Origin: a virus
Lineage: Duplodnaviria; Heunggongvirae; Uroviricota; Caudoviricetes
Direction: 5' to 3' (one strand)
Virus record (IMG/VR): IMGVR_UViG_3300017565_000001
Coordinates: 141,741-205,740 of that record
Length of the DNA stretch: 64,000 bases
This document shows, piece by piece, positions 1 through 64,000 of this stretch (within the stretch, counting starts at the first letter, position 1; every line of letters begins with the position of its first letter). Under the pieces are notes generated by a model, which was not told the DNA's origin, ran no database searches, and saw only the letters and a program-made list of their open reading frames with translations. A program made the position numbers and the translations under genes.

Positions 1-91
1 CAAATGAATGAAAAGTTCTTTGAGAAAAATTCACATGATGTTATGCTCACCTAGCCATATGATGCTGGTAACCTTTTAAGGAGAATCACTG

Positions 92-589
92 ATGTCCATG
101 TCCGTAATCCTGTCGTTCAACCCGGCTGCAATCGCTGTTCTGGGAGCCAATACCCGCTTGCGCGTGAAAAAGATCACCCGCGGTGGCATCGACTACCTGG
201 CTCTGCGCCCCAGCTACCGTGTCGCCGGCCGCAACACCATGATCCGCACCGACAAGACCGATGATGGTCTGATCGCCGAGATCCCCGAACAGATGTTCAC
301 CGACAACCCGACCTTCCCGGCTCCCAAGTCCTCGACCACGTACCACTTCAACGACATCGGCTACGGCTGGTATCTGTTGCAAGAAAAGGACGATCTGACC
401 GATGCCGACCCATCCATCACGATCTCGCGCCGCAAGGCCAGCGAACCCGCGCCTGCTCAAGCTGCTGACTCCACGCCGGCCGACGGTGAAGCCGCCAAGC
501 CCGCAACCAAGAAGCCGGCTCGAGGCAAGGCACAAGCCAAGCCGGGCACCAAGACCCAAGAACCCGAGAAGGTTCCCGCCACCAGCTGA
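92..589 (+). CDS. hypothetical protein with Pro/Ala/Lys-rich C-terminal tail
   Basis: ORF with AGGAG RBS and biased codons; followed by a hairpin terminator at ~606-632. Confidence 0.8.
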   Translation: MSMSVILSFNPAAIAVLGANTRLRVKKITRGGIDYLALRPSYRVAGRNTMIRTDKTDDGLIAEIPEQMFTDNPTFPAPKSSTTYHFNDIGYGWYLLQEKDDLTDADPSITISRRKASEPAPAQAADSTPADGEAAKPATKKPARGKAQAKPGTKTQEPEKVPATS

Positions 590-721
590 TCGCCCCTGGA
601 TTCCAAGAGGCCGTTAGTCGCGGCCTCTTTTCATTTGAATAGTAGCTTATTATCGGGCCACTGATGCCCGTAAATACAGTTAGATGAACATCGTGTCTCA
701 TCTGAACTGCCAGAGGCTACT

Positions 722-1252
722 ATGTCAGGTCTCATCATCAGAGATCCAGCCCTTCAAATCACCCCAGAAGAGCTGTTGATCGACCCCAGGAATTTCGTAT
801 TCCCATCCCAGCAAACCCAACGAGTTTACTCATGGGAAGAGCATGTTTTCACTGATTGTTACCTGTCATATTTGACCCTGGACGAGTGCCGAGAAATCGT
901 CACCACGTTATGGTCCAAGCTGGGGTTTGTCCAAGCATCACCCCAAGTTTTTGATGGGCGTGGGGCTGGTTATGCTCGTGCCAAAGAGTGTCATGAGTTG
1001 CATCTGCCTCAATGGGCCCGAAACTACACGGTGCTTGCTCATGAATTGGCTCACTGCGTTATGGATCCAATTAACTCAAATGATAGCTTGGACCACGGAG
1101 GTATGTTCATGCATACCTACTTGTATTTGCTGACCCTGGTGACAAACCACCGTTACACTGACTTGGAAGCATCCGTACGAGCCCACGGGCTTCGCATCAA
1201 TAGATTCAACCTATTGAACTATATCACAAAATTGAACGAATCTACTGACTAA
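722..1252 (+). CDS. putative zinc metallopeptidase-like protein (HEXXH)
   Basis: VLAHELAH motif plus downstream DHG. Confidence 0.6.
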   Translation: MSGLIIRDPALQITPEELLIDPRNFVFPSQQTQRVYSWEEHVFTDCYLSYLTLDECREIVTTLWSKLGFVQASPQVFDGRGAGYARAKECHELHLPQWARNYTVLAHELAHCVMDPINSNDSLDHGGMFMHTYLYLLTLVTNHRYTDLEASVRAHGLRINRFNLLNYITKLNESTD

Positions 1253-1281
1253 ATACCGACATAACTCATCTGGAGTCTATC

Positions 1282-1497
1282 ATGTTTTGGCCAGTTCAAG
1301 TCATAATAGGAGTCGGTAAGAAGCCTGATTCCACCATAGAAGACATCAATAAGTTGGCGGATTCGTTCTTGGAAATCCTATTCCAAGAAGCTTTCGACAA
1401 CCCAGATATAGACATCAGCAAGCGACACTTCTACATTGAAGCAGCTCGCCAAGAAGCCATTCTCACAAAATACGACCAGGATCCAACTCTCAACTGA
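1282..1497 (+). CDS. hypothetical protein
   Basis: GGAG RBS; ATAAATA-like box upstream. Confidence 0.6.
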   Translation: MFWPVQVIIGVGKKPDSTIEDINKLADSFLEILFQEAFDNPDIDISKRHFYIEAARQEAILTKYDQDPTLN

Positions 1498-1538
1498 ATC
1501 CCATGCTATCATGGTAGAAATCAATTGGGAGTTCAACC

Positions 1539-1847
1539 TTGCCTGTCATTCATTCTGAGACCAAGACTCTAGTCGTTGATGTGGCTGAGTTGTTTGCCAC
1601 AGGTAACCAGGCTGAAACTCTGTTGTTGAAGTTGTCTGCGGGTACAAAGTATGACGCGATCAACCACTCAGACGACCCCACCTACTATGAATTCAAGGTG
1701 AGGAAGGTCAATAGTTCTCGGGGAATTGCCGAAGTTTATCCATTCGAAGAGCTGTTGTTGGGGCAATATGGTGGCTTCTGGAGGAACAATCGGATCATCA
1801 TTGACGATCCAGCCATGGTAGTAATGCTCCGACTGGTTTTGTCTTGA
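1539..1847 (+). CDS. hypothetical protein (C-terminal D..A.V.MLRL motif family)
   Basis: ORF track, GGGAG RBS. Confidence 0.6.
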   Translation: MPVIHSETKTLVVDVAELFATGNQAETLLLKLSAGTKYDAINHSDDPTYYEFKVRKVNSSRGIAEVYPFEELLLGQYGGFWRNNRIIIDDPAMVVMLRLVLS

Positions 1848-1893
1848 CGCCATATTCATCTAGTGTTAGATTGGCAAAATCAAACATTGGAGG

Positions 1894-2265
1894 ATGGGCA
1901 TGAAAACTCTGGAAGAATTCTTCGTTGGACTCAATTCCCAACAAATCTTCAAGCTGGGCATTCTGGCCGGAGCCTACTCCAATCGCAAATTTGCTCGTGA
2001 AAAGCTGAAGACCTCGAAACAAGAACTCGAGGCCGACAAAGAATACCGTCGGACGTGCCCGCCCTTCGAACAGGTTTGTTTGGGCGCTGATGCACGAGTT
2101 GACGAGTCCTCGGGTGCCTTCCACAAAGCGCTTGGCTTCTCAACCAGCCAAGAAAAGTGGTTTAAGCGTATCCGTCACGAAGCCGTGGAACTTGGCATTC
2201 CCGAAACACTCATTCAGGAATTTGTTGAATTCCTGGCCGAACAGCTCAAACACAATGAAAATTGA
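1894..2265 (+). CDS. hypothetical protein
   Basis: GGAGG RBS. Confidence 0.7.
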   Translation: MGMKTLEEFFVGLNSQQIFKLGILAGAYSNRKFAREKLKTSKQELEADKEYRRTCPPFEQVCLGADARVDESSGAFHKALGFSTSQEKWFKRIRHEAVELGIPETLIQEFVEFLAEQLKHNEN

Positions 2266-2542
2266 AACACTAAAGGATGAGGTCGGCGAAACTCGTGCGC
2301 AGTTTTTGCTGAAAAATCTGAGCTTTATTCCGGCGTATTGGTATGGGCTGAATACTGGATACTATAAAGACCACGAAGTCCAGACAATTCTGCTGACAAC
2401 CGAGGTCCGTTATATCATCGCGACTGTGTCTGGATTGATGCGGCTTCCTGATCAGCAACGTCCAACTACTTACAAGTCCATATTGGTAACCGACAAAGAG
2501 CTGCCAGACGAAATATTGGTCTTGATAAAGTTGAGTGTGTAG
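2255..2542 (+). CDS. hypothetical protein
   Basis: ATG overlapping the previous gene end. Confidence 0.6.
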   Translation: MKIETLKDEVGETRAQFLLKNLSFIPAYWYGLNTGYYKDHEVQTILLTTEVRYIIATVSGLMRLPDQQRPTTYKSILVTDKELPDEILVLIKLSV

Positions 2543-2604
2543 TTGATTTTTCAGCCAAGTGAATATATCATTTGGCTTGTGATGAACTACAGGGGAGAAC
2601 CCAC

Positions 2605-2973
2605 ATGCCTTCGACTATCCAGGACTTTGGCCGCGAAAGCGATCGTTATGGCAACATTCCGTTCTACTACGCATTCCCGATCAAGTTCTGGTTCGGCCAG
2701 CACATGATCGCACCCGACGACGTTCTGACGTGGTGCCGTGAAAACTGCAAGGGCTTCTACAAGGTGGTGTGCTACACCCACGAAGACTCGGTACGCAAAA
2801 AGTACAGCCGCGGTAACGAGTTCGACGAAAAGATCATGTACGTGGACAAGATCTACCTGAGCGACGAAGGTGACGCTGCACTCATCAAGCTGACCTTCGA
2901 GGTGCGTGAGCAGCAAGTGCGGCGCCCGTGCAAGATGAAGCGTAAGATCCGCCGTAAGGCTAAGGCACACTAA
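2605..2973 (+). CDS. hypothetical protein (LSDEGDAALIKLTF motif)
   Basis: GGGGAG RBS, biased codons, terminator after. Confidence 0.75.
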   Translation: MPSTIQDFGRESDRYGNIPFYYAFPIKFWFGQHMIAPDDVLTWCRENCKGFYKVVCYTHEDSVRKKYSRGNEFDEKIMYVDKIYLSDEGDAALIKLTFEVREQQVRRPCKMKRKIRRKAKAH

Positions 2974-3023
2974 GGAGAGGAGGGGCTTCGGCCCCTCCCA
3001 CCTGAAAAGTCCTGGACTTTGTC

Positions 3024-3311
3024 ATGACATACGACGAGTACACGCGAGAAATTCTCTCCAAGAAGCCAAATAAAAACATGGGAGAATGGTGTAAGCGGAT
3101 CATAGACATATATCGGTTTAATCCCAACTTCGTATACCGCATCGAACCAATTGGTTCACATGCGATAGTTAATCTGTACTCCAGGATGAGTGGGATATAT
3201 GGTTCCGTCCTGCAGGTTGACGAATGTGGCCACATCCTGATAACTGATAGACCTATTGCTGACAGTGAAATGATGATGCTTGGCTTAGAGCTTGAATTCC
3301 GCATATATTGA
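3024..3311 (+). CDS. hypothetical protein
   Basis: ORF track. Confidence 0.55.
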   Translation: MTYDEYTREILSKKPNKNMGEWCKRIIDIYRFNPNFVYRIEPIGSHAIVNLYSRMSGIYGSVLQVDECGHILITDRPIADSEMMMLGLELEFRIY

Positions 3312-3375
3312 CACCGTCCTTGCGATTTTCACCATATGAAGTTATCATGTGAGTATTGCAAATAAGGAGAGCGCG

Positions 3376-3795
3376 ATGGTTGAGCACAAGTTCAAAGTTG
3401 GTGAAACCGTGACTGTGATCGTTCGCCACCACAGCAACCTATTGCCTGCTCTGTTTCCCAACCGCCCTGACTCTGTCGCATACACGGGCAAAGTTGTCAG
3501 GAGCGATGGATGGGAACCCGCTGATACGGTGAACCTCACAACCAGCAATCCTGGATTTCCGGTTCGAACCGTTGCCTTCCAGAATATTCTGAGCGTAAAC
3601 GGCAAGAAGTTCACGTTCACTCCCACGGAAAAGAGCGGCCCCGTGGAAAAACCCAAGGATCGCGTCTTTGAAGTGCAGGGTAGCAAGGGTGACAAATACC
3701 TGGTTACCGTGAAAGCTGATGGATCGCGTAAATGCAACTGTCCGGGTTTTGGATATCGCAGCAAGTGTCGCCACATCGAAATGGTCGAGGAGTGA
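3376..3795 (+). CDS. SWIM-type zinc finger protein
   Basis: CNCPGFGYRSKCRH (CxC..CxH) at C-terminus; AAGGAG RBS. Confidence 0.75.
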   Translation: MVEHKFKVGETVTVIVRHHSNLLPALFPNRPDSVAYTGKVVRSDGWEPADTVNLTTSNPGFPVRTVAFQNILSVNGKKFTFTPTEKSGPVEKPKDRVFEVQGSKGDKYLVTVKADGSRKCNCPGFGYRSKCRHIEMVEE

Positions 3796-3797
3796 AT

Positions 3798-4046
3798 ATG
3801 GTTACTGTTTGGCGTGATGTTCCCGTGCGTATTCGTCACAAGATCAGCCACATCAAGAAGATTGGTGGACGTATTCGCCACGCGATCACGGATGATTATG
3901 GTGATCTACCAGTCTGTCGCATCAATCCCCAGACTGGTGTTTGGGAAGACGTAGTCAATCATCGAGGCATGGCTTATGCCGCGCGACGTCGTCTCAAGTA
4001 TCGCACGACTCGTAAAGAATTGCGCCAAAACACCATGCCGTTGTAA
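3798..4046 (+). CDS. hypothetical protein
   Basis: GAGGAG RBS. Confidence 0.6.
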   Translation: MVTVWRDVPVRIRHKISHIKKIGGRIRHAITDDYGDLPVCRINPQTGVWEDVVNHRGMAYAARRRLKYRTTRKELRQNTMPL

Positions 4047-4070
4047 ACTGGCAATTTTGCGGAGAACTCT

Positions 4071-4460
4071 TTGAATTCTAAAAATCTACTGAGCGCTGTA
4101 TTGGGAGGTTTCGTACTGTTCTGCTTTTACTTGGGACTGAACGGCAACACCGAAATTCAAGAAGCTCTGGCTTTCGCTTATTGGTTCATCAGTATTGTCA
4201 TTATCGCGTTGATGATATTCATGATCCTTGCGTTGCCAAAAGTCAATGAGCTGAAAGAGCGACTATCAACTGACTTTGTGAAGGTGTGGCCTGATCGAAT
4301 TTGTATGGTCGCGTATGCTTGTATCTTCGCATACTGGGGTCATCCATTGCTGGCTGTTTCTATCGCTATGTCGGTCCTGTTGGGTATTCAAATGCGGTCG
4401 CTTTACAATCAACGGTATGATGAGCTGAATCGCACGGTCAAGGACGAACCAACTATTTGA
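4071..4460 (+). CDS. membrane protein
   Basis: several hydrophobic segments. Confidence 0.65.
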   Translation: MNSKNLLSAVLGGFVLFCFYLGLNGNTEIQEALAFAYWFISIVIIALMIFMILALPKVNELKERLSTDFVKVWPDRICMVAYACIFAYWGHPLLAVSIAMSVLLGIQMRSLYNQRYDELNRTVKDEPTI

Positions 4461-4532
4461 CAACCAGGTGTTGACTCCTTCACCAAATGAACTTAATATA
4501 GCGACATGGTGAACAAACAAGGAGAGAACGCA

Positions 4533-4826
4533 ATGACCGACAACTTCGTAGTTTACAACCCGGTGAACATGCACGTCCTGCGGACCGCGACGGGCGACGA
4601 AGCAAAGCGTCTGAGCTCGCGCAGCGCGAAGCGCGTCCTGACTGTTGCAATCAAGAAGGGCCGTGTACAGGAAGGTGAATATGTGATCGACACCATGGAA
4701 GCGTATGACGCTGAAGACGGGATGGTCGAAGTCAAAAACCTGATGAACGGCTCCCCGGTCATGATTCGCAAGAGCGAGCGCGGTGGCTGCTGCGATCCTT
4801 CCACGGAACGTTACTGGAGCATGTAA
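4533..4826 (+). CDS. hypothetical protein (conserved phage C-terminus CCDPSTERYWSM)
   Basis: AAGGAG RBS, biased codons. Confidence 0.75.
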   Translation: MTDNFVVYNPVNMHVLRTATGDEAKRLSSRSAKRVLTVAIKKGRVQEGEYVIDTMEAYDAEDGMVEVKNLMNGSPVMIRKSERGGCCDPSTERYWSM

Positions 4827-4896
4827 GATCAGGGGGCCTAGTGCCCCTCTACAAACTGGCAAATATTCATCACCTTTTGGTGCCAGTTAGTCTATA

Positions 4897-5700
4897 ATGG
4901 CCTCTGTTGTTGCAGAGGCCATTATGCCAATCAAGCTTAGGAAATTCATCAATTACATCTGCCGTCACGATCCGGCGTCGATGTTTGACTTCGCATATCC
5001 CAAAAGACTAAAAAAGATTGAAGAATTCAAAAAGAAGAATCCAATACGGGGCTTCTTGGTGTATACAACGGTTGATTGGCAATATCAGATGGCGGATTGG
5101 TATTGGTTCTATTTCTATGAACCCTCACTACGACTCCTTCGCCGTGTGGTGTCCCGACAGCATCTTACCAATAATGGCACGGAACCAGGTTGTGATTTGG
5201 ATGTTGGAAACGCCATTCTGCATACTTCGTTCAATATCTTGGTGGACTTCGTGGAGCGAGAAATCCCCAGAAGTTGGTCCAATAGCCTAAAGTACGAAGA
5301 GCTGCGGAAGTATGGATATGCAAAATGGCAGGTCGCTGGACCTATGCGAGAAATATTGTGGCGCAAACCGCAATATGGTGTTCAACTTATTGAGCGCTTC
5401 TTGAACCAAGAATATCATCTGTCGCAAGAGCTCAGAATTGCTTACGACCTTTATACTTGGTGGACGGTTATTCGCCCGTTGCGGCCGCAACCAAACATTG
5501 CTGCTGGTATTCGGACTCTAGAGGAAGCATTCACTGCCAAATACGGACCAGACTGGTCAGTATCAATGCTAGAACAAGATGAAAACCTTGAATGGCATGC
5601 TCGCGATAAACGAGAGCGTGACATCTGGCAGGAATACGTGGACGAAGACAAAGAGATGCTCATGAAACTAATTGAGCACAAAGATTCAATTTATTTCTAA
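4897..5700 (+). CDS. hypothetical protein
   Basis: 267-aa ORF. Confidence 0.75.
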   Translation: MASVVAEAIMPIKLRKFINYICRHDPASMFDFAYPKRLKKIEEFKKKNPIRGFLVYTTVDWQYQMADWYWFYFYEPSLRLLRRVVSRQHLTNNGTEPGCDLDVGNAILHTSFNILVDFVEREIPRSWSNSLKYEELRKYGYAKWQVAGPMREILWRKPQYGVQLIERFLNQEYHLSQELRIAYDLYTWWTVIRPLRPQPNIAAGIRTLEEAFTAKYGPDWSVSMLEQDENLEWHARDKRERDIWQEYVDEDKEMLMKLIEHKDSIYF

Positions 5701-5711
5701 AGGAAATTACG

Positions 5712-6128
5712 ATGCTTGAAACCGCAATCAAACGCGCATATCAGACTATGGCCGACCGCAATTGGGATACTGTCTACTGGGCCATTGATCTTCATGGCGT
5801 TTGCCTGAAGTCCAATTATGAAAATGGCGGCTATGAGTTCATCAACGATGAGGCTTGCATTGGTCTACTTCATATCTCAAAACGTCCAGAGAGCCGAATC
5901 ATTTTGTGGTCGTCGTGCCATGAATACGAACAACCTGATATCATTGCATTCATGAATGCACACGGTATCAATGTGCATGGATTCAACAAGAACCCAGAAG
6001 TCCAAAACACCAAGACTGGCAACTTTGACACCAAGTTTTACTTTAGCATTTTGCTGGATGATAAGGCCGGCTTCGAACCCGAAACGGATTGGCAAGTCAT
6101 CATCGACTATCTGAAAAGCCTTGGTTGA
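5712..6128 (+). CDS. HAD-superfamily phosphatase-like protein
   Basis: AIDLHGV (DxxG motif I) and LLDDKAG (motif IV). Confidence 0.65.
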   Translation: MLETAIKRAYQTMADRNWDTVYWAIDLHGVCLKSNYENGGYEFINDEACIGLLHISKRPESRIILWSSCHEYEQPDIIAFMNAHGINVHGFNKNPEVQNTKTGNFDTKFYFSILLDDKAGFEPETDWQVIIDYLKSLG

Positions 6129-6165
6129 TTTTTCACTTGACTGGCATCTCAAACGAACATACCAT

Positions 6166-6864
6166 ATGAATACGGTAAACGAAACGGAGCAAGCGATGAC
6201 CGAAGACCTCCAGAAACGCAAAGCAGCAAAGGAACACCAGTTCAAGAAACTGGTCGAAGCTTTCCGGTATCGTCTTCTGGGTATGGCTACGTATGACAAG
6301 GAATGGTACAAGGCCCTGCAAGCTCTGGATTTTGGTATGGCCCATCATCCCGGCTTTCGCAAGGACAACGTGACTCCGGCCTTCATGCACCAGGTCCAGA
6401 TCGCCAGCCACATCATGACTATGCTGCCGCATCTGATGTTCCCGGTGCGCACCATTGTCGCCATTCTGCTTCATGACACTCCTGAAGATACCAACGTGAG
6501 CCACGAAGAAATTCGTGACATGTTTGGTGCTGAGTCGATGGTCGACATCGAATTGCTGACCAAAGAATATCGGGGCAAGAAGAAGGAACCCGAGGAATAC
6601 TTCATGAATCTGGCTATGAATCCCGTATCCAGTGTTGGTAAAGGTGGTGATCGCGTCAACAACCAACATACGATGGCCGGTGTGTTCAAGCTGGAAAAGC
6701 AAATCGAATACTGCAAGGAAACAGAAACCTGGTTTTTCAAGTTCCTGAAAGAAGCCCGGCGCCGTTTCCCGCAACAAGAATTGATTTACGAAAACCTGAA
6801 GTTCACGCTGCAAACCCAGCTGAACATCTTCCGATCCATTCACGCACAAGGACACGCAGCATGA
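6166..6864 (+). CDS. HD-domain RelA/SpoT-type (p)ppGpp hydrolase-like protein (small alarmone hydrolase)
   Basis: H..RK....P...H, LLHDTPED, LLTK and K.GDRVNN motifs of the RSH hydrolase domain. Confidence 0.75.
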   Translation: MNTVNETEQAMTEDLQKRKAAKEHQFKKLVEAFRYRLLGMATYDKEWYKALQALDFGMAHHPGFRKDNVTPAFMHQVQIASHIMTMLPHLMFPVRTIVAILLHDTPEDTNVSHEEIRDMFGAESMVDIELLTKEYRGKKKEPEEYFMNLAMNPVSSVGKGGDRVNNQHTMAGVFKLEKQIEYCKETETWFFKFLKEARRRFPQQELIYENLKFTLQTQLNIFRSIHAQGHAA

Positions 6865-7097
6865 GCGACCAAAAGCAAGAAGACAAACCCAACTACAAGT
6901 TCTGGGCCGTTTATCTGGGGATGATTACCCTGGCCTTCTTTGCTGGTTGGTACGGGCAAGCGAACGTTCACCGACTCTACGCCGTCAAGGCCGAATACAA
7001 TCCCATCTCGTGCATGAGTGGCTTCAAATTCGCCAACACGCAAGATGGTTTGGTACCGGTGGTCGATCAAGCTGGTAACAAAATTCCTTGCCAATAA
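6861..7097 (+). CDS. small membrane protein
   Basis: single TM segment; overlapping start. Confidence 0.6.
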   Translation: MSDQKQEDKPNYKFWAVYLGMITLAFFAGWYGQANVHRLYAVKAEYNPISCMSGFKFANTQDGLVPVVDQAGNKIPCQ

Positions 7098-7203
7098 TTT
7101 GCGATTTCTGCTTGACTGCACTCGCAAATGAACGCAGAATTGGTTTACTGAATTAACAGTATACGCATCACTGAAAAGATGTGTCCATAAAGAAGAGGGA
7201 AAC

Positions 7204-7950
7204 ATGAACCGCGACAAACTTCAAAAGGTTCTCAGTATCGCTGGCATTGGTGTGGTTGTCATCGGTGCTGGTCTGATGGCAATGACCATCATCAAAGGGG
7301 TAGTCGCGTTGACGACCCTGGTGGTTGGCAGCATGGCACTGTACTTTGGTATTCCGGTACTGGCCAAATGGGCCGCACATTCGCAAATCGCCGCAATGAT
7401 CGGCCTTGTGAATCTGAATCCGATTCCCGAGCTGATCGATCAGTACAAGAAGGATGCCGCGCGCATCGAAGACGCCAAGAAAGCTGTCGAAGATTTGGGC
7501 GTTGAAACCCGATCGTATCGCGAAAAGCTGGCGCAGTTCGAGCGCACTGATCCTGACAAGGTCGATGATTTCCGCCAAACGCTCGTGAGCATGGTGAAGG
7601 TATACAACTACCAGGTTGCCAAGATCAACGAGGCTCAGGTGGAACTCCGCAAGTTCAACACCGAAATCGAATCCGCAAAGCGGGTGTGGGACATGAGCAA
7701 GGCTGCATACCGTGCGAGCAATGCGCTGAAGAAGTTCAATGCACCCGACCCCATGGATCAGATCATGCGTCAAACGGCGCTGGATGCTGTGTCCAAGTCC
7801 AAACATCGTGCGCTGGAAGCCATGGATCTCAGCCTGAAACTGGACTACGACTCGATCGACGACGTCAAGAACGTGCCGCAACTGGCAGACGATCCGACGG
7901 AAATCATCGACGCCAAATTCACCACTGTCAAGGAGACTGCCCGTGCGTAA
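7204..7950 (+). CDS. membrane-anchored coiled-coil protein (PspA/IM30-like)
   Basis: two N-terminal TM helices then long heptad-rich helix. Confidence 0.55.
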   Translation: MNRDKLQKVLSIAGIGVVVIGAGLMAMTIIKGVVALTTLVVGSMALYFGIPVLAKWAAHSQIAAMIGLVNLNPIPELIDQYKKDAARIEDAKKAVEDLGVETRSYREKLAQFERTDPDKVDDFRQTLVSMVKVYNYQVAKINEAQVELRKFNTEIESAKRVWDMSKAAYRASNALKKFNAPDPMDQIMRQTALDAVSKSKHRALEAMDLSLKLDYDSIDDVKNVPQLADDPTEIIDAKFTTVKETARA

Positions 7951-8107
7951 ACTTCTCGGCCTGATTGCTCTGGTCCTGGTTATCCTGGTGGCCTACGGCG
8001 TCAACAATGGCTTCGACTTCAGCGGGGACTCCAAACCCCAGAAACGCAGTGCCCCGGCAAGCAAACCTGCTTCCGGCAACGACCCCTTCAGCAATCTGCG
8101 GATGTAA
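7943..8107 (+). CDS. small exported/membrane peptide (54 aa; not in ORF track)
   Basis: GTG start overlapping the previous stop after AAGGAG; MRKLLGLIALVLVILVAYG...FSNLRM. Confidence 0.65.
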   Translation: MRKLLGLIALVLVILVAYGVNNGFDFSGDSKPQKRSAPASKPASGNDPFSNLRM

Positions 8108-8135
8108 TCCGCGTCTCAACAAGGAGATACAAACA

Positions 8136-9062
8136 ATGTTCAAGAAAATCATCGTGATCGGCGCTGCTTCCCTGGCGCTGCTGGCCGGCTCCCTGGCTCA
8201 CGCCCAAACGTTCGCAGTCGCGACCGGTGACTCCAAGGGTGGCTCCACGTACTCCCAGATGTTCCGCGAATTCGCCCGCGTATGCGGTCGTGACCTGAAC
8301 CTGGTCGAAGTGGAAACCACGGGCAGCGTGGAAAACGTGCAAAAGCTCGTGGGCAACGAGGTCAACGGTGCATTCGTACAAAGCGATCTGCTGGCCTTCC
8401 GCAAGATGACCGATCCCGACTCCGTCACCAACATCAAGACGCTGGTTCCCCTGCATACCGAAGAACTGCACTTCATCGCCCGCGCTGACGTCAAGAAGGA
8501 AGGCGGCATTTTCGGCTTCGGCGCCGACAAGGTCACGTTCAACACGGTCGATGATCTGGCCGGTCGACAAGTGGGCGCCGTGGGCGGTTCGATCCTGAGC
8601 GGTCGAGTGGTCTCGAGTGTGTCGGGTCTGGGCTTCGAAATGAAGCAATACGCCAACAACGTGGAGCTCCTGAAGGGCCTGCTGGATGGTGAAGTGGACT
8701 CCATTCTGGTTGTCGCTGGTGCGCCCTCCAAGGTCGTGCAAGCGCTGGACGGTCGTTATCGCCTGCTGTCGCTGAGCGATGAGCTGATCAAGAAGTTGAC
8801 CACTGGCGAAAAGGCCGTGTACGTACCCAAGAAGATCAGCTACACGAATCTGAACCAAGCTGGCGTTTCCTCGGTCGCTGTCGAAGCCCTGTTCGTGACC
8901 CGCACGTATCGCAGCAAGAAGGTTCTGGACTCCCTGAAGGCCACCCGTGAATGCTTCATGAACGAAGTGGGCGCCATCCAGGACTCGCGTGGTACGCACC
9001 CCAAGTGGCAGGATGTGAATCCGGACAACAAGGGCAAGTGGGCCTACTACGATCTGCAATAA
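8136..9062 (+). CDS. TAXI-family TRAP transporter solute-binding protein
   Basis: signal peptide, ATGDSKGGSTY, TTGSVENV..L, AFVQSD, LH.E.LH motifs. Confidence 0.8.
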   Translation: MFKKIIVIGAASLALLAGSLAHAQTFAVATGDSKGGSTYSQMFREFARVCGRDLNLVEVETTGSVENVQKLVGNEVNGAFVQSDLLAFRKMTDPDSVTNIKTLVPLHTEELHFIARADVKKEGGIFGFGADKVTFNTVDDLAGRQVGAVGGSILSGRVVSSVSGLGFEMKQYANNVELLKGLLDGEVDSILVVAGAPSKVVQALDGRYRLLSLSDELIKKLTTGEKAVYVPKKISYTNLNQAGVSSVAVEALFVTRTYRSKKVLDSLKATRECFMNEVGAIQDSRGTHPKWQDVNPDNKGKWAYYDLQ

Positions 9063-9135
9063 GGCCGCCACTGAAGTAAAGTAAACTGCACGGGACCATG
9101 GTCCCGTGCATCATTCACCAACGGAGAGAAATAGG

Positions 9136-9510
9136 ATGAGCAAGAAAATGGTATACCTGGCGGCTCCCTACAGTGTCAAGCATGATGACCCGGCTGTAGT
9201 CGCCCAACAGATTCAAGAGCGCATGGAAACGCTCTGCAGGATTGACGTGACATTGATGGGACGTGGGGTTCACACCATCACTCCGTTGCTAAAACACTAC
9301 ACTCTTCCCCACTCGGATGGTGCAAGTGACTGGGCAGCTTTCCAAGAATACAGTTACAACTTGATGGATCGTTGTGATGCTTTGTACGTGCTGATGCTTG
9401 AAGGTTGGGAAGCATCAGAGGGCGTGTCCGCTGAAATCAAGTATGCAAAAGAGCTCAAGATGCAAGTCGTTTATCTGGATGACCAGGGCAAGGCTGTTCG
9501 CGTAGAGTGA
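9136..9510 (+). CDS. DUF1937 / nucleoside 2-deoxyribosyltransferase-like protein
   Basis: VYLAAPYS ... GWEASEGVSAEI.YA motif. Confidence 0.7.
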   Translation: MSKKMVYLAAPYSVKHDDPAVVAQQIQERMETLCRIDVTLMGRGVHTITPLLKHYTLPHSDGASDWAAFQEYSYNLMDRCDALYVLMLEGWEASEGVSAEIKYAKELKMQVVYLDDQGKAVRVE

Positions 9511-9559
9511 GCCGCGATTCATCTGATAAATAAAATTGTGCTTTTATGGGGAGAGACAC

Positions 9560-9865
9560 ATGCGAATCAAAGAAATTTTTGTTCTGAACGAAGATGAACC
9601 AACCGTGTTCATCAATGGTACGCCTATCAAGAAGCGTCCTGAACAAGACATCATCAATGTAGTAGATCGCTCTTTCAGCTACAATTCCAGCGACGTCGCG
9701 CAAGCGATCATCTTTGGTATCGAACAACTGCTGAGCCGTGATCATTCCAGCGCCACGGAAGCTTTTCTGGAGATGCTGGTAGACCAATCAAAGGTTCATG
9801 AGGTAGAAATTCCTCCTGAACTCTGGCAACAAGTAGTTCAGAAAGTTCCTGCATTGGGTGCTTGA
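9560..9865 (+). CDS. hypothetical late protein
   Basis: ATAAATA box at ~9525; MRIKEIFVLNE N-terminus. Confidence 0.65.
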   Translation: MRIKEIFVLNEDEPTVFINGTPIKKRPEQDIINVVDRSFSYNSSDVAQAIIFGIEQLLSRDHSSATEAFLEMLVDQSKVHEVEIPPELWQQVVQKVPALGA

Positions 9866-9897
9866 CTTCGTGTTCATTTGGTACCATAATGTGAAAC

Positions 9898-10275
9898 ATG
9901 GTAAACCAAATGGAGATGAAGATGCAAGAAACCCGCGTAATGACCAAAGCTCGCAAGGGTAGCGATCCCCTCCCCACCGAGTACCTGGTTTCCATCGAAA
10001 AGAACAAGGCCATCACTGTCAAGCGTGAACGTGATGGCCGCATCACCAACGAAGTGTCGTTCAAGATGGGCGACACCGCAGAATACGATTCCTACAATCT
10101 GCGTTACCTGGGGATCATCACTGGCATCACCGACAAGACTGTCACCATCCAGAAAACGTATGGCCGTGATGTAAAGATTCATCGCCTGAGCTTGCACGAA
10201 TTCTGCTGGCGCAACTACAATTTCGACCTCGCGCAAGCGAACGAAGAAAACGCCCAAACTAGCTGGAACCTTTAA
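9898..10275 (+). CDS. hypothetical protein
   Basis: biased codons, promoter upstream. Confidence 0.7.
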   Translation: MVNQMEMKMQETRVMTKARKGSDPLPTEYLVSIEKNKAITVKRERDGRITNEVSFKMGDTAEYDSYNLRYLGIITGITDKTVTIQKTYGRDVKIHRLSLHEFCWRNYNFDLAQANEENAQTSWNL

Positions 10276-10284
10276 AGGAGCATC

Positions 10285-10425
10285 ATGAAACAGTGCCAAA
10301 TGCGTTTGTGGGGCCTCACCAAGAAGGAAATAGCGGAACGTGTGTTCACGGGAAGTCTCTTTGTGGTGGCCGTTATTGCCCTGTTGTGGGGCCCTGGATA
10401 CATCGCCCCGCTGTTCATGAAGTGA
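10285..10425 (+). CDS. small membrane peptide (46 aa)
   Basis: AAGGAG RBS, hydrophobic C-terminal half. Confidence 0.55.
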   Translation: MKQCQMRLWGLTKKEIAERVFTGSLFVVAVIALLWGPGYIAPLFMK

Positions 10426-10495
10426 CGCCACTCTAGCAATTTGGCACAAAAGGTAGCAGAATGGTTTTCTGCTACCTTTTTCACGACTATAAGAA

Positions 10496-11113
10496 ATGAC
10501 AATCAATCTCGTACTCCTGCGTCACGGCCAATCCTATACCAATTCTGGCAAGATCGTCCACAAAGACACCCAGAATCTCCTGACTCCCAAGGGCGTCAAG
10601 GAAACCCTACGCCATGCTGATGGATTCCGTCGCGTGTTTCCTGAACTGCATTTCGATCACGTCTTCGTCTCGCCCCTTTTCCGGGCCCAGCAAACTGCGT
10701 TCAACTTCCTGAGTCAGTTCGACAACCAGGCAATTGACGCAGAAATCGTCGACGGATTCCGTGAGCGCGGCTTTGGCTTTGACGGTTTCCTAACCATTGA
10801 AGACATGATTGCTCAATATGGTTCTGAGACTATCGATTCCTGGGAGTTTGACGTCAACGCTCGTCCCGGTGATGATCGTGGCGAAACCCTACAGGAAGTC
10901 TATGACCGAGTCACAGAGACCTATCGGGATAAGGTTCTTCCTCGCATTCTTGATGGCCAGAAGATCCTGGTTGTTTCTCACTACTATGTGATGAAGTGCC
11001 TGCAATCATTCCTGCAATTTAACTCCATCCAGATGGCTCCCATCTTTGAGCCCAAGAACAGTTTGCCGGTTCCTTACAGTTTCCCGGTAAAATTGGAAGA
11101 CATGAAAATTTAA
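10496..11113 (+). CDS. histidine phosphatase (phosphoglycerate mutase family)
   Basis: LLRHGQS, SPLFRAQQTA, ER.FG, GE.L, VVSH. Confidence 0.9.
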   Translation: MTINLVLLRHGQSYTNSGKIVHKDTQNLLTPKGVKETLRHADGFRRVFPELHFDHVFVSPLFRAQQTAFNFLSQFDNQAIDAEIVDGFRERGFGFDGFLTIEDMIAQYGSETIDSWEFDVNARPGDDRGETLQEVYDRVTETYRDKVLPRILDGQKILVVSHYYVMKCLQSFLQFNSIQMAPIFEPKNSLPVPYSFPVKLEDMKI

Positions 11114-11194
11114 TTTTGACACTTGGACGCGGTTGCGTTTATATTGTGGACATGGTGCAGACAAGCACCACAACAATAATAACAAGGAAAAACC

Positions 11195-11419
11195 ATGTCC
11201 AAGTCTGTTCAACTCACCGCGCGCCAAGTTGATGTAGTTCGCGCAATCCGCAAGCTCCAACGCAGTCAGCGTCGTGCCCCGACGCAGGCTCAAGTGGCAC
11301 AAGTTGTTGGTATCGCCCGCCGCACCGCCTGCGACCACATCGCAAACCTGTCCGAGAAGGGCGCAGTCGACAAGTACGGCCGTACTAACCGTATCAAGTT
11401 TTACGATCTGAAGGCCTAA
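11195..11419 (+). CDS. LexA-like winged-helix DNA-binding protein (no protease domain)
   Basis: LTARQ.DV...I.....RAPT.AQVAQ..G......DH...L.EKG pattern. Confidence 0.75.
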   Translation: MSKSVQLTARQVDVVRAIRKLQRSQRRAPTQAQVAQVVGIARRTACDHIANLSEKGAVDKYGRTNRIKFYDLKA

Positions 11420-11466
11420 GCTTTCGGAACCCAGTAAAAGCCACCCTAGGGTGGCTTTTCTGTTGA

Positions 11467-12051
11467 TTGGTATGCCATTTCGTTTTATCGTCATCCCATC
11501 ATACGGGGAGAGTCATGGAATCAGCAGTTCTTAAAGCGTGGTACAAACGAATCATAAAGAAATTGTGGAGTAACGTACCAACGCCAACATCTACTTCATT
11601 TCCAGTATCCCCGATCCCAAACTTCACAAGTGTTTGCCCGTACCCGATCGTTCGTGTTCAAATGATCGGGGCCATTAAACCTCGCAGGCTCGCTGAACTG
11701 AAACAAGAGATTGAAGCAGACCCAGAATTGGCGGACAACTATGTCCATGCCGCTATGATCATGTGGTGTGAAGAACATGCCCCAGAGGCGTATATGATCG
11801 CCACTTGCGACAATCATTGCGTTCCCTTTGTGTATGAGCCAGAACCACTCACCATCGAAGAAGAACCCTATGTGGGTATGTGGGCATTCATATTTCATGA
11901 CGAAGATGTGGCAGCACAGTTTAAGCTCACATTCAGTGACACGACAGTTATCACCGAATACCATTTCTATTTTGAACGAACTATTGTTGATCAAGAACCA
12001 TTGCTCACGTATCGAGTGGTTCGTAGTAAATTTCGCAACACCGGCATATGA
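11467..12051 (+). CDS. hypothetical protein, F.D..DA..FKL family
   Basis: FHDEDVAAQFKLTF; start uncertain. Confidence 0.65.
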   Translation: MVCHFVLSSSHHTGRVMESAVLKAWYKRIIKKLWSNVPTPTSTSFPVSPIPNFTSVCPYPIVRVQMIGAIKPRRLAELKQEIEADPELADNYVHAAMIMWCEEHAPEAYMIATCDNHCVPFVYEPEPLTIEEEPYVGMWAFIFHDEDVAAQFKLTFSDTTVITEYHFYFERTIVDQEPLLTYRVVRSKFRNTGI

Positions 12052-12419
12052 ACAAAGTCCAATTCTGGTTGAAGACCATCGTCAACACCTATAATGGTGA
12101 GTTGCCGTATCCTGCTCTGCAAAAGTTGTCCCCACTACCAGTAGTCATTCAAGATCCCAAATATTGGGAAAATTCCAATCATCTGTTGGGAGTGAATCTG
12201 TATTACACCATTCTGAAAGAAGAGGACTCAGCGATCGCTAGAGCCAAGTTTGAATGGTGCAAGGAGAACTTGGATGAAAACGCTTATGTTCCTCTGCATA
12301 TCGGGAACAATTCCCACAATATTGTCCTAGTACCAGAACGATACAGCCTTGTGGTTGGGTACATGTTTCAAGATTCCAAAGACGCAACTATGTTCAAGCT
12401 CAGCTTCGATGAAGCTTGA
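12048..12419 (+). CDS. hypothetical protein, F.D..DA..FKL family
   Basis: FQDSKDATMFKLSF. Confidence 0.7.
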   Translation: MNKVQFWLKTIVNTYNGELPYPALQKLSPLPVVIQDPKYWENSNHLLGVNLYYTILKEEDSAIARAKFEWCKENLDENAYVPLHIGNNSHNIVLVPERYSLVVGYMFQDSKDATMFKLSFDEA

Positions 12420-12456
12420 CATTCAGTTCATTTGGTAATACACTGGTGGTCTCTTA

Positions 12457-12855
12457 ATGTTGGGGGCCGTCATGGACAACATAGTCGCGAATTGGTATTA
12501 CCGCTATTCTTTAGCGGGAACCCGTGATACCGCGAACCTCAGACAAGATTGTCCCTTCAATCTGATATTCCTTCGTTCTCCGGTTGAGTCACGTTGGCTA
12601 TGGTGTGACACTTCAAATCTGCGTGAAGTGGAACGCAACTGGGCCACGGTTGCCCAAGAGATGACATTCTGGTGTGAGCTGCACTGCGCCTATCGGTACC
12701 AGTTCATCGCTACAGACCTGACGACCATTGTGAAGTGGTTTGATTTCAGTTACACGTTCGCTCGTGAAATCCGTGGGTTTATTTTTCAGGATGAGGCTGA
12801 CGCTGTCCAATTCAAACTCACGTTTTCAGAATATTTGGAAAGGGGGTTAGTGTGA
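12457..12855 (+). CDS. hypothetical protein, F.D..DA..FKL family
   Basis: FQDEADAVQFKLTF. Confidence 0.7.
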   Translation: MLGAVMDNIVANWYYRYSLAGTRDTANLRQDCPFNLIFLRSPVESRWLWCDTSNLREVERNWATVAQEMTFWCELHCAYRYQFIATDLTTIVKWFDFSYTFAREIRGFIFQDEADAVQFKLTFSEYLERGLV

Positions 12856-13247
12856 CATCAGTGACGGGTTTTGTTGAAGCATACTATCGTTCACTCGTGG
12901 CAAATCATTATTGCCTGACTTTTGACGAGTTGGTTGGAAAGAGTATCTTTCCAACCTTCATTCTCAAGGACGTACTTGTTGATTTCAACAAAGTTCTGAA
13001 TCGCGCGCACTGGAACACTCCTGCTCCTTGGTCGGGAGTGGAACAGCAGCAACAGGTGCTAATGAATGAGATCTGGGATTGGTGCATGGACATCTGTGGT
13101 AAAGGTGGTTTCACCCCGGTACTCACTGGAACCAATGATTACCTGCGTACCAGGAGCTTTGACCTTTCCTATATGCGTGGCGTTATCATAGAGTCCTCAG
13201 ACCACGCTCTTCAATTCAAGCTGACTTTCGATCATCCCATGTTTTGA
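12852..13247 (+). CDS. hypothetical protein, F.D..DA..FKL family
   Basis: IESSDHALQFKLTF. Confidence 0.7.
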   Translation: MTSVTGFVEAYYRSLVANHYCLTFDELVGKSIFPTFILKDVLVDFNKVLNRAHWNTPAPWSGVEQQQQVLMNEIWDWCMDICGKGGFTPVLTGTNDYLRTRSFDLSYMRGVIIESSDHALQFKLTFDHPMF

Positions 13248-13297
13248 CTATCAATTCATTTGGCTGTACCATCTGAATATGGTAAACCAAAGGAGCA

Positions 13298-13849
13298 ATG
13301 ATGGGTACTCTCAAAGGTGAATTGGGCAAGGCGTTTAATCGAACGGTTGATGAACGGCTACCCAACACTCAGAAGCCTATGCGAAAACTTGACCCATGGA
13401 ATCCGTCCGCTAAGTGGTGTTCGTTCGTCAAGAACCCCCTTCCCGTCCCCACCACGTGTCGCTATTGCCAGTCTGACGTTTGTATCATAAACAATTCAGA
13501 GATCTATGGTAGGTCCTTTGGTGACTGGCCATGGGCATACCGTTGCTCCAAGAAGGAGTGTGGTGCTTACGTGGGGATGCACCCCAAGACAAACATTCCA
13601 TTGGGGACCCTTGCGGACCAACGAACTCGTGATGCTCGTAAGGAAGCGAAAGATTGGTTCAATCCCATCTGGCAGGACGGATTGATGACCCGCACCCAAG
13701 CGTATCATTGGTTGGCTGAACAGCTGGGGATCCCCAAAGCAGAGGACTGTCACATCGGATGGTTTGATGAAGACATGTGCGAACGGGTGAAAGTCGCCTG
13801 TGGCCCCAAGCTGGAAGAATTGCTGGACCGGGACTTATTGAAATCCTGA
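13298..13849 (+). CDS. DUF3268-family zinc-finger protein
   Basis: CRYC ... C..C.AYVGMH..T..PLGTLAD...R..R ... CHIGWFD..MC. Confidence 0.8.
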   Translation: MMGTLKGELGKAFNRTVDERLPNTQKPMRKLDPWNPSAKWCSFVKNPLPVPTTCRYCQSDVCIINNSEIYGRSFGDWPWAYRCSKKECGAYVGMHPKTNIPLGTLADQRTRDARKEAKDWFNPIWQDGLMTRTQAYHWLAEQLGIPKAEDCHIGWFDEDMCERVKVACGPKLEELLDRDLLKS

Positions 13850-14738
13850 AATACGTTCATTCAAAAGTGAAACCGTTACTCTGGTACAACCAAGTAACGG
13901 TTTTTCTGTTTTAGGGCATTACGAAATACTCAAACTTCTTTGCGCAATCGTAAGTTTTCGAGAGTAATATGTAAATGAATTTGTTGGTACTGTATGAAAT
14001 GTTGAAGTTATTCACAGGTTCATTTGAACAACTTGTTCACATTGTTGGTTACAATGTGTGAACATTGTACGAATATTAACGTATGTACATCTTACTGATT
14101 CACCCAAGAACAGGGTAAGAATTTACTGACTAGGGCATGTAGCATTCAAGTTTGCAGAATTCTACCTGGAGTTTACGACATCGTAATTATCAGTAGATCA
14201 TTGGTGGATCATTGGTGGATCCTTGGACTGTCTTGAAGGATCGTGAAGTATCCTTGAATACTGGACTCTTAGTAGTGATGCTCTTGAGCCTTACTGTAAA
14301 CCTCTAGACCCTTCTCATACCTCCATACTACCCATTGAACCCTCTTACTGGGGAGTACATGAACAACTCAGGTCCACCCACAAGTAATTCCCCTAGGATC
14401 AACTTTCTTACATTACTGGCACCATGTATTCGTTCACTAACACCTTACCTTCTTGTGATTACTCACAGCCTGGGGACTGACTTATTCACATTATCATTAC
14501 CGCCAGGACTTCTAAGGTTGTCCCTAACATTTAAACGCCCTTACAAGTGCGAGATATGAAGGTTTGCAGTTGTCCACTACAATTCATCTATACGTAGCAG
14601 GCAAGCAACACCTAGTGAAAGTCACTATTGCATTCTTAGTGGTTCTCGTATCATTATGAAGCTGACTGTTTCACCCTTGGGGGCTTGGGGTTGAGTGAGA
14701 AATCGCTCTAAAAAGAACACATAGGAAGGGACGGTTGT
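13850..14738. other. long non-coding AT-rich, repeat-rich region; possible replication origin
   Basis: no credible ORF; palindromes, TTATTCACA x2 (14008, 14482), GATCATTGGTG tandem repeats. Confidence 0.4.
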
Positions 14739-15227
14739 ATGATCGTAAATCATTGTGTTAGTTTGTTGGACAAGGGCGTGAGCGCTGTAGCACCGCTCAC
14801 CCTCGTAGACCGCACCTGCTTTAAACTTCAGAGTGGTGTATCAACAAAGCGCCTTGACGGCCTGAAGACCGCGCTCATGATGATCGAAGTCATGAACATT
14901 CAGCAAGACGGGTCATCCCCAGAGCAGCAGATTGCGCGCCTGGAGCATTTTGCGTCGTATGTACGTGAAAACTTCCCCACTCATGTGGTGATGGCGCTTG
15001 CAAAGTTCGCCCTGCGGGATCGAAACATCAAGAAGATCGGGATGAGCCCCGGTTGGAAAACTGTACTGAAATCGTTCAAGCCCGTAATCCTGGACAATTC
15101 CAAGAACCCCCAGGAACTCAAAAGGTACCAGGCGGCCGAACGACTTTACTCCAAGCTTGTCTCTCACATGCAGTTTAGCGTGGTGGTGAACAGCTTTCTT
15201 TCCAGCGAACTGGAAACTCTGCACTAA
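14739..15227 (+). CDS. hypothetical protein
   Basis: ORF track. Confidence 0.65.
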   Translation: MIVNHCVSLLDKGVSAVAPLTLVDRTCFKLQSGVSTKRLDGLKTALMMIEVMNIQQDGSSPEQQIARLEHFASYVRENFPTHVVMALAKFALRDRNIKKIGMSPGWKTVLKSFKPVILDNSKNPQELKRYQAAERLYSKLVSHMQFSVVVNSFLSSELETLH

Positions 15228-15355
15228 CCCTTGGTTCATCAGCTCCCTCACTGATGACTTAAATGCGAGCGGTCCATCGGGCTGACTCGCATTCTTTTTG
15301 TTGACACCAAATGAATTAATAACTATCATTTGGTTATCGATGAACGGAGGGACGT

Positions 15356-15736
15356 ATGGCGCGAAAACCAGGATGCTATTTGTGTTGGATGCTGGAACCC
15401 AGTGAGCGTGAAAAACTCCTGGCTCAAATTCCTGCTGAATATCCTCGCGTCGTAGCGGAACACATCACCTACCTGTACGGTGTTCCAGTCCAGAGTCGTC
15501 TGCCTACTGCAACTCGTGGTTTCATCATCGGTGAGATCATGGACCGTGGTGTTCAAGCCCTTGTTGTGGAGATTGATGGCAGTGACCGTCGCCCTGATGG
15601 TGAACGCTATCACATCACCTGGTCCTTGGATTGGGATCGTTATCCTGCAGAATCCAAGGACTTGGTAAAGCGTGGCTTCTGGCCCTTTGAAAATCCCATC
15701 GAAATCCAGCTGATCCCCAGCAAAGTCATGCTGTAG
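15356..15736 (+). CDS. 2H phosphoesterase superfamily protein
   Basis: two HxT motifs (EHITY, YHITW) about 50 aa apart. Confidence 0.75.
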   Translation: MARKPGCYLCWMLEPSEREKLLAQIPAEYPRVVAEHITYLYGVPVQSRLPTATRGFIIGEIMDRGVQALVVEIDGSDRRPDGERYHITWSLDWDRYPAESKDLVKRGFWPFENPIEIQLIPSKVML

Positions 15737-15792
15737 GAGTTTTTAATTCCATGTGAAATCGGCATAAATACCCTGATTAATCGGGGGAAATT

Positions 15793-16887
15793 ATGCCACG
15801 TATCAGTAAAGCAAGAGTCCAGTCAGGTGACGGCAAGATTTTGTTCGGTCCCGACGATCAGGGCATCGACGCAACTACCAATCTGGTTTCAGTAACCGAT
15901 CCCGATGATGACGGGACTACTGACAGCGGCCCACAGACGGGTGGTGGATCAAATGTACCTGGACCTCCTGGCCCACCTGGGAAGGATGGTACCAACGCTT
16001 TTGAAAACATCACATATGATGTTTCATTCAACGATTTTCGTATTACCAACCTGGGTGATCCAGTAAATCCTCAGGATGCAGTAAACCTCAGAACCCTGAA
16101 TGAGATTCTGGCCGACGTCACGGGTGGCGTATTCAAGGGCGACGTCATTGGTGATCCCGATGATGATAAGCAGGTAGTAGGTCTTTACAGCCGTCCTATC
16201 TTTGACACTCCACCTGAACCCAGTCAAGTAATTGCCTGGAATCCTTCCCGTCAGTCTTGGGAATACCGCAAACTGACAATGGACGATATCACTCCTGCGT
16301 TCACCGTCAGCATGACTCTACAGGGTTCAAATATTGTTGAGACCGGCGCAACTGTCGCCAATCCGTCGTTCACTGCTTCTTACAATCAAGGCGTCATCTC
16401 GGCAGTTCTGACTGACAACCAGGGTACACCAGCCCGTGATGTCACTAGTACACCTACATCATTCAACAGTACGGGAACATTCACTAAGACCTTTCATGGC
16501 CAAAGTGTTGCATTTATCCTGACGGCAACCAGTAATGGCGGTACGATTAAAGCTGCCCAATCCACCTTGACATGGGGTTCGAATACCTTTTGGGGTGTTG
16601 CTTTGCCTGGTCAAAGCGGTGAAGCTTTTGTGAAGAGTCTCAGCAAGGCCCTGACTACCAGCAAGAACCGCTCAATCACCGTCTACGCTAATCCCACACA
16701 GAAGATCTATTACGCTCACAGAACCGCATATGGTGAACCCACATTTACCGTTGACGGTTTCTCGGGTGGCTTCTTTCTGGTGGCAGATGACATCCTGATT
16801 ACTAATCAATACGGCATCCAGGAAGTCTATTCCCTGTATGAGAGCGATAAGACTAATCTGGGCACTATCACAATTTCAATCACTTGA
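15793..16887 (+). CDS. virion/tail-associated protein
   Basis: ATAAATA late box; GPPGPPGKDG collagen-like stretch; DPVNPQDAVN fibre motif; Thr/Ser-rich beta C-terminus. Confidence 0.7.
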   Translation: MPRISKARVQSGDGKILFGPDDQGIDATTNLVSVTDPDDDGTTDSGPQTGGGSNVPGPPGPPGKDGTNAFENITYDVSFNDFRITNLGDPVNPQDAVNLRTLNEILADVTGGVFKGDVIGDPDDDKQVVGLYSRPIFDTPPEPSQVIAWNPSRQSWEYRKLTMDDITPAFTVSMTLQGSNIVETGATVANPSFTASYNQGVISAVLTDNQGTPARDVTSTPTSFNSTGTFTKTFHGQSVAFILTATSNGGTIKAAQSTLTWGSNTFWGVALPGQSGEAFVKSLSKALTTSKNRSITVYANPTQKIYYAHRTAYGEPTFTVDGFSGGFFLVADDILITNQYGIQEVYSLYESDKTNLGTITISIT

Positions 16888-16895
16888 GGTAAGCC

Positions 16896-17498
16896 ATGGC
16901 CATTAGAGTAATTTCCAACATTGAGCCATATGGCAATAATGACTGGTACATTGTTGATGACACACTTGTAAAAGGTGGCTATCAATCAGTACCTGATGCC
17001 GCGGCACGCGACAGCATCAATCCCGTTAACCTGAAACCAGGTATGCTGGTTTACACTCAGGATGACAAGCAGATTTGGCAACTAGCTGATGACTTGACGT
17101 CATGGCGCCCCTTCCGCTTGGATTCGACTCACGTGTTCAGGGTGTCCCTTTACGTGTACCAGAGCCCCTTGGAAGGGCAGGTAGATTATGTCTTTGCTGA
17201 CAAGATCTACTTTGGTGGGAACTTCGAAGGTTCTACCTTTGCCGCCCGTACTTATCCCACTGAAGAGAAGATTATCGAGATTCAAAAGAACTATGAGGAG
17301 TTTGTGGGCCAGATCACAGTTCAACCTGACGGTTCGTATGCCTACTACGGATATTCGTTCTCGTATGATCCCGGTGATGTTCTCACCCTCAGGTTTCCTG
17401 AAGATAGTGGTATGACGGGAATCTCAATCACATTGAAAGGGTCATATGACGATGTGTATGACCACGAAGACATATGGATGCCCCCTGATAACGGGTAA
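16896..17498 (+). CDS. virion-associated protein
   Basis: KGGYQSV....ARD.I....LKPGMLVY motif common in tail proteins. Confidence 0.6.
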   Translation: MAIRVISNIEPYGNNDWYIVDDTLVKGGYQSVPDAAARDSINPVNLKPGMLVYTQDDKQIWQLADDLTSWRPFRLDSTHVFRVSLYVYQSPLEGQVDYVFADKIYFGGNFEGSTFAARTYPTEEKIIEIQKNYEEFVGQITVQPDGSYAYYGYSFSYDPGDVLTLRFPEDSGMTGISITLKGSYDDVYDHEDIWMPPDNG

Positions 17499-17560
17499 AC
17501 GTATAAATACAGCAAACGTCCTTTTGGACCCAAGAATCTAATCCTGGAGAGGAACCCTTT

Positions 17561-18778
17561 ATGGCAAATATCATTGGCGTTAAGACACAAGATCAAATCG
17601 TATCTTTGTCTAGCCTTGTTACCAAAATGTGGACTGACCTGACCACCGGCGCCGCTTTCACGAGCATTCTGCCTGCTGGTACCGTCAACCCACCCGCCGT
17701 TGATACAGACGGCAATGTGAAGTTCGTTGTTGAATCGACCTCGTTAGTCAATCCTTTGAACTCAACTCAACCCTATCGCATCTATGTTGAATGCGTGACG
17801 AACAACCGCATCAAGGTTGCTATCGCCAACCCTATTCAGATCAAGAACGACGGTACGGTCGCCGCCGTCCCAGGTCTGGAAGCATTCCGCGCAGCAACCA
17901 AGAGCGGCATGTTGGGCACTAAGTGGGATGACGCCTCTGTTCCTACTGATGACTTCCCAACTGACACTCAGTTCATCGTTCGCACACCAGCTATCTACGC
18001 TGACGGAGATCTGTCCAGCTCCCCAATGAGCTATCAGATGACTTTGACCGATCACGGTCTGGCTTTCTTTGCTTGGAACGACGACAACGAACACAACCCA
18101 CGCGTCAGCTGGTTTGTCGTTCAGAGCCCAGTTGATAAGGAAACCGGTGCCCCTCGTCTGGACAAGCAGTCACCAATCTTCTGCGTGTACTCCTGCAACT
18201 CGGCACCTGATGGTGTTGCTACTGCCACACAAGTAAGCAACTGGTTGGCTCGTGAATTGGTGAACTACACCAAGACCATTCCAACAGGCCAAGTTCTGGC
18301 TGCTGGCTTCAACACTTGGCTGCAAGGTCAATTGAAGCCGCCAATTGGTGGTTTCACACAAACTGGTGGCGTTCAAGCTCAAAACGCTTGGGGCTATGTG
18401 GTTGATTCGGTTGCTATCTACAAATTTGTGGTTAACGAATCGGACGTTTTTGTTCCATCGCCTTCCGTGCGTGCTGACGTCGACCGTACTGACTCGGCGG
18501 CTATCATCAACACACAGCAACAAGTCGCCATCTCGACCGGCAACCAATATCTGGTTACCATTCCTAACCGCTTGAATACTCAGCGCTATGCCTATACAGA
18601 TGAATTGGATCTGATTGGTTATACTTCTGCTGACGTTATCTCGCAAGACAGTGACGTGCCAGTCACGGTTTACGGTGAAAGCGAACCTCGTGTTTACAAG
18701 GCCATGAAGGCCAGCGGCGCCAACAACGTTGGCTTCCGTATCCTGTCCCTGATTTCGGTTGGCGACAGCAACCCTTAA
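17561..18778 (+). CDS. virion structural protein
   Basis: TATAAATA late box at ~17503; 405 aa. Confidence 0.65.
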   Translation: MANIIGVKTQDQIVSLSSLVTKMWTDLTTGAAFTSILPAGTVNPPAVDTDGNVKFVVESTSLVNPLNSTQPYRIYVECVTNNRIKVAIANPIQIKNDGTVAAVPGLEAFRAATKSGMLGTKWDDASVPTDDFPTDTQFIVRTPAIYADGDLSSSPMSYQMTLTDHGLAFFAWNDDNEHNPRVSWFVVQSPVDKETGAPRLDKQSPIFCVYSCNSAPDGVATATQVSNWLARELVNYTKTIPTGQVLAAGFNTWLQGQLKPPIGGFTQTGGVQAQNAWGYVVDSVAIYKFVVNESDVFVPSPSVRADVDRTDSAAIINTQQQVAISTGNQYLVTIPNRLNTQRYAYTDELDLIGYTSADVISQDSDVPVTVYGESEPRVYKAMKASGANNVGFRILSLISVGDSNP

Positions 18779-18860
18779 TACCTAGGGGTTATTAACGAAG
18801 GGGCCTCATGGCCCCTTCGTTTTACCTGATAAATATTTGCATCTTTCTTGAGAGAAAACT

Positions 18861-20000
18861 ATGGCCGATAATTTCATTGCAGATTATGACGGTATGGATT
18901 GGCAGCCCACAGGCAAGCTTTCCACCCGTTTCCCCTGGAGTCAAATTGGCGCACAAACGGGTTCTATTGTTGCTGGTGGTGGCGCATTCTTGGGCAACCA
19001 AGGTCTCACCATGGACGCAACTGGTAACCTGGCACAGTGTTTGACATTTGCATTCCCCAACTATGGTACCTTCCAGAGAAACAACACCGCAAACAACGGC
19101 AAGGCTCTTTATGGCTTTGGTACTTGGCTGCGAGTTGATTCTATCGCGACTACGCTTGCTGCCAATACTCTTATTGGATTCAGTTCACTGCTGACTCCCG
19201 GTAATATTCCACTGGTGGTTGTTTCCAACTCACAAGCATTGGGTTTGGAATTGTGTTTACCGACCAACTTGTCCACTCCTGCTTCTAACCCATTCAAGGT
19301 TAGCTTGCAGGTTGGTACTAATTATTGGTTCTATTCCAAGTATGCGATTTACCCCAACGGAAACATTCGCGCTTCCTACTACTTGAACAATATCCCGATT
19401 CAGGAGAACTTGACTATCACTATGACAACTGATCCATTGAGCACTTCACCAATGGACCGCGTTGTGTTTTATGGTGGTGTGTCACAGTGCCAGTATTCGG
19501 TTGACGACATTGTCGTTCAAGCTGTTCATGGTGATGAAGCTGATTGGCCATCGGGCTTTACTGCTGGTGTCCCAAACAACCCGAACATCACTGATCTGCC
19601 TATCATCTCAAGCCGCCGCGTTCGTGAAATGGATTTGATCGCAAACGGTTCACAGAATGATTTTACCTCTACCGACGTTGCTTTGGCGAACTGGGAAGCC
19701 GCAAAATCCACGACAGCTAAAGTGCAATCGACGGCTCGTGATCAGACCGAATTGTACAAGGTTGATGCTACGGCTTCTATGAATGACATCATGGCAGTAA
19801 AGTTCCAAATCAATACTGACACTTACTTTTCGCTCACTTCAGCAACAAAGGATCAAGCTGTTGATGCTGTTGCTTCTGGTGTTGGAGTTATCAACCGTGG
19901 TGGTTCCACATTGTCGTATGTGTTGGAAGAAACGGTTGACGGTGAAGCTTGGGATAATGACAAGATCACCGATGCTGAATTTGGTTTGAAGACCTTGTAA
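18861..20000 (+). CDS. virion structural protein (lectin-like beta fold likely)
   Basis: ATAAATA box upstream; composition. Confidence 0.6.
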   Translation: MADNFIADYDGMDWQPTGKLSTRFPWSQIGAQTGSIVAGGGAFLGNQGLTMDATGNLAQCLTFAFPNYGTFQRNNTANNGKALYGFGTWLRVDSIATTLAANTLIGFSSLLTPGNIPLVVVSNSQALGLELCLPTNLSTPASNPFKVSLQVGTNYWFYSKYAIYPNGNIRASYYLNNIPIQENLTITMTTDPLSTSPMDRVVFYGGVSQCQYSVDDIVVQAVHGDEADWPSGFTAGVPNNPNITDLPIISSRRVREMDLIANGSQNDFTSTDVALANWEAAKSTTAKVQSTARDQTELYKVDATASMNDIMAVKFQINTDTYFSLTSATKDQAVDAVASGVGVINRGGSTLSYVLEETVDGEAWDNDKITDAEFGLKTL

Positions 20001-20016
20001 GTAACTAGGGCGTTGT

Positions 20017-23000
20017 ATGGCAGAAATTGGACAAATCGTATTCACTACTGCGGGAACTACTAGTTGGGTGGTCCCCGCAGGCGTCACCTCAATTTGTGGT
20101 GTGGCCGTCGGGCCGGCATCCAGAAACACGTCGAGTGGTGGTGGCGGTTTGTCTTGGAGAAACAATATCCCCGTCACGCCCGGTGAAACTCTTACGATTC
20201 AAATTGGCGTAAACCAAGCAAGTTCGGTCGCCAGTACCCATACTGCGCTATATCGTGGTTCAACAATCCTGATGATTGCCGAAGGCGCCAATGGCATCAA
20301 CGGTGGACGTGGTGGTAAGAACGCCAACATCATCAACGGTGGTGGTGGCAACGGCGGTAATTCCAATTCGACTGTTTATGCGGGCGGTGGTGGTGCGGGC
20401 GGCTATACTGGTGATGGTGGTAGTTCACCCCCGTACACTTCGTCCTATATCGGTGGTAATGGATCAGGTGGCGGTGGTGGAGCAGGTGGTAGTTACTATG
20501 CAGCGGGCGGTGGTGGCGTGGGCCTTATGGGCCAAGGAGCCAACGGTGTCGGTGGTAATGGTAGTGCATTCAACCAAATAAACTATGGGACTGGTGGTTC
20601 TGGTGGTGCCAACGGCGGTGCCTACATCAATGACGCCACCCCAGAACTTGGTGGCAATTATGGTGGTGGTAGTTCGTACGGTACCACCCTACCCGCAGTA
20701 GGATCACAAGTAGGCGCAATGCGTCTGATTTGGGGCCCTAACAGAGCCTTCCCATCAACCGGAACGGCTGATCAAGACCCAGAAGCTCCAATCAACTTGG
20801 GGCGTAGTGAATTCACTACAGGGACCAACACACTCGTAGTTCCTGCAGGTGCCAATTCGGCTTACCTGGTTATGGTTGGTTCTGGTGACTACGGTGGCGG
20901 TGGTTTGACTCATGGTCATGCGGTAGTAACACCAGGGGAAACACTCACCTTCATAGTTGACAGTAAGGGAACTGGTGTTTACGGTAACCGAGAAGGCAAT
21001 CCTTTGGCTTTGATAGGATTCGCCCATGCTGCCGTGGGCTCTGCCGGCGGTGTGGCATGGCGAGGTGGCCCATATTTCAAAATGATCGCTACTAATGCCG
21101 GTGGCCCAGCAGTTGGCCTCGCTGGTGGTGGTGCTGCTGGATATAGTGCTGCTGGTAATAGTGGACAAGGCGGTGCCGGCCAACGAGGAACAACTGGCTC
21201 GGGATCCAATGTATGTGGTTCCTATTCTTATGGTGGCGGTGGGGGCGGTGTCGGCCTCAATGGTGAAGGAGCATCAGGCGTAGCGCTTGGTGCTGGTGGT
21301 AGTGGTGGCACAAATGGTGGTAACGGGACTATTACTTCAAACGGCACATGTACGTATCAGACGAATCCCGGTAGTGGTGTGTTTTACACCGGAACCAGGT
21401 ATACGGGCGTGGGTGGACCGGGTGGTACTTATGGTGGTGGACGCGGCGCAAGCTCGGCAGCTTCAAATGCAGGCGCGGGCGGTGTGGCCATTACCTTCTT
21501 TAATACCATCTTGTATGGTAACAATAATGATTCGGTTATGTCAGCGCTCGATGCTCGAGACCAAGAAGCAAACCTGTCCACTGAATATAATTCACTTACC
21601 GCATCGCTAAATGCTTACACGGGCCCAACATCATCCAACGATGATGTTCTCGTTACGGCTCTGCCTTACGAATCAGCCACGTCAACGAATAACGAAACCC
21701 AAGTAACGGCGTTGACCCACTTGGGAGCAACCTCAAGCAATAACGATGCGCAAGTTGAAGTATTGGCGCATGGCGAACTCCAAATCTATTCGGGCGAAGC
21801 TACAACCCAAGTTCTGGGCCATGGTGATTTGCCTGACATGACGACCAATATCAATAGGACCCGCACTAGTTCGTTGGTTCTAGGCGATTTGCAGATCTTC
21901 TCTCAGAAAGCAACCGTTACCGCTCTGTCAAGCGGTGATACTGCGGCCGACAGTAGTTCGAATCAAGCAGTGACAACCGCTTTGGTTCGTGGTGACCTTC
22001 AAGTTTATTCGAATAGAGCCAGAGTGTCAGTGCTTGCTGACAACGAAATCAACACAGTGATGTTTCAAGTTGATGAACGACAACCAGGTTTGGTGTCAAC
22101 TTCGTCAACTTGGATGGTTACTAGTGATTTCGTGGGCAAGTATCGCTTGGATGATTCGTATGCTTGTGACGTCATAGTGAATGGCGTCCTGCAGACAAAG
22201 GCCCCTGGTAAGATTCTTGATTTGAATCTGGGTGATGCCATTCAGTTTCAAGCCACAGCCGATTCCTCTTATGGTGCTACGACTAATTTCACCATCACCG
22301 GTGACAATGTCCTGTATGTGAGCTGGATAAACAAGGCGTCCAACAGAATGGACTACTTGAATTTTGGTTTCTACGAAAACGTACTACCGTTCACATTTAC
22401 TACCGACCCACAAACGGTATCTGGGCTTGACACGTTCATCGACTACGAAGAAAATCCATATATGATTTTCAGTCGTAATGCTCGACTGCAATTCTTCGTG
22501 AACGATTCAGAGATTCCAGTGACAGAAGCGGCAGTCGTGAACGGTGATGTGATCCGCCTGTATTGGCGCGGTCCCATGCCAATCACCTTCCCAGAAATCG
22601 TTACCTACTATCTGGAGTCCACGTACCAGGATGCATTCTATCCTGTAGCTGAAATCAGTTCTAGGGCATTTGAATTGGGTGATCCGTTCCTGCGCCCAGA
22701 TATCACATTTGATTTTGATGCAACACCAGAACACCGTGTCACTGAATTGGTTGGCCTCAAGCTCGACCCACTCACGCCACAATTGACTGGTGTGAACATT
22801 CATACGATTCAACTAAGTCCAGTAGTGATGAACACACTCTCATTCTGGACTCAATTGAATCCCATTCTGCAAAAGGTCACAACACAATGGACGCAAACCA
22901 CTCCACTGTTGCAGAAGGTCACTACGCAGCAAACGCAAATGACTCCGATCCTTGGTGGTGTGACTACGCAATGGACTGATGTCAACACACCAAAGGTCAT

Positions 23001-24417
23001 TGGACAAAACGTGCAAGTAACGGATACCGCCTTTGCGTGGACGAAAACTACGATTGCTGCGGTTCAGAATCCAGACTTTGCTATTCGCCCGCATGAAAAG
23101 TTGAAGCATGGTAGTTTCACCATGGCATCGGTACGAACTGGTAAGTTGACTACCGCAACAGTAGACATTTTGGTGGCAGCGCTAAAGACGAGTTCTGGAA
23201 CTCTAGTAGACAACTTGTTCGTCAAGAACAATACCGATGGCTGGGCCACATATGCTCTTGAATCGGTTAGAAGTGGTAAGAACATCACTTATGCAAAGAA
23301 TGCAAGCTGGGACTTGAGTGTTGACAATCCCGCATTGTTCTTGAAGCATTGGGAAAGCGCGTTGATTCGTACGAATGAATCAAAGAACATAGCTGACAAG
23401 TTTTCTGCTGAGCGAGTACAATCGACCAAGCTTGCAATCGATCATGTCTATCAAAATTCATACCCACAAAAAAACTGGTTGAGTTTGGATGCGCAGTATT
23501 CACGATTGACATACAGCGTTTGGTTCACCTCATACCCCGAGGTTCCGTATCTGGCTAGTCGAGCACAAGAAGTCAAACGTGTTCCTGTTGACTTGAACTT
23601 CTACGCCCAGGTGTTCAATGAACCTCAGCCCATCGATCACGTGTATCAACTGTATCAAGTTGATGGCAAACTGCATATCAACGACGTTTGGCAATGGTAT
23701 AGAACCAACGAAGCTATTGCTGTGGATCACAAATATGATACGTATCAGACCGCTAGCGATTACCACGTCCATGCAACATACACCAAGCATCTCGACAGCC
23801 AATCGTACTACTTCCAGGTTGAATACGCTCATACTCTTCAGGTCACTAGCCGTGGTGTGACAAGTACGTTCTTTGAATGGACTAAGGCTGTTCGTATTCC
23901 TGTTGGTATTGGATTCGAGCATGTGGTTTATCAATCCAACTACACATTTGGCGTTGACTATGTGACTGGTCCTCGTGACGCAAAAACGTACTTTATTGAT
24001 TACGATTTCATCACTCGCCCCCACGTCACTGCTACTGTTGACAATGAATGGAACAAGGCTACTGAACCATCGTATGCTCTGACTTCAGTCACTCCCACAT
24101 TGGCTGATTCCAAAATCATCACAGTCAACAAGACGACTGGATTGGTACGCCACAACATTCAAGTGGTTGATAAGCCAACATTCACGCTTGTTCGTGACCC
24201 GTTGACACAGGTTGAACTTCTGGATGGACAGGCCGGATATCATACCCAACAAGAGGCTATCGAATACGCGGAATCACTGGGCTTTACCGTTGAGCAAATC
24301 CGTTTGTTCCAATACAACGGCAAATATGGATTCACCACTGATCCTGAAGCCTTTGCCGCAGTATGTCGTATTGAGCCACCTGAAGATGGTATTTCAAAGG
24401 TTATTTTCTGGAGATAA
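20017..24417 (+). CDS. large glycine-rich tail/fibre protein
   Basis: 1466 aa; two FTT.GT..WVVP.G glycine-rich domains, ~17-aa internal repeats. Confidence 0.75.
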   Translation: MAEIGQIVFTTAGTTSWVVPAGVTSICGVAVGPASRNTSSGGGGLSWRNNIPVTPGETLTIQIGVNQASSVASTHTALYRGSTILMIAEGANGINGGRGGKNANIINGGGGNGGNSNSTVYAGGGGAGGYTGDGGSSPPYTSSYIGGNGSGGGGGAGGSYYAAGGGGVGLMGQGANGVGGNGSAFNQINYGTGGSGGANGGAYINDATPELGGNYGGGSSYGTTLPAVGSQVGAMRLIWGPNRAFPSTGTADQDPEAPINLGRSEFTTGTNTLVVPAGANSAYLVMVGSGDYGGGGLTHGHAVVTPGETLTFIVDSKGTGVYGNREGNPLALIGFAHAAVGSAGGVAWRGGPYFKMIATNAGGPAVGLAGGGAAGYSAAGNSGQGGAGQRGTTGSGSNVCGSYSYGGGGGGVGLNGEGASGVALGAGGSGGTNGGNGTITSNGTCTYQTNPGSGVFYTGTRYTGVGGPGGTYGGGRGASSAASNAGAGGVAITFFNTILYGNNNDSVMSALDARDQEANLSTEYNSLTASLNAYTGPTSSNDDVLVTALPYESATSTNNETQVTALTHLGATSSNNDAQVEVLAHGELQIYSGEATTQVLGHGDLPDMTTNINRTRTSSLVLGDLQIFSQKATVTALSSGDTAADSSSNQAVTTALVRGDLQVYSNRARVSVLADNEINTVMFQVDERQPGLVSTSSTWMVTSDFVGKYRLDDSYACDVIVNGVLQTKAPGKILDLNLGDAIQFQATADSSYGATTNFTITGDNVLYVSWINKASNRMDYLNFGFYENVLPFTFTTDPQTVSGLDTFIDYEENPYMIFSRNARLQFFVNDSEIPVTEAAVVNGDVIRLYWRGPMPITFPEIVTYYLESTYQDAFYPVAEISSRAFELGDPFLRPDITFDFDATPEHRVTELVGLKLDPLTPQLTGVNIHTIQLSPVVMNTLSFWTQLNPILQKVTTQWTQTTPLLQKVTTQQTQMTPILGGVTTQWTDVNTPKVIGQNVQVTDTAFAWTKTTIAAVQNPDFAIRPHEKLKHGSFTMASVRTGKLTTATVDILVAALKTSSGTLVDNLFVKNNTDGWATYALESVRSGKNITYAKNASWDLSVDNPALFLKHWESALIRTNESKNIADKFSAERVQSTKLAIDHVYQNSYPQKNWLSLDAQYSRLTYSVWFTSYPEVPYLASRAQEVKRVPVDLNFYAQVFNEPQPIDHVYQLYQVDGKLHINDVWQWYRTNEAIAVDHKYDTYQTASDYHVHATYTKHLDSQSYYFQVEYAHTLQVTSRGVTSTFFEWTKAVRIPVGIGFEHVVYQSNYTFGVDYVTGPRDAKTYFIDYDFITRPHVTATVDNEWNKATEPSYALTSVTPTLADSKIITVNKTTGLVRHNIQVVDKPTFTLVRDPLTQVELLDGQAGYHTQQEAIEYAESLGFTVEQIRLFQYNGKYGFTTDPEAFAAVCRIEPPEDGISKVIFWR

Positions 24418-24420
24418 TGA

Positions 24421-25047
24421 ATGACAGTAAGCCAATCATCGAACTTCTTTCGATACGTGAAACCGGTTCTACCCAACATTCGTATCTACATTGAATTGCC
24501 GGAGAAGCTGTTCAGGGTTGAATACACGGATGTTGACTTTGATACCAACATCGCTGTTCCAGCTAATGGGAATTTTGACGTCATTGATGACGCAAAGGTT
24601 GTCATGGCGAATCCCATATTGTATACGGGATCAAGGGACTACGACGTTGTGGATATGAATGTGCGAATGAAGCGTCCTGGAATGTATACCCTTAGAACGT
24701 TTCACGACGTCATGCTATTCAGCACGGGTATCATTGATATCAAGCGGTATGCTGCTCCTCAAACAAGGGCTCAACTTGGACTTGGCGTACCCTTCTTTCC
24801 AGAAATTGTCACATTCCCATATCGCGGATACGCGAGAGTAGCAAATGACAAGATTAATTTCTCGTATATCCCCAAATTCTTGGGTGAGGATTCGTTCAGT
24901 TATCGAATGGTGAATTACTATGGTCAGTACACGGAACCAGCTTGTGTCAACATCACCATATATGACCCCGAGAATCCACCACCTGAATTAAGCACCGGGT
25001 CTGAAGGTCCCGTACCAGGTAACTCCACCGTCCCTGGTAATGAATGA
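24421..25047 (+). CDS. virion-associated protein with Ig-like/cadherin-like C-terminus
   Basis: FSYIP..FLGEDSFSY motif. Confidence 0.55.
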   Translation: MTVSQSSNFFRYVKPVLPNIRIYIELPEKLFRVEYTDVDFDTNIAVPANGNFDVIDDAKVVMANPILYTGSRDYDVVDMNVRMKRPGMYTLRTFHDVMLFSTGIIDIKRYAAPQTRAQLGLGVPFFPEIVTFPYRGYARVANDKINFSYIPKFLGEDSFSYRMVNYYGQYTEPACVNITIYDPENPPPELSTGSEGPVPGNSTVPGNE

Positions 25048-25719
25048 AATAAGATCAGTAGAAGCTGCTGACAACGTTGGCCCAATGCTCTTGGGCCATT
25101 TTATTGATGCTGGCCAGAATACGTTCTGAGACCCACCATTTCTGATCTCCAGAATAAAACCCGTTGCTCGTCCTGCAGGACGTCCGCCAAAGGTGAATGT
25201 TGTTGATCCAGCAATAGTCACGGTGAAGTAGGAAGCAATGTTTGTGTTGATCGTTACAGCACCAGACACCGAACCCAAGGCCACAACGGTCTCGGATGAA
25301 GTACCAATACCCAGATCACCACCAACGTTTACAGTACCATCCAATTCAGTCGCACCATCAACGGTCAGATTGGTCGTTACTGATAGTTCGTTGAACGTTT
25401 GCGCTCCTTCAATTACCAAATCCCCTTGAACAGTCAGATCACCGGTGATGGTACCGCCAGCCAGTGGTAGATATTCAGTGTCGTCTTGGCCTGGAGGAAC
25501 AACCCAGACCAGATGGCCGAAGTTGTCAATAGACAGAACTTTGCCGGCTGTCGCTCCTGCGGTGGGCCACACTTTACCATTGAGTTCGATCTCGGTAGTT
25601 GATAGTCTTAGTGGTGAAGCAGTATTGGTTCCATCCATAACAGGCTTCAGATTGCCAGTCAAGGGCCCATCCTGAATCTTCAACACGTCTTTGATTTCTA
25701 CTGGATATACGATTGCCAT
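24988..25719 (-). CDS. tail fibre-associated protein
   Basis: YLPLAGGTITGDL repeat; WP..IKWP....PTLS...DLISF.T.DGG.TWYG C-terminal fibre module. Confidence 0.75.
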   Translation of the reverse strand: MAIVYPVEIKDVLKIQDGPLTGNLKPVMDGTNTASPLRLSTTEIELNGKVWPTAGATAGKVLSIDNFGHLVWVVPPGQDDTEYLPLAGGTITGDLTVQGDLVIEGAQTFNELSVTTNLTVDGATELDGTVNVGGDLGIGTSSETVVALGSVSGAVTINTNIASYFTVTIAGSTTFTFGGRPAGRATGFILEIRNGGSQNVFWPASIKWPKSIGPTLSAASTDLISFITRDGGVTWYGTFRPGA

Positions 25720-25769
25720 CCTGAATACCTTGCCATATGGTTTACTGGCATATTTATGTCATAAAGTTT

Positions 25770-26480
25770 GTTGACGTTGCCAGATCACAGGTGTAGACTT
25801 GTTTGTGTTGGATGTGCAGCAACAAACGCACTGAAAACAAAGAGTTTGCTTGGAAACGTTGATGGATATCACTTCGTAACGGGAAGTGAAAGGGTGAAGG
25901 GCTTTGCTTGCCAATTTGCCGCCTTACACAAAGATGTGAGGACCACCAAGCAAGACCCACGCACTGAGTGCCACCGTTAGGCAGAACCAAAGTTGATCGA
26001 CGTGGATCAATGTAGGCTGGTGTAAAGGGTTGGTAATGGAATGTGGAGTAAATCCGCTACCTTACAGCTTAGGGGATGAAAGTGGAGTGTAGTCCTCGAA
26101 GCCTGGTATGTTATGCATACCTATTGCGTGTGAATGTATTCCCGTTAATGACGGGAGCATGGAATGGTATCACACGGCAAGCAAACTTCTACTCAGGTAG
26201 TCGTACAAATCCATTTAAGGTGTTGTAGTGAAACGGCTTCGTTCTTATGGACGACCCACAAGTCGGGAGGTGTGGAAGAGTAGAATATAGTCCAACTGTA
26301 TTTTACTGAAGCTGCAACATGGCACTGGATACGCCACCAGTATAAAAAGGCAGCCGTGGTTGACTACATGGACGATTGGTGTACTCCAATCCTGTGTGGA
26401 TAAGTTGGTAAGGTCCTGGTGAGGAACAGAACCGTACGTCAACGAAAGGTCAACTGGTCTTGGGTGTAATCTCAGCCCTA
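25770..26480 (+). ncRNA. giant structured ncRNA, GOLLD-like
   Basis: ~700-nt purine-rich gap with many hairpins; GTGGATAAG (26396) and terminal GTGTAATCTCAGCC (26464) resemble the GOLLD 3' domain as I recall it; tRNA nearby. Confidence 0.6.
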
Positions 26481-26567
26481 GTTATTTTGAGCGAACAATG
26501 GTGTTCGCTCATTCCATTACCGCGGCGCGGTGTAAATACGATCTCTTTCCCAAGGATCTTATCAATC

Positions 26568-27158
26568 ATGAGTTATTCGACCCAGCAACTCGATTCACAT
26601 CAACTTCAGGAATACGCAGATCACCTCCTAAAGCTAGACGCTACGGACAGGTATCTGCGTTTCGGCCATCAGGCTACTGATGAACAGATTCAACATTATG
26701 TGGATTCACAATTCAGAAGCCGCCAAATGGTTATCGGAGCTTTCAACGAAAACCAAGAGCTAGTCGCCGCAGTTGAGTTGGTTTTCGAGACCTCAAAGTT
26801 CACTCGAACCAACAAGACTGTAGAGATTGGTCTGAGTGTTCTTCCCGAGCATCGTCGCCAAGGTATTGGCTCTGAATTGTTTAAACAAGCCGCCGCAATT
26901 GCACAAGGTCAAGGAGCTTCAACAATCTTCTGCCATTGCTTGTCTGAAAATGATTGCGTGAAACGAATGGCCGAGCGATCGGGCCTGAATATCAATGTGG
27001 CCCCCACCGATCAATCATCTGGCTTCCACTATCCTGATTTGATTGGTCGAGCAATGGCTATGTGGGACTACACCCAGGCTACCGCGTCGTCTATCTTCAA
27101 TTACGGATCAATGACGACTTTCCCAATCAAGGATCGCAAACAAGCCAAAGGTCAGTAA
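26568..27158 (+). CDS. GNAT family N-acetyltransferase
   Basis: EIGLSVLPEHRRQGIGSELF (motif A), CLSEN. Confidence 0.9.
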   Translation: MSYSTQQLDSHQLQEYADHLLKLDATDRYLRFGHQATDEQIQHYVDSQFRSRQMVIGAFNENQELVAAVELVFETSKFTRTNKTVEIGLSVLPEHRRQGIGSELFKQAAAIAQGQGASTIFCHCLSENDCVKRMAERSGLNINVAPTDQSSGFHYPDLIGRAMAMWDYTQATASSIFNYGSMTTFPIKDRKQAKGQ

Positions 27159-27481
27159 TGTATCAGGAAGAACCAGGTAGTTCTTTCACCCATGACGGGC
27201 GCGAATATGATCTCAACTATCTGTTAAGATGTTCGACCTTGTTCCCAGTCGTTGATGTATTGGTCGATGATCTTACTTGGGTTCTTGAATATGATTCTCC
27301 AAATATTCGCCGTCTCATGGCTGCCGATTTAGACGCTCCCATTCTGGTTACGTGGTGGAATGACAAGTTGGTAGTCTTGGATGGACTGCATAGAATGGCT
27401 AAGGCTATGGTGTTTGGTTGCAAAAACAATCCCAGGTCGATACATTCCCGCATATGTTCTAAGTATGGCATTGATTGCTAA
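27158..27481 (+). CDS. ParB/Srx-like domain protein (possible frameshifted C-terminus)
   Basis: PILV ... VVLDGLHR.AKA motif. Confidence 0.55.
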   Translation: MYQEEPGSSFTHDGREYDLNYLLRCSTLFPVVDVLVDDLTWVLEYDSPNIRRLMAADLDAPILVTWWNDKLVVLDGLHRMAKAMVFGCKNNPRSIHSRICSKYGIDC

Positions 27482-27551
27482 ATAGTATTGACAATTTTAG
27501 CCACAGTGCTAGAATAGATTTCTGATGTAGAAATACGTCACAGCAAGAAAG

Positions 27552-27627
27552 GCCCTAGTAGCTCAGGGGTAGAGCAGCCGCCTTGTAAGCGGCAGGTCGA
27601 CAGTTCAAATCTCGTCCTGGGGCACCA
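27552..27627 (+). tRNA. tRNA-Thr(TGT)
   Basis: cloverleaf, GCCGC-CTTGTAA-GCGGC anticodon arm, encoded CCA. Confidence 0.95.
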
Positions 27628-27668
27628 CTCTTAAGAAGAGCAGACTTTTACGTCTGCTCTTCGTTCAT

Positions 27669-28322
27669 TCAAAAACTTTTCCCTTCTGCACGACGCACTC
27701 GGCGATAATGGCGACCATTGCCTTTATTCTTGGCTTTATATGTAGGAGTCAATGAGTGACAGTTGGGGCAAAGAAGGATACAGTTCCCCAAAGTATTGTT
27801 GTCTGAGTTTCCATCTTGGTGTTCAAGTTCAACATTGATTTGAACCTTAGTAAAATCCCAAGCACAAGTGGGACTCATACAAACATTTCCATGTTTTCTC
27901 AGTAGATACTTCTTCATCTGCCCAGAATTGGAGGCATTGCCGGCTTCGACCAACTTGTCCTTCTCTTTGTATTCGGCCTCAATTTGGCAATTCCGATCGC
28001 AATATTTACCAGGGGATTTTCGCTCAGGATTGATATTTCCACAGTTTTGGCACTGAAATGTTTTGGCCCTGAGTCTGTTGTTGAACGATGCTGAACAAGT
28101 GTGCCCGCAAAATTTATTGTCACGTTTCTCATACTCCAGAGGAATATGACATTGTATACATTTTGCGGGATCAAAGCCATAAGCTTCTATTATGGCTTTC
28201 TTTTTGAGTCTAGCTACTTCTGCTGATTTGATCGCCCCCAGTTTTCCCGCTTCTGATTTTGATAGTTTTGGTACTGCCATGGTTATCCTTATTCTTATAC
28301 CATCTTTATAAGGAATTACCAC
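27669..28322 (-). CDS. HNH endonuclease (free-standing homing type)
   Basis: repeated CxxC/FC..C fingers; ELEHQDGN..NN...N..LLCPNCH. Confidence 0.9.
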   Translation of the reverse strand: MVIPYKDGIRIRITMAVPKLSKSEAGKLGAIKSAEVARLKKKAIIEAYGFDPAKCIQCHIPLEYEKRDNKFCGHTCSASFNNRLRAKTFQCQNCGNINPERKSPGKYCDRNCQIEAEYKEKDKLVEAGNASNSGQMKKYLLRKHGNVCMSPTCAWDFTKVQINVELEHQDGNSDNNTLGNCILLCPNCHSLTPTYKAKNKGNGRHYRRVRRAEGKSF

Positions 28323-28402
28323 AATTAGTCAAATATGGCTTGACTGTTCAACCACCTTTCAGTATCATTTGGTACATGGTAGAACACATCAAGGAGAACT
28401 GA

Positions 28403-28633
28403 ATGGTACACCTCCCCGCATACGTTGCCCAAAGCAATTTCCTGGATGAAAAGGCTTTCGTGGTTTTCTGCGAAACACAGGGTGAAAAGCATGGCGCGTT
28501 CAAGGACGCATGTGGCACGATGCTTATCAGTACCATGCATTGCGACAAAGTTATCGCAGCCGCCAAGGCCGCTGGTGTGCGTCGCCTGACCCACGAAGAA
28601 ATCATCGCCAAGCACCGTCAAGGAGCCAACTGA
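28403..28633 (+). CDS. hypothetical protein
   Basis: AAGGAG RBS. Confidence 0.65.
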   Translation: MVHLPAYVAQSNFLDEKAFVVFCETQGEKHGAFKDACGTMLISTMHCDKVIAAAKAAGVRRLTHEEIIAKHRQGAN

Positions 28634-28938
28634 TGGTCAACCCCAAGGATTACGTCAATTACGCGCATGTCGACTCGCCCAAAGGTTCACGCTTTGTGGC
28701 TATGGCTGTGACGCCCATCCCGGAATGGGCGGTTGATGTTCAAGAAGGTCATCCCGGAATCAATCCCTTGGGTTTGTTCGATCATCCGTCGGATCAATAT
28801 CTGGATTTCAAAGCTAACCCCATGGATCAATCACAATCACCCGAAGAGCTCCGCAAAATGCTGCGCTTTCGTGAATTGTGGGAACGATTGGGTTCGGACG
28901 AAGCAGCATTGGAATTCATCAACATGCTGAAGAAGTAA
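28633..28938 (+). CDS. hypothetical protein
   Basis: overlapping TGATG start, AAGGAG RBS. Confidence 0.65.
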   Translation: MVNPKDYVNYAHVDSPKGSRFVAMAVTPIPEWAVDVQEGHPGINPLGLFDHPSDQYLDFKANPMDQSQSPEELRKMLRFRELWERLGSDEAALEFINMLKK

Positions 28939-29064
28939 AACAACCGAATATGATGAAGGGGCAAATTTGCCCCTTCGTTCATTCCGTCTTACAAATCAGT
29001 TATATGAAATCATCACCTTTTGATTGCCAATCCGTTAGAATGGCATATATTCAAAAGGAATCCC

Positions 29065-29421
29065 ATGTCAGTAAACGAACGTTCATACCTTATTATCGGT
29101 ACCACAATTGAGAGTGACGTCATGCGAGAATTGTTCGGTGATGATCGTGAACAACTGGATGATATTCGTGTCGGCTATCACGATACTATCGATTTCAAGG
29201 ATGTTGGAATCAAGTACATCGCAGGCGGAATGGGTGATGTGGAATATCTGGGTAGGATTCTTGCTGTTCATACGAGTGAGGAACCAGGTTTCGATATGAT
29301 CGACCTGAGCCAATTACTATCTGATACTCGGGGTGAATTTAGTCGTGTGAGGCAAGAGCTTGACACTGCCTATGGTATTCAATGCTTACCCCGTCTCCTG
29401 TTGTTTACGGTGTACAGCTAA
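29065..29421 (+). CDS. hypothetical protein
   Basis: AAGGA RBS. Confidence 0.65.
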   Translation: MSVNERSYLIIGTTIESDVMRELFGDDREQLDDIRVGYHDTIDFKDVGIKYIAGGMGDVEYLGRILAVHTSEEPGFDMIDLSQLLSDTRGEFSRVRQELDTAYGIQCLPRLLLFTVYS

Positions 29422-29801
29422 TGGCTAGTCGTTGGGAACGCTTCCTACGGCTTCTAGGTAAGCCAGTCGTTTATGACAACAACCGAACCTTCGCCAATTC
29501 CAGACAAGAGTTGGTTTCGTTCGTGTACGGCAACCAGCAGAATCCAACTGGCAAATACCTGGGCAAACACTGGCATGTGGGGTGCGGGATGATCACCCAT
29601 TATCTGAACACCGAAACTATTGGATTCTACAAAACTCGGGAAAATTCATTTACTGGTGATCATGCTACGTTGTGGTTCAGTAGTTGGCCAACCCCCGAAA
29701 GTACCTGGTACCCTGATACCGGCTTGATGGAATTGATGTTGGGAGGATTGAAAAATGATAGAAGAATTAAAGAGCTTCTTCTTCAAGACAGCAAAGGCTG
29801 A
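29421..29801 (+). CDS. hypothetical protein
   Basis: TAATG overlap. Confidence 0.55.
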   Translation: MASRWERFLRLLGKPVVYDNNRTFANSRQELVSFVYGNQQNPTGKYLGKHWHVGCGMITHYLNTETIGFYKTRENSFTGDHATLWFSSWPTPESTWYPDTGLMELMLGGLKNDRRIKELLLQDSKG

Positions 29802-30075
29802 AGCTCGCATACAATCTGAACTCATCGAAGCGATTAGAGTCAGAATGCAAGCCATCCCCGACCTGAATGTGCCAGGCCTTAAGGCCTGGCAGGTTGGACG
29901 TGTGTATGTTGTCGCCACTTCTGAACATAACCTACTGACAATCGCAGTCATGCAACGAGGTCCAGACAGGGAGCCGGAAACTCTTATGTCATGGATGGAA
30001 GTCGACGGTGAAATAACCAGAATGGAACGGAAGGGATTCACAGTTGATGATCTCGTCATGCACGCTTTGTCATAA
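29755..30075 (+). CDS. hypothetical protein
   Basis: GGAGG RBS. Confidence 0.6.
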   Translation: MIEELKSFFFKTAKAEARIQSELIEAIRVRMQAIPDLNVPGLKAWQVGRVYVVATSEHNLLTIAVMQRGPDREPETLMSWMEVDGEITRMERKGFTVDDLVMHALS

Positions 30076-30246
30076 AGTTGTTGACATGTGGCATTCCGTT
30101 TGCTAAAGTATGATCTGTGGTGCAGATTGCTAAATAGATTTGTCGCAACACTGCACAAAATTTTCACAAATAGTTATTGCAAACCCGAAAAGGTTCATGT
30201 ACTATTTGTTCTGTTGATTATTAAATTTCTCGAAAAGGAAACTTTC

Positions 30247-30357
30247 ATGAACGCTTATTCATATTTCTCGTACTGCTCGGAGACCGAAGGGTCGTCGCGC
30301 GGCTACGGCTATGAATGCGGATATGAGGGTACGTTCGGGGGTTGGCGAATGCGATAA
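30247..30357 (+). CDS. attenuator leader peptide 1 (36 aa, Tyr/Ser/Glu/Gly/Cys-rich)
   Basis: AAGGA RBS; MNAYSYFSYCSETEGSSRGYGYECGYEGTFGGWRMR directly before terminator and tRNA array. Confidence 0.8.
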   Translation: MNAYSYFSYCSETEGSSRGYGYECGYEGTFGGWRMR

Positions 30358-30420
30358 GCGTTCACCTAGCGAAAGCTAACAACCCTCGAAGCGTAATAGT
30401 TTCGGGGGTTTCGTGTTTTA
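30324..30420 (+). promoter_or_regulatory. attenuator 1: antiterminator 30324-30334/30380-30390 competing with terminator 30381-30392/30399-30410
   Basis: TTCGGGGGTTG pairs with CAACCCTCGAA (11 bp); AACCCTCGAAGC/GTTTCGGGGGTT (12 bp) followed by TCGTGTTTT. Confidence 0.8.
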
Positions 30421-30435
30421 GATGTTGAGATTTAC

Positions 30436-30522
30436 GGGTGGTAGGTGCGCTGGGCGCTAACTTGCCTCGAAAACAAGCCCCTCCAGTGATGGGGGATGGT
30501 TCGATTCCATTACTACCCGCCA
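30436..30522 (+). tRNA. tRNA-Ser(CGA), probably 8/4 acceptor/T-stem form
   Basis: GGGTGGTA/TACTACCC, long variable arm, G73, CCA. Confidence 0.8.
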
Positions 30523-30534
30523 AGAACGTTTCGT

Positions 30535-30619
30535 GTATCAGATGGTAAACTGGCTAAATCAGCTGTCTGTAAAACAGTCGCCTCCGGGCTTGTAGGTTCG
30601 ATTCCTACCTGATACACAA
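30535..30619 (+). tRNA. tRNA-Tyr(GTA)
   Basis: type II cloverleaf; ends ACAA (CCA not encoded). Confidence 0.9.
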
Positions 30620-30633
30620 AACGTTTTTGAAAT

Positions 30634-30718
30634 ATCCTGTGATGACGGCTGGGTACCGTCAGAAGACTTTCAATCTTCCCTGTTCCACAGTGGGGTTCGA
30701 TTCCCCCACAGGATACCA
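30634..30718 (+). tRNA. allo-tRNA-like species with TTC (Glu) anticodon, 8/4 fold, long variable arm
   Basis: ATCCTGTG/CACAGGAT; TGACGG/CCGTCA D-stem; GAAGA-CTTTCAA-TCTTC; CTGT/ACAG V-arm; GGGG/CCCC T-stem; CCA. Confidence 0.7.
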
Positions 30719-30727
30719 AGTTTTAAT

Positions 30728-30812
30728 GGGGATGCGGCTCAGATGGCGAGGGGCGGCTGACTGTAAATCAGTTCTTTCGGGTGAGTAGGTTCGAATCCTT
30801 CCATCCCCACCA
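30728..30812 (+). tRNA. tRNA-Tyr(GTA)
   Basis: cloverleaf with CCA. Confidence 0.95.
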
Positions 30813-30819
30813 AGTTTTT

Positions 30820-30895
30820 ACTCTGTTCGTCTATCGGTTAGGACGCTAGACTTTCAATCTGGAAAGACGGGTTCGACTCCCGTACAGAGTGCCAG
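30820..30895 (+). tRNA. tRNA-Glu(TTC)
   Basis: cloverleaf with CCA. Confidence 0.95.
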
Positions 30896-30905
30896 AATTA
30901 TTCCA

Positions 30906-30992
30906 GTCTTACTGATGAGCCCTAATGGGCGAAACAGTTGCAGGGAAAGATGGTGTTTCCGCCCCCATCAAGTATCTGTAGCTGTCTGAGAC
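30906..30992 (+). ncRNA. hammerhead ribozyme (type I); predicted cleavage after C30986
   Basis: stem I GTCTTA/TGAGAC, CTGATGA core, stem II GCCC/GGGC, GAAA, stem III CAGTTGCAG/CTGTAGCTG, GUC cleavage triplet. Confidence 0.9.
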
Positions 30993-31000
30993 ATGTTTGT

Positions 31001-31075
31001 ATTGCCGTTGACTTCTGGTGAGGTCTCCAGGCTTTCAACCTGGCTAGGCGAGTTCGATCCTCGTCGGCAATACAA
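31001..31075 (+). tRNA. tRNA-Glu(TTC)
   Basis: CCAGG-CTTTCAA-CCTGG; ends ACAA. Confidence 0.85.
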
Positions 31076-31086
31076 AGATGTTTCAT

Positions 31087-31183
31087 GTAGGGGATGTTCC
31101 GTAAGGCTGACGGTAAAATCGATAAAAGTGTGATGGGTGCTGCCCTAAACACCCCAGAGGTTCGAGTCCTCACCCCTACTCCA
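31087..31183 (+). ncRNA. tRNA-like RNA without a canonical anticodon loop
   Basis: GTAGGGG/CCCCTAC stem, T-arm GAGG-TTCGAGT-CCTC, TCCA end. Confidence 0.6.
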
Positions 31184-31192
31184 AGTTTTAAT

Positions 31193-31280
31193 GGGTTCCT
31201 TTCCCGCCGGCGGTCTGTAAAACCGTTGCCTAATAAGGTGGGTTGGTTGGCGTGAGGTTCGAAGCCTCGGGAACCCACCA
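31193..31280 (+). tRNA. non-canonical tRNA-Tyr(GTA)-like RNA lacking a normal D-arm
   Basis: GGGTTCC/GGAACCC, GCGGT-CTGTAAA-ACCGT, T-arm, CCA; only 10 nt between acceptor and anticodon arm. Confidence 0.7.
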
Positions 31281-31289
31281 AGTTTTAAT

Positions 31290-31364
31290 GCACCGTTCGT
31301 CTATCGGTTAGGACATCGCCCTTTCAAGGCGGCAAGATGGGTTCGATTCCCATACGGTGTGCCA
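31290..31364 (+). tRNA. tRNA-Glu(TTC)
   Basis: cloverleaf with CCA. Confidence 0.95.
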
Positions 31365-31421
31365 GTTGACCTCGTATTCATTTGATGCCATAATGGTAAG
31401 AATGTAAACGAGGAGAACGAT

Positions 31422-31646
31422 ATGGCTGATCGCGTGACCCTTCGGGGTAAGCTGATTGATGGGCAGTATGATCGCGAAATCGCGGATGCTGTTATTCAAG
31501 AAGCACGCAAGACGGTTGATGTCCCAACCCAGAACATTTACGTTTGTGGGTCCTGGGGTGGATACGTCACTATCAGTTGTAATGTACAAGGATTTTGTGA
31601 TGCCCTAGTTGTCGCTGCCCGGAACATGGGGCTTGACGTTCAATAA
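31422..31646 (+). CDS. hypothetical protein within tRNA array
   Basis: GAGGAG RBS, own promoter-like TTGAC..CATAAT. Confidence 0.7.
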   Translation: MADRVTLRGKLIDGQYDREIADAVIQEARKTVDVPTQNIYVCGSWGGYVTISCNVQGFCDALVVAARNMGLDVQ

Positions 31647-31655
31647 GGAGGCAAC

Positions 31656-31799
31656 ATGAGAGCATTTGGTAGTGTTCGTGGTAAATACTGTGAGTGGAGA
31701 TTCACTGGTAGATATTACGGACGAAGCAGAATTTTCAATGCGGGGAAACTTGAAATCAAGTCCCGCAAACGTGGACGGAAATGGTCCACAGATGATTGA
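31656..31799 (+). CDS. small basic peptide (47 aa)
   Basis: AAGGAGG RBS; MRAFGSVRGK... Confidence 0.45.
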   Translation: MRAFGSVRGKYCEWRFTGRYYGRSRIFNAGKLEIKSRKRGRKWSTDD

Positions 31800-31807
31800 C
31801 CGATTAC

Positions 31808-31881
31808 GCGGGTAAGCTCGAGGTGAGTCGCCGGCCTTCCAAGCCGCGCAGAGTTGGGTTCGATTCCCACTATCCGCTCCA
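31808..31881 (+). tRNA. tRNA-Gly(TCC)
   Basis: cloverleaf, U73, CCA. Confidence 0.9.
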
Positions 31882-31999
31882 GTTTTGAATGTGAGAGAAA
31901 TCTCCTGGCTAGTCACAAGGGAACGACAGAATCGGGGCAACGAGCCTTAACCTTGCCCGAAGAACGGAAATATCCGTCTACGTCGTTACGTTCGTTTTT

Positions 32000-32074
32000 G
32001 CAGGATTAATTCAGTGGTAGAATGTCTGCTTGCCAAGCAGAATGTCATCGGTTCGAATCCGATATCCTGCTCCA
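32000..32074 (+). tRNA. tRNA-Gly(GCC)
   Basis: cloverleaf, CCA. Confidence 0.95.
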
Positions 32075-32082
32075 AGTTTTAT

Positions 32083-32158
32083 GCGTGGGTAGCTCAGTTG
32101 GTAGAGTACCTGGTTGCCAACCAGGACGTCGCGGGTTCGAACCCCGTCCCACGCTCCA
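32083..32158 (+). tRNA. tRNA-Gly(GCC)
   Basis: cloverleaf, CCA. Confidence 0.95.
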
Positions 32159-32166
32159 GTTTACAT

Positions 32167-32257
32167 GTTCCGGTGGCCGAGTTGGCTTAGGCAGCGGTCT
32201 GCAAAACCGTTAGCGGGAGAAATCCCCACGCAGGTTCGAATCCTGTTCGGAACTCCA
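32167..32257 (+). tRNA. tRNA-Cys(GCA) with long variable arm
   Basis: GCGGT-CTGCAAA-ACCGT, GGGA-GAAA-TCCC V-arm, U73, CCA. Confidence 0.85.
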
Positions 32258-32330
32258 AGATGCTTGACTTTGATGCCATATGAACATAACATATGGCATC
32301 AATTGTTTTGAGCCACTGACAAGGAATCCA

Positions 32331-32606
32331 ATGAGCGTTCGATACACGGCAATCCTCGCATTCGGAAGAGAATTCAAGTCCAAGGGCGACATCGAGGATT
32401 TCTTGGAAAGCCATGGCTATGATCCCCAGGAGGAATGGCCCAATGGTCTCGAATGCATTTACCTGAACCGCCTGGATGGTGAAGAACCGATCCTGGGTTG
32501 GGAGATCGAGGTCGATGCTGGTGTCCCAGAACTCCAGAAGGAATGGCAGGAGATGTTCCCCAACAGCGAACCCGCTGACGCAATTCTCGCGGTGCAAATG
32601 TCATGA
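32331..32606 (+). CDS. hypothetical acidic protein
   Basis: AAGGA RBS. Confidence 0.65.
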   Translation: MSVRYTAILAFGREFKSKGDIEDFLESHGYDPQEEWPNGLECIYLNRLDGEEPILGWEIEVDAGVPELQKEWQEMFPNSEPADAILAVQMS

Positions 32607-32887
32607 GCCGCACTCGCAAAGACAAAGCCAATCACTTCCTGCATCACACCAAGATCCAGGGCACTGGCCTGGTGTATCATGGCGACACCAAACGCAAGTA
32701 CACGGAAGATCAAGTACCGGGTGATGTGAAGCCCATGATGGAGAAGTTGAATTACGACTACAACACGGGTCATCGCCTTGGCAACAATCGCAAGTCGGCA
32801 GCAAAATCCAAGGTACATGATCGTCGAATTGCTCGAGCTAAAGATAGCTCGGTATTCCGTCGAGAATTGAAGGATCGTGATGTCTGA
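32603..32887 (+). CDS. hypothetical basic protein
   Basis: overlapping start. Confidence 0.6.
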   Translation: MSRTRKDKANHFLHHTKIQGTGLVYHGDTKRKYTEDQVPGDVKPMMEKLNYDYNTGHRLGNNRKSAAKSKVHDRRIARAKDSSVFRRELKDRDV

Positions 32888-33392
32888 CGATCCGTTTGAG
32901 AAATACCAGGCTGAACTTGCGTCGGTGGGATTGACATCCATTGATGGGAGTATCAACTTTCGACTTAACGATCGAATCCACAGTATCGGTCCTGATTGGG
33001 TTGGGCCCATTCATAAGTTCAAAAACTTCCGCAAGCACACCAAGAATGTTGAGCGTGTTGTTCGTTGCCACGAACGGAATGGTGCGAAGGTGTTGCTTGT
33101 GACTAACACGTATTTCATCCCAACCAAAATAATCGATAATCCTGAAACTGGTCGGCGCCAGCGAGTACAAGACACTTCAAAACCAATAGAAGAAAATATT
33201 CGAGTGTTGTTCGCAGGACGTGGACGAATCGTATGCGACTTCTTCGTTGGTCCCCGAGATCAAACTCTCTCGTTTGATCAGGTGCGGTATACCCTGAGTG
33301 AGTTCTTCTCACTCAGTCCTGAGCGTCAGGACGAAACTATCGAACCCGATCCGTTCGTCCGCATGGTTGCGCAGACGGCTCGTCAGATGTAA
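32877..33392 (+). CDS. hypothetical protein
   Basis: ORF track. Confidence 0.65.
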   Translation: MMSDDPFEKYQAELASVGLTSIDGSINFRLNDRIHSIGPDWVGPIHKFKNFRKHTKNVERVVRCHERNGAKVLLVTNTYFIPTKIIDNPETGRRQRVQDTSKPIEENIRVLFAGRGRIVCDFFVGPRDQTLSFDQVRYTLSEFFSLSPERQDETIEPDPFVRMVAQTARQM

Positions 33393-33427
33393 TTCCTTGG
33401 GTCCATAAATATCCGAAAGGAGAAACT

Positions 33428-34078
33428 ATGGACCGCTCTGCCATTCTTGACTTGCTCTTCAGCAAGTCCAATCCCACAATTCATTATTACTTGGAACAAG
33501 TTGTTGACACTCTGCTCGCTGCTGGTGTCACAGTCAAGATCCAGGATACCACTCAGGTTTTTCTGGATGGTGATACCCTCGGCTGTTCTGGCTATTTCAA
33601 CAACGAACCACTCGAGTTTGCTGTGGCGGTGGGTAAACCATACGAAGCGTGGCTGCGAATTTTCTTGCACGAATTCTCGCATTTTGAACAATGGCAGGAA
33701 GATCCAGAAATGTTCGCTCGCCGGTCATCTGATGTTGATCTCCTGTTTTCTTGGTTGTCTGGTGACATCGAGATATCTGAGGATCATCTTAAGACGTGTA
33801 GAGACAACGCTATCTGGATCGAACATGATTGCGAAAGTCGTACGATCAAGAAGTTGTATCAACATGGATTCTACGCCATCATAGATGTAGCGTCATATAC
33901 TCAAATGGCAAATGCTTATTTCAACTTCTATCACTACGTGGTTGAACAGAAAGTCTGGTACAAAGCTGGCAGGGAACCCTACACTGTTTCTGAAGTGTGG
34001 AATTCTTTCCCAACTGAACTAGTTCAGTTGACTGAGCTGACTGACAGCCAACGCAATCTCTACAGTCTCTGCGTGTAA
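33428..34078 (+). CDS. putative zinc metallopeptidase-like protein
   Basis: FLHEFSH (HEXXH) and downstream E.DCE; ATAAATA box upstream. Confidence 0.6.
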   Translation: MDRSAILDLLFSKSNPTIHYYLEQVVDTLLAAGVTVKIQDTTQVFLDGDTLGCSGYFNNEPLEFAVAVGKPYEAWLRIFLHEFSHFEQWQEDPEMFARRSSDVDLLFSWLSGDIEISEDHLKTCRDNAIWIEHDCESRTIKKLYQHGFYAIIDVASYTQMANAYFNFYHYVVEQKVWYKAGREPYTVSEVWNSFPTELVQLTELTDSQRNLYSLCV

Positions 34079-34165
34079 AGAACTTTACTCCCCTGGGTTT
34101 ACTAGCTTGATTGTTGCCAATATTGGCAATAGAATCAGCGTCCCAATATTCTCCCAGGAGACGTA

Positions 34166-35224
34166 ATGAGCGATACCCAACCGATCGATCTGGTGGTGAC
34201 TTTCGACACCACCGGTTCCATGTATCCGTGCTTGACTCAGGTGCGCCGCACTGTCGATGCACTGGCAGCTCGCATGTTTCGCGAGATTCCCAACCTGCGA
34301 ATCGGTGTCATCGCTCACGGCGATTACTGCGACGCCCGCACCGCCTATGTGACCAAGCATCTGGCCCTCACCAATGACCCCAATGCGGTGTCCTACTTCA
34401 TCAAGAACGTGGAAGCCACTTATGGTGGCGACGCGCCCGAGTGCTACGAACTGGTTCTGCATGAAGCCCAATCCATGCAATGGCGTGATGACGCCAAGCG
34501 CCTGCTGGTCATGATCGGCGATGACATTCCTCATCCGCCGGCCCACAACCCCAAGCGTCTTGACTGGCGCACGGAAGTTCAAGCATTGACGGCACAAGGT
34601 GTTCTGGTCCATGGTGTCCAGTGTCTGAACCGCCACTATGCGACGGCTTTCTACAAAGGCCTGAGTGACATGACGGGTGGTTTTCACTTGAACTTGAACC
34701 AGTTCGCCGAAGCTTCCGACATGCTGTTGGCTGTTGCCTACCAGCAACAATCGCCCGAAGCACTCGATTCGTTCGAGCAGGAAATCGTCACCAACAAGAA
34801 GATGACTCGTGGTCTGTCCGACATCTTCGCTCGTCTGCGACGCGATCCCACCAACGGCCGGTACCGCGAAGTCGATGCCCGCGCAGTGGACCCCAGCCGC
34901 TTCCAACAGATTCCGGTGCTGGCAGACGAACCCATTCGTGATCTGGTCCAGAACAACGGTCTGCCGTTCGTCAAGGGTCGCGGCTTCTACGAGTTCACCA
35001 AGCGCGAAACGATTCAGGCCAAGAAGGAAGTCATCATCCTGGACCAGGACACTGGCGACATGTACGAAGGTGCGGCTGCCCGTGAAGTTCTGGGCTTGCC
35101 TACTGGCACCAACATCGACATAAGCCCCACGTTCGATCGTGATCGCTACAAGGTGTTCGTGCAAAGTACCAGCGTGAACCGCGCACTGAAGGCCGGCACG
35201 ACGTTCCTGTACGAAACTGCATGA
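34166..35224 (+). CDS. von Willebrand factor A (vWA) domain protein
   Basis: DLVVTFDTTGSM (DxTxS MIDAS), GGDAPE, IGDDIPH. Confidence 0.9.
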   Translation: MSDTQPIDLVVTFDTTGSMYPCLTQVRRTVDALAARMFREIPNLRIGVIAHGDYCDARTAYVTKHLALTNDPNAVSYFIKNVEATYGGDAPECYELVLHEAQSMQWRDDAKRLLVMIGDDIPHPPAHNPKRLDWRTEVQALTAQGVLVHGVQCLNRHYATAFYKGLSDMTGGFHLNLNQFAEASDMLLAVAYQQQSPEALDSFEQEIVTNKKMTRGLSDIFARLRRDPTNGRYREVDARAVDPSRFQQIPVLADEPIRDLVQNNGLPFVKGRGFYEFTKRETIQAKKEVIILDQDTGDMYEGAAAREVLGLPTGTNIDISPTFDRDRYKVFVQSTSVNRALKAGTTFLYETA

Positions 35225-35227
35225 GGT

Positions 35228-35776
35228 TTGCTGGTGAGGTTCTGGAAGCCGTATAAGAGCCTCACCGGCTACTTGAAGCGTTTCACTATCCTGCAATGCG
35301 GTAGGGTACATATTCGCATCCACCGCATTCTGTCAGCAGACAAGACTCCTTTTCTGCATACCCATCCCTTTCATTATGTGAGCATCATAGTGAGTGGTGG
35401 GTATTGGGAGAAGATTAATGATCGAATCATCCATCACACGGTTGGTTCGATCATCTGCCGTCGAGCTACTGACGCCCATCGGATTGTGAAAGTTAGCCCT
35501 AATACCAAGACTCTGTTCATAACCTGGTGTACAGATTCTGGTTGGCAATTATCACCAGATAATCAACAACCCGATGATTGGATTTCGCATACACCTGGCA
35601 TTTACTTGCGGGAATTATATGGTCGAATTCGATTCTGCAAATTTGATCAATTCTGGCATAGAGCTCACGATTCATTAGCCGAAGCTTTGATTGAAACCAA
35701 CCCGTCAATAGACCAGACAAGTAAGGGATCAAAGTTTATTTGTTCTTTGACTACTGGCCAAATTTCAGTAGAATAA
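35228..35776 (+). CDS. cupin-like phage protein
   Basis: LHTHPF..SII.SGGYWE ... HRI motif. Confidence 0.5.
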   Translation: MLVRFWKPYKSLTGYLKRFTILQCGRVHIRIHRILSADKTPFLHTHPFHYVSIIVSGGYWEKINDRIIHHTVGSIICRRATDAHRIVKVSPNTKTLFITWCTDSGWQLSPDNQQPDDWISHTPGIYLRELYGRIRFCKFDQFWHRAHDSLAEALIETNPSIDQTSKGSKFICSLTTGQISVE

Positions 35777-35789
35777 ATAATCACACGAT

Positions 35790-35879
35790 GGGTAGGCAAA
35801 TCGATTGGTGACGAAACCTGCTTGGAAAGCAGCCGAGTGCGAAAGCGCCTTAGGAGTTCGACTCTCCTTCTACCCGCCA
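35790..35879 (+). tRNA. tRNA-Ser(GGA)
   Basis: type II cloverleaf, G73, CCA. Confidence 0.9.
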
Positions 35880-35939
35880 AATCTCTTGACGTTCTGTCAT
35901 TGATGCCATATCATTTTGATATAAATTCAAAATTACGAT

Positions 35940-36140
35940 ATGAAGCATATTCTCTCCTGGTTCGTTGATTACATGGATTGTTTTTGGAAGTGGAGCCTGT
36001 TCATTGGCTTTAACTTCATGTGGCTCACAGCTTGGCTAACTGTGTTTAAAATCCCTGATCCAATCCTGCTCGCCACGGGCTTATCCTCAGGCATAAGCTT
36101 CATCGCCGCATTCTGTAACGCCGTAGCAAGATCGTTATAA
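35940..36140 (+). CDS. small membrane protein
   Basis: two hydrophobic helices. Confidence 0.55.
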   Translation: MKHILSWFVDYMDCFWKWSLFIGFNFMWLTAWLTVFKIPDPILLATGLSSGISFIAAFCNAVARSL

Positions 36141-36236
36141 TATTCCCATGGTGGGGCTCTTAGGGGCCCCATTCTTCATTTGTTTTGTTTTTATTCTGTC
36201 GCAGAACCCCATAAATAATTCAAGGAGGGTTCAAAT

Positions 36237-36707
36237 ATGGCGACACTTTTTAACAAAACGCCCAAAGATACGTATCAGCAACTTCTGAAACTATCTGGTA
36301 CTGATGGATTGACAACTAGCTTGCAAGCAGTTGAAGATGGTGTGGGAACTTCCACACCATTGTCATTATCCACCACCCAGATTTCTCTGAATGGTATCGT
36401 TTGGCCAACAACTACACCAACCGAAAACCAAATTCTGTCTTACAACGGAACTGGTTTGGTTTGGTCCACCCCATCATCTGGAAGTAATTCCAATTTTGAT
36501 TCGGTGACATACACCTACAACGGTGACGGCAACGTTGATACGGTGACTGAGATTTACGGGAGCGACACCCGTACGGTTGTATTCACATACAACCCTGACA
36601 ATACCGTGAACACTACTACGGCCACATTTCAAGGCGTGACTCGCGTTGAAACCTACGGCTATGACGAAGCTGGTAATGTCACCAGCATTGTTGCTACAAA
36701 TCAATGA
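36237..36707 (+). CDS. virion-associated protein
   Basis: ATAAATA box, AAGGAGG RBS; shares SPLRLSTT.I.LNG.VWPT motif with 24988-25719. Confidence 0.7.
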   Translation: MATLFNKTPKDTYQQLLKLSGTDGLTTSLQAVEDGVGTSTPLSLSTTQISLNGIVWPTTTPTENQILSYNGTGLVWSTPSSGSNSNFDSVTYTYNGDGNVDTVTEIYGSDTRTVVFTYNPDNTVNTTTATFQGVTRVETYGYDEAGNVTSIVATNQ

Positions 36708-36715
36708 GGTGATAA

Positions 36716-38956
36716 ATGAGCAATTCAAATTTCGATCCCGTTACCTTCTCAGCCATCAAGAGAAACAAACCTCTTGTTGGCGAAGCACTCCTGGTACCAA
36801 ACTCGTTTTCATCGCCTGACTATGCTGACACTGGATCAACTGTTGATCCAGATCAATTCCCCGAATTGGCCAAAGTGATCTCTCCTGATTTCTCTGGTGA
36901 AACCTGGGACATGATTGCCCTTCCCTCTGTTACTAATGGTTTGGCCCAATTGGGCAATCCACAATTGGCCTATAAGTGGGGCGGCCAATATTATCTGATC
37001 ACATCGAATGGTTACTTCTTCAAGTCAACTGACGGCACAATCGGTACATTGACTGAAGTCAAGACATATCCATTGCGCGGCCAAGTGCATGTTGACTCGT
37101 CGTTTAGTTCTGGTCAATTGGCTGTTCTTATTGGTAGTACCGTCACATTGATGGATTACAATGGTGTGTTCATTCGTTCAGGTAATGTTTCGACTGGTAC
37201 CCCTAACCGTATCCGTTATTACAACAACCAGGTATGGGCATTTATTGGGCAATATTTTTGCCAAAGCGCACCAGTATCGTCTATGAGCTTCTCATCCATC
37301 AACATCGGTGTGACGTCTGGTAACGGTGTTATGACTGACGTTGCTTGGAACGGAACATATTGGTATCTGTCGTTCCAAAGTCCAGCTGGTGGAACTGCTA
37401 CTGTCTATCGTAGTTCGAATGGTCAGGGTGGTTCAGCAAACTGGACTGCTCAAGGTGCTGGTACGACTAGCATCGCTTCTTTGGCTGTTGGTGGCACAAA
37501 CGTCATCGCAATTCCTGGTGGTACTGGTTCGACCGTTTATCGTACAACTGGTACATCATGGACAACCGTATCACTCACTGTGAGTGGATTCACTGATCGT
37601 ACGAACACCAAAACGACCGCTCTGAACAACGGCCATTGCATTATTTCGTCATACAACTATCGCATTCCACAATGTGTTTACTTTGATGGCACCACGTTTA
37701 CTGACATGACATCAGCGATCAATGGTTCGTCAACATTCTTTGGTGGATATGGTACAGCGTATGCCGCTCTTGACACTGTGATTTTTGCTGGTTCTAGCAC
37801 AACAAACAGTGGCACGATCGCAGCATCGCCAGGCCAAACCTTTGTTTGTGCATCAGATACGAAGTTTGTTTCAAACTCTGGTGTTTATCCATTGGGTATG
37901 CAATCAACAAGCTATTCCGCCCCAATTCAAATTGGTAGCGGGTTGATGGCTATGATTGCTAAAACTCCAGGTGTTGAAAACGGTGGCGTTACCAAGGCCT
38001 CACCAACATTGAGTGGCCTGCGTTCAACAGATGGCAAAAACTGGACACCATTCACGATTCAGGGTCCTAACGGTGGTACTACGCAAATCACATGGTTGAA
38101 CTTTACTGCCAATGACAACATGTTCATCTGTGGTGGCCCTGTTGTCGGTACCTCTTCATATTACGGTACAACCATGTGGATTGGCACGTCAACTGATTTG
38201 GTCAATTGGACTTGGAATTCGTCCACAACACCAACAGTCAACGCCGCGACTGGTGCGATCATCGAAGGTGTTGGTACACAAAACATTGTTTGGCGTCCTG
38301 TTGGCGGCACCACAATCTTTTATTCGACCAATCGTGGTTCAACATGGACTTCGGTAGCCCTAGCTGCTAGTGACTGGATCTGGTATGACCGCCAGAATAA
38401 AGTCCTGCACTCGTTGGCGCAAACTGGCACGACTAACATGTATTCCACTGACGGCATTACCTGGACGGCCAGCCCAACTGGCGGCGCCTCGAACCTGCAG
38501 ACTTTCAAGGCGGTAGCCACTGGTCAGAAGGTTGCTATCTTTGGTGGTAGTACCACAACGCCGTTTACTGGTTCCAAGATGCTCATGAGTACTGACGGTG
38601 GTATCAATTACGGAGTGTATGATTTGCCAGCAACAGTAGCTGTTGGTAATGCTTGGGCCGCAAATGGTATCATTGGTGTGGGCAACGTTGCCAACAACAC
38701 CTACTATTACACCAAGGACGGCACCAATTGGACCACAGTCACCTACGCTGGTTTGACTGCGTCACAGTTGTATATCGGCTCAACGGGCATCAAGACCTAT
38801 TACGATACTTCAACTAGTCTTGATGGTAAGACCACATTCATCGCTGGAAACTTGGCTAATACGACTGGTTTCCTGATGGTGTCAAAGGGTGACTTGTTCA
38901 TTCCCGCCGTTACTGAAGTGCCAAGTGGCCTCAAGTACGTCATTAGAGCAAGTTAA
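36716..38956 (+). CDS. tail fibre / beta-propeller (BNR/WD40-like repeat) protein
   Basis: repeated S.DG.NWT / STDGITWT Asp-box motifs, Thr/Gly/Ser-rich. Confidence 0.75.
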   Translation: MSNSNFDPVTFSAIKRNKPLVGEALLVPNSFSSPDYADTGSTVDPDQFPELAKVISPDFSGETWDMIALPSVTNGLAQLGNPQLAYKWGGQYYLITSNGYFFKSTDGTIGTLTEVKTYPLRGQVHVDSSFSSGQLAVLIGSTVTLMDYNGVFIRSGNVSTGTPNRIRYYNNQVWAFIGQYFCQSAPVSSMSFSSINIGVTSGNGVMTDVAWNGTYWYLSFQSPAGGTATVYRSSNGQGGSANWTAQGAGTTSIASLAVGGTNVIAIPGGTGSTVYRTTGTSWTTVSLTVSGFTDRTNTKTTALNNGHCIISSYNYRIPQCVYFDGTTFTDMTSAINGSSTFFGGYGTAYAALDTVIFAGSSTTNSGTIAASPGQTFVCASDTKFVSNSGVYPLGMQSTSYSAPIQIGSGLMAMIAKTPGVENGGVTKASPTLSGLRSTDGKNWTPFTIQGPNGGTTQITWLNFTANDNMFICGGPVVGTSSYYGTTMWIGTSTDLVNWTWNSSTTPTVNAATGAIIEGVGTQNIVWRPVGGTTIFYSTNRGSTWTSVALAASDWIWYDRQNKVLHSLAQTGTTNMYSTDGITWTASPTGGASNLQTFKAVATGQKVAIFGGSTTTPFTGSKMLMSTDGGINYGVYDLPATVAVGNAWAANGIIGVGNVANNTYYYTKDGTNWTTVTYAGLTASQLYIGSTGIKTYYDTSTSLDGKTTFIAGNLANTTGFLMVSKGDLFIPAVTEVPSGLKYVIRAS

Positions 38957-39117
38957 GTAGAGTGCAAAGGGGGTGGCAAATATTTGCCACCTTCTTCTTG
39001 ACTGGCTGGAACGCAGATACTATAGTTACGGCATGGTGCTGCAGATGCAGCGACAGAAAACAGTTGCTTGACGTACTAAATGAGTTTAGACTTGTTTGAT
39101 AAATAAAGCACTGCAAC

Positions 39118-39205
39118 GGGTGGTTGGCAGAGTGGATTATTGCACCGGTCTTGAAAACCGACGACTGTAAAAGGTCCGTGAGTTCGAATCTCACACTACC
39201 CGCCA
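39118..39205 (+). tRNA. tRNA-Ser(TGA)
   Basis: type II cloverleaf, CCA. Confidence 0.95.
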
Positions 39206-39319
39206 ATCTTCTCCTTAGTGTATCTTTCGATATATTTGGCTTTATTCTAGCGAAGAATATTGCCGTGCTAGTACACTATGGAGAAGGTTGTTCGCTCTTT
39301 AACAAAATGTGGTATTTGA

Positions 39320-39406
39320 CGCGGGCTGGTGTAATGCTAACACGCGGGGCTCATAACCCCGAGACATCTAATGCTCGTCCTGGTTCAAGTCCAGGGCCCG
39401 CTTCAA
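39320..39406 (+). tRNA. initiator-like tRNA-Met(CAT) with long variable region
   Basis: C1 mismatch, GGG/CCC pairs in the anticodon stem, 17-nt extra arm; no encoded CCA. Confidence 0.7.
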
Positions 39407-39425
39407 ATATCATATAGAAGGTTTT

Positions 39426-39480
39426 GGGATACCTACAGCAAATCACATTCATCTGCTAATATGAAACCAATGTGTATCCC
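39426..39480 (+). ncRNA. ACAGCAA-scaffold small RNA with GCT anticodon-like loop
   Basis: GGGATAC/GTATCCC closing stem; TTCAT-CTGCTAAT-ATGAA. Confidence 0.55.
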
Positions 39481-39489
39481 GTCAATTTT

Positions 39490-39551
39490 AGGATGTTTGC
39501 AGCAAATCCAATACATTTGACTTTTAATCAAACCCGTAAAAAGACATCCTG
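39490..39551 (+). ncRNA. GCAGCAA-scaffold small RNA with TTT anticodon stem-loop
   Basis: AGGATGT/ACATCCT closing stem; TTTGA-CTTTTAA-TCAAA. Confidence 0.6.
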
Positions 39552-39574
39552 TTAGTTTTCTAGTATAATTCAAT

Positions 39575-39652
39575 GGCGGAGTAGCTCAGCCCGGTAGAGC
39601 ACTGGTCTCATAAGCCAGGGGTCGATGGTTCGAATCCATCCTCTCGCAACCA
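39575..39652 (+). tRNA. tRNA-Met/Ile2(CAT)
   Basis: CTGGT-CTCATAA-GCCAG; imperfect acceptor stem; CCA. Confidence 0.8.
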
Positions 39653-39660
39653 AAATTCCC

Positions 39661-39836
39661 TTAAAGCTGAAATGACCTGTTTTCATAAAGCAGGTTGGAT
39701 TCTGCGTCTGATGGTTCTGTCAACAGGGACCGAATCATTCGTCGAGTTGTCTTCAGCTATCTGGTAGGCTACCCGGTCGTAAGGGCGGGCAAGGTGGGTT
39801 CGACCCCCGCAGGCAGCGTACAGAATCCAGCTTTAA
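39661..39836 (+). ncRNA. structured RNA with internal T-arm
   Basis: TTAAAGCTG/CAGCTTTAA and GGATTCTG/CAGAATCC enclosing stems; GTGGG-TTCGACC-CCCGC. Confidence 0.5.
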
Positions 39837-40163
39837 GTGAATTTAAGAATACCTGGTGAACGGGTTGTGTGTAGTCCCTTCGAAAGAAGACGGCTTTTAT
39901 ATTCATAGCGGGCGTTTTCAGTTGAGAACGTGTGATGATTTTGGCAAGAAAACATCACGGCATAAGCGTACAGAGTGGCCCAAACATATCGTACGCAGTT
40001 GAAGTAACCATGCGGGTTGTCTACCTTTTGGATAATCCACACCTCCAAGGATATATTAACTTTGAGTAGGCTGGGACTTTCAATTCTGTGAGTCAGGCTG
40101 AGGCGAAGTGAACGTATTCTTTGGTTATGATTCAGCCGTTGGTTGGCGTAACAACCACCCTAT

Positions 40164-40357
40164 ACGGGGATAGCTCAGAGGTAGTAGGTATGGGACTGAC
40201 TCGCGCAGTTAGTTACCGCCCGCCAATAAACTCATAGGTTCAGGCAGTCGTGGAGTTGATATCACCACAGTGGCTGGCGCTGAAATGAAAGCTTTGTTGG
40301 AAGAGCGTCGGCTTGATAAGCCGAAGGTCGGTGGTTCGAATCCATCTCCCCGTACCA
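40164..40357 (+). tRNA. tRNA-Ile(GAT) with ~118-nt insertion in the D-loop
   Basis: ACGGGGA TA GCTCAG [insert] TTGGAA GAGC, TCGGC-TTGATAA-GCCGA, T-arm, TCCCCGT A CCA. Confidence 0.8.
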
Positions 40358-40623
40358 TTGCCCTATAATCAAGCATCACTTGTGGTATTTGATTATGCGG
40401 CAAAACCCCTTGGCAGGGGTCCAGTACGTGTGGTAGGTAGAGTTTAAAACGTTATCAGACTTATGTGAGTGATATTGGCTTTTTAGCTGATACACAGGGC
40501 ATTGGGGAAACTTAATGTCAAAAGCGGCCCGGATAAAATATCGAGCACCCTCGAGGCAAGGTCTGTAACAGAAAATATACCGAGACAAAGGATATGATCG
40601 CGGGAGTAGCTACCCATTGATGA

Positions 40624-40929
40624 ATGCCCTCATCCACTGTTGCAAACTGGGCTTTAGTTTTGCCGCAACCTTATAACCACCTTATGTGCGACTGTACCAT
40701 TTGCTCACGTCATAAACGAATGAACGAAATCATGTCAAAGCTAGACCCAGAGGACCGGGAATGGCTGCAAACAATGATGGGATATTTGCTTGACATTGAA
40801 GCAGATGTGGAGTATCATAAGGCTATACTTAATGGCGCTTTGCCAAGCTCAGAAGAAATTTTGAAGAAAGCTCTTCATAAGCTTTACGCTATACGAGCAA
40901 ACAACGATCCTGTGGTCCGAGAGGCTTAG
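40624..40929 (+). CDS. hypothetical protein (likely start MCDCTIC at ~40684)
   Basis: ORF track; 3' end overlaps tRNA-Cys. Confidence 0.5.
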   Translation: MPSSTVANWALVLPQPYNHLMCDCTICSRHKRMNEIMSKLDPEDREWLQTMMGYLLDIEADVEYHKAILNGALPSSEEILKKALHKLYAIRANNDPVVREA

Positions 40930-40981
40930 GCGGCTGGCTGCAACCCAGCACACGGTGGTTCGAATCCACCCGGGATCTCCA
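40906..40981 (+). tRNA. tRNA-Cys(GCA)
   Basis: cloverleaf, U73, CCA. Confidence 0.9.
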
Positions 40982-41017
40982 AACAATAAGGGCGATGACT
41001 TAGTCATCGCCCTTCGT

Positions 41018-41515
41018 TCATACGAACAACCATTCATGTGCTCGTTTAGCAGTCCATGACGCTTGAGTATAATTGCTCACCTGCAAAATATCAGTCCACG
41101 AAGTATTGTTCAAACTGCCCTGGAAATACCAGGTATTTGGTGAATACTGGGCATAATTTGGAATTTGCGAGGTGTCACAATACAATACCGTTCGGTTGAT
41201 GGAATACACAGCACCAAGATCTACTGACAACCATTGTGGGTTCGTCGCTACGTTCGTCTGCCATCTGGGTTGGGCCAATGTGGCTGGAACTATACCATCA
41301 AAAGCACCAGAAGGGTTTCCAAAACCAGCATCGCTGGCGGTAGCGGTTCTACCTCGAGCCCTATTAACATTCGATGCATCGTATAATTCCCACTCACCAA
41401 CTGTTATGGCAGCTGATTGGTTTCTAGCCGTAATCATCATTCGATAATATCGATACGGCACAACTGGTTTGGCCCTTTTTGAAAAGTCCAACAATAGTTG
41501 GCGTCCAATCTTCAT
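41018..41515 (-). CDS. discoidin / F5-8 type C domain protein
   Basis: N.ARG.TATAS...AFDG ... PQWLSVDLG ... W.FQGS.NN..WT. Confidence 0.8.
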   Translation of the reverse strand: MKIGRQLLLDFSKRAKPVVPYRYYRMMITARNQSAAITVGEWELYDASNVNRARGRTATASDAGFGNPSGAFDGIVPATLAQPRWQTNVATNPQWLSVDLGAVYSINRTVLYCDTSQIPNYAQYSPNTWYFQGSLNNTSWTDILQVSNYTQASWTAKRAHEWLFV

Positions 41516-42003
41516 GTCAACATCTCTTTAAGGACTAGATGCGCGAAGCCTGTACTTGGCACGTTCTTAATAATCGTCCAAGTAGAATTGTTATTGGACC
41601 CTTCGATTGAAATACTCGTTGGTTGTCTACCAAAGTCGGTTGGGCACGCAATCTTCACACTGCCGATAACTTTGGATGCAGTCAGATCAACGGACCACCA
41701 GCATGATCTATTCGCATTGGGGGAATTGTTGGCGGCGCCACACCACATGCTTGTAGTCGCTGATGATATGACGCCGTCAATGGGCCCAACTATTCTGTAT
41801 GTTGCGTCATAAACGCTTGATGCGAAACATGGTGTGGTACCCAAAACACACAAATTGGATCCAGTGGTAGTGGTGCGTATTTCCACTTCACTAATAGTAG
41901 GGTACTGTCCACCAGCAAGTAATACGATTCGAACGTATCGATAAGAATTTGCCGGAGGGGCCGGCCGTTTACTCGCCAGCAAAAGTCTTTGAGAAATCGT
42001 CAT
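41512..42003 (-). CDS. discoidin / F5-8 type C domain protein (paralog)
   Basis: YRYVRI ... WWSVDL ... IEGSNNNSTWT. Confidence 0.75.
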   Translation of the reverse strand: MTISQRLLLASKRPAPPANSYRYVRIVLLAGGQYPTISEVEIRTTTTGSNLCVLGTTPCFASSVYDATYRIVGPIDGVISSATTSMWCGAANNSPNANRSCWWSVDLTASKVIGSVKIACPTDFGRQPTSISIEGSNNNSTWTIIKNVPSTGFAHLVLKEMLT

Positions 42004-42098
42004 AACGCTATAGTTGACCGTTCGATATCAAAATTGTAGTTTAATATTTATGGTGGCGCACCATACTAAATAAAATGCACACATAATTAGGCGCAAAC

Positions 42099-42581
42099 AT
42101 GAGTCAACCAACATATCAAAAACTGGCTGGAACCCTGAGCAATTCCTTCAAGGTCGGGAAGGGCGGCATCACGGTATCACAGGGAACAGATGACCCTAAT
42201 ACCGCCACAATCACAGGAAAATCTGGTGATCTGTACATTCAACGCGGATCAACTGTCAAGGTGTTTGAATATCGATCAAGCTGGGAACCATTGGGTTCCC
42301 GGGTAACGCGATCCGTCGTGACTGGTGCAACGGCAACCTTGACAAATGCCCAGCATTACGTGGGAGTTTCGTTTGACGGATCCGTAACTTTAACTTTGCC
42401 AACTGGTACCGAAGGCAAACAGTTTATCATCAAAGACGAAGGTGGATTCGTATCAGAAACGAACGTTCTGACTATTCAAGCCACATCTGGTCAACAAATA
42501 GACGGAGCCACATCATTGGACATAACCACCGCAAGGGGTAGCGTAACATTGATTTTTGGTTCTGATTGGAACGTCGTTTGA
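42099..42581 (+). CDS. virion-associated protein
   Basis: TAAATA box; V.LTLPT..G..FIIKDEGG......I.G..IDG motif. Confidence 0.65.
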   Translation: MSQPTYQKLAGTLSNSFKVGKGGITVSQGTDDPNTATITGKSGDLYIQRGSTVKVFEYRSSWEPLGSRVTRSVVTGATATLTNAQHYVGVSFDGSVTLTLPTGTEGKQFIIKDEGGFVSETNVLTIQATSGQQIDGATSLDITTARGSVTLIFGSDWNVV

Positions 42582-42738
42582 TCTGACAGTTTTCAACAAA
42601 GAGCGACTAAATTAGTCGCTCTTTTGCCATGTCAACCTCAAATAGGTATTGACTTATGAATGGCAGTCATGCACACTAAATACAAATGCAACGAGATAGA
42701 CTTGTTGCGCCACCCTCTACATAGGAATTATGTGAGCC

Positions 42739-43149
42739 ATGAATACCAAATCCAAGTACGAAACCTTTACCCAAAACTGCCACAGTGGCCGCCAACTTCT
42801 CGAAAAGCATAGCCTTAGCGAAGAAGGTTTGTGGCAAGTGTACGGCGAAGATTCAAATGCTGACTTTCATGGTTCGCATCACCAACCCCTCATCGGCACG
42901 TTCCAGGGCAAACTCCAAGACGTCATCCGCCACGCAGTGATGATGAATAGCTTCTGGCAATGGGGCGCTGGTGGCAACATCAAGAAACTTGACATCGCAA
43001 CGATCGACATGGCCCATGTCGAAGCCAAGGAAGCAGAGGAACGCGCCCTCCTTCTCGCCCAGGCCGAACAAGAACGAGCTCGTTTGCTTCAACAAATGGA
43101 ACGTGAGCGCGCCCAACTCGACGCCAAAATCAATCAACTCCGCAGATAA
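42739..43149 (+). CDS. hypothetical protein with coiled-coil C-terminus
   Basis: ORF; preceded by GATAGAC hairpin. Confidence 0.7.
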   Translation: MNTKSKYETFTQNCHSGRQLLEKHSLSEEGLWQVYGEDSNADFHGSHHQPLIGTFQGKLQDVIRHAVMMNSFWQWGAGGNIKKLDIATIDMAHVEAKEAEERALLLAQAEQERARLLQQMERERAQLDAKINQLRR

Positions 43150-43209
43150 CCGCAGTACCACGCCAGCAGATAGACTTCTGGCGTCTTTTCTCATAGGAAC
43201 TATGAAACC

Positions 43210-44283
43210 ATGTCTTACAAGCACGACACCCTCATCTACATCGGACGCTTCCAACCCTTCCATAATGCCCACCTGCAGACGATTCTGCACGCCCTGACGC
43301 TCGCTGAACGAGTGGTTGTGGTGATCGGCAGTGCCAACCAACCACGTGATGACGCCAACCCGTTCACTGCCGCGGAACGCGAGCAGATGATCACGGCTTC
43401 CCTGAAAGAAGCAGGCTACGATCTGAGAGCTCACGCCCACAAGGATCGCGTCCGTTTCACCTACGTGGAAAACACCATCTACAACAACCCCCTGTGGGCT
43501 CTGAATGTGGTAAAGGGCGTGGAAGAACACCAGGTCGGCACTGACGTCAAGCTGATCGGTCACACTAAGGATGAATCCAGCTTCTATCTGAAGATGTACC
43601 CGCAATGGGGCACGCCCATCGAAATGCCACTGGTTGAAGTTCTGGATGCGACTACCATCCGCAGCATGTACTTCAGTGACAAGTGCAATCTGAATTTCTT
43701 CAAGAGCGTTGCACCCCACGCGGTAGTGGACTTCTTGGGGACGTTCATGCAAACGGACACCTACAAGTACATCGTGGAAGAAAGCGAATACATTCGCAAC
43801 TACCGCAAGCAATTTGAACACCTCAAATATCCACCCACGTTCGTGACTGGTGATGCCGTAGTGTTCAAGGACAACCACGTGATCATGATCGAACGCCGCG
43901 CAGCGCCAGGCAAGGGCCTGATGGCTATCCCCGGTGGCTTCATGAATGCTAATACCGATCCTGACGCTATGGAAACGGCAATTCGCGAACTGTTCGAAGA
44001 AACCAAGATCAAGGTTCCCGAGAAGATCGTTCGCAAAAGCATCGTGGAAGAAAAGATCTTCAGCGCGCTCAACCGTAGCCGCCGTGGCCGTGTGATCACT
44101 ATCGCGCAATTCATCAACCTGGATGATCCGGACAATCCCGGCCTGCCCAAGTTGAAGGGCAGTGATGACGCAGTCAAGGCAGTGTGGGTTCCCCTGCACC
44201 AGATCTCACGCCAGAATTGCTTCGAGGACCACTACGACATCCTGACCTACTTCATGGGTCGATACAACAATCGCGCCCGATAA
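43210..44283 (+). CDS. nadM: bifunctional NMN adenylyltransferase / ADP-ribose pyrophosphatase (NadM-Nudix)
   Basis: IGRFQPFHNAH (HxGH-type), GSAN..NPF, PGGF......AIRELFEET Nudix box, GSDDA. Confidence 0.95.
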   Translation: MSYKHDTLIYIGRFQPFHNAHLQTILHALTLAERVVVVIGSANQPRDDANPFTAAEREQMITASLKEAGYDLRAHAHKDRVRFTYVENTIYNNPLWALNVVKGVEEHQVGTDVKLIGHTKDESSFYLKMYPQWGTPIEMPLVEVLDATTIRSMYFSDKCNLNFFKSVAPHAVVDFLGTFMQTDTYKYIVEESEYIRNYRKQFEHLKYPPTFVTGDAVVFKDNHVIMIERRAAPGKGLMAIPGGFMNANTDPDAMETAIRELFEETKIKVPEKIVRKSIVEEKIFSALNRSRRGRVITIAQFINLDDPDNPGLPKLKGSDDAVKAVWVPLHQISRQNCFEDHYDILTYFMGRYNNRAR

Positions 44284-44344
44284 AATGCTTGATTTTGTTG
44301 CCAGTTGATACCAAACTGGCAACACTTCTTCTCAAAGGACACAA

Positions 44345-44617
44345 ATGCCCTGTTATGATGGACGCGATTCGCAAGCGGCGATCGCAATTGAGCAACGCGA
44401 AGAAATCGCGTTCCTGGAAGCTGCACTTTGCGCGACCCTCCGCGCCCTGGATGCAACAGCAGCCAAACAAAAAGATCTCGTCAAGATTCTCGGTCCCTCC
44501 GATGATGGCGTGGTCAACTATCCCCTGATCGACTACGAACGCGCGGGCATTTCCAAGGAGCGCCTGCGCGAGTGGTGGAACGTTCACCGCAAGCGTGACT
44601 CGGTCACTGGTAACTGA
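44345..44617 (+). CDS. hypothetical protein
   Basis: AAGGA RBS; WW..HRK.D C-terminus. Confidence 0.65.
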   Translation: MPCYDGRDSQAAIAIEQREEIAFLEAALCATLRALDATAAKQKDLVKILGPSDDGVVNYPLIDYERAGISKERLREWWNVHRKRDSVTGN

Positions 44618-44696
44618 ACACTCATGCTGAAGATGGTCTTCAGCAGAGAACCCTCAACGGATAGACCGTTGAGCCAACTTAGATAGGGAATCTATC

Positions 44697-46175
44697 ATGT
44701 TTGAAAATATCCTTCCTTCCAACTTCATCCTTGCTTGTGACACGTACAAGTTCGACCACTGGGCCCAGTACCCCGCCGACACGGAGCAAATCTATGTTGT
44801 CGTGGTGCCTCGCAAGCCCAGCAAGTATGCTGACAAGATCGTGGCAATGGGCCAAACGTTCGTGGCTGAAATTCTGGCCAACGTCCGTATTACCATGGAC
44901 ATGATCGACGAAGCCGAACTGGAAGTGAACCAACAAGGCTATGACTTCAACCGTTCCGGCTGGGAATATATCGTCAAGGAATTTGGCGGTCGTCTCCCAC
45001 TCCAAGTCTTCGCGGTCGAAGAAGGTCGTATCGTTTTGCCCCAAACGCCTGTCATGGGTCTCATCAATACTGGCGGCAAGCCTAACGCTTGGTTGCCTGG
45101 CTATGTGGAAACGTGGGTCCAGCAAATCGTGTGGAAAATGTCGACTGTCTCGAGTGTTGCTCGCGCTTGCCGACTGACCATTCGCGAATACATGGAAGCC
45201 ACCAGCTCATCCCTCGCAGGCCTGGATTGGGCGCTCCACAACTTCGGCGATCGTGGTGCTGACAGCCCCGAAGAAGCACCTGTCATGGCTGGTATCGGCC
45301 ATGCAGCTCTGTTCAACGGTTCCGACTGCGCCCGTAGCAACCGTTTCATCAAGAAGATGTACGGTTACGACAAGGCCGCCACCAGTTCCGTCATCGCAAC
45401 TGAACACTCCAGCATGTGCGCCAATTCCGACGCCCGTGAAAAGGATGACTTCGGTGCTGCTCTGATGGCCGTTGAACGTCTGGAACACGCTGTGAAGCGC
45501 ACCCAGAACGGTATTGGTGTACCCGTGGTTTCCGCTGTGATCGACACCTACGATCCGCGCCGCTTTGTGCGCGATTACATGGGTGATCGTCTCAAGGATC
45601 GCATCGTTAATTCCGGTGGGAAGATGGTGATGCGTCCTGATAGCGGCGATGTTCTGGTCGAACCATCCATGGTCGCCCGTGACATCGAAGCCACCTTCGG
45701 AGCCCCGCTGAACAGCAAGGGTTACAAGGAATTCCCCGCTTACGTGGGTGAAATCCAAGGTGACGGCGTAAAGGTCACCACCGTTGGTCCCATCCTGAAG
45801 GCTTTCGCTGACAGTGGCTTTGCTACTGCTGGCCTAGTCCTGGGTATGGGTGGTGGTATTACCCATGAAGGCGGTCGTGATGACTTCAGCTTCTCCATGA
45901 AGGCTATTGCCCGTTTCGACGGCACTCGCTGGATTCCGATGTTGAAGGAACCCAAGACCGACACCAGCAAGAAGTCGCTCACTGGTCTCGTTCGTTGCCG
46001 TGAAAACGCTGACGGCGAACTGGAAGTCTTCGATGCCCTGAAGGGTGGTCAACTTCACAGCTTCCTGAAGCCCTGCGCAGGTTGGCAGCTCTGGGTTGAA
46101 AACGGTTATCGCGTCTACCGTCAAAAGTGGGACGATGTCCGTGCTCGCGCCCGTGCTGACAGTCCGTCGGTCTAA
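44697..46175 (+). CDS. nadV: nicotinamide phosphoribosyltransferase (NAMPT)
   Basis: DTYKF.H, LHNFGDRG, ATEHS, IDTYD, RPDSGD, QGDG, GMGGG, FSMKA, K.S..G. Confidence 0.93.
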   Translation: MFENILPSNFILACDTYKFDHWAQYPADTEQIYVVVVPRKPSKYADKIVAMGQTFVAEILANVRITMDMIDEAELEVNQQGYDFNRSGWEYIVKEFGGRLPLQVFAVEEGRIVLPQTPVMGLINTGGKPNAWLPGYVETWVQQIVWKMSTVSSVARACRLTIREYMEATSSSLAGLDWALHNFGDRGADSPEEAPVMAGIGHAALFNGSDCARSNRFIKKMYGYDKAATSSVIATEHSSMCANSDAREKDDFGAALMAVERLEHAVKRTQNGIGVPVVSAVIDTYDPRRFVRDYMGDRLKDRIVNSGGKMVMRPDSGDVLVEPSMVARDIEATFGAPLNSKGYKEFPAYVGEIQGDGVKVTTVGPILKAFADSGFATAGLVLGMGGGITHEGGRDDFSFSMKAIARFDGTRWIPMLKEPKTDTSKKSLTGLVRCRENADGELEVFDALKGGQLHSFLKPCAGWQLWVENGYRVYRQKWDDVRARARADSPSV

Positions 46176-46262
46176 GGTCTGATGTGGTTGATGGGGAGAC
46201 AATTGTCTCCCCATCATTTTGTGCTTGACGCCAAATGATTACCATCTTAAACTGGCGACATC

Positions 46263-46646
46263 TTGTTAAAGGAGACTCAAATGAACTTCGCAACCCGTGC
46301 CCTGCTCGACGTTCTCGCCAAGTTTGCTCCCCATGCTATGCCCAAGATGCCCGAGCAGGAAGTCCACAAACCTCAGGGTGGCTGGGTGGAAATCATCATG
46401 GACCTCGGCGGGCGTGAAATGAAAAAGGCCGACTGGTGCCACGTACTGGATGGTGGTCACATCATGTACGAAGTGCGTCTCGCCATGGCAATCCGTGACG
46501 AGCTGATGGCTCGTTGCAATACCGCTCCCAACCTGGAGCAAATCTACATGTGGGAATCCATGGCTGCCGGTCATACCGACTATAGCACCAAGCTGGCCCG
46601 CAAGTGCTACGAATTCGAAATGGCAGTCGTAAGGACGATTCAATGA
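46263..46646 (+). CDS. hypothetical protein
   Basis: AAGGAG RBS before ATG ~46281; HTDYSTK motif. Confidence 0.65.
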   Translation: MLKETQMNFATRALLDVLAKFAPHAMPKMPEQEVHKPQGGWVEIIMDLGGREMKKADWCHVLDGGHIMYEVRLAMAIRDELMARCNTAPNLEQIYMWESMAAGHTDYSTKLARKCYEFEMAVVRTIQ

Positions 46647-47101
46647 CCCAGAAACAATCTCTTCTCCTCGTCGCGTTGGTGGCTCTTCTGTTGATCCTGG
46701 GAGGGTGCGGTGACGATGCCGAGATCCAGCAACAACGTTCGGCCGCTCTAATATATTCGCCTGAAGTCACCAAAGAAACTTCAACACTTGCGAGTGAGTT
46801 CACCCAAGCTGGTATCGCAAACATTTCCCTGGAATGCTTTCAGAGAATTTATGGGAGATTTATGACCCAAGAAGATCTCACTCCTCTCATCGTTGTTCGC
46901 TACAAGGATCGGTTTGGTGATCACGAATTCCGAGTCAAGGTTGCGGGCCGTTGCCGTGCTAGTGGCGTCTTTGCCGAAATGAGGATGGTAAAAGCTGATG
47001 TAGCCAAAACGTTCTTGCTTTATGATCTGGAACCCAGTATCTTGTTGCCGTATTTCAAGGCGGCACTAACACACGCCAAAGAACAAAAGTCAAAACTCTA
47101 A
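46604..47101 (+). CDS. putative lipoprotein (start likely MTQKQ)
   Basis: hydrophobic signal ending LGGC (lipobox). Confidence 0.6.
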   Translation: MLRIRNGSRKDDSMTQKQSLLLVALVALLLILGGCGDDAEIQQQRSAALIYSPEVTKETSTLASEFTQAGIANISLECFQRIYGRFMTQEDLTPLIVVRYKDRFGDHEFRVKVAGRCRASGVFAEMRMVKADVAKTFLLYDLEPSILLPYFKAALTHAKEQKSKL

Positions 47102-47111
47102 TAAGGCAAGC

Positions 47112-47783
47112 ATGTCAGATTACGCGAAGCATACCCCCAGCACTGATGCACTGGAAACACTCGGCACGATTCATACTCGTGCCGAGCATCGTGATGCCAT
47201 TCACCTTGGTGTCGAGCCCATCGAAGCAGGCGAAAAGTTGGCTCCTGGTGAGCATATCGGTATCCATAACGGGAAAGCCTACAGCGTGGGTGAGCACTAT
47301 CCAGAAAAGTATCCCAAGGAACCCATGTTCGAGGTCAAGGGCCTAGGGATCGTGGATCCATTCCTGGAGCGGAAAGTAAAGGAAGGCGAACGTTTCTGGC
47401 TTGTCGTCTATCCTCGTCAGATTACCAGCCTGCGTCACGTGTGGGAACATCCGGATTTTCCGGCATCACAGGATCTCAAACCCGTCGATCTTACCGATTA
47501 CGAACAGGATCAAGTCATTCGTCGCCTGGATGGGCGACATCAAGCACAACAGTGGATCCAAGATTACGCCGACAGCCTGAGTCTGGATTACGACGAGTTG
47601 ATGGAAGGTGCTGACGATTGGATCGCCACCAACGATGGTCGTTGGGGTGGTCAATATCTGTGCAAGGGTGGCAACCTGGAAGGCGAATCGACCAGTCCTG
47701 AATTCTGGGAACATTACGCCAAGGTGCGTGGTGTTGAAGTACCTGCAGAACATCGTTCCAACTTCTTCACCTGCTCCTGCTGA
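47112..47783 (+). CDS. conserved phage hypothetical protein
   Basis: RDAIH, GIVDPFL, RH.WEHP, C-terminal FFTCSC. Confidence 0.75.
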   Translation: MSDYAKHTPSTDALETLGTIHTRAEHRDAIHLGVEPIEAGEKLAPGEHIGIHNGKAYSVGEHYPEKYPKEPMFEVKGLGIVDPFLERKVKEGERFWLVVYPRQITSLRHVWEHPDFPASQDLKPVDLTDYEQDQVIRRLDGRHQAQQWIQDYADSLSLDYDELMEGADDWIATNDGRWGGQYLCKGGNLEGESTSPEFWEHYAKVRGVEVPAEHRSNFFTCSC

Positions 47784-47823
47784 TAACGATCACACACGCA
47801 ATCAACAAAATCAAAGGATAGCG

Positions 47824-48030
47824 ATGAGCTACAAAACTGAGATCACCATCACGGTTCCCCAGCTGAAAGAGATGCTGACCAACCAATTGGCATCCATGTA
47901 TCCCAATCACACCATCAAAGATGTTCGCTTCACCATTAGTGGTAGTGGCGATGATCGCTTTGGTTCGTCATTCCCCACGGTGCAGGATGTGCGGGTAGAG
48001 ATGGTTCCCAAGAACACCACCAACTACTAA
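47824..48030 (+). CDS. hypothetical protein
   Basis: AAGGA RBS. Confidence 0.6.
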   Translation: MSYKTEITITVPQLKEMLTNQLASMYPNHTIKDVRFTISGSGDDRFGSSFPTVQDVRVEMVPKNTTNY

Positions 48031-48092
48031 GCGTTGACTTGATCGCCATATGAATGTATCGTACACACATACATTCATATGGGAGAACGATC

Positions 48093-48431
48093 ATGGGTCA
48101 AGGTGCCGAAGACGCTGATGCATGGGCTGAAGCGCGAGAAGGCTATAACGAATTGCGGGCTTTGATGAAGGGTGCTGGCAAGCCCTCCAAAGCCCCTTCC
48201 CGTGCTTCCACGATGAAGACGCAATACGACGCGAATCGTGCTGCAAAGATCGGTTCCAAGCTATCCTGCCCTGTCTGCAGGGCATCCTTCCTTAAAACCA
48301 CCTATCACAAAGTGTTCTGCTCCAACCAGAAGACTCAACGTGGTAGTTCGTCATGCAAGGATCAATACTGGAACGTTGCTACTCCTGAACGTAAGGAGCG
48401 GACAGCCCGCGTCCTGGATGGTGAGCTGTAG
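48093..48431 (+). CDS. zinc-finger-like hypothetical protein
   Basis: CPVC...F.K..Y...FCS ... CKD.YWN. Confidence 0.6.
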   Translation: MGQGAEDADAWAEAREGYNELRALMKGAGKPSKAPSRASTMKTQYDANRAAKIGSKLSCPVCRASFLKTTYHKVFCSNQKTQRGSSSCKDQYWNVATPERKERTARVLDGEL

Positions 48432-48595
48432 CCAAATCTGCGAATATCTACCTGGAGATTGACACATCATCAATGAGTGATTACCAAATCTCGTGATGTT
48501 GCTTGGTATACTATCAAAGGGTTAGATGCCAAATCCCATTGAGTATTGTCCTACTCTCCGTGAAGAATGGCATTACAATGGCTAATTCGCAGAAG

Positions 48596-48653
48596 TCTAC
48601 CTGGAGTTTACGACATCAAGGACTATTTGGGACTATTTGGGACTATTTGGGAC
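48596..48653 (+). repeat. dispersed 22-nt repeat plus GGACTATTTG tandem repeat
   Basis: TCTACCTGGAGTTTACGACATC identical to 14161-14182; 10-mer x3. Confidence 0.85.
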
Positions 48654-48707
48654 ATTGAGATCCAGGTAGTATACAGTTGTTCGTGAAGTACCTGACAATG
48701 AGGAATA

Positions 48708-49265
48708 ATGGCAAAGATACTTTTCGTTAAAGATACTGGATTCGGGCAATGGACCACCGTAAAAGCTCGAGTACAAGAAGAGTCTGGTAAGAGTATCGCC
48801 ATAACTCGTTATCTGAAGAAATACAATGATGCTCGCTACCTGGCTGTCAGCATCATGGCTGTTAATTTCAACGAACCTCTTGCCACCCGTCCCTTTGCCG
48901 ACATTAATGGTTTCACTCCTGCTCAGTATCACCAGGCCGTAACAGGACTTCGTGCCGTATACGACCAAATCTACCTGGTTGGTCTGCCGGACGCTAACAT
49001 GAATTCGGATGTTGACCTCACACCCACCATATCCACAAATGGAACACAATATCATATTGAAGTTCCTTCATTGAAGAATGGATGGTTAAGCCGGAATTTG
49101 ACCGTTGGAACGCTTCAAGAAGTTGTTGATATTGCTCAGAGAGTTCCTGGTATTTCCCAAGTGCAGTTTCGTTTCGGATACAGCTATTACCTGAAGTGTG
49201 GTGTATCCACTCCAGATATCATGGCATTCATGCTAACCCATGGTGAAGACCTCGTACGACGATGA
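48708..49265 (+). CDS. hypothetical protein
   Basis: GAGGA RBS. Confidence 0.7.
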   Translation: MAKILFVKDTGFGQWTTVKARVQEESGKSIAITRYLKKYNDARYLAVSIMAVNFNEPLATRPFADINGFTPAQYHQAVTGLRAVYDQIYLVGLPDANMNSDVDLTPTISTNGTQYHIEVPSLKNGWLSRNLTVGTLQEVVDIAQRVPGISQVQFRFGYSYYLKCGVSTPDIMAFMLTHGEDLVRR

Positions 49266-49795
49266 GCCGACACATCACTACCATTAGGGATTACAACGAC
49301 GGATACCCATCCACAAAACCAGGTGTCCTCGTCGTGTTCCGTCAACGTATGTACAGTAACGATGGGTCCTATACCTACTATGTGATCTTTCGACCCAGTG
49401 TGGGGAGCAGTTCCACATTCAACTGTATTGATGGTGCCACCTATCGTTTATGGTTGCGGTATCACATGCAGTCATATTCCGTTGTTGAGATCTATCATGG
49501 TGAAGTTCGCTTTGAATTTCCCTTTGAACAGCTTTACCAAACGTCCATGTATTATGAGCCCATTTACAAGCGGTGGGATGGCACCAGTTGGCGTCGTGGC
49601 AATTGTGGTTCCGTGATGGGTCATGCATTTCAAGGAACGTTCAGGGAAGTTCTTGCTGGGATTTTGTCTCACAGTAGTTTCCAGGATATCAAAATACATG
49701 TGGAGCGGGAGTCGTTCTATGTTATGGCCCATGAGTCGGCTGTTATGGCACTCCTCATTCGTGAATCTGAAACTTTTCAAAAGGTGGTGATGTGA
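49262..49795 (+). CDS. hypothetical protein
   Basis: overlapping start/stop chain. Confidence 0.65.
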   Translation: MSRHITTIRDYNDGYPSTKPGVLVVFRQRMYSNDGSYTYYVIFRPSVGSSSTFNCIDGATYRLWLRYHMQSYSVVEIYHGEVRFEFPFEQLYQTSMYYEPIYKRWDGTSWRRGNCGSVMGHAFQGTFREVLAGILSHSSFQDIKIHVERESFYVMAHESAVMALLIRESETFQKVVM

Positions 49796-50532
49796 TGTCT
49801 ATCGTCAAATGGTTCAAGTCGTTGTTTCGGAAACCCCGACACCACAAATTCTTGTGGAACCCTCCTGCGGTTGATCGTGATACCGTGGAGGTGTCAGTAT
49901 TTCGTTGGGACCACAAACACCCAGATGGCACCAGGGTCCATTACTTGACTGTTTGTTGCCATGCCAAGAACCAATCTGGTTGGATTCCCGCCGCTACTGT
50001 TACTCGACATAATGGAATCTCCGCCACTCAGTATCGAGAATTATTGAGATCGGCCCATACTGGTGATGGCAAAATCCTAATTGTCAAATCCCATTTATTC
50101 AACAATCCGTCACCAGACTTTCTGGAAACAACTGTCAATCTGAGTATGTTCCATGATCCAGGAATGGATACCTGGACTGCGTCATATTGGAACCTGGTTA
50201 ACGGTGTGTGGCTGCACCGCACCCATGAAAGTTCCTGCATTCGAGCGATACTTGGCCATGTTCTGGAACATTCTGCTAGTGAGAAAATCCAGATATCGGG
50301 ATATAGGGGAGCGGGGATCACGATCGATCGTGATGATGCCTCGATCACCTACGCTCTGTTCAGAGATCAATATGGTATTCTGGGGATCAATCCCGACAAT
50401 TGGCATTCGGATGGCGACGAATTCAAGGAAAACTTCCCAGATTTTGCACCACCCCCTCCACCAACCCCCAATATGATCAAGCGACGAATACAGTACCGCC
50501 AAATCAGGGTTAAGCGTGGAACTAGTCGGTAA
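49792..50532 (+). CDS. hypothetical protein
   Basis: overlapping start/stop chain. Confidence 0.65.
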   Translation: MMSIVKWFKSLFRKPRHHKFLWNPPAVDRDTVEVSVFRWDHKHPDGTRVHYLTVCCHAKNQSGWIPAATVTRHNGISATQYRELLRSAHTGDGKILIVKSHLFNNPSPDFLETTVNLSMFHDPGMDTWTASYWNLVNGVWLHRTHESSCIRAILGHVLEHSASEKIQISGYRGAGITIDRDDASITYALFRDQYGILGINPDNWHSDGDEFKENFPDFAPPPPPTPNMIKRRIQYRQIRVKRGTSR

Positions 50533-50544
50533 ATGGGAGGGATA

Positions 50545-51132
50545 ATGAAATTCATCAAAGACTGGTTACGTCGACGCCGTATCAAAACGGGGCGCTTGCG
50601 CTGGGCTCGGTTACGGTATACTGATGTCAACATTCGTATCGCCAAAGATAAACCGTTGCTTATATTGAAGCGAACTGTTGTCCAATTTCATGACGGAACC
50701 ATTCGTCATGACGTGACGCTTCGCTCCATATCAATGGGTGGATATTCGTACGATCATAGAATCACTGGAGCATCTGCTGGTGAATACAAGAGTATGATTT
50801 CTTCCCTGCGACGCAGCTTCAATCCAGAACAATTTGTGGTACTTAAGACGATTGATCACGACTATCGACAAAACGTCAATAGCGAACTGTGGCGAGTAAA
50901 GGGCACCAAATATCGTGGTCCCTATTGGGAGTTGCGTAGTTGGGAACTCAAGGGTAAATCCTATGTGTTGAAAACCAACGCATCTCAGGATGTTCACAAG
51001 TTGCTGATGTTGGCGCCAAATATTGGCGATGGCCTATTGTTGCAGTTTGGGCAGCATGTGATTCCCAAAACACAAGAAGACATCATGATGTTCATCCTGT
51101 CTTCGAGTGAAGAATTGGCGACCATGTCTTGA
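50545..51132 (+). CDS. hypothetical protein
   Basis: GGGAGG RBS. Confidence 0.65.
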   Translation: MKFIKDWLRRRRIKTGRLRWARLRYTDVNIRIAKDKPLLILKRTVVQFHDGTIRHDVTLRSISMGGYSYDHRITGASAGEYKSMISSLRRSFNPEQFVVLKTIDHDYRQNVNSELWRVKGTKYRGPYWELRSWELKGKSYVLKTNASQDVHKLLMLAPNIGDGLLLQFGQHVIPKTQEDIMMFILSSSEELATMS

Positions 51133-51172
51133 TTTCTCCACCAAATGAACATAGAATAAGTTCATCGCAACC

Positions 51173-51409
51173 TTGCAATTGGAGAAAACAATGGATATGT
51201 CACGCAAAAGCAGCCTGATCGCCGGCGAAATTCTGGATCATCTGCATCTGGGCCAAGTTGTGTTCTCGGAAATCTGTCAAGAACTGGAAAAGCGTGACGG
51301 TGAACCGTCGAGTCTGTTTGTGCAAGACGGTGACGAAGTCCTGCAAGTGACCCTGGGTCTCATCCAACGCCGCACCAAGGGTGGCCATTACGTTCGCATG
51401 TGTGCATGA
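51173..51409 (+). CDS. hypothetical protein
   Basis: GGAG RBS; start may be ~51191. Confidence 0.55.
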   Translation: MQLEKTMDMSRKSSLIAGEILDHLHLGQVVFSEICQELEKRDGEPSSLFVQDGDEVLQVTLGLIQRRTKGGHYVRMCA

Positions 51410-51948
51410 ACAGCAACGACAGTTTCTGGATTACTCGCCACTATCTGGAGATTCTGGATAGTGGCCTGTTTCTTGTCAACGTGGAAGTGTTGGCTCCTGA
51501 AGAAGATCGTGAGGTCATTCACAGTTGGAATGTTGACCCCAGGCGATACCGCAAGGACTTGGAACGATTCTTCAAAACCAGAAAATATCGTGGTACTACC
51601 ATAAAACTGGACAACGCATCCAGGTGGACGGGGCGATTTACTCAGATTCCAAGAGAACTATGGTTTGACACACCGCATCTCACCATTGTGGGTGCTGGCG
51701 CAAACCCTCTTTCCTCGATATCAATATACGAACATTTTGCAGGTTCGAATCTGGTGGGCAGCAAGGCTACGGATTTCCGAGCAGTAAGCCGACTATCAAA
51801 AGCCCTTGATGCTGTTGCCAAACTTGATTACGATAAGTTCGTCGTGATTGATTCTATGGCACGTTCGGGTACAACATGGCATCCTGACGCGGTCCGAATT
51901 TACGATCTTTCTGATGAAGTCATCATGATGCTCAAGCTGCAAATTTGA
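51406..51948 (+). CDS. hypothetical protein
   Basis: C-terminal DLSDEVIMMLKL. Confidence 0.65.
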   Translation: MNSNDSFWITRHYLEILDSGLFLVNVEVLAPEEDREVIHSWNVDPRRYRKDLERFFKTRKYRGTTIKLDNASRWTGRFTQIPRELWFDTPHLTIVGAGANPLSSISIYEHFAGSNLVGSKATDFRAVSRLSKALDAVAKLDYDKFVVIDSMARSGTTWHPDAVRIYDLSDEVIMMLKLQI

Positions 51949-52024
51949 TTACAAGTGTACGTTCAGCTTAGGGTTGTTCATAGTGAGCCTTGATGCTACT
52001 ATGAAGCGCACAATGGAGGGGTTG

Positions 52025-52522
52025 ATGAAGATTTTGATGGTAGGTGGTACGTTCAATAACGAGGGTGGGCGAGCTTCTGGCTATTTCGCAAAACTCACCA
52101 TGGCAATCGTTGAATCGGTTGGTGTTGGTGCAACGATCATTAACGGTGGAACCTACCAGTCGTTGGTTGATACAGTTGAGCAAACTCCGAATGTTACGCA
52201 TTTGTTCTGGTTTGCAGATGTTCCCAACGATCTACCCAAATTACTCCCAGGGCTCCGTGAACGAAACCCTGACATGATGTTGTTCACCAGTAAGAACAAT
52301 CGTCAACAGAAATATTCCCGCGCACAATTGGTTCAGCGCCTTATTGATGCGCAAGGTCAGTATCTGATTGAATTCACCAATCTGGATTCTACGCTACCCA
52401 GTAGCCCTTTGGTGGCGTCAATACATGGTCCTGATGGTACCACGTATATGCTTCACGGAGCTCTAGTTACCAGAGTTGGATCAACGATCGCAAAGCTTAT
52501 GACAGGAGACGTGAATGAGTGA
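52025..52522 (+). CDS. hypothetical protein
   Basis: GGAGG RBS before MKILMVGG. Confidence 0.65.
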   Translation: MKILMVGGTFNNEGGRASGYFAKLTMAIVESVGVGATIINGGTYQSLVDTVEQTPNVTHLFWFADVPNDLPKLLPGLRERNPDMMLFTSKNNRQQKYSRAQLVQRLIDAQGQYLIEFTNLDSTLPSSPLVASIHGPDGTTYMLHGALVTRVGSTIAKLMTGDVNE

Positions 52523-53387
52523 AGTACGGATTTTGATTGTGGGTGAGCGCGGCCTTGTTGCCCAACGACTTCGCGAACGGTTGGAAAAGGATGACTTTGA
52601 GGTCCAGGTCATCTCCACCGACGAAGCCCTTACTGGAAACCTGCAGGGCAGCGTAAACGGTAAGGATGTAGTCGTATTGTGTGGTCAAGATTTCGTGAGT
52701 TCTCAAGTCATGGATCGTCTCCCAGATGGAGTGCGAGTCCTAGATGTGAGTCCCACATTTCGCAACTATCCGTCATGGGTGTACGGACTGCCCGAACTAC
52801 ATGACGGGTATGATAAAATCCGTCATGCTACACGAGTGGCCAATCCTGGATGCTTTGCCACTGCGGCCATCCTTGCCTTGGAACCACCAACAAAAGGTCG
52901 CATGATACCCAGGTATACCCACGTGTATCTGGACGCGACCGCTGGATATTCTTCTGGTGGGACCAAGCTCATAAACCAGGTTACTGATGGACTCATGGTG
53001 AACGAAACCATGTTCAGTCTGAATCGAGAACACCGACACGTTCAGGAAATCAAAACACACTCAGGCGCAAGCGGTCCAGTGATTTTTCACCCCAAGGTCG
53101 ATCCGTTGACTTTCAGTGGGACTCGTATGGTGGTGAGCATCCCCAACGTTCGAGCAGACGAACTCAGAGCCTTGTACCGTGAAGTGTATCAGGGCACTGA
53201 AATTATTGTCCTTGACGACAATCCGTCCAGCATCAAGGTGAACGACTGGGCGGACAAGGAGGGGGCATGTTTGCGGGTGTATGAAAACGAAATAGGATCA
53301 ACCGTCATATGCACCCTAGACAACCTGTTGAAGGGTGCGGTGAGTGCAGCAGTGCGCAATGTCACTTTGATGACGCAGAAAGCCTAA
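52515..53387 (+). CDS. argC: N-acetyl-gamma-glutamyl-phosphate reductase
   Basis: G..GLV Rossmann start, DVS..FR...WVYGLPEL, RVANPGCFAT, GYSSGG, LDNLLKGA. Confidence 0.85.
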   Translation: MSEVRILIVGERGLVAQRLRERLEKDDFEVQVISTDEALTGNLQGSVNGKDVVVLCGQDFVSSQVMDRLPDGVRVLDVSPTFRNYPSWVYGLPELHDGYDKIRHATRVANPGCFATAAILALEPPTKGRMIPRYTHVYLDATAGYSSGGTKLINQVTDGLMVNETMFSLNREHRHVQEIKTHSGASGPVIFHPKVDPLTFSGTRMVVSIPNVRADELRALYREVYQGTEIIVLDDNPSSIKVNDWADKEGACLRVYENEIGSTVICTLDNLLKGAVSAAVRNVTLMTQKA

Positions 53388-53872
53388 AAACGCTTCTGTA
53401 GGTGATACTGATAGGCCTCCAGATACTGACTACGGGTTTGTCCTTCAGCTTCCAAGACCCCTTGCAATAGCCTGGGGTCTTGTAGTTTGAACGTACTGTA
53501 GCCCAAGCACAGACCACCGGAATCGGGCAAGAAGTATAGTTCCTGGTGACCGAGTTCGATGGTTGCGATGTTACTCGTTTGAATGAATATTGGTTCATTA
53601 TTCCAGTAGAACACTCGTCCCATTACTTCGGGATTCACTCCGTAAACCACCTTTTCCAATACTCCACCATTGCGACGTTCAGCCGCTCGCCTATCTCGCA
53701 TTTGCTTTAATGCTTGCCGAAACCACGGTAATGGAACGACCGCCGACTCAATATCAGCATCGGTCAAATCATCAATTCGGTCAACTAGGGCTTGAACTTC
53801 TGGTTTTCTTTTTGCCTCATAAGTCAAAAGTCCCTCAAGTGACTGTCCACGCATAAATACCTCCATTAACAC
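53384..53872 (-). CDS. hypothetical late protein
   Basis: ORF; TAAATA on the - strand upstream. Confidence 0.6.
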   Translation of the reverse strand: MLMEVFMRGQSLEGLLTYEAKRKPEVQALVDRIDDLTDADIESAVVPLPWFRQALKQMRDRRAAERRNGGVLEKVVYGVNPEVMGRVFYWNNEPIFIQTSNIATIELGHQELYFLPDSGGLCLGYSTFKLQDPRLLQGVLEAEGQTRSQYLEAYQYHLQKRF

Positions 53873-53895
53873 TTCAGTTATTTAAGGTAGGGATC

Positions 53896-54627
53896 ATGCG
53901 TGATTTCATCAACGTATTTGACAAGGTATTGAGAGAATTTCAAGTTGGTGCCATTAGCCCAACTTGGTTTAATGGTGCAAAACCAGAGGTTAGCGAACTC
54001 GTTAACCGTTTTATTGATGGATTGAATAGTTCTGAATTCCATGGCTGGTACTGGAATGTAAGTGGCGGTCCGGGCCTTTCTGCAAAACTGTTCACGGGCG
54101 TAAACCCAGAAACCATGGAAATTCGTGGATACTTGGTTTACGACAAACAAGATGGTCTCAAGCAAGAAGAACTTTATAGCTTGAAGGATATCCTGAACCA
54201 TATGCGCCATATGGGTTCCAGTAACCTAGCAGCAAAGCTGGAAGAAGTGGGAGTCAAGGCTCTCAACGAGCAGCAGCGCGCACTAGACGAAAGCTATGGT
54301 CGTGGTTGGGCAATTCTACCAGCAACCATGGTCCTTTATGGCAAGCGAACAGTCGACATCAAGACCGCAGCATCTGAATGGGATGACAGTGTCATCTATG
54401 TTTGTGGTAAAGAAGAAAACGGTAAGAATCGAATCCTGTTTCTGGCCTCAAGTGGTGATCTGGGCATCAAGGTGGGTACTAGCAGCGAAACGTACCACGA
54501 TCAAACTGGTGCAAGCAAAGGCGTTTATACTGTCCTGAACATTGTCCACATTGTTGATGGCGAAATTGTCAGCAAGGTGAACGATATTGGTCTGAATGTA
54601 AAAGCCAGCTTGGCCGTCTTCAAATAA
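53896..54627 (+). CDS. hypothetical late protein
   Basis: ATAAATA at ~53853. Confidence 0.7.
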   Translation: MRDFINVFDKVLREFQVGAISPTWFNGAKPEVSELVNRFIDGLNSSEFHGWYWNVSGGPGLSAKLFTGVNPETMEIRGYLVYDKQDGLKQEELYSLKDILNHMRHMGSSNLAAKLEEVGVKALNEQQRALDESYGRGWAILPATMVLYGKRTVDIKTAASEWDDSVIYVCGKEENGKNRILFLASSGDLGIKVGTSSETYHDQTGASKGVYTVLNIVHIVDGEIVSKVNDIGLNVKASLAVFK

Positions 54628-54636
54628 GGAATAATT

Positions 54637-55101
54637 ATGCGATACAGTGAACTCACACAATTGAACGAAAGTTCGGAATATCATGTCCGTATCAGGACAC
54701 AAAAGTCATCTCAAGAAGTCATTACTGAAATTTCTGATTTGATGAAAAAATGTGCTGCATTTGGTAAGCAGTTTATCACCAAGGATTCATCAACACCGGG
54801 TGGTCCCGATACTACTAAGTTCCGGGCATCCAACTGGGGCGGCATTGCATTCCATCGTGACTTTCAAGTCGGTAATTCGGTATACAAGTCGTTTCTGAAG
54901 ATCGGTACTGGTCTTGCTGATCGCGGTGATATCAAAGTTTGGGATATGTTCAAGAAAGAATTTACCCAGTACATAGGTCAGAAGATGGGAGCAATGTCAA
55001 CCACGTTTGAATGTCCGGATGGTACTGTTACAGTATATCCCAAGCATGGCACTAACTGGGGTGGTTACGGTATTCACTATTCCGACTACGTCTACAAATA
55101 A
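54637..55101 (+). CDS. hypothetical late protein
   Basis: AAGGA RBS; MRYSELTQLNE N-terminus. Confidence 0.7.
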   Translation: MRYSELTQLNESSEYHVRIRTQKSSQEVITEISDLMKKCAAFGKQFITKDSSTPGGPDTTKFRASNWGGIAFHRDFQVGNSVYKSFLKIGTGLADRGDIKVWDMFKKEFTQYIGQKMGAMSTTFECPDGTVTVYPKHGTNWGGYGIHYSDYVYK

Positions 55102-55186
55102 GGTTCAAACACGCTATACTGCGAACTATAAAACATTAGACTATTTGGCGTGCAAATAATAGAGTAATACCGAATAGGAGAAGCTC

Positions 55187-55417
55187 TTGAAATTGCACGT
55201 TTTGGATTATTGTGGTGAATACGGGGAATGCACGGTCTTTTTCGGCAACAACCTTACCAAGCCAATTGACATCATTGATGGAAACGATGCCACTTGGCGC
55301 CACGAATATTTTAATCCAGTTCTAGCACAAGTCGGAGTTGAGGTTGTTCACCTTCGTCAAGATAGCTTTGATGAAGCAGCACTTGAGGCCATGGTCGCGG
55401 AGTATTACGGTTATTGA
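55187..55417 (+). CDS. hypothetical protein
   Basis: AGGAG RBS, TTG start. Confidence 0.55.
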   Translation: MKLHVLDYCGEYGECTVFFGNNLTKPIDIIDGNDATWRHEYFNPVLAQVGVEVVHLRQDSFDEAALEAMVAEYYGY

Positions 55418-55487
55418 TAAATAAATTTGACTACTGGCAGGAAAGCAGTAGAATAGAGTTCTGATGCAGCAACAGCGCATCAACAAT

Positions 55488-55564
55488 CTGAGCGTAGGTC
55501 AGTCTGGTAGACCGCTTGCTTTGGGAGCAAGATGTCGGGAGTTCGAATCTCTCCGTTCAGACCA
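55488..55564 (+). tRNA. tRNA-Pro(TGG)
   Basis: cloverleaf, CCA, terminator after. Confidence 0.95.
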
Positions 55565-55690
55565 ATACAGAAAGCCCGTCAAATTGACGGGCTTTCGTTC
55601 ATCCAAGTTTTACGATTCTTGTTCATTTGACGTTTGCATTCCTTGCCATATGGCATTACATTAATGCTTTGCTGACAACCCGAGAACTCG

Positions 55691-56191
55691 ATGAACAAAG
55701 AACAAATCCTCAAGCTCGCCGCTGAAGTAGCCCTTGACCTGAAGCTGGTTTGGTACAGTGGTGACAAGAAGGTATTTGTTGGTGGCAACGATGCCGAAAA
55801 GGGTATTTGGGAACGAACTATTCGTGGTTCTGACAAGGACACGTTGGTGGAAGCCTTGATGAAACATCCGCTGATCGCCAGCGAAGTCACGACACTCGTT
55901 CTTTCCGGTGATTATCGGGAGACTCATACTCTCATCTCCAACATGTGCTTCAAATTCACTAAGCCACTCTTCCGTAAGGAATTGAAGGCTGAGATCGCCA
56001 AGCGTGGCGAAGGTTGTATGGCCGTTCAGGCAGAAACCAAGGTTATGATTTGGCAGCGTGAAGGCCAGGAAGTTCGCACCCAGATCGAAACATTCCGCAA
56101 AACCCTGTCCACAGCCCAGATTGCTGAATTTGAAAGCATCCTGAGCAAGGTCGAGACCCGTATGCGGGTGACCGAAGGAAGCCACTGGTGA
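55691..56191 (+). CDS. hypothetical protein, paralog A1
   Basis: I..LAA.V.....LVW...D..VFVG. Confidence 0.7.
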   Translation: MNKEQILKLAAEVALDLKLVWYSGDKKVFVGGNDAEKGIWERTIRGSDKDTLVEALMKHPLIASEVTTLVLSGDYRETHTLISNMCFKFTKPLFRKELKAEIAKRGEGCMAVQAETKVMIWQREGQEVRTQIETFRKTLSTAQIAEFESILSKVETRMRVTEGSHW

Positions 56192-56715
56192 TGAACCTCA
56201 ACGGAATGGGTGAACGCATCCGTGAAATCGCGGCCGACATCTTGATTCAAAACAAGATGGTGTGGGTTGACTACGGTGGCCATATCTATGTGGGGAAAAC
56301 CACGGATGGTCAATTTGAGGTTGATATTACCGCACACGAATTGTTCGAGTTAGCTTATGCTGTCATGGATCACCCAGAAATCAACCCCACGGTCATTGCT
56401 AGAAAGTTGAGTGACGACGGGATTGACTCAATAAAGAGTGAAGTGTGTGGTCATCTATTGAATGATGGCCATTTCAGCACAATCAAATGGATGCTACAAC
56501 AACGATTTGTCGAATATGGCAAAGCAAGTGGCATCTTAGTCAATCCAATTTTTCCTGACACCAAAGCTATGGCTATGCGCATCATGGATGATTGCGCAAT
56601 CATCGAAACGTTGGTAGGCCCAGAACATGAAATCATTATCAAGGCTCTCCGACAAAATTCCTGGGGTTTGATCTCCATTGTCGAACCGATGCCTGATGAG
56701 GATGACGACGAATGA
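56188..56715 (+). CDS. hypothetical protein, paralog A2
   Basis: IREIAADI.....MVWVDYGG.IYVG. Confidence 0.7.
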   Translation: MMNLNGMGERIREIAADILIQNKMVWVDYGGHIYVGKTTDGQFEVDITAHELFELAYAVMDHPEINPTVIARKLSDDGIDSIKSEVCGHLLNDGHFSTIKWMLQQRFVEYGKASGILVNPIFPDTKAMAMRIMDDCAIIETLVGPEHEIIIKALRQNSWGLISIVEPMPDEDDDE

Positions 56716-57212
56716 AAGAAGCAAAGAACAAAATCATCGAATTTGTTACCACCAAACTTCTCACGGACGGCATGACGTGGATTGATATTGATGGCACGAT
56801 TCGGTTCGGCCTCAATAATCCATCCGTCAATCAATACTCGGAAAACGTCCGTTCATTTTTGCATTATCCATGCGGGTCGGCTGTACTCACGTTGTTGAAG
56901 AACGACCCAGAAATGGACGCAGTTATGACCATGCAATGCCTCCAGTACAGCCAATCTCAATTGGTCAATCGGCTGGGTAACATGATTTCTTCTTGGAAGG
57001 GTGAGATTATTCCCATTGCTCGAGCCAAGGTTCTCGCTAGTGGTGTTGAAAAATATCCACAACGTCGGCCATCCAAACGTGACATTCGCAGGCAAGAATT
57101 GAAAGACGCCCGCGAACAACTGATGGCATTCGAGCAAAAGCTATCACCAGAACGTCAAGTTGAACTTCAGAGCATCATTAGTAAACTCAACAAATTCATG
57201 AAGGAAATCTAA
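56712..57212 (+). CDS. hypothetical protein, paralog A3
   Basis: IIEFVTTKL....MTWIDIDG.IRFG. Confidence 0.7.
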   Translation: MKEAKNKIIEFVTTKLLTDGMTWIDIDGTIRFGLNNPSVNQYSENVRSFLHYPCGSAVLTLLKNDPEMDAVMTMQCLQYSQSQLVNRLGNMISSWKGEIIPIARAKVLASGVEKYPQRRPSKRDIRRQELKDAREQLMAFEQKLSPERQVELQSIISKLNKFMKEI

Positions 57213-57655
57213 TGAGTGAAATTGTGACCCTCAAGCAATTCAAATATCGCAGTCAGACTATCAAGTGGTCCTTTTGGTTAGTCATTGGCTATTGCGCATG
57301 GTTTTTCTTATGCGAGGGAATGGATTATCTGGTCGCAAAAGGTGGCAATCCCAGTAGTTCGTATACAAGTGACATTCACGTCACTCCCGTTACTGTTGAA
57401 TCAAACAATGGATGTACTGGCGGTAAGGGATCTTCATGCAATTACACGATTGCATGGTCGAATGGTGAACGCTATTACATTCAGAGCTCGAACGCTTACG
57501 CTGTCGGCCAAACTATCTACCATTCGGCATGGACCAACGCTGACGGGAAAACTTTCTATCGATATAGCTGGTCACCCGCCAAGAATGAAACGCCCCCAAC
57601 CTGGCTGTCAAAATATTTCATGAAGGACAACAGTGTCAAGCGCAACAAAGACTAA
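57212..57655 (+). CDS. membrane-anchored exported protein
   Basis: N-terminal TM helix, Cys pair. Confidence 0.6.
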   Translation: MSEIVTLKQFKYRSQTIKWSFWLVIGYCAWFFLCEGMDYLVAKGGNPSSSYTSDIHVTPVTVESNNGCTGGKGSSCNYTIAWSNGERYYIQSSNAYAVGQTIYHSAWTNADGKTFYRYSWSPAKNETPPTWLSKYFMKDNSVKRNKD

Positions 57656-57917
57656 GGAAAAGAAGCCCAAAGTTAAGGCAAGTGACAGTGCCAAAGCGTA
57701 CACCTACAACTTGCCTTCTGGTCCTCTACCTGCAAGGGATTTCTTTCGATCAATCATTGCTGAGGTTCCTGAGGAGAAGATTCTGCAATACGACCATGAA
57801 AACGGGCATATCACTCGTGAAGCGCTTCTTCAGTCGATTGATGATGACACAGAATTGGCAAAACGATTCATCACCGACATGATGCGAATCACTCGTGACA
57901 TGATGATTTACCGATAA
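57633..57917 (+). CDS. hypothetical protein
   Basis: AAGGA RBS, GTG start. Confidence 0.55.
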   Translation: MSSATKTKEKKPKVKASDSAKAYTYNLPSGPLPARDFFRSIIAEVPEEKILQYDHENGHITREALLQSIDDDTELAKRFITDMMRITRDMMIYR

Positions 57918-57987
57918 CCAGGTTCCCTTGATCCCCAGTTGCCATTCCTTTAGATTGACTGGTAACTTATCTTCATGTTGATAAACC

Positions 57988-58359
57988 GTGAACATTCTGT
58001 CCAAAATAATTAAATTCTTCCAGACACTCACTGCACCGTTAAAAAATCAGCCCATTGAAAAATGGCTGCTGGTGCGAACGTATGTGGTGGATGTTACCGT
58101 CACCCGCTCACCAGAAACAGACAGAGTAGGTGAAACTGGATTCGCGTATGCTTACATGTTTGAATCCGAATCTGGTAAGCGGCGAGTTGAATTTGGATGC
58201 AGTCTTTCTGGCTTTGATGCCGAGACATCATTCAAGAAATTGCGAGACTGGGCCGAACATGTTTATCCATGGGTGAATGGTCGGTATTTGGCCAATACGC
58301 CAACTTATTCCGAAGCTGAAAGCTTGGATGTTGCGGCAAGGCTCAAGGATTGTTCATGA
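57988..58359 (+). CDS. hypothetical protein, paralog B1
   Basis: FESESGKRRVE ... YPWVNGRY...P.Y. Confidence 0.7.
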   Translation: MNILSKIIKFFQTLTAPLKNQPIEKWLLVRTYVVDVTVTRSPETDRVGETGFAYAYMFESESGKRRVEFGCSLSGFDAETSFKKLRDWAEHVYPWVNGRYLANTPTYSEAESLDVAARLKDCS

Positions 58360-58703
58360 AGACACTTCAAACATGGTTCAAAAATCTGTTCACCCGCAAG
58401 CGTGAATACCTGGTACATACCCTTGAACTGACTATCACAATCAATTACGTGAATCAGTTCAAAGAAGTCAGTTATACGGAAAACGACGTAATGTTTCGCA
58501 TCCACTTGTTTGAATCAAACAAAGGCAAGCGACGTTATGAAGTTTTCTGTACCAGTAGTCGTTGTGATGCTCAGGGAATCGTAAAACGTCAGACTGAGTT
58601 CCACGATATTGTATATCCATGGCTTCATGGGCGATATGTTGAAGGTATCCCTCATTACACACAAGTCGCAGCAGAAGACCTCATGAAAAAGTTGGGTGAA
58701 TAA
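58356..58703 (+). CDS. hypothetical protein, paralog B2
   Basis: FESNKGKRRYE ... YPWLHGRY..IP.Y. Confidence 0.7.
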   Translation: MKTLQTWFKNLFTRKREYLVHTLELTITINYVNQFKEVSYTENDVMFRIHLFESNKGKRRYEVFCTSSRCDAQGIVKRQTEFHDIVYPWLHGRYVEGIPHYTQVAAEDLMKKLGE

Positions 58704-59038
58704 TGAATTGGCTGAAGAAACTCTTTACTCCTGAACCTCCCCCACCACCTCCGCCGCCGCCCGAGCATTGGCTTCATGTTCACATGATTGAAGAGAAGCG
58801 TAAAGTGGAGGATCGGGATGTTCTGTTCTATCTTCATTTTTATGAATCCAATCGTGGAAACCGTAAGGTTGAACTGACTAGTTCATACTATGATGAATGT
58901 AAGGCATCTACCTTTCTGGGACAGATGTTTGCATACAACACCAAAGCCAGACCATGGTTAAGTGGTCGCTACGACCCTGATATTCCACGTTATGTGGAGG
59001 TACCAGCCGTGGATGTGGCCAACAAGTTATCACAATAA
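58703..59038 (+). CDS. hypothetical protein, paralog B3
   Basis: YESNRGNRKVE ... PWLSGRY...IP.Y. Confidence 0.7.
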   Translation: MNWLKKLFTPEPPPPPPPPPEHWLHVHMIEEKRKVEDRDVLFYLHFYESNRGNRKVELTSSYYDECKASTFLGQMFAYNTKARPWLSGRYDPDIPRYVEVPAVDVANKLSQ

Positions 59039-59140
59039 TGGTTACAAGGTGGCGATGAATATTCATCGCCATTCACTTGACTGGCATTTTCTTTCGTGTA
59101 TCATTCACATACGGTAAACGAAACGGCAAAGGAGCCATAA

Positions 59141-59323
59141 ATGAGCAAGTCCTACAAGCACATGAACGCAGAAACGGCCGAACGTGCTCGCAACGTGAAG
59201 AACGCTCGTCGCAACCGCCAAAATCTGCGTTCGCAGTTCAGCGGCATGGACCCCGACTCCACCATGGAACGCCATGTTGAACTGGCGATGGCTCGCGCCC
59301 CGCGCAATAAATCCAGCTACTAA
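59141..59323 (+). CDS. hypothetical basic protein
   Basis: AAGGAG RBS. Confidence 0.6.
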   Translation: MSKSYKHMNAETAERARNVKNARRNRQNLRSQFSGMDPDSTMERHVELAMARAPRNKSSY

Positions 59324-59631
59324 TGGCTGATGATAGTACTCAAGAGCTCAGCTTTGTCTGGGCTCTTTCGCCACCTGATCTCCTGAACGATATGGACAAG
59401 GCTTGGGCCAAAGCCAAGTTTGGTATTGAATACCAAACCGGTTATGTGATTCAGATTGCCAAAGAGTTCGTCTTTGATAATTCCTGGGTTCAACCTCTTT
59501 TCACGGTTGCGTTCTTTGAACGCTCTGGTGCATACGGCGAAGAGTTCACGTCTATTACGATTCGCAGGACCACCTTTGTTCACACATACAACGTTGAACT
59601 GGCAATGATGTTGAAACTGATGTTGCGTTGA
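59323..59631 (+). CDS. hypothetical protein
   Basis: C-terminal ELAMMLKL. Confidence 0.6.
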   Translation: MADDSTQELSFVWALSPPDLLNDMDKAWAKAKFGIEYQTGYVIQIAKEFVFDNSWVQPLFTVAFFERSGAYGEEFTSITIRRTTFVHTYNVELAMMLKLMLR

Positions 59632-59637
59632 TACAAC

Positions 59638-59958
59638 ATGACTGACTCACGCTACGAATTTCAAGATCCTGATTTTCCCATGTTCGTTGGTCCTGGGGGC
59701 TTCTTCACCAAAGCGGTTGTTGAAAAATGGTGCAAGCGCGAACCATTGATGCGGGGTGGAATCATATTTCAGATTTCTGATAAATTCTGGGATGGTCCAT
59801 ACAACAGTGACATTGGTCCCAAGTACATCGAACCCTTGAAGTCGATATTGGACTCAGACCCAAGACGCCGCATCTATGTGTCTGCTGGTTTGCAGCACTT
59901 TGTATGGACGGATTCTCCCGACAGTCAGACTGCTCTGATGTTAGCCCTTTACCCATAA
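59638..59958 (+). CDS. hypothetical protein
   Basis: ORF track. Confidence 0.6.
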   Translation: MTDSRYEFQDPDFPMFVGPGGFFTKAVVEKWCKREPLMRGGIIFQISDKFWDGPYNSDIGPKYIEPLKSILDSDPRRRIYVSAGLQHFVWTDSPDSQTALMLALYP

Positions 59959-60191
59959 TTCATATGAAATTTGAAAAGATTGCCCAAGATGCTCTGCATT
60001 TGTCCAAGAACATGACCGAGGCAGAACTTATCGCCACAATCAAATCCCTAGAGGATCGAATCGAGCGATACAAGATCACAGTCGTCAACTACCCACCTGA
60101 ACGCATGAAGAAACATGGCGAGCCTTACCTAACATATCTGAGGGACAAGCTTGCCACCTTTGTTGATGAGCTAAAGAGTCGCCAACCATAA
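59904..60191 (+). CDS. hypothetical protein (start likely MKFEK ~59964)
   Basis: ORF track. Confidence 0.55.
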   Translation: MDGFSRQSDCSDVSPLPIIHMKFEKIAQDALHLSKNMTEAELIATIKSLEDRIERYKITVVNYPPERMKKHGEPYLTYLRDKLATFVDELKSRQP

Positions 60192-60220
60192 TTGCTATCC
60201 TGTTGCCATTCCTATAGAGT

Positions 60221-60436
60221 ATGGTCTCAAAGGAGGCCTTCTTTATGGCACAAACACTAACTCTGGAAGAATTTGACGAGCAATTCAATGGTGCGCCCAT
60301 TGACTTGGAAGAGCTGGCACGATACGCCACAAGCGTCGAAGACGACGTAGAACTCGCTGACGCAGCTGACGCCTTTTTGGAATCTATGGAAGACTTCCGT
60401 TCTGAACTGGCTGCACGAAATATTGAGTTAGGTTGA
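60221..60436 (+). CDS. hypothetical acidic protein (start likely MAQT)
   Basis: AAGGAGG RBS. Confidence 0.6.
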   Translation: MVSKEAFFMAQTLTLEEFDEQFNGAPIDLEELARYATSVEDDVELADAADAFLESMEDFRSELAARNIELG

Positions 60437-60624
60437 AGATTTCAAAGCTTCGTCATAAATATGTTGACAAGCAAAACGATTGTGCGTAAAGTACGATCTC
60501 GCAAGTGAGAAATCACAAGCAACAAGAAATTTGAGATGACATCAAAAAGTTCTTGCAAGTTTGGCAAGCAATTGTTAGACTTGAAACTGTTGTAGGTTGT
60601 TTCTAACGAAGCAGCTTGCAATTT

Positions 60625-60871
60625 AGGATTGGTACAGCAAACTCCAAAATCTACTTAACCGTCGATGTTGCTGGACTTAATCGTTGCTGAGGAAACTCAG
60701 CAGGGCATCTGGGGTCTTGAATGACTCCGTATAGATGACCCCATTCCGCAAGGGTGTTGATTAAGGTGTGCGGCAACTAGGTTCATGACCGAAATCATGA
60801 TATTGTTGGTAGAAACCAACGGGGCACGTAGGACCCTGAACGTGTCTTATAGAAGGGGGACCGCAATCCTG
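60625..60871 (+). ncRNA. large ACAGCAA-scaffold RNA with multi-hairpin insert
   Basis: AGGATTG/CAATCCT closing stem, TACAGCAAA, ends ATCCTGTTA like the 39490 element; at least 5 internal hairpins. Confidence 0.55.
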
Positions 60872-61060
60872 TTAACCCCCACTGAAAAGTGGAAAAATTC
60901 ATTGGTGTAGTGTAAAAACTACACCTTGTGAACAAGGTTAAAAATTTTGTTGTTTTATCACAAAGTATTTGACACTGTTTGCTAAATAGATTTACCATAA
61001 ACGTATTGTTAATTGCTGAAGACATTGTGTCCAAGGCACTTTCTAGGATTAGAGACTGAA

Positions 61061-61189
61061 ATGAAACCCTTTTTCCATCAACCCGTCGTGAAAGCGCTGA
61101 GCTTGCCCGCGATGTTTGCCGCCCAATGGCAAACCCGCAGTCAGCTTCGCAATATTCGCGATAATCGGGTAGGGGTCTTAGGAACGTAA
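61061..61189 (+). CDS. attenuator leader peptide 2 (42 aa; not in ORF track)
   Basis: MKPFFHQPVVKALSLPAMFAAQWQTRSQLRNIRDNRVGVLGT directly before terminator and tRNA array. Confidence 0.75.
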   Translation: MKPFFHQPVVKALSLPAMFAAQWQTRSQLRNIRDNRVGVLGT

Positions 61190-61254
61190 GTTCAGTCAAG
61201 CGCATACGCTTAACTAAGATCCCTAGAATGTAAAAGTTCTAGGGATTTTTGTTT
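61172..61254 (+). promoter_or_regulatory. attenuator 2: antiterminator 61172-61181/61214-61223 competing with terminator 61219-61228/61237-61246
   Basis: GGGGTCTTAG/CTAAGATCCC (10 bp); ATCCCTAGAA/TTCTAGGGAT followed by TTTTGTTT. Confidence 0.85.
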
Positions 61255-61426
61255 GGCAAGCGAACCGTGAAAAATGAGGAAACGAGCTCCTCGATTCACA
61301 CGGCAAAAAGAGAATCAAAGGGGCGGAGCTAGGGCATGAACACTGGGCGATAACCAGTTAGTAAGAACTAGTTCATATGTGAGTGTCTGTACGTTGGCAT
61401 TCACATACGTTCAGAGAGTTCTTTGT

Positions 61427-61503
61427 CTGGGATTAGGAAAGTCAGGTTAATCCATTTGGTTTGGAACCATAGGGCCCCGGTTCGAATCCGGGATCCCAGA
61501 CAA
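61427..61503 (+). tRNA. tRNA-Pro(TGG)
   Basis: cloverleaf; ends ACAA. Confidence 0.8.
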
Positions 61504-61539
61504 AGAGCTCACTGAACAGCAAAGAATGAAAATTCTTTG

Positions 61540-61619
61540 CTCCGCAGAATCCAAGCTTGGTGCAAGGACTTGACTGTTAATCAATGATTAGCTGGGTTCG
61601 ATCCCCAGATGCGGAGCAA
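61540..61619 (+). tRNA. tRNA-Asn(GTT)
   Basis: TTGA-CTGTTAA-TCAA, T-arm; ends GCAA. Confidence 0.8.
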
Positions 61620-61631
61620 AGAGTTTTCAAT

Positions 61632-61708
61632 GGGCAGGTGGTGAGAAAGGTTAGTCCGAGATCCTTACAAGATCTAGCATGTCAGTTCGAGTCTGACCCT
61701 GCCTACCA
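61632..61708 (+). tRNA. tRNA-Val(TAC)
   Basis: AGATC-CTTACAA-GATCT; weak D-stem; CCA. Confidence 0.85.
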
Positions 61709-61725
61709 AGTTTTGTAGTATCTGA

Positions 61726-61800
61726 TGGGGTGTAGTGAAATGGCTATCACAGCTGACTTTGACTCAGCTATTTCTGGTTCGAATCCAGACACCCTTGCCA
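61726..61800 (+). tRNA. tRNA-Gln(TTG)
   Basis: cloverleaf, CCA. Confidence 0.95.
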
Positions 61801-61821
61801 GAAATCAAGAGATTATTTAGG

Positions 61822-61897
61822 GGTGGCTATAGTTCAATGGCTAGAATTGCTGACTGTGAATCAGCGGAAGAGGGATCGAAACCCTCTAGTCACCCCT
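61822..61897 (+). tRNA. tRNA-His(GTG)
   Basis: G-1:C73, GTG anticodon, atypical T-loop ATCGAAA. Confidence 0.9.
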
Positions 61898-61909
61898 AAA
61901 TGATCTCAT

Positions 61910-61985
61910 GCAGATGTGACAGTGATGGTTCATGTGCTAGTTTGAAAAACTAGATATGTTGGTTCGATCCCAACCGTCTGCACCA
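61910..61985 (+). tRNA. tRNA-Phe(GAA)
   Basis: CTAGT-TTGAAAA-ACTAG, CCA. Confidence 0.9.
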
Positions 61986-61992
61986 AGTTTGA

Positions 61993-62072
61993 TGGGGAGT
62001 GAGTGCAAGTGGTCTAAGCCGACTGGTTCTGAGCCAGTATGTTCGTAGGTTCGAATCCTACCTCCCCCGCCA
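61993..62072 (+). tRNA. tRNA-Gln(CTG)
   Basis: ACTGG-TTCTGAG-CCAGT, CCA. Confidence 0.9.
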
Positions 62073-62093
62073 ATTGCAGTAGAAAAGTTCAAC

Positions 62094-62169
62094 GGGTCGT
62101 TGACAGAGCGGTTTATGTACCGGACTCTTAATCCGTGCCAGGTGGGTTCGACTCCCACGCGACCCACCA
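62094..62169 (+). tRNA. tRNA-Lys(CTT)
   Basis: cloverleaf, CCA. Confidence 0.95.
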
Positions 62170-62175
62170 AATTAT

Positions 62176-62249
62176 ATCCATGAGCCGGAAGATTGACGGT
62201 GCTACCATCAGGTAGTGAAAGACGATTGAAATGATCTCCATGGGTACCA
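62176..62249 (+). ncRNA. tRNA-sized CCA-ended RNA with no anticodon loop or T-loop consensus
   Basis: ATCCATG/CATGGGT A CCA; GCTACC-ATCA-GGTAGT hairpin. Confidence 0.5.
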
Positions 62250-62260
62250 AGTTTTACGCT

Positions 62261-62335
62261 GGTCTGTTCATATAATGGTTATTATGCTGGACTGTCTATC
62301 CGGACACACGGGTTCGATCCCCGTACAGACCGCCA
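62261..62335 (+). tRNA. tRNA-Asp(GTC)
   Basis: cloverleaf, CCA. Confidence 0.95.
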
Positions 62336-62388
62336 AGTTTCACAGTGTATTGTAGGTCCCCGAGATCTCTACACAAACCAAGTTTTAT

Positions 62389-62472
62389 CCCCCGGTGGCT
62401 AATCCAAATCTGGTACAGGTAGCGTCCTCAGACGGCGTGCCTCTGTCGGTTCGAATCCGACCCAGGGGACCA
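62389..62472 (+). tRNA. tRNA-Leu(CAG), short variable region
   Basis: GCGTC-CTCAGAC-GGCGT, A73, CCA. Confidence 0.8.
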
Positions 62473-62481
62473 ATTTTAAAT

Positions 62482-62571
62482 GGGCAGTTACCCAAGTGGT
62501 TAAGGGGACGGTTTGCTAAACCGTTAGGTCGGTCAAATGGCGCGTGGGTTCGAACCCCACACTGCCCGCCA
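62482..62571 (+). tRNA. tRNA-Ser(GCT)
   Basis: type II cloverleaf, CCA. Confidence 0.95.
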
Positions 62572-62593
62572 TATTTCTTTGAGCATGATTTGC

Positions 62594-62668
62594 TCCGGTG
62601 TAGCTCAGTGGTAGAGTAGCGGACTGTTAATCCGTTTGTCGCTGGTTCGAGCCCAGCCTCCGGAGCAA
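62594..62668 (+). tRNA. tRNA-Asn(GTT)
   Basis: cloverleaf; ends GCAA. Confidence 0.95.
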
Positions 62669-62679
62669 ATCATGTTTAT

Positions 62680-62754
62680 GCGTCCTTCGTTCAGTGGAAA
62701 GGACAGTGGGCTACGAACCCGCAAACGGGAGTTCGATTCTCTCAGGACGCGCCA
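62680..62754 (+). tRNA. tRNA-Arg(ACG)
   Basis: cloverleaf, CCA. Confidence 0.95.
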
Positions 62755-62916
62755 GAATTCCTCCTAGGAGGTACCACCCTGGAGGTGGGCTTTACGGTTG
62801 CCAAAGAGTGTTTGAGCGGAGCCTGTAGTTCAAACAACGACAACCGTACAGTAAGGAGCAGGAAGCGGTAACCAGGGATTGGTTAATTCTGATCCCTCGG
62901 TCCCACGGATTTCAAC

Positions 62917-62992
62917 ACCTGGTTAGCTCAGCGGTAGCAGCGGCGTCTTGATAAGGCGTAGGTCATTGGTTCGATCCCAATACCAGGTACCA
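62917..62992 (+). tRNA. tRNA-Ile(GAT)
   Basis: cloverleaf, CCA. Confidence 0.9.
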
Positions 62993-62998
62993 AGTTTA

Positions 62999-63105
62999 GG
63001 GTCATCCAGGAGGCGAGGTTGGGTTCGATTCCCAAACAATCTTAAGTGATTGTTGCTGGACGCCGCCGACGGGCACGATGAGTTCGATTCTCATGTGATC
63101 CACCA
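62999..63105 (+). ncRNA. tRNA-like RNA with two T-arms
   Basis: GGGTCAT/GTGATCC A CCA; TTGGG-TTCGATT-CCCAA and ATGAG-TTCGATT-CTCAT. Confidence 0.7.
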
Positions 63106-63300
63106 CCAATTAACCCCTTAAATGGGCACTCGCCGAACGTGGTAGGCGTATCTGGGGCTATTACGTAAATGCAGCCAGTAGCTAAGTAAAAACGACTCTT
63201 CCCAATTATCAGATTAAATTGGACCAATTCAATTTTTTCCTTGTGAGAGTGGCCGAAGCGATACTAGTTTGAGCCCAGTCCGAACTTCTCACAAGGTTTT

Positions 63301-63372
63301 CCCCCGGCCTGCGGACAGGCTTCGACGCTACGAACGTTGATTGCGGTGGTTCGAATCCACCTCGGGGGTCCA
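63301..63372 (+). tRNA. tRNA-Arg(ACG) with minimal CGGA-tetraloop D-arm
   Basis: CCTG-CGGA-CAGG; CGACG-CTACGAA-CGTTG; CCA. Confidence 0.8.
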
Positions 63373-63380
63373 AGTTTTAT

Positions 63381-63452
63381 GGGGAATGTACCGGAGTACA
63401 CACTAGGCTGGCAGTCTGGTTTTGATGGGTTCGACACCCATATTCTCCACCA
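63381..63452 (+). tRNA. tRNA-Ala(GGC) with minimal CGGA-tetraloop D-arm
   Basis: G3:U70, GTAC-CGGA-GTAC, CCA. Confidence 0.85.
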
Positions 63453-63564
63453 ATTTTGCTTGATTTCTGAGCCAAATCAGTTTATTATTTGGCTCCTGTA
63501 GTGTTGCCATATTGCAGGATTGTTCTTCAGTCAGGACAGTTGATCATTGGTTATTGACAACTGA

Positions 63565-63969
63565 TTGGAGAATAAAATGATGTATTGGCAAAATGATGCA
63601 GACGCCTTGAACAAGGGTGTAGGAAAGATTGTGTCGGAGGTGCAAATCTCTGATGAAGACGCTACCTTGAAGTTTGAGGATGGGTCTTCCATCTACCTGT
63701 ACCATGATCAAGACTGCTGTGAATCGGTATATATTGAGTCTGTTGTTGGTGATGTCGCTGACCTCGTTGGTGAAATCCTAATGGTGGCCGAAGTTGTTGA
63801 CGGGGAAACCCCAAATGATTTCGAGTTTCAATACGAACCTGAAAGCTTTACTTGGACGTTTTACAAGTTTCGTTCCCGTAAGGGTGAAATCGTAATCCGT
63901 TTCCTGGGTGAGTCCAACGGATATTACTCAGAATCGGTAACGGTACAATTCTCGGACGGCGTTCATTAA
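63565..63969 (+). CDS. conserved phage hypothetical protein
   Basis: LYHDQDCCESVYIE ... TWTFYKF ... GESNGYYSE motif. Confidence 0.75.
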   Translation: MENKMMYWQNDADALNKGVGKIVSEVQISDEDATLKFEDGSSIYLYHDQDCCESVYIESVVGDVADLVGEILMVAEVVDGETPNDFEFQYEPESFTWTFYKFRSRKGEIVIRFLGESNGYYSESVTVQFSDGVH

Positions 63970-64000
63970 AGCACCTTGACGTGGTGCCATGTTTTCAATA

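Follow-up and report, generated by a model that had tools for sequence, protein, structure and literature searches.

The window, a 64,000-nt stretch of the genome of a 424-kb soil phage, contains two tRNA arrays that are preceded by the same order of elements: a promoter region, a short ORF, an antiterminator arm in the last codons of that ORF, an intrinsic terminator, and then the tRNAs (Table 1).

Table 1. Features of the two tRNA units and of related promoter-region elements in the window.
Feature	Position	Strand	Description
15-mer near-copy	27475..27489	+	Abuts the -35 of a single tRNA-Thr promoter (TTGACA-16-TAGAAT); without leader
Best sigma-70-like promoter, unit 1	30081..30109	+	TTGACA-17-TAAAGT, TG-extended
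15-mer TTGCTAAATAGATTT, copy 1	30127..30141	+	Promoter-region element common to four tRNA units
Weaker promoter-like site, unit 1	30177-30205		TTGCAA-17-TACTAT; 8/12 matches, below the tool's cut-off
Leader 1 ORF	30247..30357	+	ATG 30247 to TAA 30357; 36 codons (36 aa) and stop
Antiterminator arm, unit 1	30333..30344	+	Codons 29-33; complement of terminator 5' arm
Attenuator terminator 1	30381..30419	+	12-bp stem 30381-30410, then T tract
tRNA array 1	30436..32257	+	Ser(CGA), Tyr, Glu, Tyr, Glu, Glu, Glu, Gly, Gly, Cys
Strong terminator closing unit 1	32270..32302	+	
15-mer near-copy	55414..55428	+	Abuts the -35 of a single tRNA-Pro promoter (TTGACT-16-TAGAAT); without leader
Sigma-70-like promoter, unit 2	60969..60998	+	TTGACA-18-TACCAT; spacer contains the 15-mer (60979-60993)
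Leader 2 ORF	61061..61189	+	ATG 61061 to TAA 61189; 42 codons (42 aa) and stop
Antiterminator arm, unit 2	61169..61179	+	Last six codons; pairs with 61214-61225
Attenuator terminator 2	61217..61254	+	13-bp stem (61217-61248), 6-nt loop, T tract
tRNA array 2, in-window part	61427..63452	+	

Leader 1 has a Shine-Dalgarno sequence, AAGGA, 8 nt 5' of its ATG. Ser, Tyr, Glu, Gly and Cys account for 24 of 35 residues, and K, P, H, Q, V, L, I and D are absent. Four of the five Ser codons are TCG. Of the 25 codons from 4 to 28 (30256-30330), 20 strictly match the Ser(CGA), Tyr, Glu, Gly(GCC) and Cys tRNAs. Strictly cognate codons make up 20/35 of the leader against a background of 16.5% (p=5.5e-8), and the match to array 1 by residues gives p=1.7e-9. 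Among 2,128 small ORFs of the genome, leader 1 alone reaches this level. The first tRNA begins 25 nt past the stem of terminator 1. The Glu tRNA at 31001 is found by Rfam only, and a tRNA call at 30634 is without Rfam confirmation. Two small ORFs also lie within the array, as does an internal promoter (31366-31394), from which Gly-Gly-Cys could be expressed independently of leader 1. In a soil variant that is 5.6% diverged, the leader 1 ORF stays open with three changes (T13A, GGA to the cognate GGT, and W33C). In the same variant, the antiterminator arm and the terminator stems are unchanged, and the terminator loop carries three changes.

Leader 2 has a weak Shine-Dalgarno sequence and a broad composition. 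Residues assigned to array 2 by the sequence-only reading of this DNA account for 35/41, Y, E and C are absent, Ser is encoded by AGC or AGT only, and Arg by CGN only. Terminator 2 is separated from the first tRNA by 178 nt of structured RNA, in which no plus-strand promoter was scored. Unit 2 goes on outside the window to genome position 210854, and no strong plus-strand terminator for it is present before position 211791, also outside. The sequence-only reading had given leader ORFs of 36-42 aa, arms inside their last codons followed by intrinsic terminators and tRNAs, and the residue counts quoted here for both leaders; lengths, coordinate-based layout and counts are all reproduced. The tRNA sets that it listed are recovered by ARAGORN and mostly by Rfam, but Asn (61541-61617) and Leu(CAG) (62392-62472) of array 2 require a permissive ARAGORN threshold to be detected. 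Two further calls in array 2, at 63300 and 63381, are without Rfam confirmation.

The same reading had made an identical 15-mer part of the shared architecture. Exact copies of TTGCTAAATAGATTT do occur at 30127 and 60979, but the element is no part of the attenuator. Two copies with two mismatches lie at 27475 and 55414 (0.16 expected by chance), and tRNA genes are found 3' of all four copies. In the whole 424.5-kb genome, only two further sites lie within two mismatches, and neither adjoins a tRNA gene. Because the 15-mer also stands before two leaderless single-tRNA promoters and is 105 nt (leader 1) or 67 nt (leader 2) from the start codons, it is a promoter-region element of tRNA units outside the attenuator. 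The layout of the unit 2 promoter (-35, TAAATAGA, TAC-A) also precedes the leader of a related genome, G001.

A module in which an ORF is followed after 23-37 nt by a strong terminator, and this after 6-30 nt by a tRNA, occurs nine times. Seven further modules, in six IMG/VR records, have differing tRNA sets and matching leaders, and most of the relatives' leaders have an AGGA-type Shine-Dalgarno sequence. The leader EWRERDRE stands before Glu, Arg(ACG), Met, Trp, Asp and Arg(CCG). The leader YFICKFKEYM stands before Cys, Ile, Tyr, Phe, Lys(CTT), Lys(TTT), Glu and Met. In G008, a broad leader precedes a broad array (z=3.8). The peptide sequence of the leaders is not conserved among relatives, whereas the match of each leader to its own array is.

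The nine modules, including the two in the window, were chosen partly by eye, and a set of 16 modules was chosen by fixed rules. For enrichment of cognate codons in the nine, the true pairing of leaders with arrays ranks first among all 362,880 permutations. The fraction of anticodon species sampled by the leaders is 0.91 in true pairs and 0.46 in mismatched pairs, again the best of 362,880. In the 16 rule-chosen modules, the true pairing is attained in 0 of 200,000 permutations. The match is specific to the reading frame, with a summed z of 30.1 in frame versus -4.3 and -5.0 in the other two frames. Synonymous codon choice also tracks the anticodons (52/73 observed versus 40 expected, p=1.3e-3). 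In this phage and its IMG/VR relatives, a blind scan covered 253 starts of tRNA runs and the 377 ATG ORFs upstream of them. Its two best hits are a 37-codon Asn/Ser/Pro-rich leader of G001 before Pro-Asn-Pro-Asn-Ser(TGA) (p=2e-7) and leader 1 of the window (p=4.6e-6 against the first tight tRNA run); permuted arrays attain these scores in 2 and 1 of 300 trials, respectively. The comparison of leader codons with array anticodons in relatives had been proposed as a check by the sequence-only reading, and its claim of codon-matched, ribosome-mediated attenuators before the arrays gains independent support in that relatives with other tRNA sets carry correspondingly changed leaders.

We consider it likely, on the sequence evidence, that arrays 1 and 2 are each gated by a ribosome-mediated transcription attenuator at the start of the unit. 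The phage probably makes a tRNA block only when the matching leader codons are read slowly.

The tuning of the two leaders is of unequal strength. The sequence-only reading had described them as complementary in the same way as their arrays. This is strongly the case for leader 1, but leader 2 is modestly tuned, with p about 0.01-0.02 by amino acid or full unit. By residues, p is 0.009, a level matched by 11 of 2,128 small ORFs. Counting codons cognate to the full unit gives 37/41 (p=0.018), which is equalled by 20 of the 2,128. Strict codons against the in-window array 2 show no enrichment (22/41 at an expected fraction of 0.50, p=0.37), and the diagonal z of leader 2 in the pairing matrix of the nine modules is only 1.0. 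Together with the weak Shine-Dalgarno sequence, these values speak for an alternative in which codon tuning is confined to leader 1, and leader 2 either attenuates according to the general rate of translation or is an ordinary small ORF followed by a terminator. The full-unit fit of leader 2 would then be largely that of any peptide, since the block decodes about 76% of codons. However, array 1 reads none of the 41 leader 2 codons (p=6e-4), and the restriction of Ser to AGY and Arg to CGN is also against this alternative. Three of the four codons that are non-cognate to the full unit fall within the antiterminator arm. Leader 2 samples 11 of 13 anticodon species, its antiterminator geometry is like that of the other modules, and the G008 pair is a further case of a broad leader with a broad array. 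We regard tuning of leader 1 only as possible but not probable.

Both small ORFs and terminators occur frequently in these genomes, and the 32 ORF-terminator pairs listed are mostly unmatched. The units could consist of ordinary small-protein genes with ordinary terminators, the tRNAs arising from leaky read-through or unrecognised promoters and the codon match being coincidental. The permutation, frame and coverage tests oppose coincidence, and the peptides are unconserved while only the array match is kept. Furthermore, in every module except unit 2, the tRNA begins 6-30 nt past the terminator, too close for a separate promoter to fit in between, and an antiterminator arm is found at the stop codon in 9/9 modules. 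This explanation is highly improbable.

The segment that best complements the terminator 5' arm lies between -22 and +12 nt from the stop codon in each of the nine modules, and in seven of them it is better than in shuffled sequences. The pairing energy between the two arms is -15.4 kcal/mol in unit 1 (equalled by 3% of shuffles) and -13.2 kcal/mol in unit 2 (equalled by 0.5%). Predicted nascent-RNA folds keep the terminator arm sequestered as long as the A site lies on cognate codons, and release it when the ribosome arrives at the last 6-10 codons. The full-length equilibrium fold contains the terminator at every ribosome position, so that in these models the switch would have to be kinetic, as in classical attenuators. 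Truncated folds predict that ribosome-free nascent RNA is antiterminated, with the terminator arm sequestered, in seven of nine modules, unlike in trp. In full-length MFE folds of leaders 1 and 2, the 5' end of the ORF pairs with the arm region.

For the proposed attenuators, we infer the following course. Host RNA polymerase would transcribe the leader ORF, and a ribosome would translate the short leader. If the ribosome lingers on cognate codons, the segment in the last codons stays free and may pair with the emerging 5' arm of the terminator; no terminator would then form, and the array would be transcribed. Fast reading would bring the ribosome to the end of the ORF, where it covers the antiterminator arm. 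The terminator could then form and would stop transcription at a distance of 6-30 nt from the first tRNA, or of 178 nt in unit 2. In this way the product, charged tRNA of the isoacceptors that the array encodes, whether from phage or host, would repress its own synthesis. The logic would be that of an OR gate, in which a shortage of any single sampled isoacceptor switches on the entire block.

A reversed polarity is also conceivable. Terminator occlusion by the ribosome is established for pyrBI, and by analogy a ribosome close behind the polymerase would block the terminator, fast decoding giving read-through and stalling giving termination. Since the stop codon lies 23-37 nt 5' of the terminator stem in all modules, a terminating ribosome cannot reach the stem and instead covers the antiterminator arm, and this polarity is very improbable. 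A switch like a T-box or riboswitch, which acts through RNA alone or by binding protein, senses tRNA directly and leaves the ORF incidental, would suit the structure of both leaders, which exceeds that of shuffles (z -4.0 for leader 1 and -5.2 for leader 2), and T-boxes do sense tRNA, but it is scarcely credible because no Rfam family, T-box or known leader is matched and the in-frame codon-by-codon match, absent from the other two frames, is left unexplained.

Leader-peptide attenuation is well known in enterobacterial operons. Leaders such as trpL, hisL, leuL and pheL have a single specificity, and others are multivalent, with Ile/Leu/Val in ilvGMEDA and Thr/Ile in thr. The phage units resemble these attenuators in having a short leader rich in regulatory codons, a terminator before the structural genes, and antiterminator formation set by ribosome position; several specificities in one leader are shared with ilvGMEDA and thr. 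In computational terms, a promoter-proximal short ORF, reporting codons, a promoter-free terminator and a ribosome-position-dependent antiterminator are all found. Unlike in amino-acid operons, however, the regulated genes are those of a phage and encode tRNAs instead of enzymes, which makes the gene product itself the molecule that is sensed. Leader codon choice follows individual anticodons, with up to about 13 specificities per leader, and the arm lies in the last codons, where it would be covered from behind by the terminating ribosome. MFE and truncated folds of the phage leaders show no clear 1:2 hairpin. Sequence or Rfam similarity is also absent, with no covariance-model match of leaders 1 and 2 to the Trp, His, Leu, Thr or other leader families. 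In E. coli, the pheM leader of pheST, which encodes phenylalanyl-tRNA synthetase, places a translation component under attenuation via its own cognate codons. pheM controls a cellular synthetase gene with a single specificity, whereas the phage units control tRNA genes. T-box riboswitches, like the phage units, sense tRNA status and switch between terminator and antiterminator. Unlike the proposed phage sensor, they bind uncharged tRNA directly, do not need translation, and have a specifier loop and a conserved T-box sequence. In neither phage leader was a specifier loop, a conserved T-box sequence or a stem I architecture detected, with no Rfam match at E up to 5. No description of tRNA genes under attenuation control turned up in full-text literature searches; what would be new here is the application of the previously known trp/his-type principle to phage tRNA genes.

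Phage tRNAs replace host tRNAs that are cut by anticodon nucleases or PARIS, which gives a phage reason to monitor and top up particular isoacceptors; the papers on this appear to concern phage tRNA function and not attenuation control of tRNA genes (PMC10264068, PMC11464382). The attenuators may be inducible counter-defence switches that split the roughly 55 phage tRNAs into separately sensed regulons. Each leader would poll, per isoacceptor, the loss of host tRNA to anticodon nucleases, to effectors of the PARIS type or to host shut-off by the phage itself, and would turn on exactly the matching replacement block. We hold this extension to be doubtful. As to the trigger, plain feedback on charged-tRNA supply fits the data equally well as anticodon-nuclease sensing.

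The reason for phage-borne tRNAs and their use has been debated for more than 50 years (PMC10264068), and the control of phage tRNA genes has hardly been addressed so far. If the proposed attenuation is correct, a phage measures the decoding speed of specific isoacceptors and feeds this back on tRNA synthesis. The leaders would then be a sequence-level readout of the tRNAs that a phage treats as one functional set, and trp/his-type attenuation would extend to genes that encode the very molecule being sensed. They would also be compact, programmable codon-specific sensors, and the rival ideas on phage tRNAs, such as codon compensation, host shut-off and nuclease evasion, would become directly testable with small reporters. 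Most tRNA runs in this phage and its IMG/VR relatives are without such a module.

A codon-tuned attenuator ahead of a tRNA array appears, from the sequence comparisons, to be a real feature of this phage; the case is strong for leader 1 and the related clade, and moderate for leader 2. The sequence-only reading had placed ahead of each array a leader ORF, an antiterminator segment within its last codons, and an intrinsic terminator, and all of these are present (see the table). In both units, the segment is the best complement of the terminator 5' arm and is stronger than in dinucleotide shuffles. The composition counts of both leaders are exact. The listed tRNAs hold overall, except that Asn at 61541 and Leu(CAG) at 62392 are called only at a permissive ARAGORN threshold; three ARAGORN calls have no Rfam support.

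The claim that each leader is tuned to its own array stands firmly for leader 1. Residues matching Ser(CGA), Tyr, Glu, Gly(GCC), and Cys occupy 24 of its 35 positions (p=1.7e-9 against the phage's own codon usage), and 20/35 codons are strictly cognate (p=5.5e-8, same null). Of the genome's 2,128 ATG ORFs with 25-60 codons, leader 1 alone matches to this level. Unit 1 is closed by a strong terminator at 32270. Leader 2 is weaker. Its 35/41 match to the residue set of the earlier reading reaches only p=0.009, because that set covers 68% of the proteome, and for strict codons against the in-window array the match is unremarkable (22/41, p=0.37). After the attenuator at 61217, the next strong terminator on the plus strand lies at genome position 211791, about 8 kb past the window and about 30 tRNAs later. 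Against this whole unit, 37/41 codons are cognate (p=0.018); CGG and three codons that lie in the antiterminator arm do not match. Met, Trp, and two Thr, which the reading had left unplaced, are read by tRNAs past the window edge. Array 1 reads none of the 41 codons (p=6e-4).

Relatives were gathered with the VWA protein (34166-35224), giving 42 IMG/VR loci at 36-69% identity, and the tRNA regions of eight records were analysed. In the closest of these relatives, the syntenic position has no tRNA array. ATG ORFs ending at most 300 nt upstream were scanned at all 253 tRNA-run starts (n=377 ORFs). Leader 1 and a 37-codon ORF of G001, an IMG/VR relative, have the top two binomial scores; when arrays were permuted among ORFs, the score of the G001 ORF was reached in 2 of 300 trials and that of leader 1 in 1 of 300. 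The recurrent layout is a stop codon, 23-37 nt, a strong terminator, 6-30 nt, and the first tRNA. A search of five related records with leader 1 DNA matched tRNA segments only; sequence conservation does not extend to the leaders. Aligned with the G001 leader, leader 2 shares letters only in the promoter region, with no clear ORF homology. In terminator-stem pattern scans, terminator 2 had no match in metagenome contigs and terminator 1 none in viral contigs. The sole metagenome match to terminator 1, in segment L081, is to an unrelated terminator that follows the gene of a membrane protein; no tRNA accompanies it.

Leader modules and associated features. Plain numbers are window positions; L-numbers are sequence segments examined.
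Feature	Position	Strand	Remarks
Leader 1 ORF	30247-30357		ATG to TAA
Antiterminator segment, unit 1	30333-30344
Terminator 1	30381-30410		12-bp
Leader 2 ORF	61061-61189		ATG to TAA
Antiterminator segment, unit 2	61169-61179
Terminator 2	61217-61248		13-bp
G001 leader, 37 codons, Asn/Ser/Pro-rich	L052:8876-8989	-	11-bp terminator, then Pro-Asn-Pro-Asn-Ser(TGA)
Leader with EWRERDRE, eight consecutive codons	L069:3902-3976	-	array Glu, Arg(ACG), Met, Trp, Asp, Arg(CCG)
Leader with YFICKFKEYM, ten consecutive codons	L077:2763-2822	-	array Cys, Ile, Tyr, Phe, Cys, Lys(CTT), Glu, Lys(TTT), Phe, Met, Tyr
Leader, Thr/Gly/Val-rich	L067:1633-1722		array Thr, Met, Gly, Gly, Val, Thr
Leader with CCG, CCT, CCA	L068:10036-10110		array Pro(CGG), Pro(GGG), Pro(TGG)
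Broad leader	L070:1743-1856		broad array
Ambiguous module	L013:8957-9043
Small ORF inside array 1, 74 aa	31422-31646		strong Shine-Dalgarno
Small ORF inside array 1, 47 aa	31656-31799		strong Shine-Dalgarno
NMNAT-Nudix fusion	43210-44283
NAMPT	44697-46175

The predicted co-variation of leader codons with array anticodons is borne out across nine modules, namely the two window leaders and seven in relatives. All diagonal z-scores are positive (1.0-7.0), and no other of the 362,880 permutations gives a trace as high as that of the true leader/array pairing. A set of 16 modules was also selected by fixed rules and probably includes several spurious ones; there, the observed trace was reached in 0 of 200,000 permutations. 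The enrichment is restricted to the reading frame (summed z of 30.1 versus -4.3 and -5.0 in the other frames). Of the anticodon species in their own array, leaders sample 91%, versus 46% for other arrays; here too, the true pairing ranks first among the 362,880 permutations. Synonymous choice given the amino acid follows the anticodons as well: among 73 codons, 52 are those read by the array versus 40 expected from phage codon usage (p=1.3e-3). This choice points to leaders that would sense isoacceptors and not amino acids alone. The L077 leader uses both Lys codons, and its array has both Lys tRNAs. The L069 leader lacks a Shine-Dalgarno sequence and starts about 13 nt past the -10 element of its promoter (TTGACA-17-TATATT); this leader may be translated as a leaderless mRNA.

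The antiterminator arm lies between -22 and +12 nt from the stop codon in 9/9 modules. When full-length RNA was folded at equilibrium with a ribosome mask, the terminator formed at every ribosome position; the decision must therefore be kinetic, and equilibrium folding, which is blind to kinetic switching, was rejected as a test. Nascent folds include only the RNA present before the terminator 3' arm emerges. In these folds, the 5' arm is sequestered with the A site anywhere on the cognate codons and becomes free when the ribosome has reached the final 6-10 codons. A ribosome held on cognate codons would thus keep the 5' arm sequestered and prevent termination, and one near the ORF end would release it. 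With no ribosome, read-through is predicted in 7/9 modules, which differs from the trp attenuator. A reverse, pyrBI-like polarity is argued against, since the stop codon is too distant from the terminator for direct occlusion.

The predicted stalling-dependent read-through follows the same logic as the multivalent leader-peptide attenuators of ilv and thr. In silico, most defining features of leader-peptide attenuators are present; a 1:2 hairpin, also a defining feature, is not clearly established in either unit. Neither unit matches Rfam leaders or T-box. Full-text literature searches yielded no account of tRNA genes controlled by leader peptides, and the attenuator survey PMC2965389 makes no mention of tRNA genes or tRNA operons. 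The logic of ilv/thr attenuation is known, and no published description of its use on tRNA genes was found. We hypothesize that depletion by anticodon nucleases could be the trigger.

The 15-mer TTGCTAAATAGATTT is indeed exact at 30127 and 60979, with two-mismatch copies at 27475 and 55414, and 4/4 copies are ahead of tRNA units. Its assignment to a shared attenuator architecture does not hold, as two copies precede leaderless promoters of single tRNA genes (Thr and Pro), where the 15-mer adjoins the -35 of near-consensus promoters. In unit 2 and G001, the core TAAATAGA falls within the spacer of a -35/-10 pair. Read as a sigma-70 -10 or -35 hexamer, the 15-mer does not fit; its offset to the best promoter-like sites varies among units. 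The 15-mer instead appears to belong to the tRNA promoters, as an UP-like element or operator. At the tRNA-Thr promoter (27475-27523), two copies of the motif are separated by about 34 nt, first TTGCTAAATAGTATT and, around the -10, GTGCTAGAATAGATTT; they may be a repeated binding site.

The leader 1 region is also covered by contigs of other soil samples, one of them 5.6% diverged over 30225-30531. In this variant, the ORF carries T13A, W33C, and a GGA to GGT change that turns a non-cognate codon into a cognate one; the antiterminator arm and both terminator strands are unchanged, the terminator loop has three changes, the spacers have five, and there is also a 2-nt deletion. With so few changes, the variant agrees with the model but is not decisive. 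Contigs from two other soil/sediment runs join 30725 to 30821, omitting 30726-30820. The second tRNA-Tyr is therefore missing from these close relatives, so array content varies within the population.

Inside array 1, a sigma-70-like promoter TTGACC-17-CATAAT (31366-31799 region) and two small ORFs precede Gly-Gly-Cys, so expression of these tRNAs may also proceed without leader 1. Between two tRNA-Glu genes (30904-30992) is a hammerhead-like core (CUGAUGAG, GCCC/GGGC stem, CGAAAC), for which Rfam gives only a sub-threshold Hammerhead_3 match (22.7 bits versus a cut-off of 48.5; E=0.038, 911-nt search). Strongly structured stretches with T-arm-like GGTTCGA(A/T)TCC motifs at 31130-31290, 31800-31880, and 62993-63299 are called as tRNA by neither ARAGORN (default settings) nor Rfam and may be non-canonical tRNA-like RNAs. 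Outside the arrays, 35790-35875 and 40287-40348 have weak or partial Rfam tRNA-like matches (tRNA-Sec-like, 29.9 bits; truncated tRNA, 44.8 bits) and no ARAGORN call.

No cultured relative was found by an INPHARED DNA search, in which both units matched tRNA genes only, or with a 746-aa neighbour protein, which has no relative in INPHARED or IMG/VR. The window spans positions 141741-205740 of a single virus record. This record (424,529 bp, 47.7% G+C) has 57 ARAGORN genes, including one permuted tmRNA, and its plus strand carries the majority of long ORFs. Public runs containing the window stretch are soil and sediment metagenomes, with no RNA run listed among them. Recognisable genes include those of NAMPT, an NMNAT-Nudix fusion, and the VWA protein, the first two forming an NAD salvage pair between the tRNA clusters.

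Follow-up and report, generated by a model that had tools for sequence, protein, structure and literature searches.

A candidate leader-peptide attenuator in a jumbo phage, predicted to tie a tRNA operon to the decoding of its own codons

Introduction

Enterobacterial amino-acid operons are governed by leader peptides such as trpL, hisL, leuL and pheL. Some of these attenuators are multivalent: the thr leader senses both Thr and Ile, and the leaders of ilvGMEDA and ilvBN sense Ile, Leu and Val. In the translation apparatus, the Escherichia coli pheST attenuator controls the phenylalanyl-tRNA synthetase operon and senses a single amino acid. T-box riboswitches bind uncharged tRNA directly, without translation, and their targets are synthetase and amino-acid genes rather than tRNA genes. 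To our knowledge, control of bacterial tRNA genes is exerted at their promoters, through growth rate and the stringent response, and not by attenuation; likewise, we know of no account of how phages time and dose the tRNAs that they encode themselves. Full-text literature searches returned no report of tRNA genes under leader-peptide attenuation. Transcriptomics of Pseudomonas phages has revealed premature termination in 5′ UTRs, in a study that does not cover tRNA leaders (PMC10914365).

Here we analyse a tRNA-rich phage genome in which the region 30081-30435 is, judging from the models presented below, quite likely to be a leader-peptide transcription attenuator for the tRNA operon at 30436-32257, one that senses the decoding of the operon's own codons. 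The phage would probably make these tRNAs only when ribosomes read the leader codons slowly.

The cassette resembles the attenuators of amino-acid operons in having a short open reading frame (ORF) with a Shine-Dalgarno sequence, rich in codons that report the regulated product, an intrinsic terminator 5′ of the structural genes, and an antiterminator that adjoins the stop codon of the ORF and has one strand in common with the terminator. As in the multivalent thr and ilv leaders, a single leader would sense several amino acids. Amino-acid operon attenuators control biosynthetic enzymes, whereas the phage cassette would control tRNAs, so that the regulated product would act directly on the sensor codons. 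The phage cassette further differs from them in that it would sense five amino acids plus one specific Ser codon, in that its antiterminator is predicted to be a three-way junction, one loop of which holds the stop codon, in lacking a significant 1:2 anti-antiterminator, and in showing neither sequence nor covariance-model similarity. With pheST it would share leader-peptide attenuation of a translation-apparatus gene and feedback through charged tRNA, but pheST is cellular and controls a synthetase in response to one amino acid, whereas the phage cassette is viral and would control tRNA genes in response to five. T-boxes are likewise terminator/antiterminator switches that read the state of a specific tRNA and act on genes of the translation apparatus; unlike them, the phage cassette has no T-box match and is predicted to contain a translated ORF. 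The Rfam models of the Trp, His, Leu, Thr and Phe leaders and of the T-box gave no match at E <= 1 in 30000-32400, and none at the gathering score in the window (the whole stretch of 64,000 nucleotides analysed here).

Results

A tRNA operon bounded by two terminators in an uncultured jumbo phage

The source record spans 424,529 bp and carries direct terminal repeats; the window corresponds to its bases 141741-205740. A tail sheath was found among the PHROGs matches, and NAD-salvage enzymes are also encoded in the window. By tail sheath, the closest cultured relative is Pseudomonas phage PaBG, at an identity of just 47%, which marks the source as a distant, uncultured jumbo phage. A distant blastn comparison with a phage collection matched tRNA genes only. 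ARAGORN predicted about 55 tRNA genes genome-wide, nearly all of them within the 169 kb to 226 kb stretch of the + strand; the cultured relatives nearest by tail sheath (PaBG, NCTB, HRDY3 and Lu11) have five tRNAs or none.

The operon downstream of the cassette (Table 1) contains, in order, Ser(CGA), Tyr, Glu, Tyr, Glu, Glu, Glu, Gly(UCC)-like, two copies of Gly(GCC), and Cys. The last Glu tRNA is followed by the two small ORFs and the Gly(UCC)-like cloverleaf, ahead of the Gly(GCC) pair. The terminator that follows tRNA-Cys is the first terminator-like site on the + strand 3′ of 30381-30410. Terminators therefore bound the unit on both sides, and its tRNAs are exactly those for Ser, Tyr, Glu, Gly and Cys. 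Only 25 nt separate the end of the upstream terminator stem from the first tRNA, and a consensus scan found no promoter-like site between the two.

Upstream of the leader, the best sigma-70-type promoter-like site is conserved in both relatives of the cassette. The 15-mer that follows it, TTGCTAAATAGATTT, is possibly an extended -10 element (TGCTAAATA). In a genome-wide search of the + strand, this 15-mer or near-copies of it occurred only upstream of tRNA units, at 27475, 30127, 55414 and 60979.

Table 1 Features of the two cassettes and of the tRNA operon (window coordinates)
Feature	Coordinates	Strand	Details
Best sigma-70-type promoter-like site upstream of leader	30081..30109	+	TTGACA, 17 nt, TAAAGT with TG; 10/12 in consensus scan
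15-mer TTGCTAAATAGATTT	30127..30141	+	Identical copy at 60979, upstream of second cassette; invariant in relatives
Shine-Dalgarno AAGGA	30235..30239	+	7 nt 5′ of leader ATG; read from sequence
Long hairpin internal to the ORF	30241..30330	+	Start-codon region paired with codons 26-28; abuts antiterminator strand
Leader ORF	30247..30357	+	ATG 30247, 36 codons, TAA 30355-30357
Putative Tyr/Ser/Glu/Gly/Cys sensing run	30256-30330	+	Codons 4-28 of leader ORF
Segment 2, antiterminator 5′ strand	30330..30344	+	Overlaps codons 28-33; includes TTCGGGGGTTG at 30334-30344
Hairpin A of antiterminator junction	30347..30363	+	Stop codon 30355-30357 in loop
Hairpin B	30367..30378	+	GAAA tetraloop
Segment 3, shared strand	30380..30395	+	Predicted to pair with segment 2 (read-through form) or segment 4 (terminator)
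Intrinsic terminator	30381..30419	+	12-bp stem 30381-30392 / 30399-30410, T-rich tail TCGTGTTTT, -19.1 kcal/mol
Putatively controlled operon	30436..32257	+	tRNAs, Gly(UCC)-like element and two small conserved ORFs; ARAGORN, Rfam, Gly(UCC) homologue
Sixth tRNA, Glu	31001-31072	+	Rfam 45.7 bits
Gly(UCC)-like cloverleaf	31808-31880	+	Homologue called tRNA-Gly(tcc) in a relative
Operon-closing terminator	32270..32302	+	13-bp stem and T run, directly after tRNA-Cys
Second cassette	61061..61253	+	Unrelated sequence, same design as cassette 1
Second leader ORF	61061-61189	+	42 codons; downstream of 15-mer copy at 60979
Second antiterminator	61170-61181 with 61214-61225	+	12-bp 2:3 helix overlapping last codons
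Second terminator	61212-61229 / 61236-61253	+	Strong

The leader ORF is enriched in codons read by the operon's tRNAs

An earlier note on this DNA had described a leader in which 22 of the 25 codons from 4 to 28 specify Tyr, Ser, Glu, Gly or Cys, upstream of an array opening with Ser(CGA). Our recount gave the same figure (6 Tyr, 5 Ser, 4 Glu, 5 Gly and 2 Cys, the exceptions being F7, T13 and R18), and the first tRNA of the array is indeed Ser(CGA), at 30436-30522. These five amino acids account for 23.6% of codons in the long ORFs of the genome, which gives a binomial P of 1.8e-11 for the leader. Among ~352,000 stop-free 25-codon windows in the six frames of the whole 424.5-kb genome, codons 4-28 received the single top score; leaving aside windows that overlap the leader itself, the next-best were Gly or Ser homopolymer-like stretches.

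The match extends to individual codons. The note's statement that four of the five Ser codons are TCG also held, the fifth being TCA, and this usage agrees with the Ser(CGA) anticodon. Among Ser codons of the long ORFs in this genome, the share of TCG is 14.9% (P = 0.002 for at least four of five). Allowing for standard wobble, the anticodons of the operon tRNAs decode 21 of the 25 codons, relative to a usage fraction of 0.18 (P = 1.5e-12). The UCC anticodon of the Gly(UCC)-like gene accounts for GGG and GGA, and TCA is the sole uncovered codon among those for the cognate amino acids.

In a scan that compares ORFs with the tRNAs behind them, the leader reached p = 6e-8; the same codon-match scan found nothing below 5e-4 in five cultured phages (PaBG, VSe12, 4MG, Slicko01 and Kashira), and PaBG has no codon-matched leader. 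No candidate in the cultured tRNA-rich phages was convincing; the best, in Kashira, lacks a terminator. The leader ORF was called as a 36-aa gene by an automatic gene caller in one relative, L002. A longer reading of 89 codons, starting at GTG 30088, was discarded since its in-frame extension is interrupted by stops in the relatives. Compared with 1.84 billion representatives, the leader peptide matched its own cluster only, plus one unrelated repeat protein.

Segment 3 can pair with the end of the ORF or with the terminator

The terminator upstream of the tRNAs has an interrupted U tract (TCGTGTTTT) and is 95-100% identical in the relatives. According to the earlier note, the F-G-G-W codons of the leader (TTCGGGGGTTG) repeat the 3′ strand of this terminator and pair with its 5′ strand over 11 bp. 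The repeat of the 3′ strand (30401-30410) is present, at 30334-30344 instead of 30324-30334, that is, ten bases further than proposed; the 11-bp pairing with 30380-30390 was recovered, one G-U pair included. The helix between segments 2 and 3 (hereafter 2:3) extends to 15 pairs, joining 30330-30344 with 30380-30395, and the stability of the duplex, -23.2 kcal/mol, was matched by none of 5000 random genome windows. In the predicted read-through form, 2:3 becomes the outer helix of a three-way junction that also comprises hairpins A and B (-32.3 kcal/mol, z = -5.2).

Further upstream, the ORF itself folds into a long hairpin (30241-30330; -39.7 kcal/mol, z = -5.55) whose stability was equalled by none of 200 shuffled sequences. 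The start codon is buried in this hairpin once the hairpin has been made; it is possible, as conjecture, that the structure imposes a pause or restricts the leader to a single round of translation.

Folding of the growing transcript yielded the same series of structures for three assumed start sites. Before segment 3 is made, segment 2 is loosely held by 30227-30234; addition of 30380-30398 gives a minimum-energy fold in which segments 2 and 3 are paired; and with 30399-30411 made, the terminator displaces the 2:3 pairing. Equilibrium folds of the full leader contained the terminator always, at any ribosome position. Such folds are uninformative for a kinetic switch, and we therefore replaced them by folds of the transcript before segment 4 appears.

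To model the ribosome, pairing was forbidden within a 30-nt footprint and the RNA was folded up to 30398. The 2:3 pairing was present with the A site at codons 1-26 and lost at codons 27-36. The sensing run of codons 4-28 thus nearly coincides with the stall positions that leave the antiterminator free. These constrained folds are consistent with the earlier proposal that a stalled ribosome would free the antiterminator strand, as segment 2 is predicted to be free at stalls on codons 4-26. Its counterpart, that a ribosome at the stop codon would mask the TTCGGGGGTTG strand, stands in part: assuming a footprint of ~30 nt, a ribosome in that position covers the 3′ third of the antiterminator strand only and melts the stop-codon hairpin, and full masking is reached at codons 27-36. 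With the ribosome at the stop codon, seven pairs of 2:3 remain, although these are sterically doubtful.

A helix between 30227-34 and 30334-41 (1:2) occurs in minimum-energy folds and is no better than chance, so that a trp-like 1:2 anti-antiterminator is not supported. Without a supported 1:2 element, untranslated RNA may default to read-through. Folded at equilibrium, untranslated RNA adopts the antiterminator while segment 4 has yet to be made. Taken together, a 1:2 pairing not above chance and an antiterminator formed ahead of segment 4 suggest a logic that is unlike that of trp and wholly dependent on kinetics.

Relatives keep the putative sensing codons and the predicted fold while the peptide end varies

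Two Logan contigs, L002 and L004, reached via a neighbouring gene, provided the relatives of the cassette. IMG/VR contained none when searched by upstream gene, tail sheath or a degenerate leader DNA pattern, and JGI metagenomes contained none when searched by leader alignment or terminator pattern. The comparison comprises three sequences that are close to each other, so that covariation for this cassette rests on few events.

Leader codons 2-28 are 97.5% identical at the nucleotide level in both relatives. Flanking genes share 67-79% DNA identity between the window and the relatives; the first three tRNA genes share 86-93% in eight of nine comparisons, and one Glu gene is identical (100%) in L004. 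The 23-nt context of the Shine-Dalgarno sequence is the same in all three loci. Within codons 2-28, two changes were found: ACC to GCC, in a non-cognate codon, and GGA to GGT. The former converts an A-U pair of the ORF-internal hairpin into G-U, while the latter affects an unpaired base.

Beyond this region L004 diverges: its ORF ends in eight different residues and is longer by one codon, and its spacer is also rewritten (70% identity for the ORF end and 61% for the spacer). In its RNA, the outer helix with the unchanged segment 3 is formed via UUUGAGGG in place of UUCGGGGG. A hairpin of different sequence occupies the position of hairpin A, with the stop codon again in the loop, and the counterpart of hairpin B, AGUUA-GCAA-UAACU, has a different stem and again a GNRA loop. 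Since the end is rewritten and the same three-way junction is predicted, the end of the peptide appears free to vary and the fold to be kept.

A second cassette precedes the remaining tRNA arrays

The second cassette lies in front of the array Pro-Val-Gln-His-Phe-Gln-Lys-Asp-Ser-Asn-Arg-Ile-Arg-Ala. Like cassette 1, it folds into an internal hairpin (z = -3.8), a small hairpin whose loop holds the stop codon and a second hairpin, and its 2:3 duplex was matched by one of 5000 genome windows. The first ten codons of its leader after the ATG specify amino acids of the first seven tRNAs only, a property of 2 of ~571,000 windows. All 35 codons before the structural tail are decoded by the arrays that follow (P = 7e-5), with arrays counted up to window coordinate 69114, past the window end.

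The two leaders are complementary in composition. Tyr, Glu, Gly and Cys are absent from codons 2-36 of leader 2 (P = 0.0014), and Ser is encoded there by AGC/AGT, matching Ser-GCT of its array, versus TCG/TCA in leader 1, whose array has Ser-CGA. Two further relatives, L005 and L006, conserve this cassette and show compensatory changes: the T to C substitution that L005 carries in segment 3 has its counterpart, A to G, in segment 4, and it turns a G-U pair of the antiterminator into G-C. A GTA to GTG change keeps its pair, as G-U. A word-indexed protein search with the 42-aa leader 2 peptide returned the peptide itself only.

Discussion

The features of the attenuator class that computation established at this locus are a short ORF with a ribosome-binding site, enrichment in the operon's codons, a terminator with no later promoter-like site ahead of the tRNAs, and a mutually exclusive antiterminator; the alternative structures are significant, and the cassette is conserved. 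From these features we infer that the ORF is translated, that ribosomes stall on it at the right time, that termination is regulated accordingly and that a physiological trigger exists, for instance host tRNA loss in infection.

We propose the following mechanism. A host-type RNA polymerase would initiate at an upstream promoter-like site, and a ribosome would load at AAGGA/ATG (30235-30249) and translate the 36-codon ORF behind the moving polymerase. Fast decoding of codons 4-26 (Tyr, Ser-TCG, Glu, Gly, Cys) would bring the ribosome to codons 27-37, where its footprint would take in segment 2 (30330-44) together with hairpin A at the time that segments 3 and 4 emerge. With segment 2 covered, the terminator at 30381-30410 could form and transcription would end before the tRNAs. 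When cognate charged tRNAs are scarce, the ribosome would stall on the sensing codons and leave segment 2 free; segments 2 and 3 could then build the three-way junction, which would block the terminator and let the polymerase enter the tRNA genes. RNase P would release the tRNAs from the read-through transcript. Because the tRNAs so made decode the leader, and with it the codons that caused the stall, the circuit would exert negative feedback on the supply of that tRNA set. The second cassette (61061-61253) would act likewise for the remaining tRNA arrays. Several points count against the attenuator reading: cassette 1 is represented by three close sequences, its 1:2 pairing does not exceed chance, the start codon lies buried in the ORF-internal hairpin once this is made, the U tract of the terminator is interrupted, a promoter-like site within the operon could act independently, and amino-acid starvation would also open the gate, to no use.

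Several other explanations account for part of these data. A translation-dependent attenuator could report general translation capacity or transcription-translation coupling, codon choice mattering little. The geometry of the switch needs only a ribosome that reaches or misses codons 27-37, leader 2 uses nearly all amino acids as a general probe would, and a supported 1:2 element is lacking, all of which is compatible with such a device. We nonetheless regard it as unlikely, given that both leaders have an extreme codon content which is specific to their operons and complementary from one leader to the other, that the leaders differ in Ser codon family, each matching its own Ser isoacceptor, and that the sensing codons are invariant in the relatives while a non-cognate codon has changed. 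Quite improbable in our view is an RNA-only switch responding to a protein, a small molecule or, by T-box-like logic, uncharged tRNA, with the ORF being incidental. It would explain why conservation at the nucleotide level reaches synonymous sites and the 5′ UTR, where 30184/30193 form a compensatory pair, and why the folds are strong (z = -4 to -5.5). Against it, the amino-acid signal is confined to the reading frame of the leader, the top window of the genome; the Shine-Dalgarno sequence and the ATG are conserved; the ORF of L004 is still open despite an indel and a rewritten end, with its stop codon again in a hairpin loop; and no Rfam family, the T-box among them, was matched at E <= 1.

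Gene callers call the ORF as a gene, and the N-terminal 28 residues of its peptide are conserved. An ordinary small-protein gene for a Tyr/Gly/Ser/Cys-rich peptide, followed by a leaky terminator with constitutive read-through, would make the codon match coincidental. We consider this very improbable: such a match has a chance probability of ~1e-11 and is seen twice, in leaders whose compositions complement each other; synonymous sites are frozen; in L004 the eight C-terminal residues are replaced and the RNA pairing is kept; no homologue exists outside the peptide's own cluster among the 1.84 billion representatives; and the antiterminator complementarity is significant. The least probable explanation we weighed is that the polarity is opposite, stalled ribosomes causing termination, or that the hairpins of the 5′ leader serve pre-tRNA processing or stability. 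Stalls at codons 4-26 leave segment 2 free in the constrained folds, favouring read-through, and a strand that can pair with either of two partners, but not with both, typifies a switch rather than a processing site. These observations speak against it even though RNase P must remove the 5′ leader anyway, the array contains a hammerhead-like motif and the full-length RNA at equilibrium always forms the terminator.

If the attenuator reading is true, no feedback on tRNA supply could be simpler than a leader that reads the codons of its own operon. Such a leader would explain how tRNA-rich phages handle a codon mismatch or the loss of host tRNAs, and would offer a compact part, free of proteins, with which to sense how chosen codons are decoded. 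The apparent sigma-70-type promoters, the standard Shine-Dalgarno sequence and the intrinsic terminator make the proposal testable by reporters in ordinary laboratory bacteria.

The two cassettes may further constitute a two-channel homeostat of tRNA supply, a proposition that we regard as evenly balanced. Most of the ~55 tRNA genes would then fall into two transcription systems, each gated by a leader that lists its tRNAs by codon: Tyr, Glu, Gly, Cys and Ser-TCG in leader 1, and essentially all else, with Ser as AGY, in leader 2. If true, the phage would measure decoding speed per codon group during infection and make good only the tRNAs that are absent from the host or have been lost to host defence nucleases or host shut-off. 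Codon decoding would thereby act on tRNA gene transcription through a direct sensor-effector loop that needs no protein regulator.

Other elements of the tRNA region were seen alongside the cassettes. Rfam identified a hammerhead-like motif within the tRNA array. A promoter-like site at 31366-31394, inside the operon, could drive its Gly-Gly-Cys part independently. Elsewhere in the window, Thr 27552 and Pro 55488 are single-tRNA units with promoters but with neither leader nor terminator.

A motif shared by tRNA transcription units

Motifs of the TTGCTAAATAG type occur upstream of four tRNA transcription units, at 27475, 30127, 55414 and 60979, and the full 15-mer occurs without mismatch at the two attenuator cassettes and nowhere else. 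An extended -10 element is one possible role for this motif, a common control site another. The 5' UTR of cassette 1 also contains a small hairpin (30182-30195, AACC CGAAAA GGTT), which in L002, a Logan contig of a relative carrying this cassette, reads AAGC TGAAAA GCTT, a two-sided compensatory change. A weak promoter-like site (TTGCAA, 17 nt, TACTAT) has this hairpin within its spacer. At cassette 2, about 170 nt separate the terminator from tRNA-Pro (61260-61426). This stretch is conserved in L005, a relative with the same cassette, and includes an Arg/Lys-rich ORF of 21 codons as well as a GAGCTCC/GGAGCT stem.

Additional genes in and beyond the tRNA operon

Two tRNA genes of the window, for Glu(UUC) and a Gly(UCC)-like cloverleaf, are absent from the ARAGORN calls, and two small ORFs lie within the tRNA operon behind cassette 1. 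These are listed below together with two ARAGORN calls from elsewhere in the phage genome.

Small ORFs and RNA genes of the tRNA operon and of the wider phage genome
Feature	Position	Details
ORF, 74 aa	31422-31646	inside tRNA operon; conserved in L002 and L004 (relatives with cassette 1)
ORF, 47 aa, very basic	31656-31799	inside tRNA operon; conserved in L002 and L004
tRNA-Glu(UUC)	31001-31072	Rfam, 45.7 bits; not called by ARAGORN
Gly(UCC)-like cloverleaf	31808-31880	not called by ARAGORN; L002 homologue (7932-8004) called tRNA-Gly(tcc)
CUA-anticodon (amber suppressor-type) tRNA	genome 53129-53203	ARAGORN; outside window
tmRNA-like gene	genome 41648-42040	ARAGORN; outside window

The gene called tRNA-Glu at 30634-30718 spans 85 nt and, atypically for Glu, has a long variable arm. 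Neither ARAGORN nor Rfam called the other tRNA-like pieces at 31098-31283, among which is a GTA anticodon-type loop.

Flanked by two tRNA-Glu genes is a candidate hammerhead-like motif (30904-30992), whose Rfam Hammerhead_3 score of 22.7 bits (E = 0.1) falls well short of the gathering score, 48.5. In Pseudomonas phage PaBG (NC_022096.1), the nearest cultured relative by tail sheath, CTGATGAG ... CGAAA hammerhead-like motifs occur at about 1970-2030, in an untranslated stretch upstream of the tRNA cluster.

Follow-up and report, generated by a model that had tools for sequence, protein, structure and literature searches.

An 8/4, long-armed tRNA with a glutamate anticodon, conserved in huge phages: a candidate second form of tRNA-Glu

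A phage tRNA gene of 85 nucleotides with an encoded CCA, located at 30634-30718 (+) of the window (the whole stretch of DNA analysed, 64,000 nucleotides) and hereafter called X, combines the glutamate anticodon UUC with a body that is foreign to tRNA-Glu. We favour, with a probability of roughly 0.55, the reading that X is a second, reshaped version of tRNA-Glu, with an 8/4 acceptor/T split and a long variable arm, that would be charged by the GluRS of the host and would possibly evade a host factor. The family to which X belongs is real and conserved, and it is known from uncultured, mostly huge phages only. To judge from its sequence, X most likely still carries glutamate, with no rewriting of the code. 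The "cleavage-resistant Glu decoder", which an earlier note on this DNA had listed as one alternative among several, is still our best guess for its role.

Results

The gene and its operon

The window is part of a single contig of 424,529 bp with 47.7% G+C, which IMG/VR classes as a complete virus with direct terminal repeats. With 56 tRNA genes and a tmRNA by ARAGORN, this genome (G000) is that of a huge phage; the program calls a tRNA with the anticodon ttc at 30634-30718. X is the sole unambiguous 8/4 species among the 56 tRNAs. It lies within a tRNA operon, flanked by spacers of 16 and 9 nt, and the operon is bracketed by terminator-like hairpins at 30381-30410 upstream and 32270-32302 downstream. 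The features are as follows.

30436..32257 (+): tRNA operon with X, in the order Ser(CGA), Tyr, X, Tyr, Glu, ..., Glu, Gly, Gly, Cys
30634..30718 (+): X, (8/4) long-armed tRNA(UUC), from ARAGORN, the MFE fold and 28 homologues with covariation
30634..30641 (+): acceptor 5' strand of X, 8 nt, partner 30707-30714; seven of the eight pairs covary, the eighth is G:C in 28/29
30642..30643 (+): linker A, U; in X the U is pairable with A at 30661, a pair found in only 18/29 and without covariation
30644..30660 (+): D arm, 5-bp stem 30644-30648/30656-30660 and a 7-nt loop with the elbow GG; paired in 100% of the family
30662..30678 (+): anticodon arm, 5-bp stem and loop CUUUCAA, with UUC at 30669-30671 and A37 at 30672; all five pairs covary
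30679..30691 (+): variable region, 13 nt: C, a 4-bp hairpin 30680-30683/30687-30690 with the loop UCC, U
30692..30706 (+): T arm, 4-bp GGGG/CCCC and 7-nt loop UUCGAUU; 100% paired in the family
30707..30718 (+): 3' end, with acceptor 3' strand 30707-30714, discriminator A73 at 30715 and CCA at 30716-30718
30820..30894 (+): canonical 7/5 tRNA-Glu(UUC), 75 nt, in the operon of X; Rfam tRNA model 57.7 bits, ARAGORN
31290..31364 (+): second canonical 7/5 tRNA-Glu(UUC), 75 nt; Rfam tRNA model 55 bits, ARAGORN

Other genes of this region are of note in their own right. The tRNA-Ser(CGA) that opens the operon (30436-30522 (+), 87 nt) can be drawn as 8/4, with A8:U65, or as 7/5, with G49.U65; in Rfam it scores best with the tRNA-Sec model rather than the tRNA model, at 33.2 bits and thus under the cut-off of 47. 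Possibly it belongs to the (8/4) phage tRNA-Ser species of Mukai et al. 2017. At the other end of the operon, a 91-nt tRNA (32167-32257 (+)) carries the anticodon GCA, for Cys, together with U73 and a variable arm folded as a long hairpin; a normal tRNA-Cys of 76 nt is located at 40906-40981 of the window. An 85-nt tRNA-like gene at 39320-39404 (+) has a CAT anticodon and a variable region enlarged by a long insertion; CCA is not encoded. Among ten ORFs near X, the Pfam search returned a weak VWA match and a GNAT-family acetyltransferase, and nothing related to tRNA. The acetyltransferase ORF (26460-27158 (+), PF00583, E = 4e-13) ends about 400 nt upstream of a tRNA-Thr at 27552. Elsewhere in G000, outside the window, are a tRNA with the amber-suppressor anticodon CUA (53129-53203) and the tmRNA gene (41648-42040). 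TAG terminates only 21 of the 330 long ORFs of this phage, and a CUA tRNA also stands two genes ahead of the 8/4 Glu gene in the array L113.

The 8/4 layout is conserved in 29 sequences

In the minimum free energy fold of X, the acceptor stem has 8 bp and the D stem 6 bp around a 7-nt loop; the anticodon stem, of 5 bp, closes the loop CUUUCAA, the variable arm and the T stem have 4 bp each, and the 3' end is A73-CCA. The fold reaches -30.7 kcal/mol (z = -2.14), and among 200 shuffled sequences 7 fold equally well. Taken as a single sequence the fold is weakly better than chance, and its main support comes from the homologues. The eighth acceptor pair joins G8 to the nucleotide equivalent to C65 of a 7/5 tRNA, and unpairing the two costs about 3.3 kcal/mol. 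A 7/5 drawing of X would require U-C at 49:65; the U at 30691, just 5' of the T arm, stands opposite the C at 30707, where pairing is impossible. Neither the tRNA model nor the tRNA-Sec model (RF01852) of Rfam matched X, even at E <= 10.

The structure was tested in an alignment (A1) of 29 sequences, X and its 28 homologues. In this alignment 97% of the cells of the 8/4 structure are paired and 16 of the 25 pairs are altered on both sides; none of 500 shuffles was as good, and controls with the structure slid along the alignment all stayed below 50% pairing. Covariation was found in seven acceptor pairs, all five pairs of the anticodon stem, both outer pairs of the variable arm, one D pair and one T pair. 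This was the check on homologues that the earlier note had called for. The eighth acceptor pair, G8:C65, is present in 28/29, and the alternative 49:65 pair is mismatched in 28/29, on which counts the 7/5 layout was rejected for the family. G8:C65 is thus conserved and, being invariant as G:C in those 28, it offers no proof by covariation. The 8-bp acceptor and 4-bp T stem that had been claimed for X were borne out in the MFE fold and in these pair counts, and the outcome that was to overturn the claim, a 7/5 fold like that of the neighbouring copies, was not what the alignment gave. Against those neighbours, which are 7/5 with a 4-nt variable loop, the layout of X is indeed abnormal for tRNA-Glu.

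The D arm had been described as a Sec-like stem of 6 bp. Six pairs do form in the fold of X itself. In the family, the sixth pair (U10:A26; 30643:30661 in X) is present in 18 sequences and broken in 11, with zero compensatory change, and was therefore rejected as a family trait. The D arm of the family consists instead of 5 bp with a 7-nt loop and no tetraloop, and is not Sec-like. Within it, A11:U24 is found in all 29 sequences, and the pair 13:22 is U.G in 21, G.U in 7 and G:C in X. The long variable arm is present in X, as a 4-bp hairpin in a region of 13 nt, and its outer pairs covary across the family, where the region measures 10-16 nt, the stem 2-4 bp (2 bp in five members) and the loop is often of the UUCG type. 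X retains every position that is invariant in the family, and all of its stems are perfectly paired.

A family known from uncultured phages

A first scan of IMG/VR, with a UUC loop and a T loop at long-arm spacing, gave 41 long UUC tRNAs, four of them evident relatives of X. The main scan used D-arm and T-loop patterns with the anticodon left free, and covered IMG/VR, the contigs of metagenomes and, for GTDB, a single genome of each species; random coding matches were removed before the homologues were counted. It yielded 28 distinct homologues, all of them on phage or metagenome contigs, seven of which are 257-385 kb long. No intact homologue was present in the 185,579 bacterial and archaeal reference genomes (one per GTDB species). 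The sole match among these was a degenerate copy on a 10-kb contig of 1x coverage, binned with a Pirellula MAG; with 18 tRNAs in 8 kb, this contig looks like a phage-type array that was mis-binned. A blastn search of X against 50,697 records of cultured phages returned T-arm matches of 26-30 nt only, and no homologue. Global alignment of X to the other 55 tRNAs of its own phage revealed no close paralogue. The best match was the neighbouring tRNA-Glu, with a shared stretch of 13 nt in the anticodon arm, and the notion that X arose recently as a chimera, with the anticodon arm of a Glu tRNA on a neighbouring Tyr gene, was dropped after this alignment.

Of 27 loci, 15 have an ordinary tRNA-Glu near the 8/4 gene, as does each of the four complete genomes. 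In two loci the 8/4 gene is the only Glu tRNA in the available stretch, namely L116, alongside 21 other tRNAs, and L153, alongside 18 on the entire contig of 10 kb. Degenerate copies of the family occur at L117:2013-2097 (+), L151:696-779 (-) and L219:5537-5620 (+), where the acceptor stems are broken or the T-stem C is lost; the 8/4 Glu gene can therefore decay in some lineages.

Such copies exist, the Rfam tRNA model misses X and the z of its fold is only -2.14, all of which would be expected if X were itself a decaying duplicate or a chance fold without function. The perfectly paired stems of X, the invariant positions that it keeps and the covariation across the whole family contradict that explanation, which we regard as close to refuted already.

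The scans also revealed tRNAs outside the family. A second and larger viral class of UUC tRNAs, distinct from the 8/4 family, is 7/5 and has A73, a D arm that is unmistakably of the Glu type and a long variable arm, which can reach about 25 nt (L001, L007, L008, L014, L017, L038, L050, L057, L059, L062, L072, L079, L098, L103 and L106). Two chance matches to the patterns, L157:941-1024 (+) and L048:3766-3855 (-), are genes of the true allo-tRNA type, with a UAU anticodon, the 8/4 split and a Sec-like D stem of 6 bp with a tetraloop.

Identity marks point to glutamate

The anticodon is UUC in 29/29 members of the family. As these were collected with patterns blind to the anticodon, it appears to be under selection. 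The anticodon loop reads CUUUCAA in 28 of them and CUUUCAC in one, the change being at nt 38. Outside the family, the nearest D arms occur in the canonical tRNA-Glu genes, 75 nt long, that share its arrays. The acceptor end gave a similar picture: U72 is found in 69% of the family, with A:U/A73 the commonest arrangement and some G:C/U73, and in 76% of the canonical Glu tRNAs of the same loci, which show a like mixture; among Ser and Tyr tRNAs U72 is at 0%. When the anticodon was masked, the Glu isotype profile came first for X and in 11 of 27 members, at scores of 10-25 bits and with small margins; in the other 16 of 27 the first place went to Leu, Arg, Trp or Tyr (Leu or Tyr in 8 of 27). This ranking lends weak support to a Glu identity.

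The earlier note had suggested that A73 and the long arm would suit recognition of the LeuRS or TyrRS type. Leu and Tyr identity need A73, Ser identity prefers G73, and TyrRS needs G34. The discriminator of the family is A in about 19 members, U in 7-8 and G in 2, and A73 is thus not a fixed identity mark; the stem of the arm is short, and G34 is missing. These observations do not support the suggestion. The variable discriminator fits GluRS, as this enzyme does not require N73 (PMC9976931).

We considered in this light the proposal of an allo-tRNA-like missense suppressor, in which Leu, Ser or Tyr would be loaded onto X by way of the long arm and A73, and inserted at GAA and GAG. Allo-tRNAs of the 8/4 kind with sense anticodons do insert Ser or Ala in E. 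coli, as the main text of Mukai et al. 2017 describes (PMC5389517), X does have A73 and an extra arm, and Leu or Tyr profiles do come first in those 8 of 27 members. However, the anticodon of the X family is invariant, unlike that of the allo-tRNAs, and the discriminator varies where Leu and Tyr would call for A73 and Ser for G73. The arm has a short stem of 2-4 bp, the G34 required by TyrRS is absent, and G3:U70 is found in none of the 29 members by the pair counts of A1. The D arm is not Sec-like, the tRNA-Sec model has no match, and the profile of the acceptor end is unlike that of Ser or Tyr tRNAs. Misreading the commonest Glu codon of the phage across its proteome would also be costly. 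We consider this proposal improbable. A variant in which the family misreads GAA and GAG deliberately, the 8/4 body and the arm diverting it to a synthetase other than GluRS or to a phage factor, such that a residue other than Glu is inserted or host proteins are poisoned, strikes us as very improbable.

The determinants within the body of the tRNA are a different matter. In the body of E. coli tRNA-Glu, U11:A24, U13.G22:A46 and the lack of nt 47 are the major identity elements (PMC9976931). X has none of the three, since it carries A11:U24, G13:C22 and a hairpin, whereas both canonical neighbours satisfy all of them (at 30820-30894, U11:A24, U13.G22 and a 4-nt variable loop). The E. coli Glu set in the anticodon loop, U34 U35 C36 A37, is present in X and invariant in the family. 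A11:U24 is also found in several canonical phage Glu tRNAs of related arrays. A GluRS like that of E. coli might, given the lack of U11:A24, of U13.G22:A46 and of a short loop, charge X poorly.

Long arms on other tRNAs of the same arrays

The arrays that contain homologues of X hold other tRNAs with long variable arms: Asn in 11/24, Ile in 5/20, Lys in 4/31, Gln in 4/26 and Trp in 3/18 cases, as well as Asp and Pro. Examples are L115:4696-4782, L115:6750-6841, L116:4450-4539, L116:6884-6966, L002:4270-4454 and L153:2764-2848. No long-armed Ala, Arg, Gly, His, Phe, Thr or Val tRNA was seen in these arrays. All of the isotypes with an added arm have synthetases that read the anticodon. The acceptor ends of the long-armed Asn, Ile, Lys, Gln, Trp, Asp and Pro tRNAs are those typical of their isotypes, which argues that the arm is a recurrent add-on and not a switch of identity to Leu, Ser or Tyr.

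Synthetases, RNA ligase and codon use

No Tyr-, Leu-, Ser- or Glu-type synthetase was found in the phage genome when it was searched with the Pfam families for GluRS/GlnRS, class IIa and the Ile/Leu/Val type. The one synthetase detected among the four Pfam families searched is of class Ib and proved to be a TrpRS (L238:1342-2343 (-), at about 269.4-270.4 kb of G000 and thus outside the window; 333 aa, TIGR00233, 294 bits), on which account it was rejected as a TyrRS partner of X. GluRS/GlnRS was not found in four related records either. With no such enzyme found in the phage or in these four records, that of the host must serve X. The demand for a reader with UUC is high in this phage, as GAA makes up 4.23% of the codons in its long ORFs and GAG 1.46%.

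The phage encodes an RtcB RNA ligase (L239:1501-2616 (+), G000 57503-58618, outside the window; 411 bits). RtcB was found in two of the five records bearing the family, G000 and the related 385-kb G001, and not in G002-G004, and was rejected on this count as a tRNA-repair partner linked to the family. The T4 Rnl1 model had no match anywhere, controls included, and is uninformative.

A ligase of this kind would have a place in an explanation that we consider unlikely, namely that X does not decode. The Glu anticodon loop on a foreign body would act as a decoy, which, uncharged, soaks up or survives a host anticodon nuclease or a factor that binds tRNA-Glu. The invariance of the anticodon loop would follow from such a function, as would the lack in X of the three E. 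coli GluRS body determinants that its two neighbours have, and an ordinary tRNA-Glu is usually at hand (15/27 loci, 4/4 complete genomes). Yet an enzyme that reads the loop would need neither the covarying 8-bp acceptor nor the exact 12-bp stack nor the encoded CCA, all of which are kept. Moreover, the 8/4 gene is the sole Glu tRNA in the large arrays L116 and L153, and RtcB is missing from 3/5 family-bearing records. The covarying acceptor stem, the exact 12-bp stack and the encoded CCA together suggest a tRNA that is charged and used.

Discussion

In bacteria, a long extra arm is by the textbook confined to Leu, Ser and Tyr (and Sec) tRNAs, and the acceptor and T stems of elongator tRNAs are split 7/5. 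The published 8/4 exceptions are Ser, His, Cys, Sec and the allo-tRNAs, as given in the main text of Mukai et al. 2017, which describes 8/4 and 9/3 allo-tRNAs, phage (8/4) tRNA-Ser and tRNA-His, and 8/4-like Cys and Sec species (PMC5389517). In the account given there, these 8/4 tRNAs function in translation in E. coli, and the allo-tRNA scaffold bears anticodons for 35 codons (PMC5389517). X shares with them the 12-bp stack split 8/4, the extra arm (of the Ser and allo forms) and the setting in a phage tRNA cluster, and differs in its Glu anticodon, its Glu-like D arm and the discriminator, which in the family is mostly A. We found no account of an 8/4 or long-armed tRNA-Glu in the literature; the main text of Mukai et al. 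2017 names none, and its Figure 2 or supplement may contain an 8/4 UUC entry.

In contrast to the allo-tRNAs as described there, which have a long D stem with a tetraloop and 35 anticodons, the X family combines D and anticodon stems of 5 bp each with a 7-nt D loop and one anticodon. What X has of the published allo-tRNA features is the 8/4 split and a variable arm, the latter at the short end; it lacks the Sec-like D arm, G73 or U73 with a Ser identity or G3:U70 with an Ala identity, and the diversity of anticodons. With two features shared and three lacking, we do not file X as an allo-tRNA. The isotype-true (8/4) phage tRNAs may offer a nearer match, in that X has the 8/4 fold and the phage cluster; that its body agrees with Glu is supported by the D arm and the acceptor end, and weakly by the isotype profiles. 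From its sequence features, X would be closest to these tRNAs (the Ser and His species of Mukai et al. 2017), to which it would add an isotype and an extra arm.

Compared with the canonical tRNA-Glu(UUC), X shares the anticodon, A37, the loop CUUUCAA, G10, C12, G23 and C25 in the D stem, and the operon, as well as a G-rich T stem and the combination of N1:U72 and A73 that many phage Glu tRNAs have. It differs in the 8/4 split, the extra D pair, the hairpin in place of a 4-nt loop without nt 47, A11:U24, and G13:C22 in place of U13.G22. The X family would, in our proposal, descend from tRNA-Glu. A single G inserted after nt 7 could pair with nt 65, and the 12-bp acceptor/T stack would then be split 8/4 and not 7/5; one more pair in the D stem and a short hairpin replacing the 4-nt variable loop would be the further changes. 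X is predicted to be transcribed with its operon and processed. The host GluRS, presumably relying mainly on the anticodon and A37 and ignoring N73, would load it with glutamate, and the charged tRNA would read GAA and GAG. The idea of a second version comes from the 8/4 gene usually sitting beside an ordinary tRNA-Glu.

More speculatively, the reshaped body may be unusable by a host factor that acts on the body of normal tRNA-Glu, such as a defence nuclease. Evasion of this kind would keep GAA, the commonest Glu codon of the phage, readable. This motive is a conjecture, and we know of no bacterial defence nuclease that is specific for tRNA-Glu. A parallel may be drawn with phage T5, whose tRNA-Lys reportedly resists PARIS and whose tRNA-Tyr is said to resist the retron PtuAB. 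In both phages, an extra copy of a host-type tRNA has an altered shape or sequence. The T5 variants keep a normal cloverleaf with point changes, and the nucleases that they resist are known, whereas X has an altered architecture and no known matching nuclease, so that the analogy is one of mechanism only.

What is new here is a glutamate-reading 8/4 tRNA with an extra arm, and a family of such genes under selection in huge phages, usually beside a normal tRNA-Glu. If X is charged with glutamate, GluRS would tolerate the loss of what are supposed to be its major body determinants, and tRNA engineering would gain a compact scaffold of natural origin that may be orthogonal. Should X serve to escape a host factor, this would point to a defence or regulatory system, as yet undiscovered, that targets the body of tRNA-Glu. 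The X family and the long-armed Asn, Ile, Lys, Gln and Trp tRNAs that share its arrays suggest that the addition of a variable arm is a general strategy of phages.

Follow-up and report, generated by a model that had tools for sequence, protein, structure and literature searches.

The question raised by this locus is what a hammerhead ribozyme does between two tRNA genes of a phage. To our knowledge, the function of phage hammerheads is still largely unknown. The DNA analysed here, called the window, is a stretch of 64 000 nucleotides (G000:C1:141741-205740) of a 424,529-bp virus record with direct terminal repeats. ARAGORN predicts 56 tRNAs in the whole genome and 29 in the window, all of the latter on the + strand. 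The hammerhead is located in a tRNA array preceded by a promoter-like site and a leader hairpin (table 1). Because a promoter-like site lies upstream and the first terminator-like site is found only at 32270-32302, a single long tRNA precursor is plausible, and the array is apparently one transcription unit. An earlier note on this DNA had placed the ribozyme between two tRNA-Glu genes and proposed that cleavage after position 30986 would split the common precursor; the annotation by ARAGORN and Rfam and the apparent single transcription unit agree with both points. A second promoter-like site (31366-31394; sigma-70-like, 10/12, extended TG) is present within the array, directly after tRNA-Glu 31290-31364.

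Table 1. Features of the hammerhead locus and stalked tRNAs of the genome. Positions are those of the window, except where the record (G000:C1) is indicated.
Feature	Position	Strand	Description	Basis
Promoter-like site	30081-30109		before the array
Leader hairpin	30381-30410		before the array
tRNA array	30436-32257	+	holds the hammerhead
Terminator-like site	32270-32302		first downstream of promoter and hairpin
tRNA-Glu(UUC) E	30820-30894	+	canonical, encoded CCA	ARAGORN; Rfam tRNA 57.7 bits
Spacer	30895-30905	+	GAAUUAUUCCA, A/U-rich, 11 nt	direct reading
Type I hammerhead ribozyme	30906-30992	+	strand of all array tRNAs	direct reading; MFE fold; descriptor
Stem I	30906-30911 / 30987-30992		GUCUUA/UGAGAC, 6 bp, one G.U
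Core	30912-30918		CUGAUGA
Stem II	30919-30922 / 30927-30930		GCCC/GGGC, 4 bp; loop UAAU 30923-30926
GAAA	30931-30934
Stem III	30934-30944 / 30975-30985		11 bp, three G.U
Hairpin within stem III	30949-30953 / 30965-30969		GAUGG/CCAUC
Cleavage triplet	30984-30986		GUC; predicted scissile bond after C30986
Stalk, 5' strand	30987-31000	+	first 6 nt UGAGAC, also 3' strand of stem I	fold; pair list; conformer energies
tRNA-Glu(UUC) F	31001-31072	+	full cloverleaf, no encoded CCA	Rfam tRNA 45.7 bits; fold
Stalk, 3' strand	31072-31085	+		fold; pair list; conformer energies
tRNA-like element G	31087-31183	+	CCA-ended	weak Rfam tRNA-Sec-like match, 23.2 bits (threshold 47); fold
Stalked tRNA-Tyr 30535	30521-30629		stalk
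Stalked tRNA-Glu 31001 (F)	30987-31085		stalk
Stalked tRNA-Met 39320	39307-39415		stalk
Stalked tRNA-Pro 61427	61409-61517		stalk
Stalked tRNA-His 61823	61806-61910		stalk; sole tRNA-His of the genome	ARAGORN
Stalked tRNA-Asn 62594	62580-62678		stalk
Stalked candidate	61527-61629		encloses an Asn-like (GUU) tRNA, no ARAGORN call
Stalked candidate	G000:C1:209687-209828		outside the window
Stalked candidate	G000:C1:215337-215437		outside the window

The motif is a complete, genuine type I hammerhead. Direct reading and the minimum free energy (MFE) fold confirm the earlier description: CUGAUGA, GAAA and GUC are joined by three paired stems of 6, 4 and 11 bp, and stem III carries an extra GAUGG/CCAUC hairpin. 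The invariant core residues C3-U4-G5-A6-N7-G8-A9 and G12-A13-A14 are present as CUGAUGA and GAA (30931-30933), and the A15.1-U16.1 pair as A30934-U30985, followed by the non-G residue 17, C30986. The topology is that of type I, with stems II and III closed and stem I open; G10.1-C11.1, which closes stem II, corresponds to G30919-C30930. The predicted energy of the hammerhead fold is -30.6 kcal/mol (z -2.98 relative to shuffled sequences).

The motif stands far beyond chance expectation. We applied a custom descriptor covering type I, II and III hammerheads to both strands of the whole genome, and the hammerhead of the array is its sole match. One hundred dinucleotide-preserving shuffles of the genome gave 0.31 weak matches per genome; stems of at least 6, 4 and 8 bp occurred in none of the 100, and the best total was 18 bp, compared with 21 for the real hammerhead. 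The Rfam hammerhead models, to which the earlier note had pointed, gave no match in the window at gathering thresholds, where tRNAs alone were returned. The scores were 13.8 bits for RF00163 (clan CL00010; gathering score 34), 22.7 for a merely local match to RF00008 (48.5) and 16.6 for RF03152 (56.3), the last aligned with a 34-nt insertion in stem III. According to the alignment, these low scores are due to a 51-nt insert in the long stem III and not to mismatches in the core. Together with the lack of conservation, they are what would be expected if a decayed spacer of tRNA size happened to resemble the hammerhead consensus. We consider such a chance origin extremely unlikely, as nothing comparable is found in the shuffled genomes, all 11 invariant core bases and 21 stem pairs are present and the hammerhead is the MFE fold.

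The hammerhead was examined for tertiary contacts of loop II with stem I or the sequence flanking it. No convincing one was found, and activity at cellular Mg concentrations is therefore uncertain. The sole candidate is the sequence AUUA (30897-30900), 5 nt upstream of stem I, which is complementary to the UAAU of loop II and could possibly form a weak contact; we estimate that a 4-nt complement occurs in a flank of this size about 5 per cent of the time by chance.

The two neighbours of the ribozyme are not equivalent. tRNA-Glu E, upstream, is followed after the predicted cut by a 3' trailer of 92 nt composed of the spacer and the ribozyme. tRNA-Glu F, downstream, was missed by ARAGORN and found by the Rfam model; its N73 is followed by CAAAG instead of CCA. 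The next element, G, has no normal anticodon loop and is not accepted by the standard models. These models also reject a second CCA-ended tRNA-like element (31190-31280), with a GUA loop and an odd D region.

The earlier note had described the sequence between the cut and tRNA-Glu F as a 14-nt leader. The distance is correct; the leader, however, is not free, as it forms the 5' strand of a 13-bp stalk. In the fold of 30987-31087 (-47.7 kcal/mol, z -6.86), the pairs of leader and trailer extend from U30987-A31085 at the outside to U31000-A31072 at the tRNA, interrupted by a single G.G mismatch (30995/31077), so that 13 extra base pairs are stacked on the 7-bp acceptor stem. The first base past the cut, U30987, is paired with A31085. 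Beyond this pair, C30986 faces U31086 and pairing is impossible, so that the scissile bond marks the precise end of the stalk. On the other side, element G begins 1-2 nt past the foot of the stalk, so that cleavage at the start of G would make the stalk an almost blunt helix. A reading of the stalked tRNA-Glu F as a Y RNA was rejected: no match to YrlA (RF02553) was found in 30800-31100 at E values up to 10, and no TROVE/Rsr gene was found in the phage genome.

Stalk and ribozyme share a strand. The six bases UGAGAC (30987-30992) have two alternative partners: GUCUUA (30906-30911), with which they form stem I, and GUUUCA (31080-31085), with which they form the outer part of the stalk. The hammerhead is the MFE fold for transcripts ending at 30992, 31040, 31071 and 31079, and stays so when as many as 87 nt follow it. 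Once the full trailer is present, the predicted order is inverted, and the stalk conformer (-77.9 kcal/mol) is ahead of the hammerhead conformer (-69.3 kcal/mol) by about 8.6 kcal/mol.

From these structures we infer catalysis, its timing and every step after the cut. The explanation that we favour, with moderate confidence, is that the hammerhead cleaves itself co-transcriptionally after C30986 and that its task is to give the downstream RNA a 5' end that coincides with the foot of the stalk clamping the CCA-less tRNA-Glu F. The ribozyme would be complete once position 30992 is transcribed and would be the favoured fold for the next approximately 93 nt. Cleavage would leave an upstream block Ser-Tyr-Glu-Tyr-Glu, whose trailer would carry the ribozyme at its tip and a terminal 2',3'-cyclic phosphate, and a downstream product starting with a 5'-OH at U30987. 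As the trailer (31072-31085) emerges, UGAGAC would quit the 6-bp stem I and zip into the stalk, which extends the 7-bp acceptor stem by 13 bp. This strand transfer would release the product, make the cut irreversible and bury the new end in a helix, and any RNA still uncut when the trailer appears would be locked in an inactive form. Possible later steps are removal of the stalk, either by a double-stranded RNA nuclease or by RNase P and RNase Z once the A/U-rich inner stalk breathes, and addition of CCA by the phage nucleotidyltransferase.

The complete core and three helices, the GUC site, the G10.1-C11.1 and A15.1-U16.1 pairs and the location on the right strand argue for this cut-and-transfer mechanism. 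The short interval between cut and lock, about 93 nt of transcription, counts against it. Bacterial RNase P is reportedly inhibited when base pairing lengthens the acceptor stem (PMC9433436); a stalked precursor thus plausibly needs another route to a defined 5' end.

The earlier note had read the ribozyme as a plain separator of the polycistronic pre-tRNA, parallel to the theta ribozymes, leaving an ordinary 14-nt leader for RNase P and reducing the dependence on host RNases. The location of the hammerhead in mid-operon, with no terminator nearby, is consistent with this, as are the type I hammerheads that abut tRNAs in about 24 other phage contigs and the theta ribozymes themselves, which are a phage use of ribozymes on tRNA transcripts (PMC10879173). 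We nevertheless consider it unlikely. The leader is paired with the trailer along its whole length, which is the kind of pairing reported to inhibit RNase P (PMC9433436), and a plain separator does not account for a cut that falls exactly on the stalk foot. Host or phage nucleases would still be needed, as the upstream tRNA keeps a 92-nt extension at its 3' end and the downstream tRNA is not released at its 5' end. The predicted cut matures no tRNA end, so that independence from host RNases does not follow; the theta parallel is also loose, since theta ribozymes release the 3' end of the upstream tRNA whereas the hammerhead would cut 92 nt past the upstream CCA.

The stalk exists in its own right, as a designed element. 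In six of the 57 tRNAs of the genome, leader and trailer add 13-17 base pairs; each of the six lacks CCA, which is absent from only about three of the other 51; we estimate the hypergeometric probability of this association at about 2e-6. The junction UUUG-N|tRNA|N73-CAAA is common to all six. tRNA-Glu F fits this informal class, with 13 bp, one mismatch and the junction UUUGU|tRNA|A-CAAAG. In the dense arrays, the feet of the stalks abut the neighbouring tRNAs, at distances of -2 and 4 nt for tRNA-Tyr, 5 and -1 nt for tRNA-His and 8 and 1 nt for tRNA-Asn. Three further stalked candidates, with helices of 20-21 bp and the same UUUG/CAAA junction, emerged when the whole genome was searched for closing helices of 17 bp or more (table 1). 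In other phage loci, a comparable extension was found for one of 604 tRNAs.

Among the six stalked tRNAs, the hammerhead is present at tRNA-Glu F only. Inspection by eye of the sequences upstream of the tRNA-Met and tRNA-Pro stalks found nothing recognizable as a second ribozyme. The ribozyme is therefore not required for the stalk pathway, as at least five other stalked tRNAs have none. The stalk of tRNA-Asn at 62580 opens with the near-identical UGAG.CAUG and has no ribozyme, indicating that the 5' strand of the hammerhead was fitted to the stalk and not the reverse. Between a tRNA-Ser and the foot of the tRNA-Met stalk there are about 100 nt of non-tRNA sequence (39206-39306) with a long hairpin, in which no ribozyme motif was recognized. 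This segment is placed as the hammerhead is before tRNA-Glu F.

Homologues of the unit formed by the hammerhead and tRNA-Glu F were sought in several ways. The neighbouring 352-aa protein led to 42 loci in relatives, none with a syntenic tRNA array or a credible hammerhead, and the hammerhead core pattern is absent from the whole records of the five closest relatives, except for one probable chance match. A core-specific scan of IMG/VR returned six unrelated hammerheads in protein-gene contexts, and a scan of metagenome contigs for a hammerhead with an F-type T-arm gave four chance matches in coding DNA. A homologue of the unit was thus found neither in IMG/VR, nor in the metagenome contigs, nor in the records of the five closest relatives, so covariation support is absent for this copy.

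Such a distribution might be expected if the ribozyme were a passenger, that is, a mobile or recently acquired cassette, or a relic in the spacer, with no role for the tRNAs and perhaps slow or inactive in vivo. The nearest look-alike core (contig L008) precedes a protein gene, from which it appears that hammerhead cassettes change context, and the other stalked tRNAs manage without a ribozyme. Against this, the core has no defects, the first six bases of the stalk, itself an independent element, find their exact complement in the 5' strand of stem I, and the cut site is the stalk foot, a fit that random insertion would rarely give. On these grounds, we regard a mere passenger as quite improbable.

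Hammerheads adjacent to tRNAs were collected from other phages by three IMG/VR pattern scans and checked with the descriptor and ARAGORN. A type I hammerhead starts 2-11 nt after a tRNA in about 24 contigs, and a hammerhead directly precedes a tRNA or tRNA-like RNA in about 20. In unrelated phages, the predicted cut is at +1 of a tRNA-Tyr (L017, twice; L089, L095, L096, L105, L108 and L109); it is at G-1 of a tRNA-His in L099, 1 nt before a tRNA-Gly in L101, and 10-15 nt before a tRNA-Asn or tRNA-His in L141 and L140, respectively. Cuts at +1 of tRNA-Tyr or G-1 of tRNA-His would make the 5' end without RNase P. In L012 (6031-6224), a type I hammerhead within a phage tRNA array heads a YrlA RNA (Rfam 69.7 bits), and the 3' strand of its stem I is the start of the YrlA terminal stem; in other contigs, the predicted cut is at the start of uncatalogued tRNA-like RNAs. 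The two copies in L017, a contig of 347 kb, are tandem hammerhead/tRNA-Tyr units (6476-6756).

In every inspected case, the downstream RNA opens with a terminal helix whose first bases serve as the 3' strand of stem I. The hammerhead before tRNA-Glu F follows the same principle, its terminal helix being the stalk. A general test of whether the 3' products of hammerheads start a terminal helix was underpowered, with 8-bp helices arising by chance within 450 nt. Some hammerheads located just after tRNAs (L013, L022, L025, L028 and L036) have a 5' flank of stem I that pairs with loop II (GUCG/CGAC, AGUCG/CGACU and GUCC/GGAC). This covarying pseudoknot of flank and loop II is common to a subfamily of tRNA-array hammerheads.

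The frequent position of hammerheads 2-11 nt past a tRNA CCA in phage contigs could also suggest that the ribozyme serves the upstream tRNA. Its ribozyme-tipped trailer, ending in a 2',3'-cyclic phosphate, would block 3' exonucleases and delay or gate the maturation of tRNA-Glu E, or mark it for the RtcB RNA ligase encoded by the phage (G000:C1:57503-58618, E 8e-124). The end types produced by hammerheads are substrates of RtcB. Short spacers are normal in tRNA arrays, however, so that adjacency of hammerheads and tRNAs is expected anyway. At the other loci, it is the downstream RNA that contributes the 3' strand of stem I, and no feature ties the ribozyme to tRNA-Glu E; a function for the upstream tRNA appears very unlikely.

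Besides RtcB, the phage encodes a CCA-adding-type nucleotidyltransferase (G000:C1:100867-101235, E 1.8e-32). Both genes are consistent with RNA-end repair and CCA addition, and neither is proof for the hammerhead locus. A search for an RNase III gene in the phage genome found none. A wider proposal, which we hold only tentatively, is that the stalk-clamped CCA-less tRNAs constitute a 'pro-tRNA' pathway run by the phage. They would leave the operon as helix-capped precursors resistant to host RNase P, exonucleases and 5'-end-dependent nucleases, and their maturation would be completed by factors of the phage, its CCA-adding enzyme among them. The hammerhead might then be the entry step for tRNA-Glu F, a one-shot switch (cut, then strand transfer) that times or doses its release.

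The phage hammerheads described in 2011 by Perreault et al. (PMC3088659) flank protein genes; the paper considers cleavage between such genes and draws no connection to tRNA genes. The hammerhead of the array has the same catalytic core, three-helix junction, open stem I and GUC site as the type I hammerheads of phages and prophages (RF00163, CL00010), and shares their phage origin and polycistronic setting. It differs from them by its 51-nt stem III element, its location in a tRNA operon and the strand shared with a tRNA stalk. The theta ribozymes are likewise small self-cleaving ribozymes beside phage tRNA genes, for which an action in cis on the tRNA transcript, the scission of 3' trailers, has been proposed in a paper that does not mention hammerheads (Kienbeck et al. 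2024, PMC10879173). They have an HDV-like nested double pseudoknot and cut at their own 5' end, directly after the tRNA, whereas the element described here has a hammerhead fold and does not belong to this class. Theta ribozymes free the 3' end of the upstream tRNA; the hammerhead would cut at its 3' side and set a downstream 5' end 14 nt before the tRNA body. The leader-trailer helices of bacterial rRNAs, substrates of RNase III (PMC10250234), are also paired flanks forming a helix of about 20 bp around a mature RNA. In our case, the enclosed RNA is a tRNA, the helix is stacked on its acceptor stem, the phage has no detected RNase III gene and one end is predicted to be made by a ribozyme.

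Similar in arrangement are the hammerheads fused to the 5' side of tRNAs and of YrlA (L017, L089, L095, L096, L099, L105, L108, L109 and L012). They have the same type I topology, with the 3' strand of stem I as the start of the downstream helix, which therefore competes with stem I after the cut. Their predicted cuts are at +1 (G-1 for tRNA-His) of CCA-bearing tRNAs and would replace RNase P; the cut described here is predicted at position -14 of a CCA-less tRNA, where the stalk has its foot. Full-text searches of the literature brought up no description of natural hammerhead-tRNA arrangements in phages, and none of leader-trailer stalks of phage tRNAs.

The ribozyme class itself is well known. 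What the analysis adds is its exact coupling to a stalk-clamped CCA-less tRNA, together with the predicted structural switch. This anatomy points to a specific and testable job, since the cut coincides to the nucleotide with the stalk foot and the substrate strand is common to two mutually exclusive structures; it predicts a co-transcriptional switch that cuts and then hands over the strand. It also ties the hammerheads found at the 5' sides of tRNAs to CCA-less tRNAs closed by leader-trailer stalks. Engineered hammerhead-tRNA transcripts, in which the cut is at +1, give tRNAs with defined 5' ends in vitro. They likewise have a hammerhead upstream in cis and use the downstream sequence as the substrate strand; they are synthetic and cut at the first tRNA nucleotide, whereas the arrangement described here is natural, is predicted to cut at the foot of a stalk and may offer a natural template for self-processing synthetic tRNA arrays.
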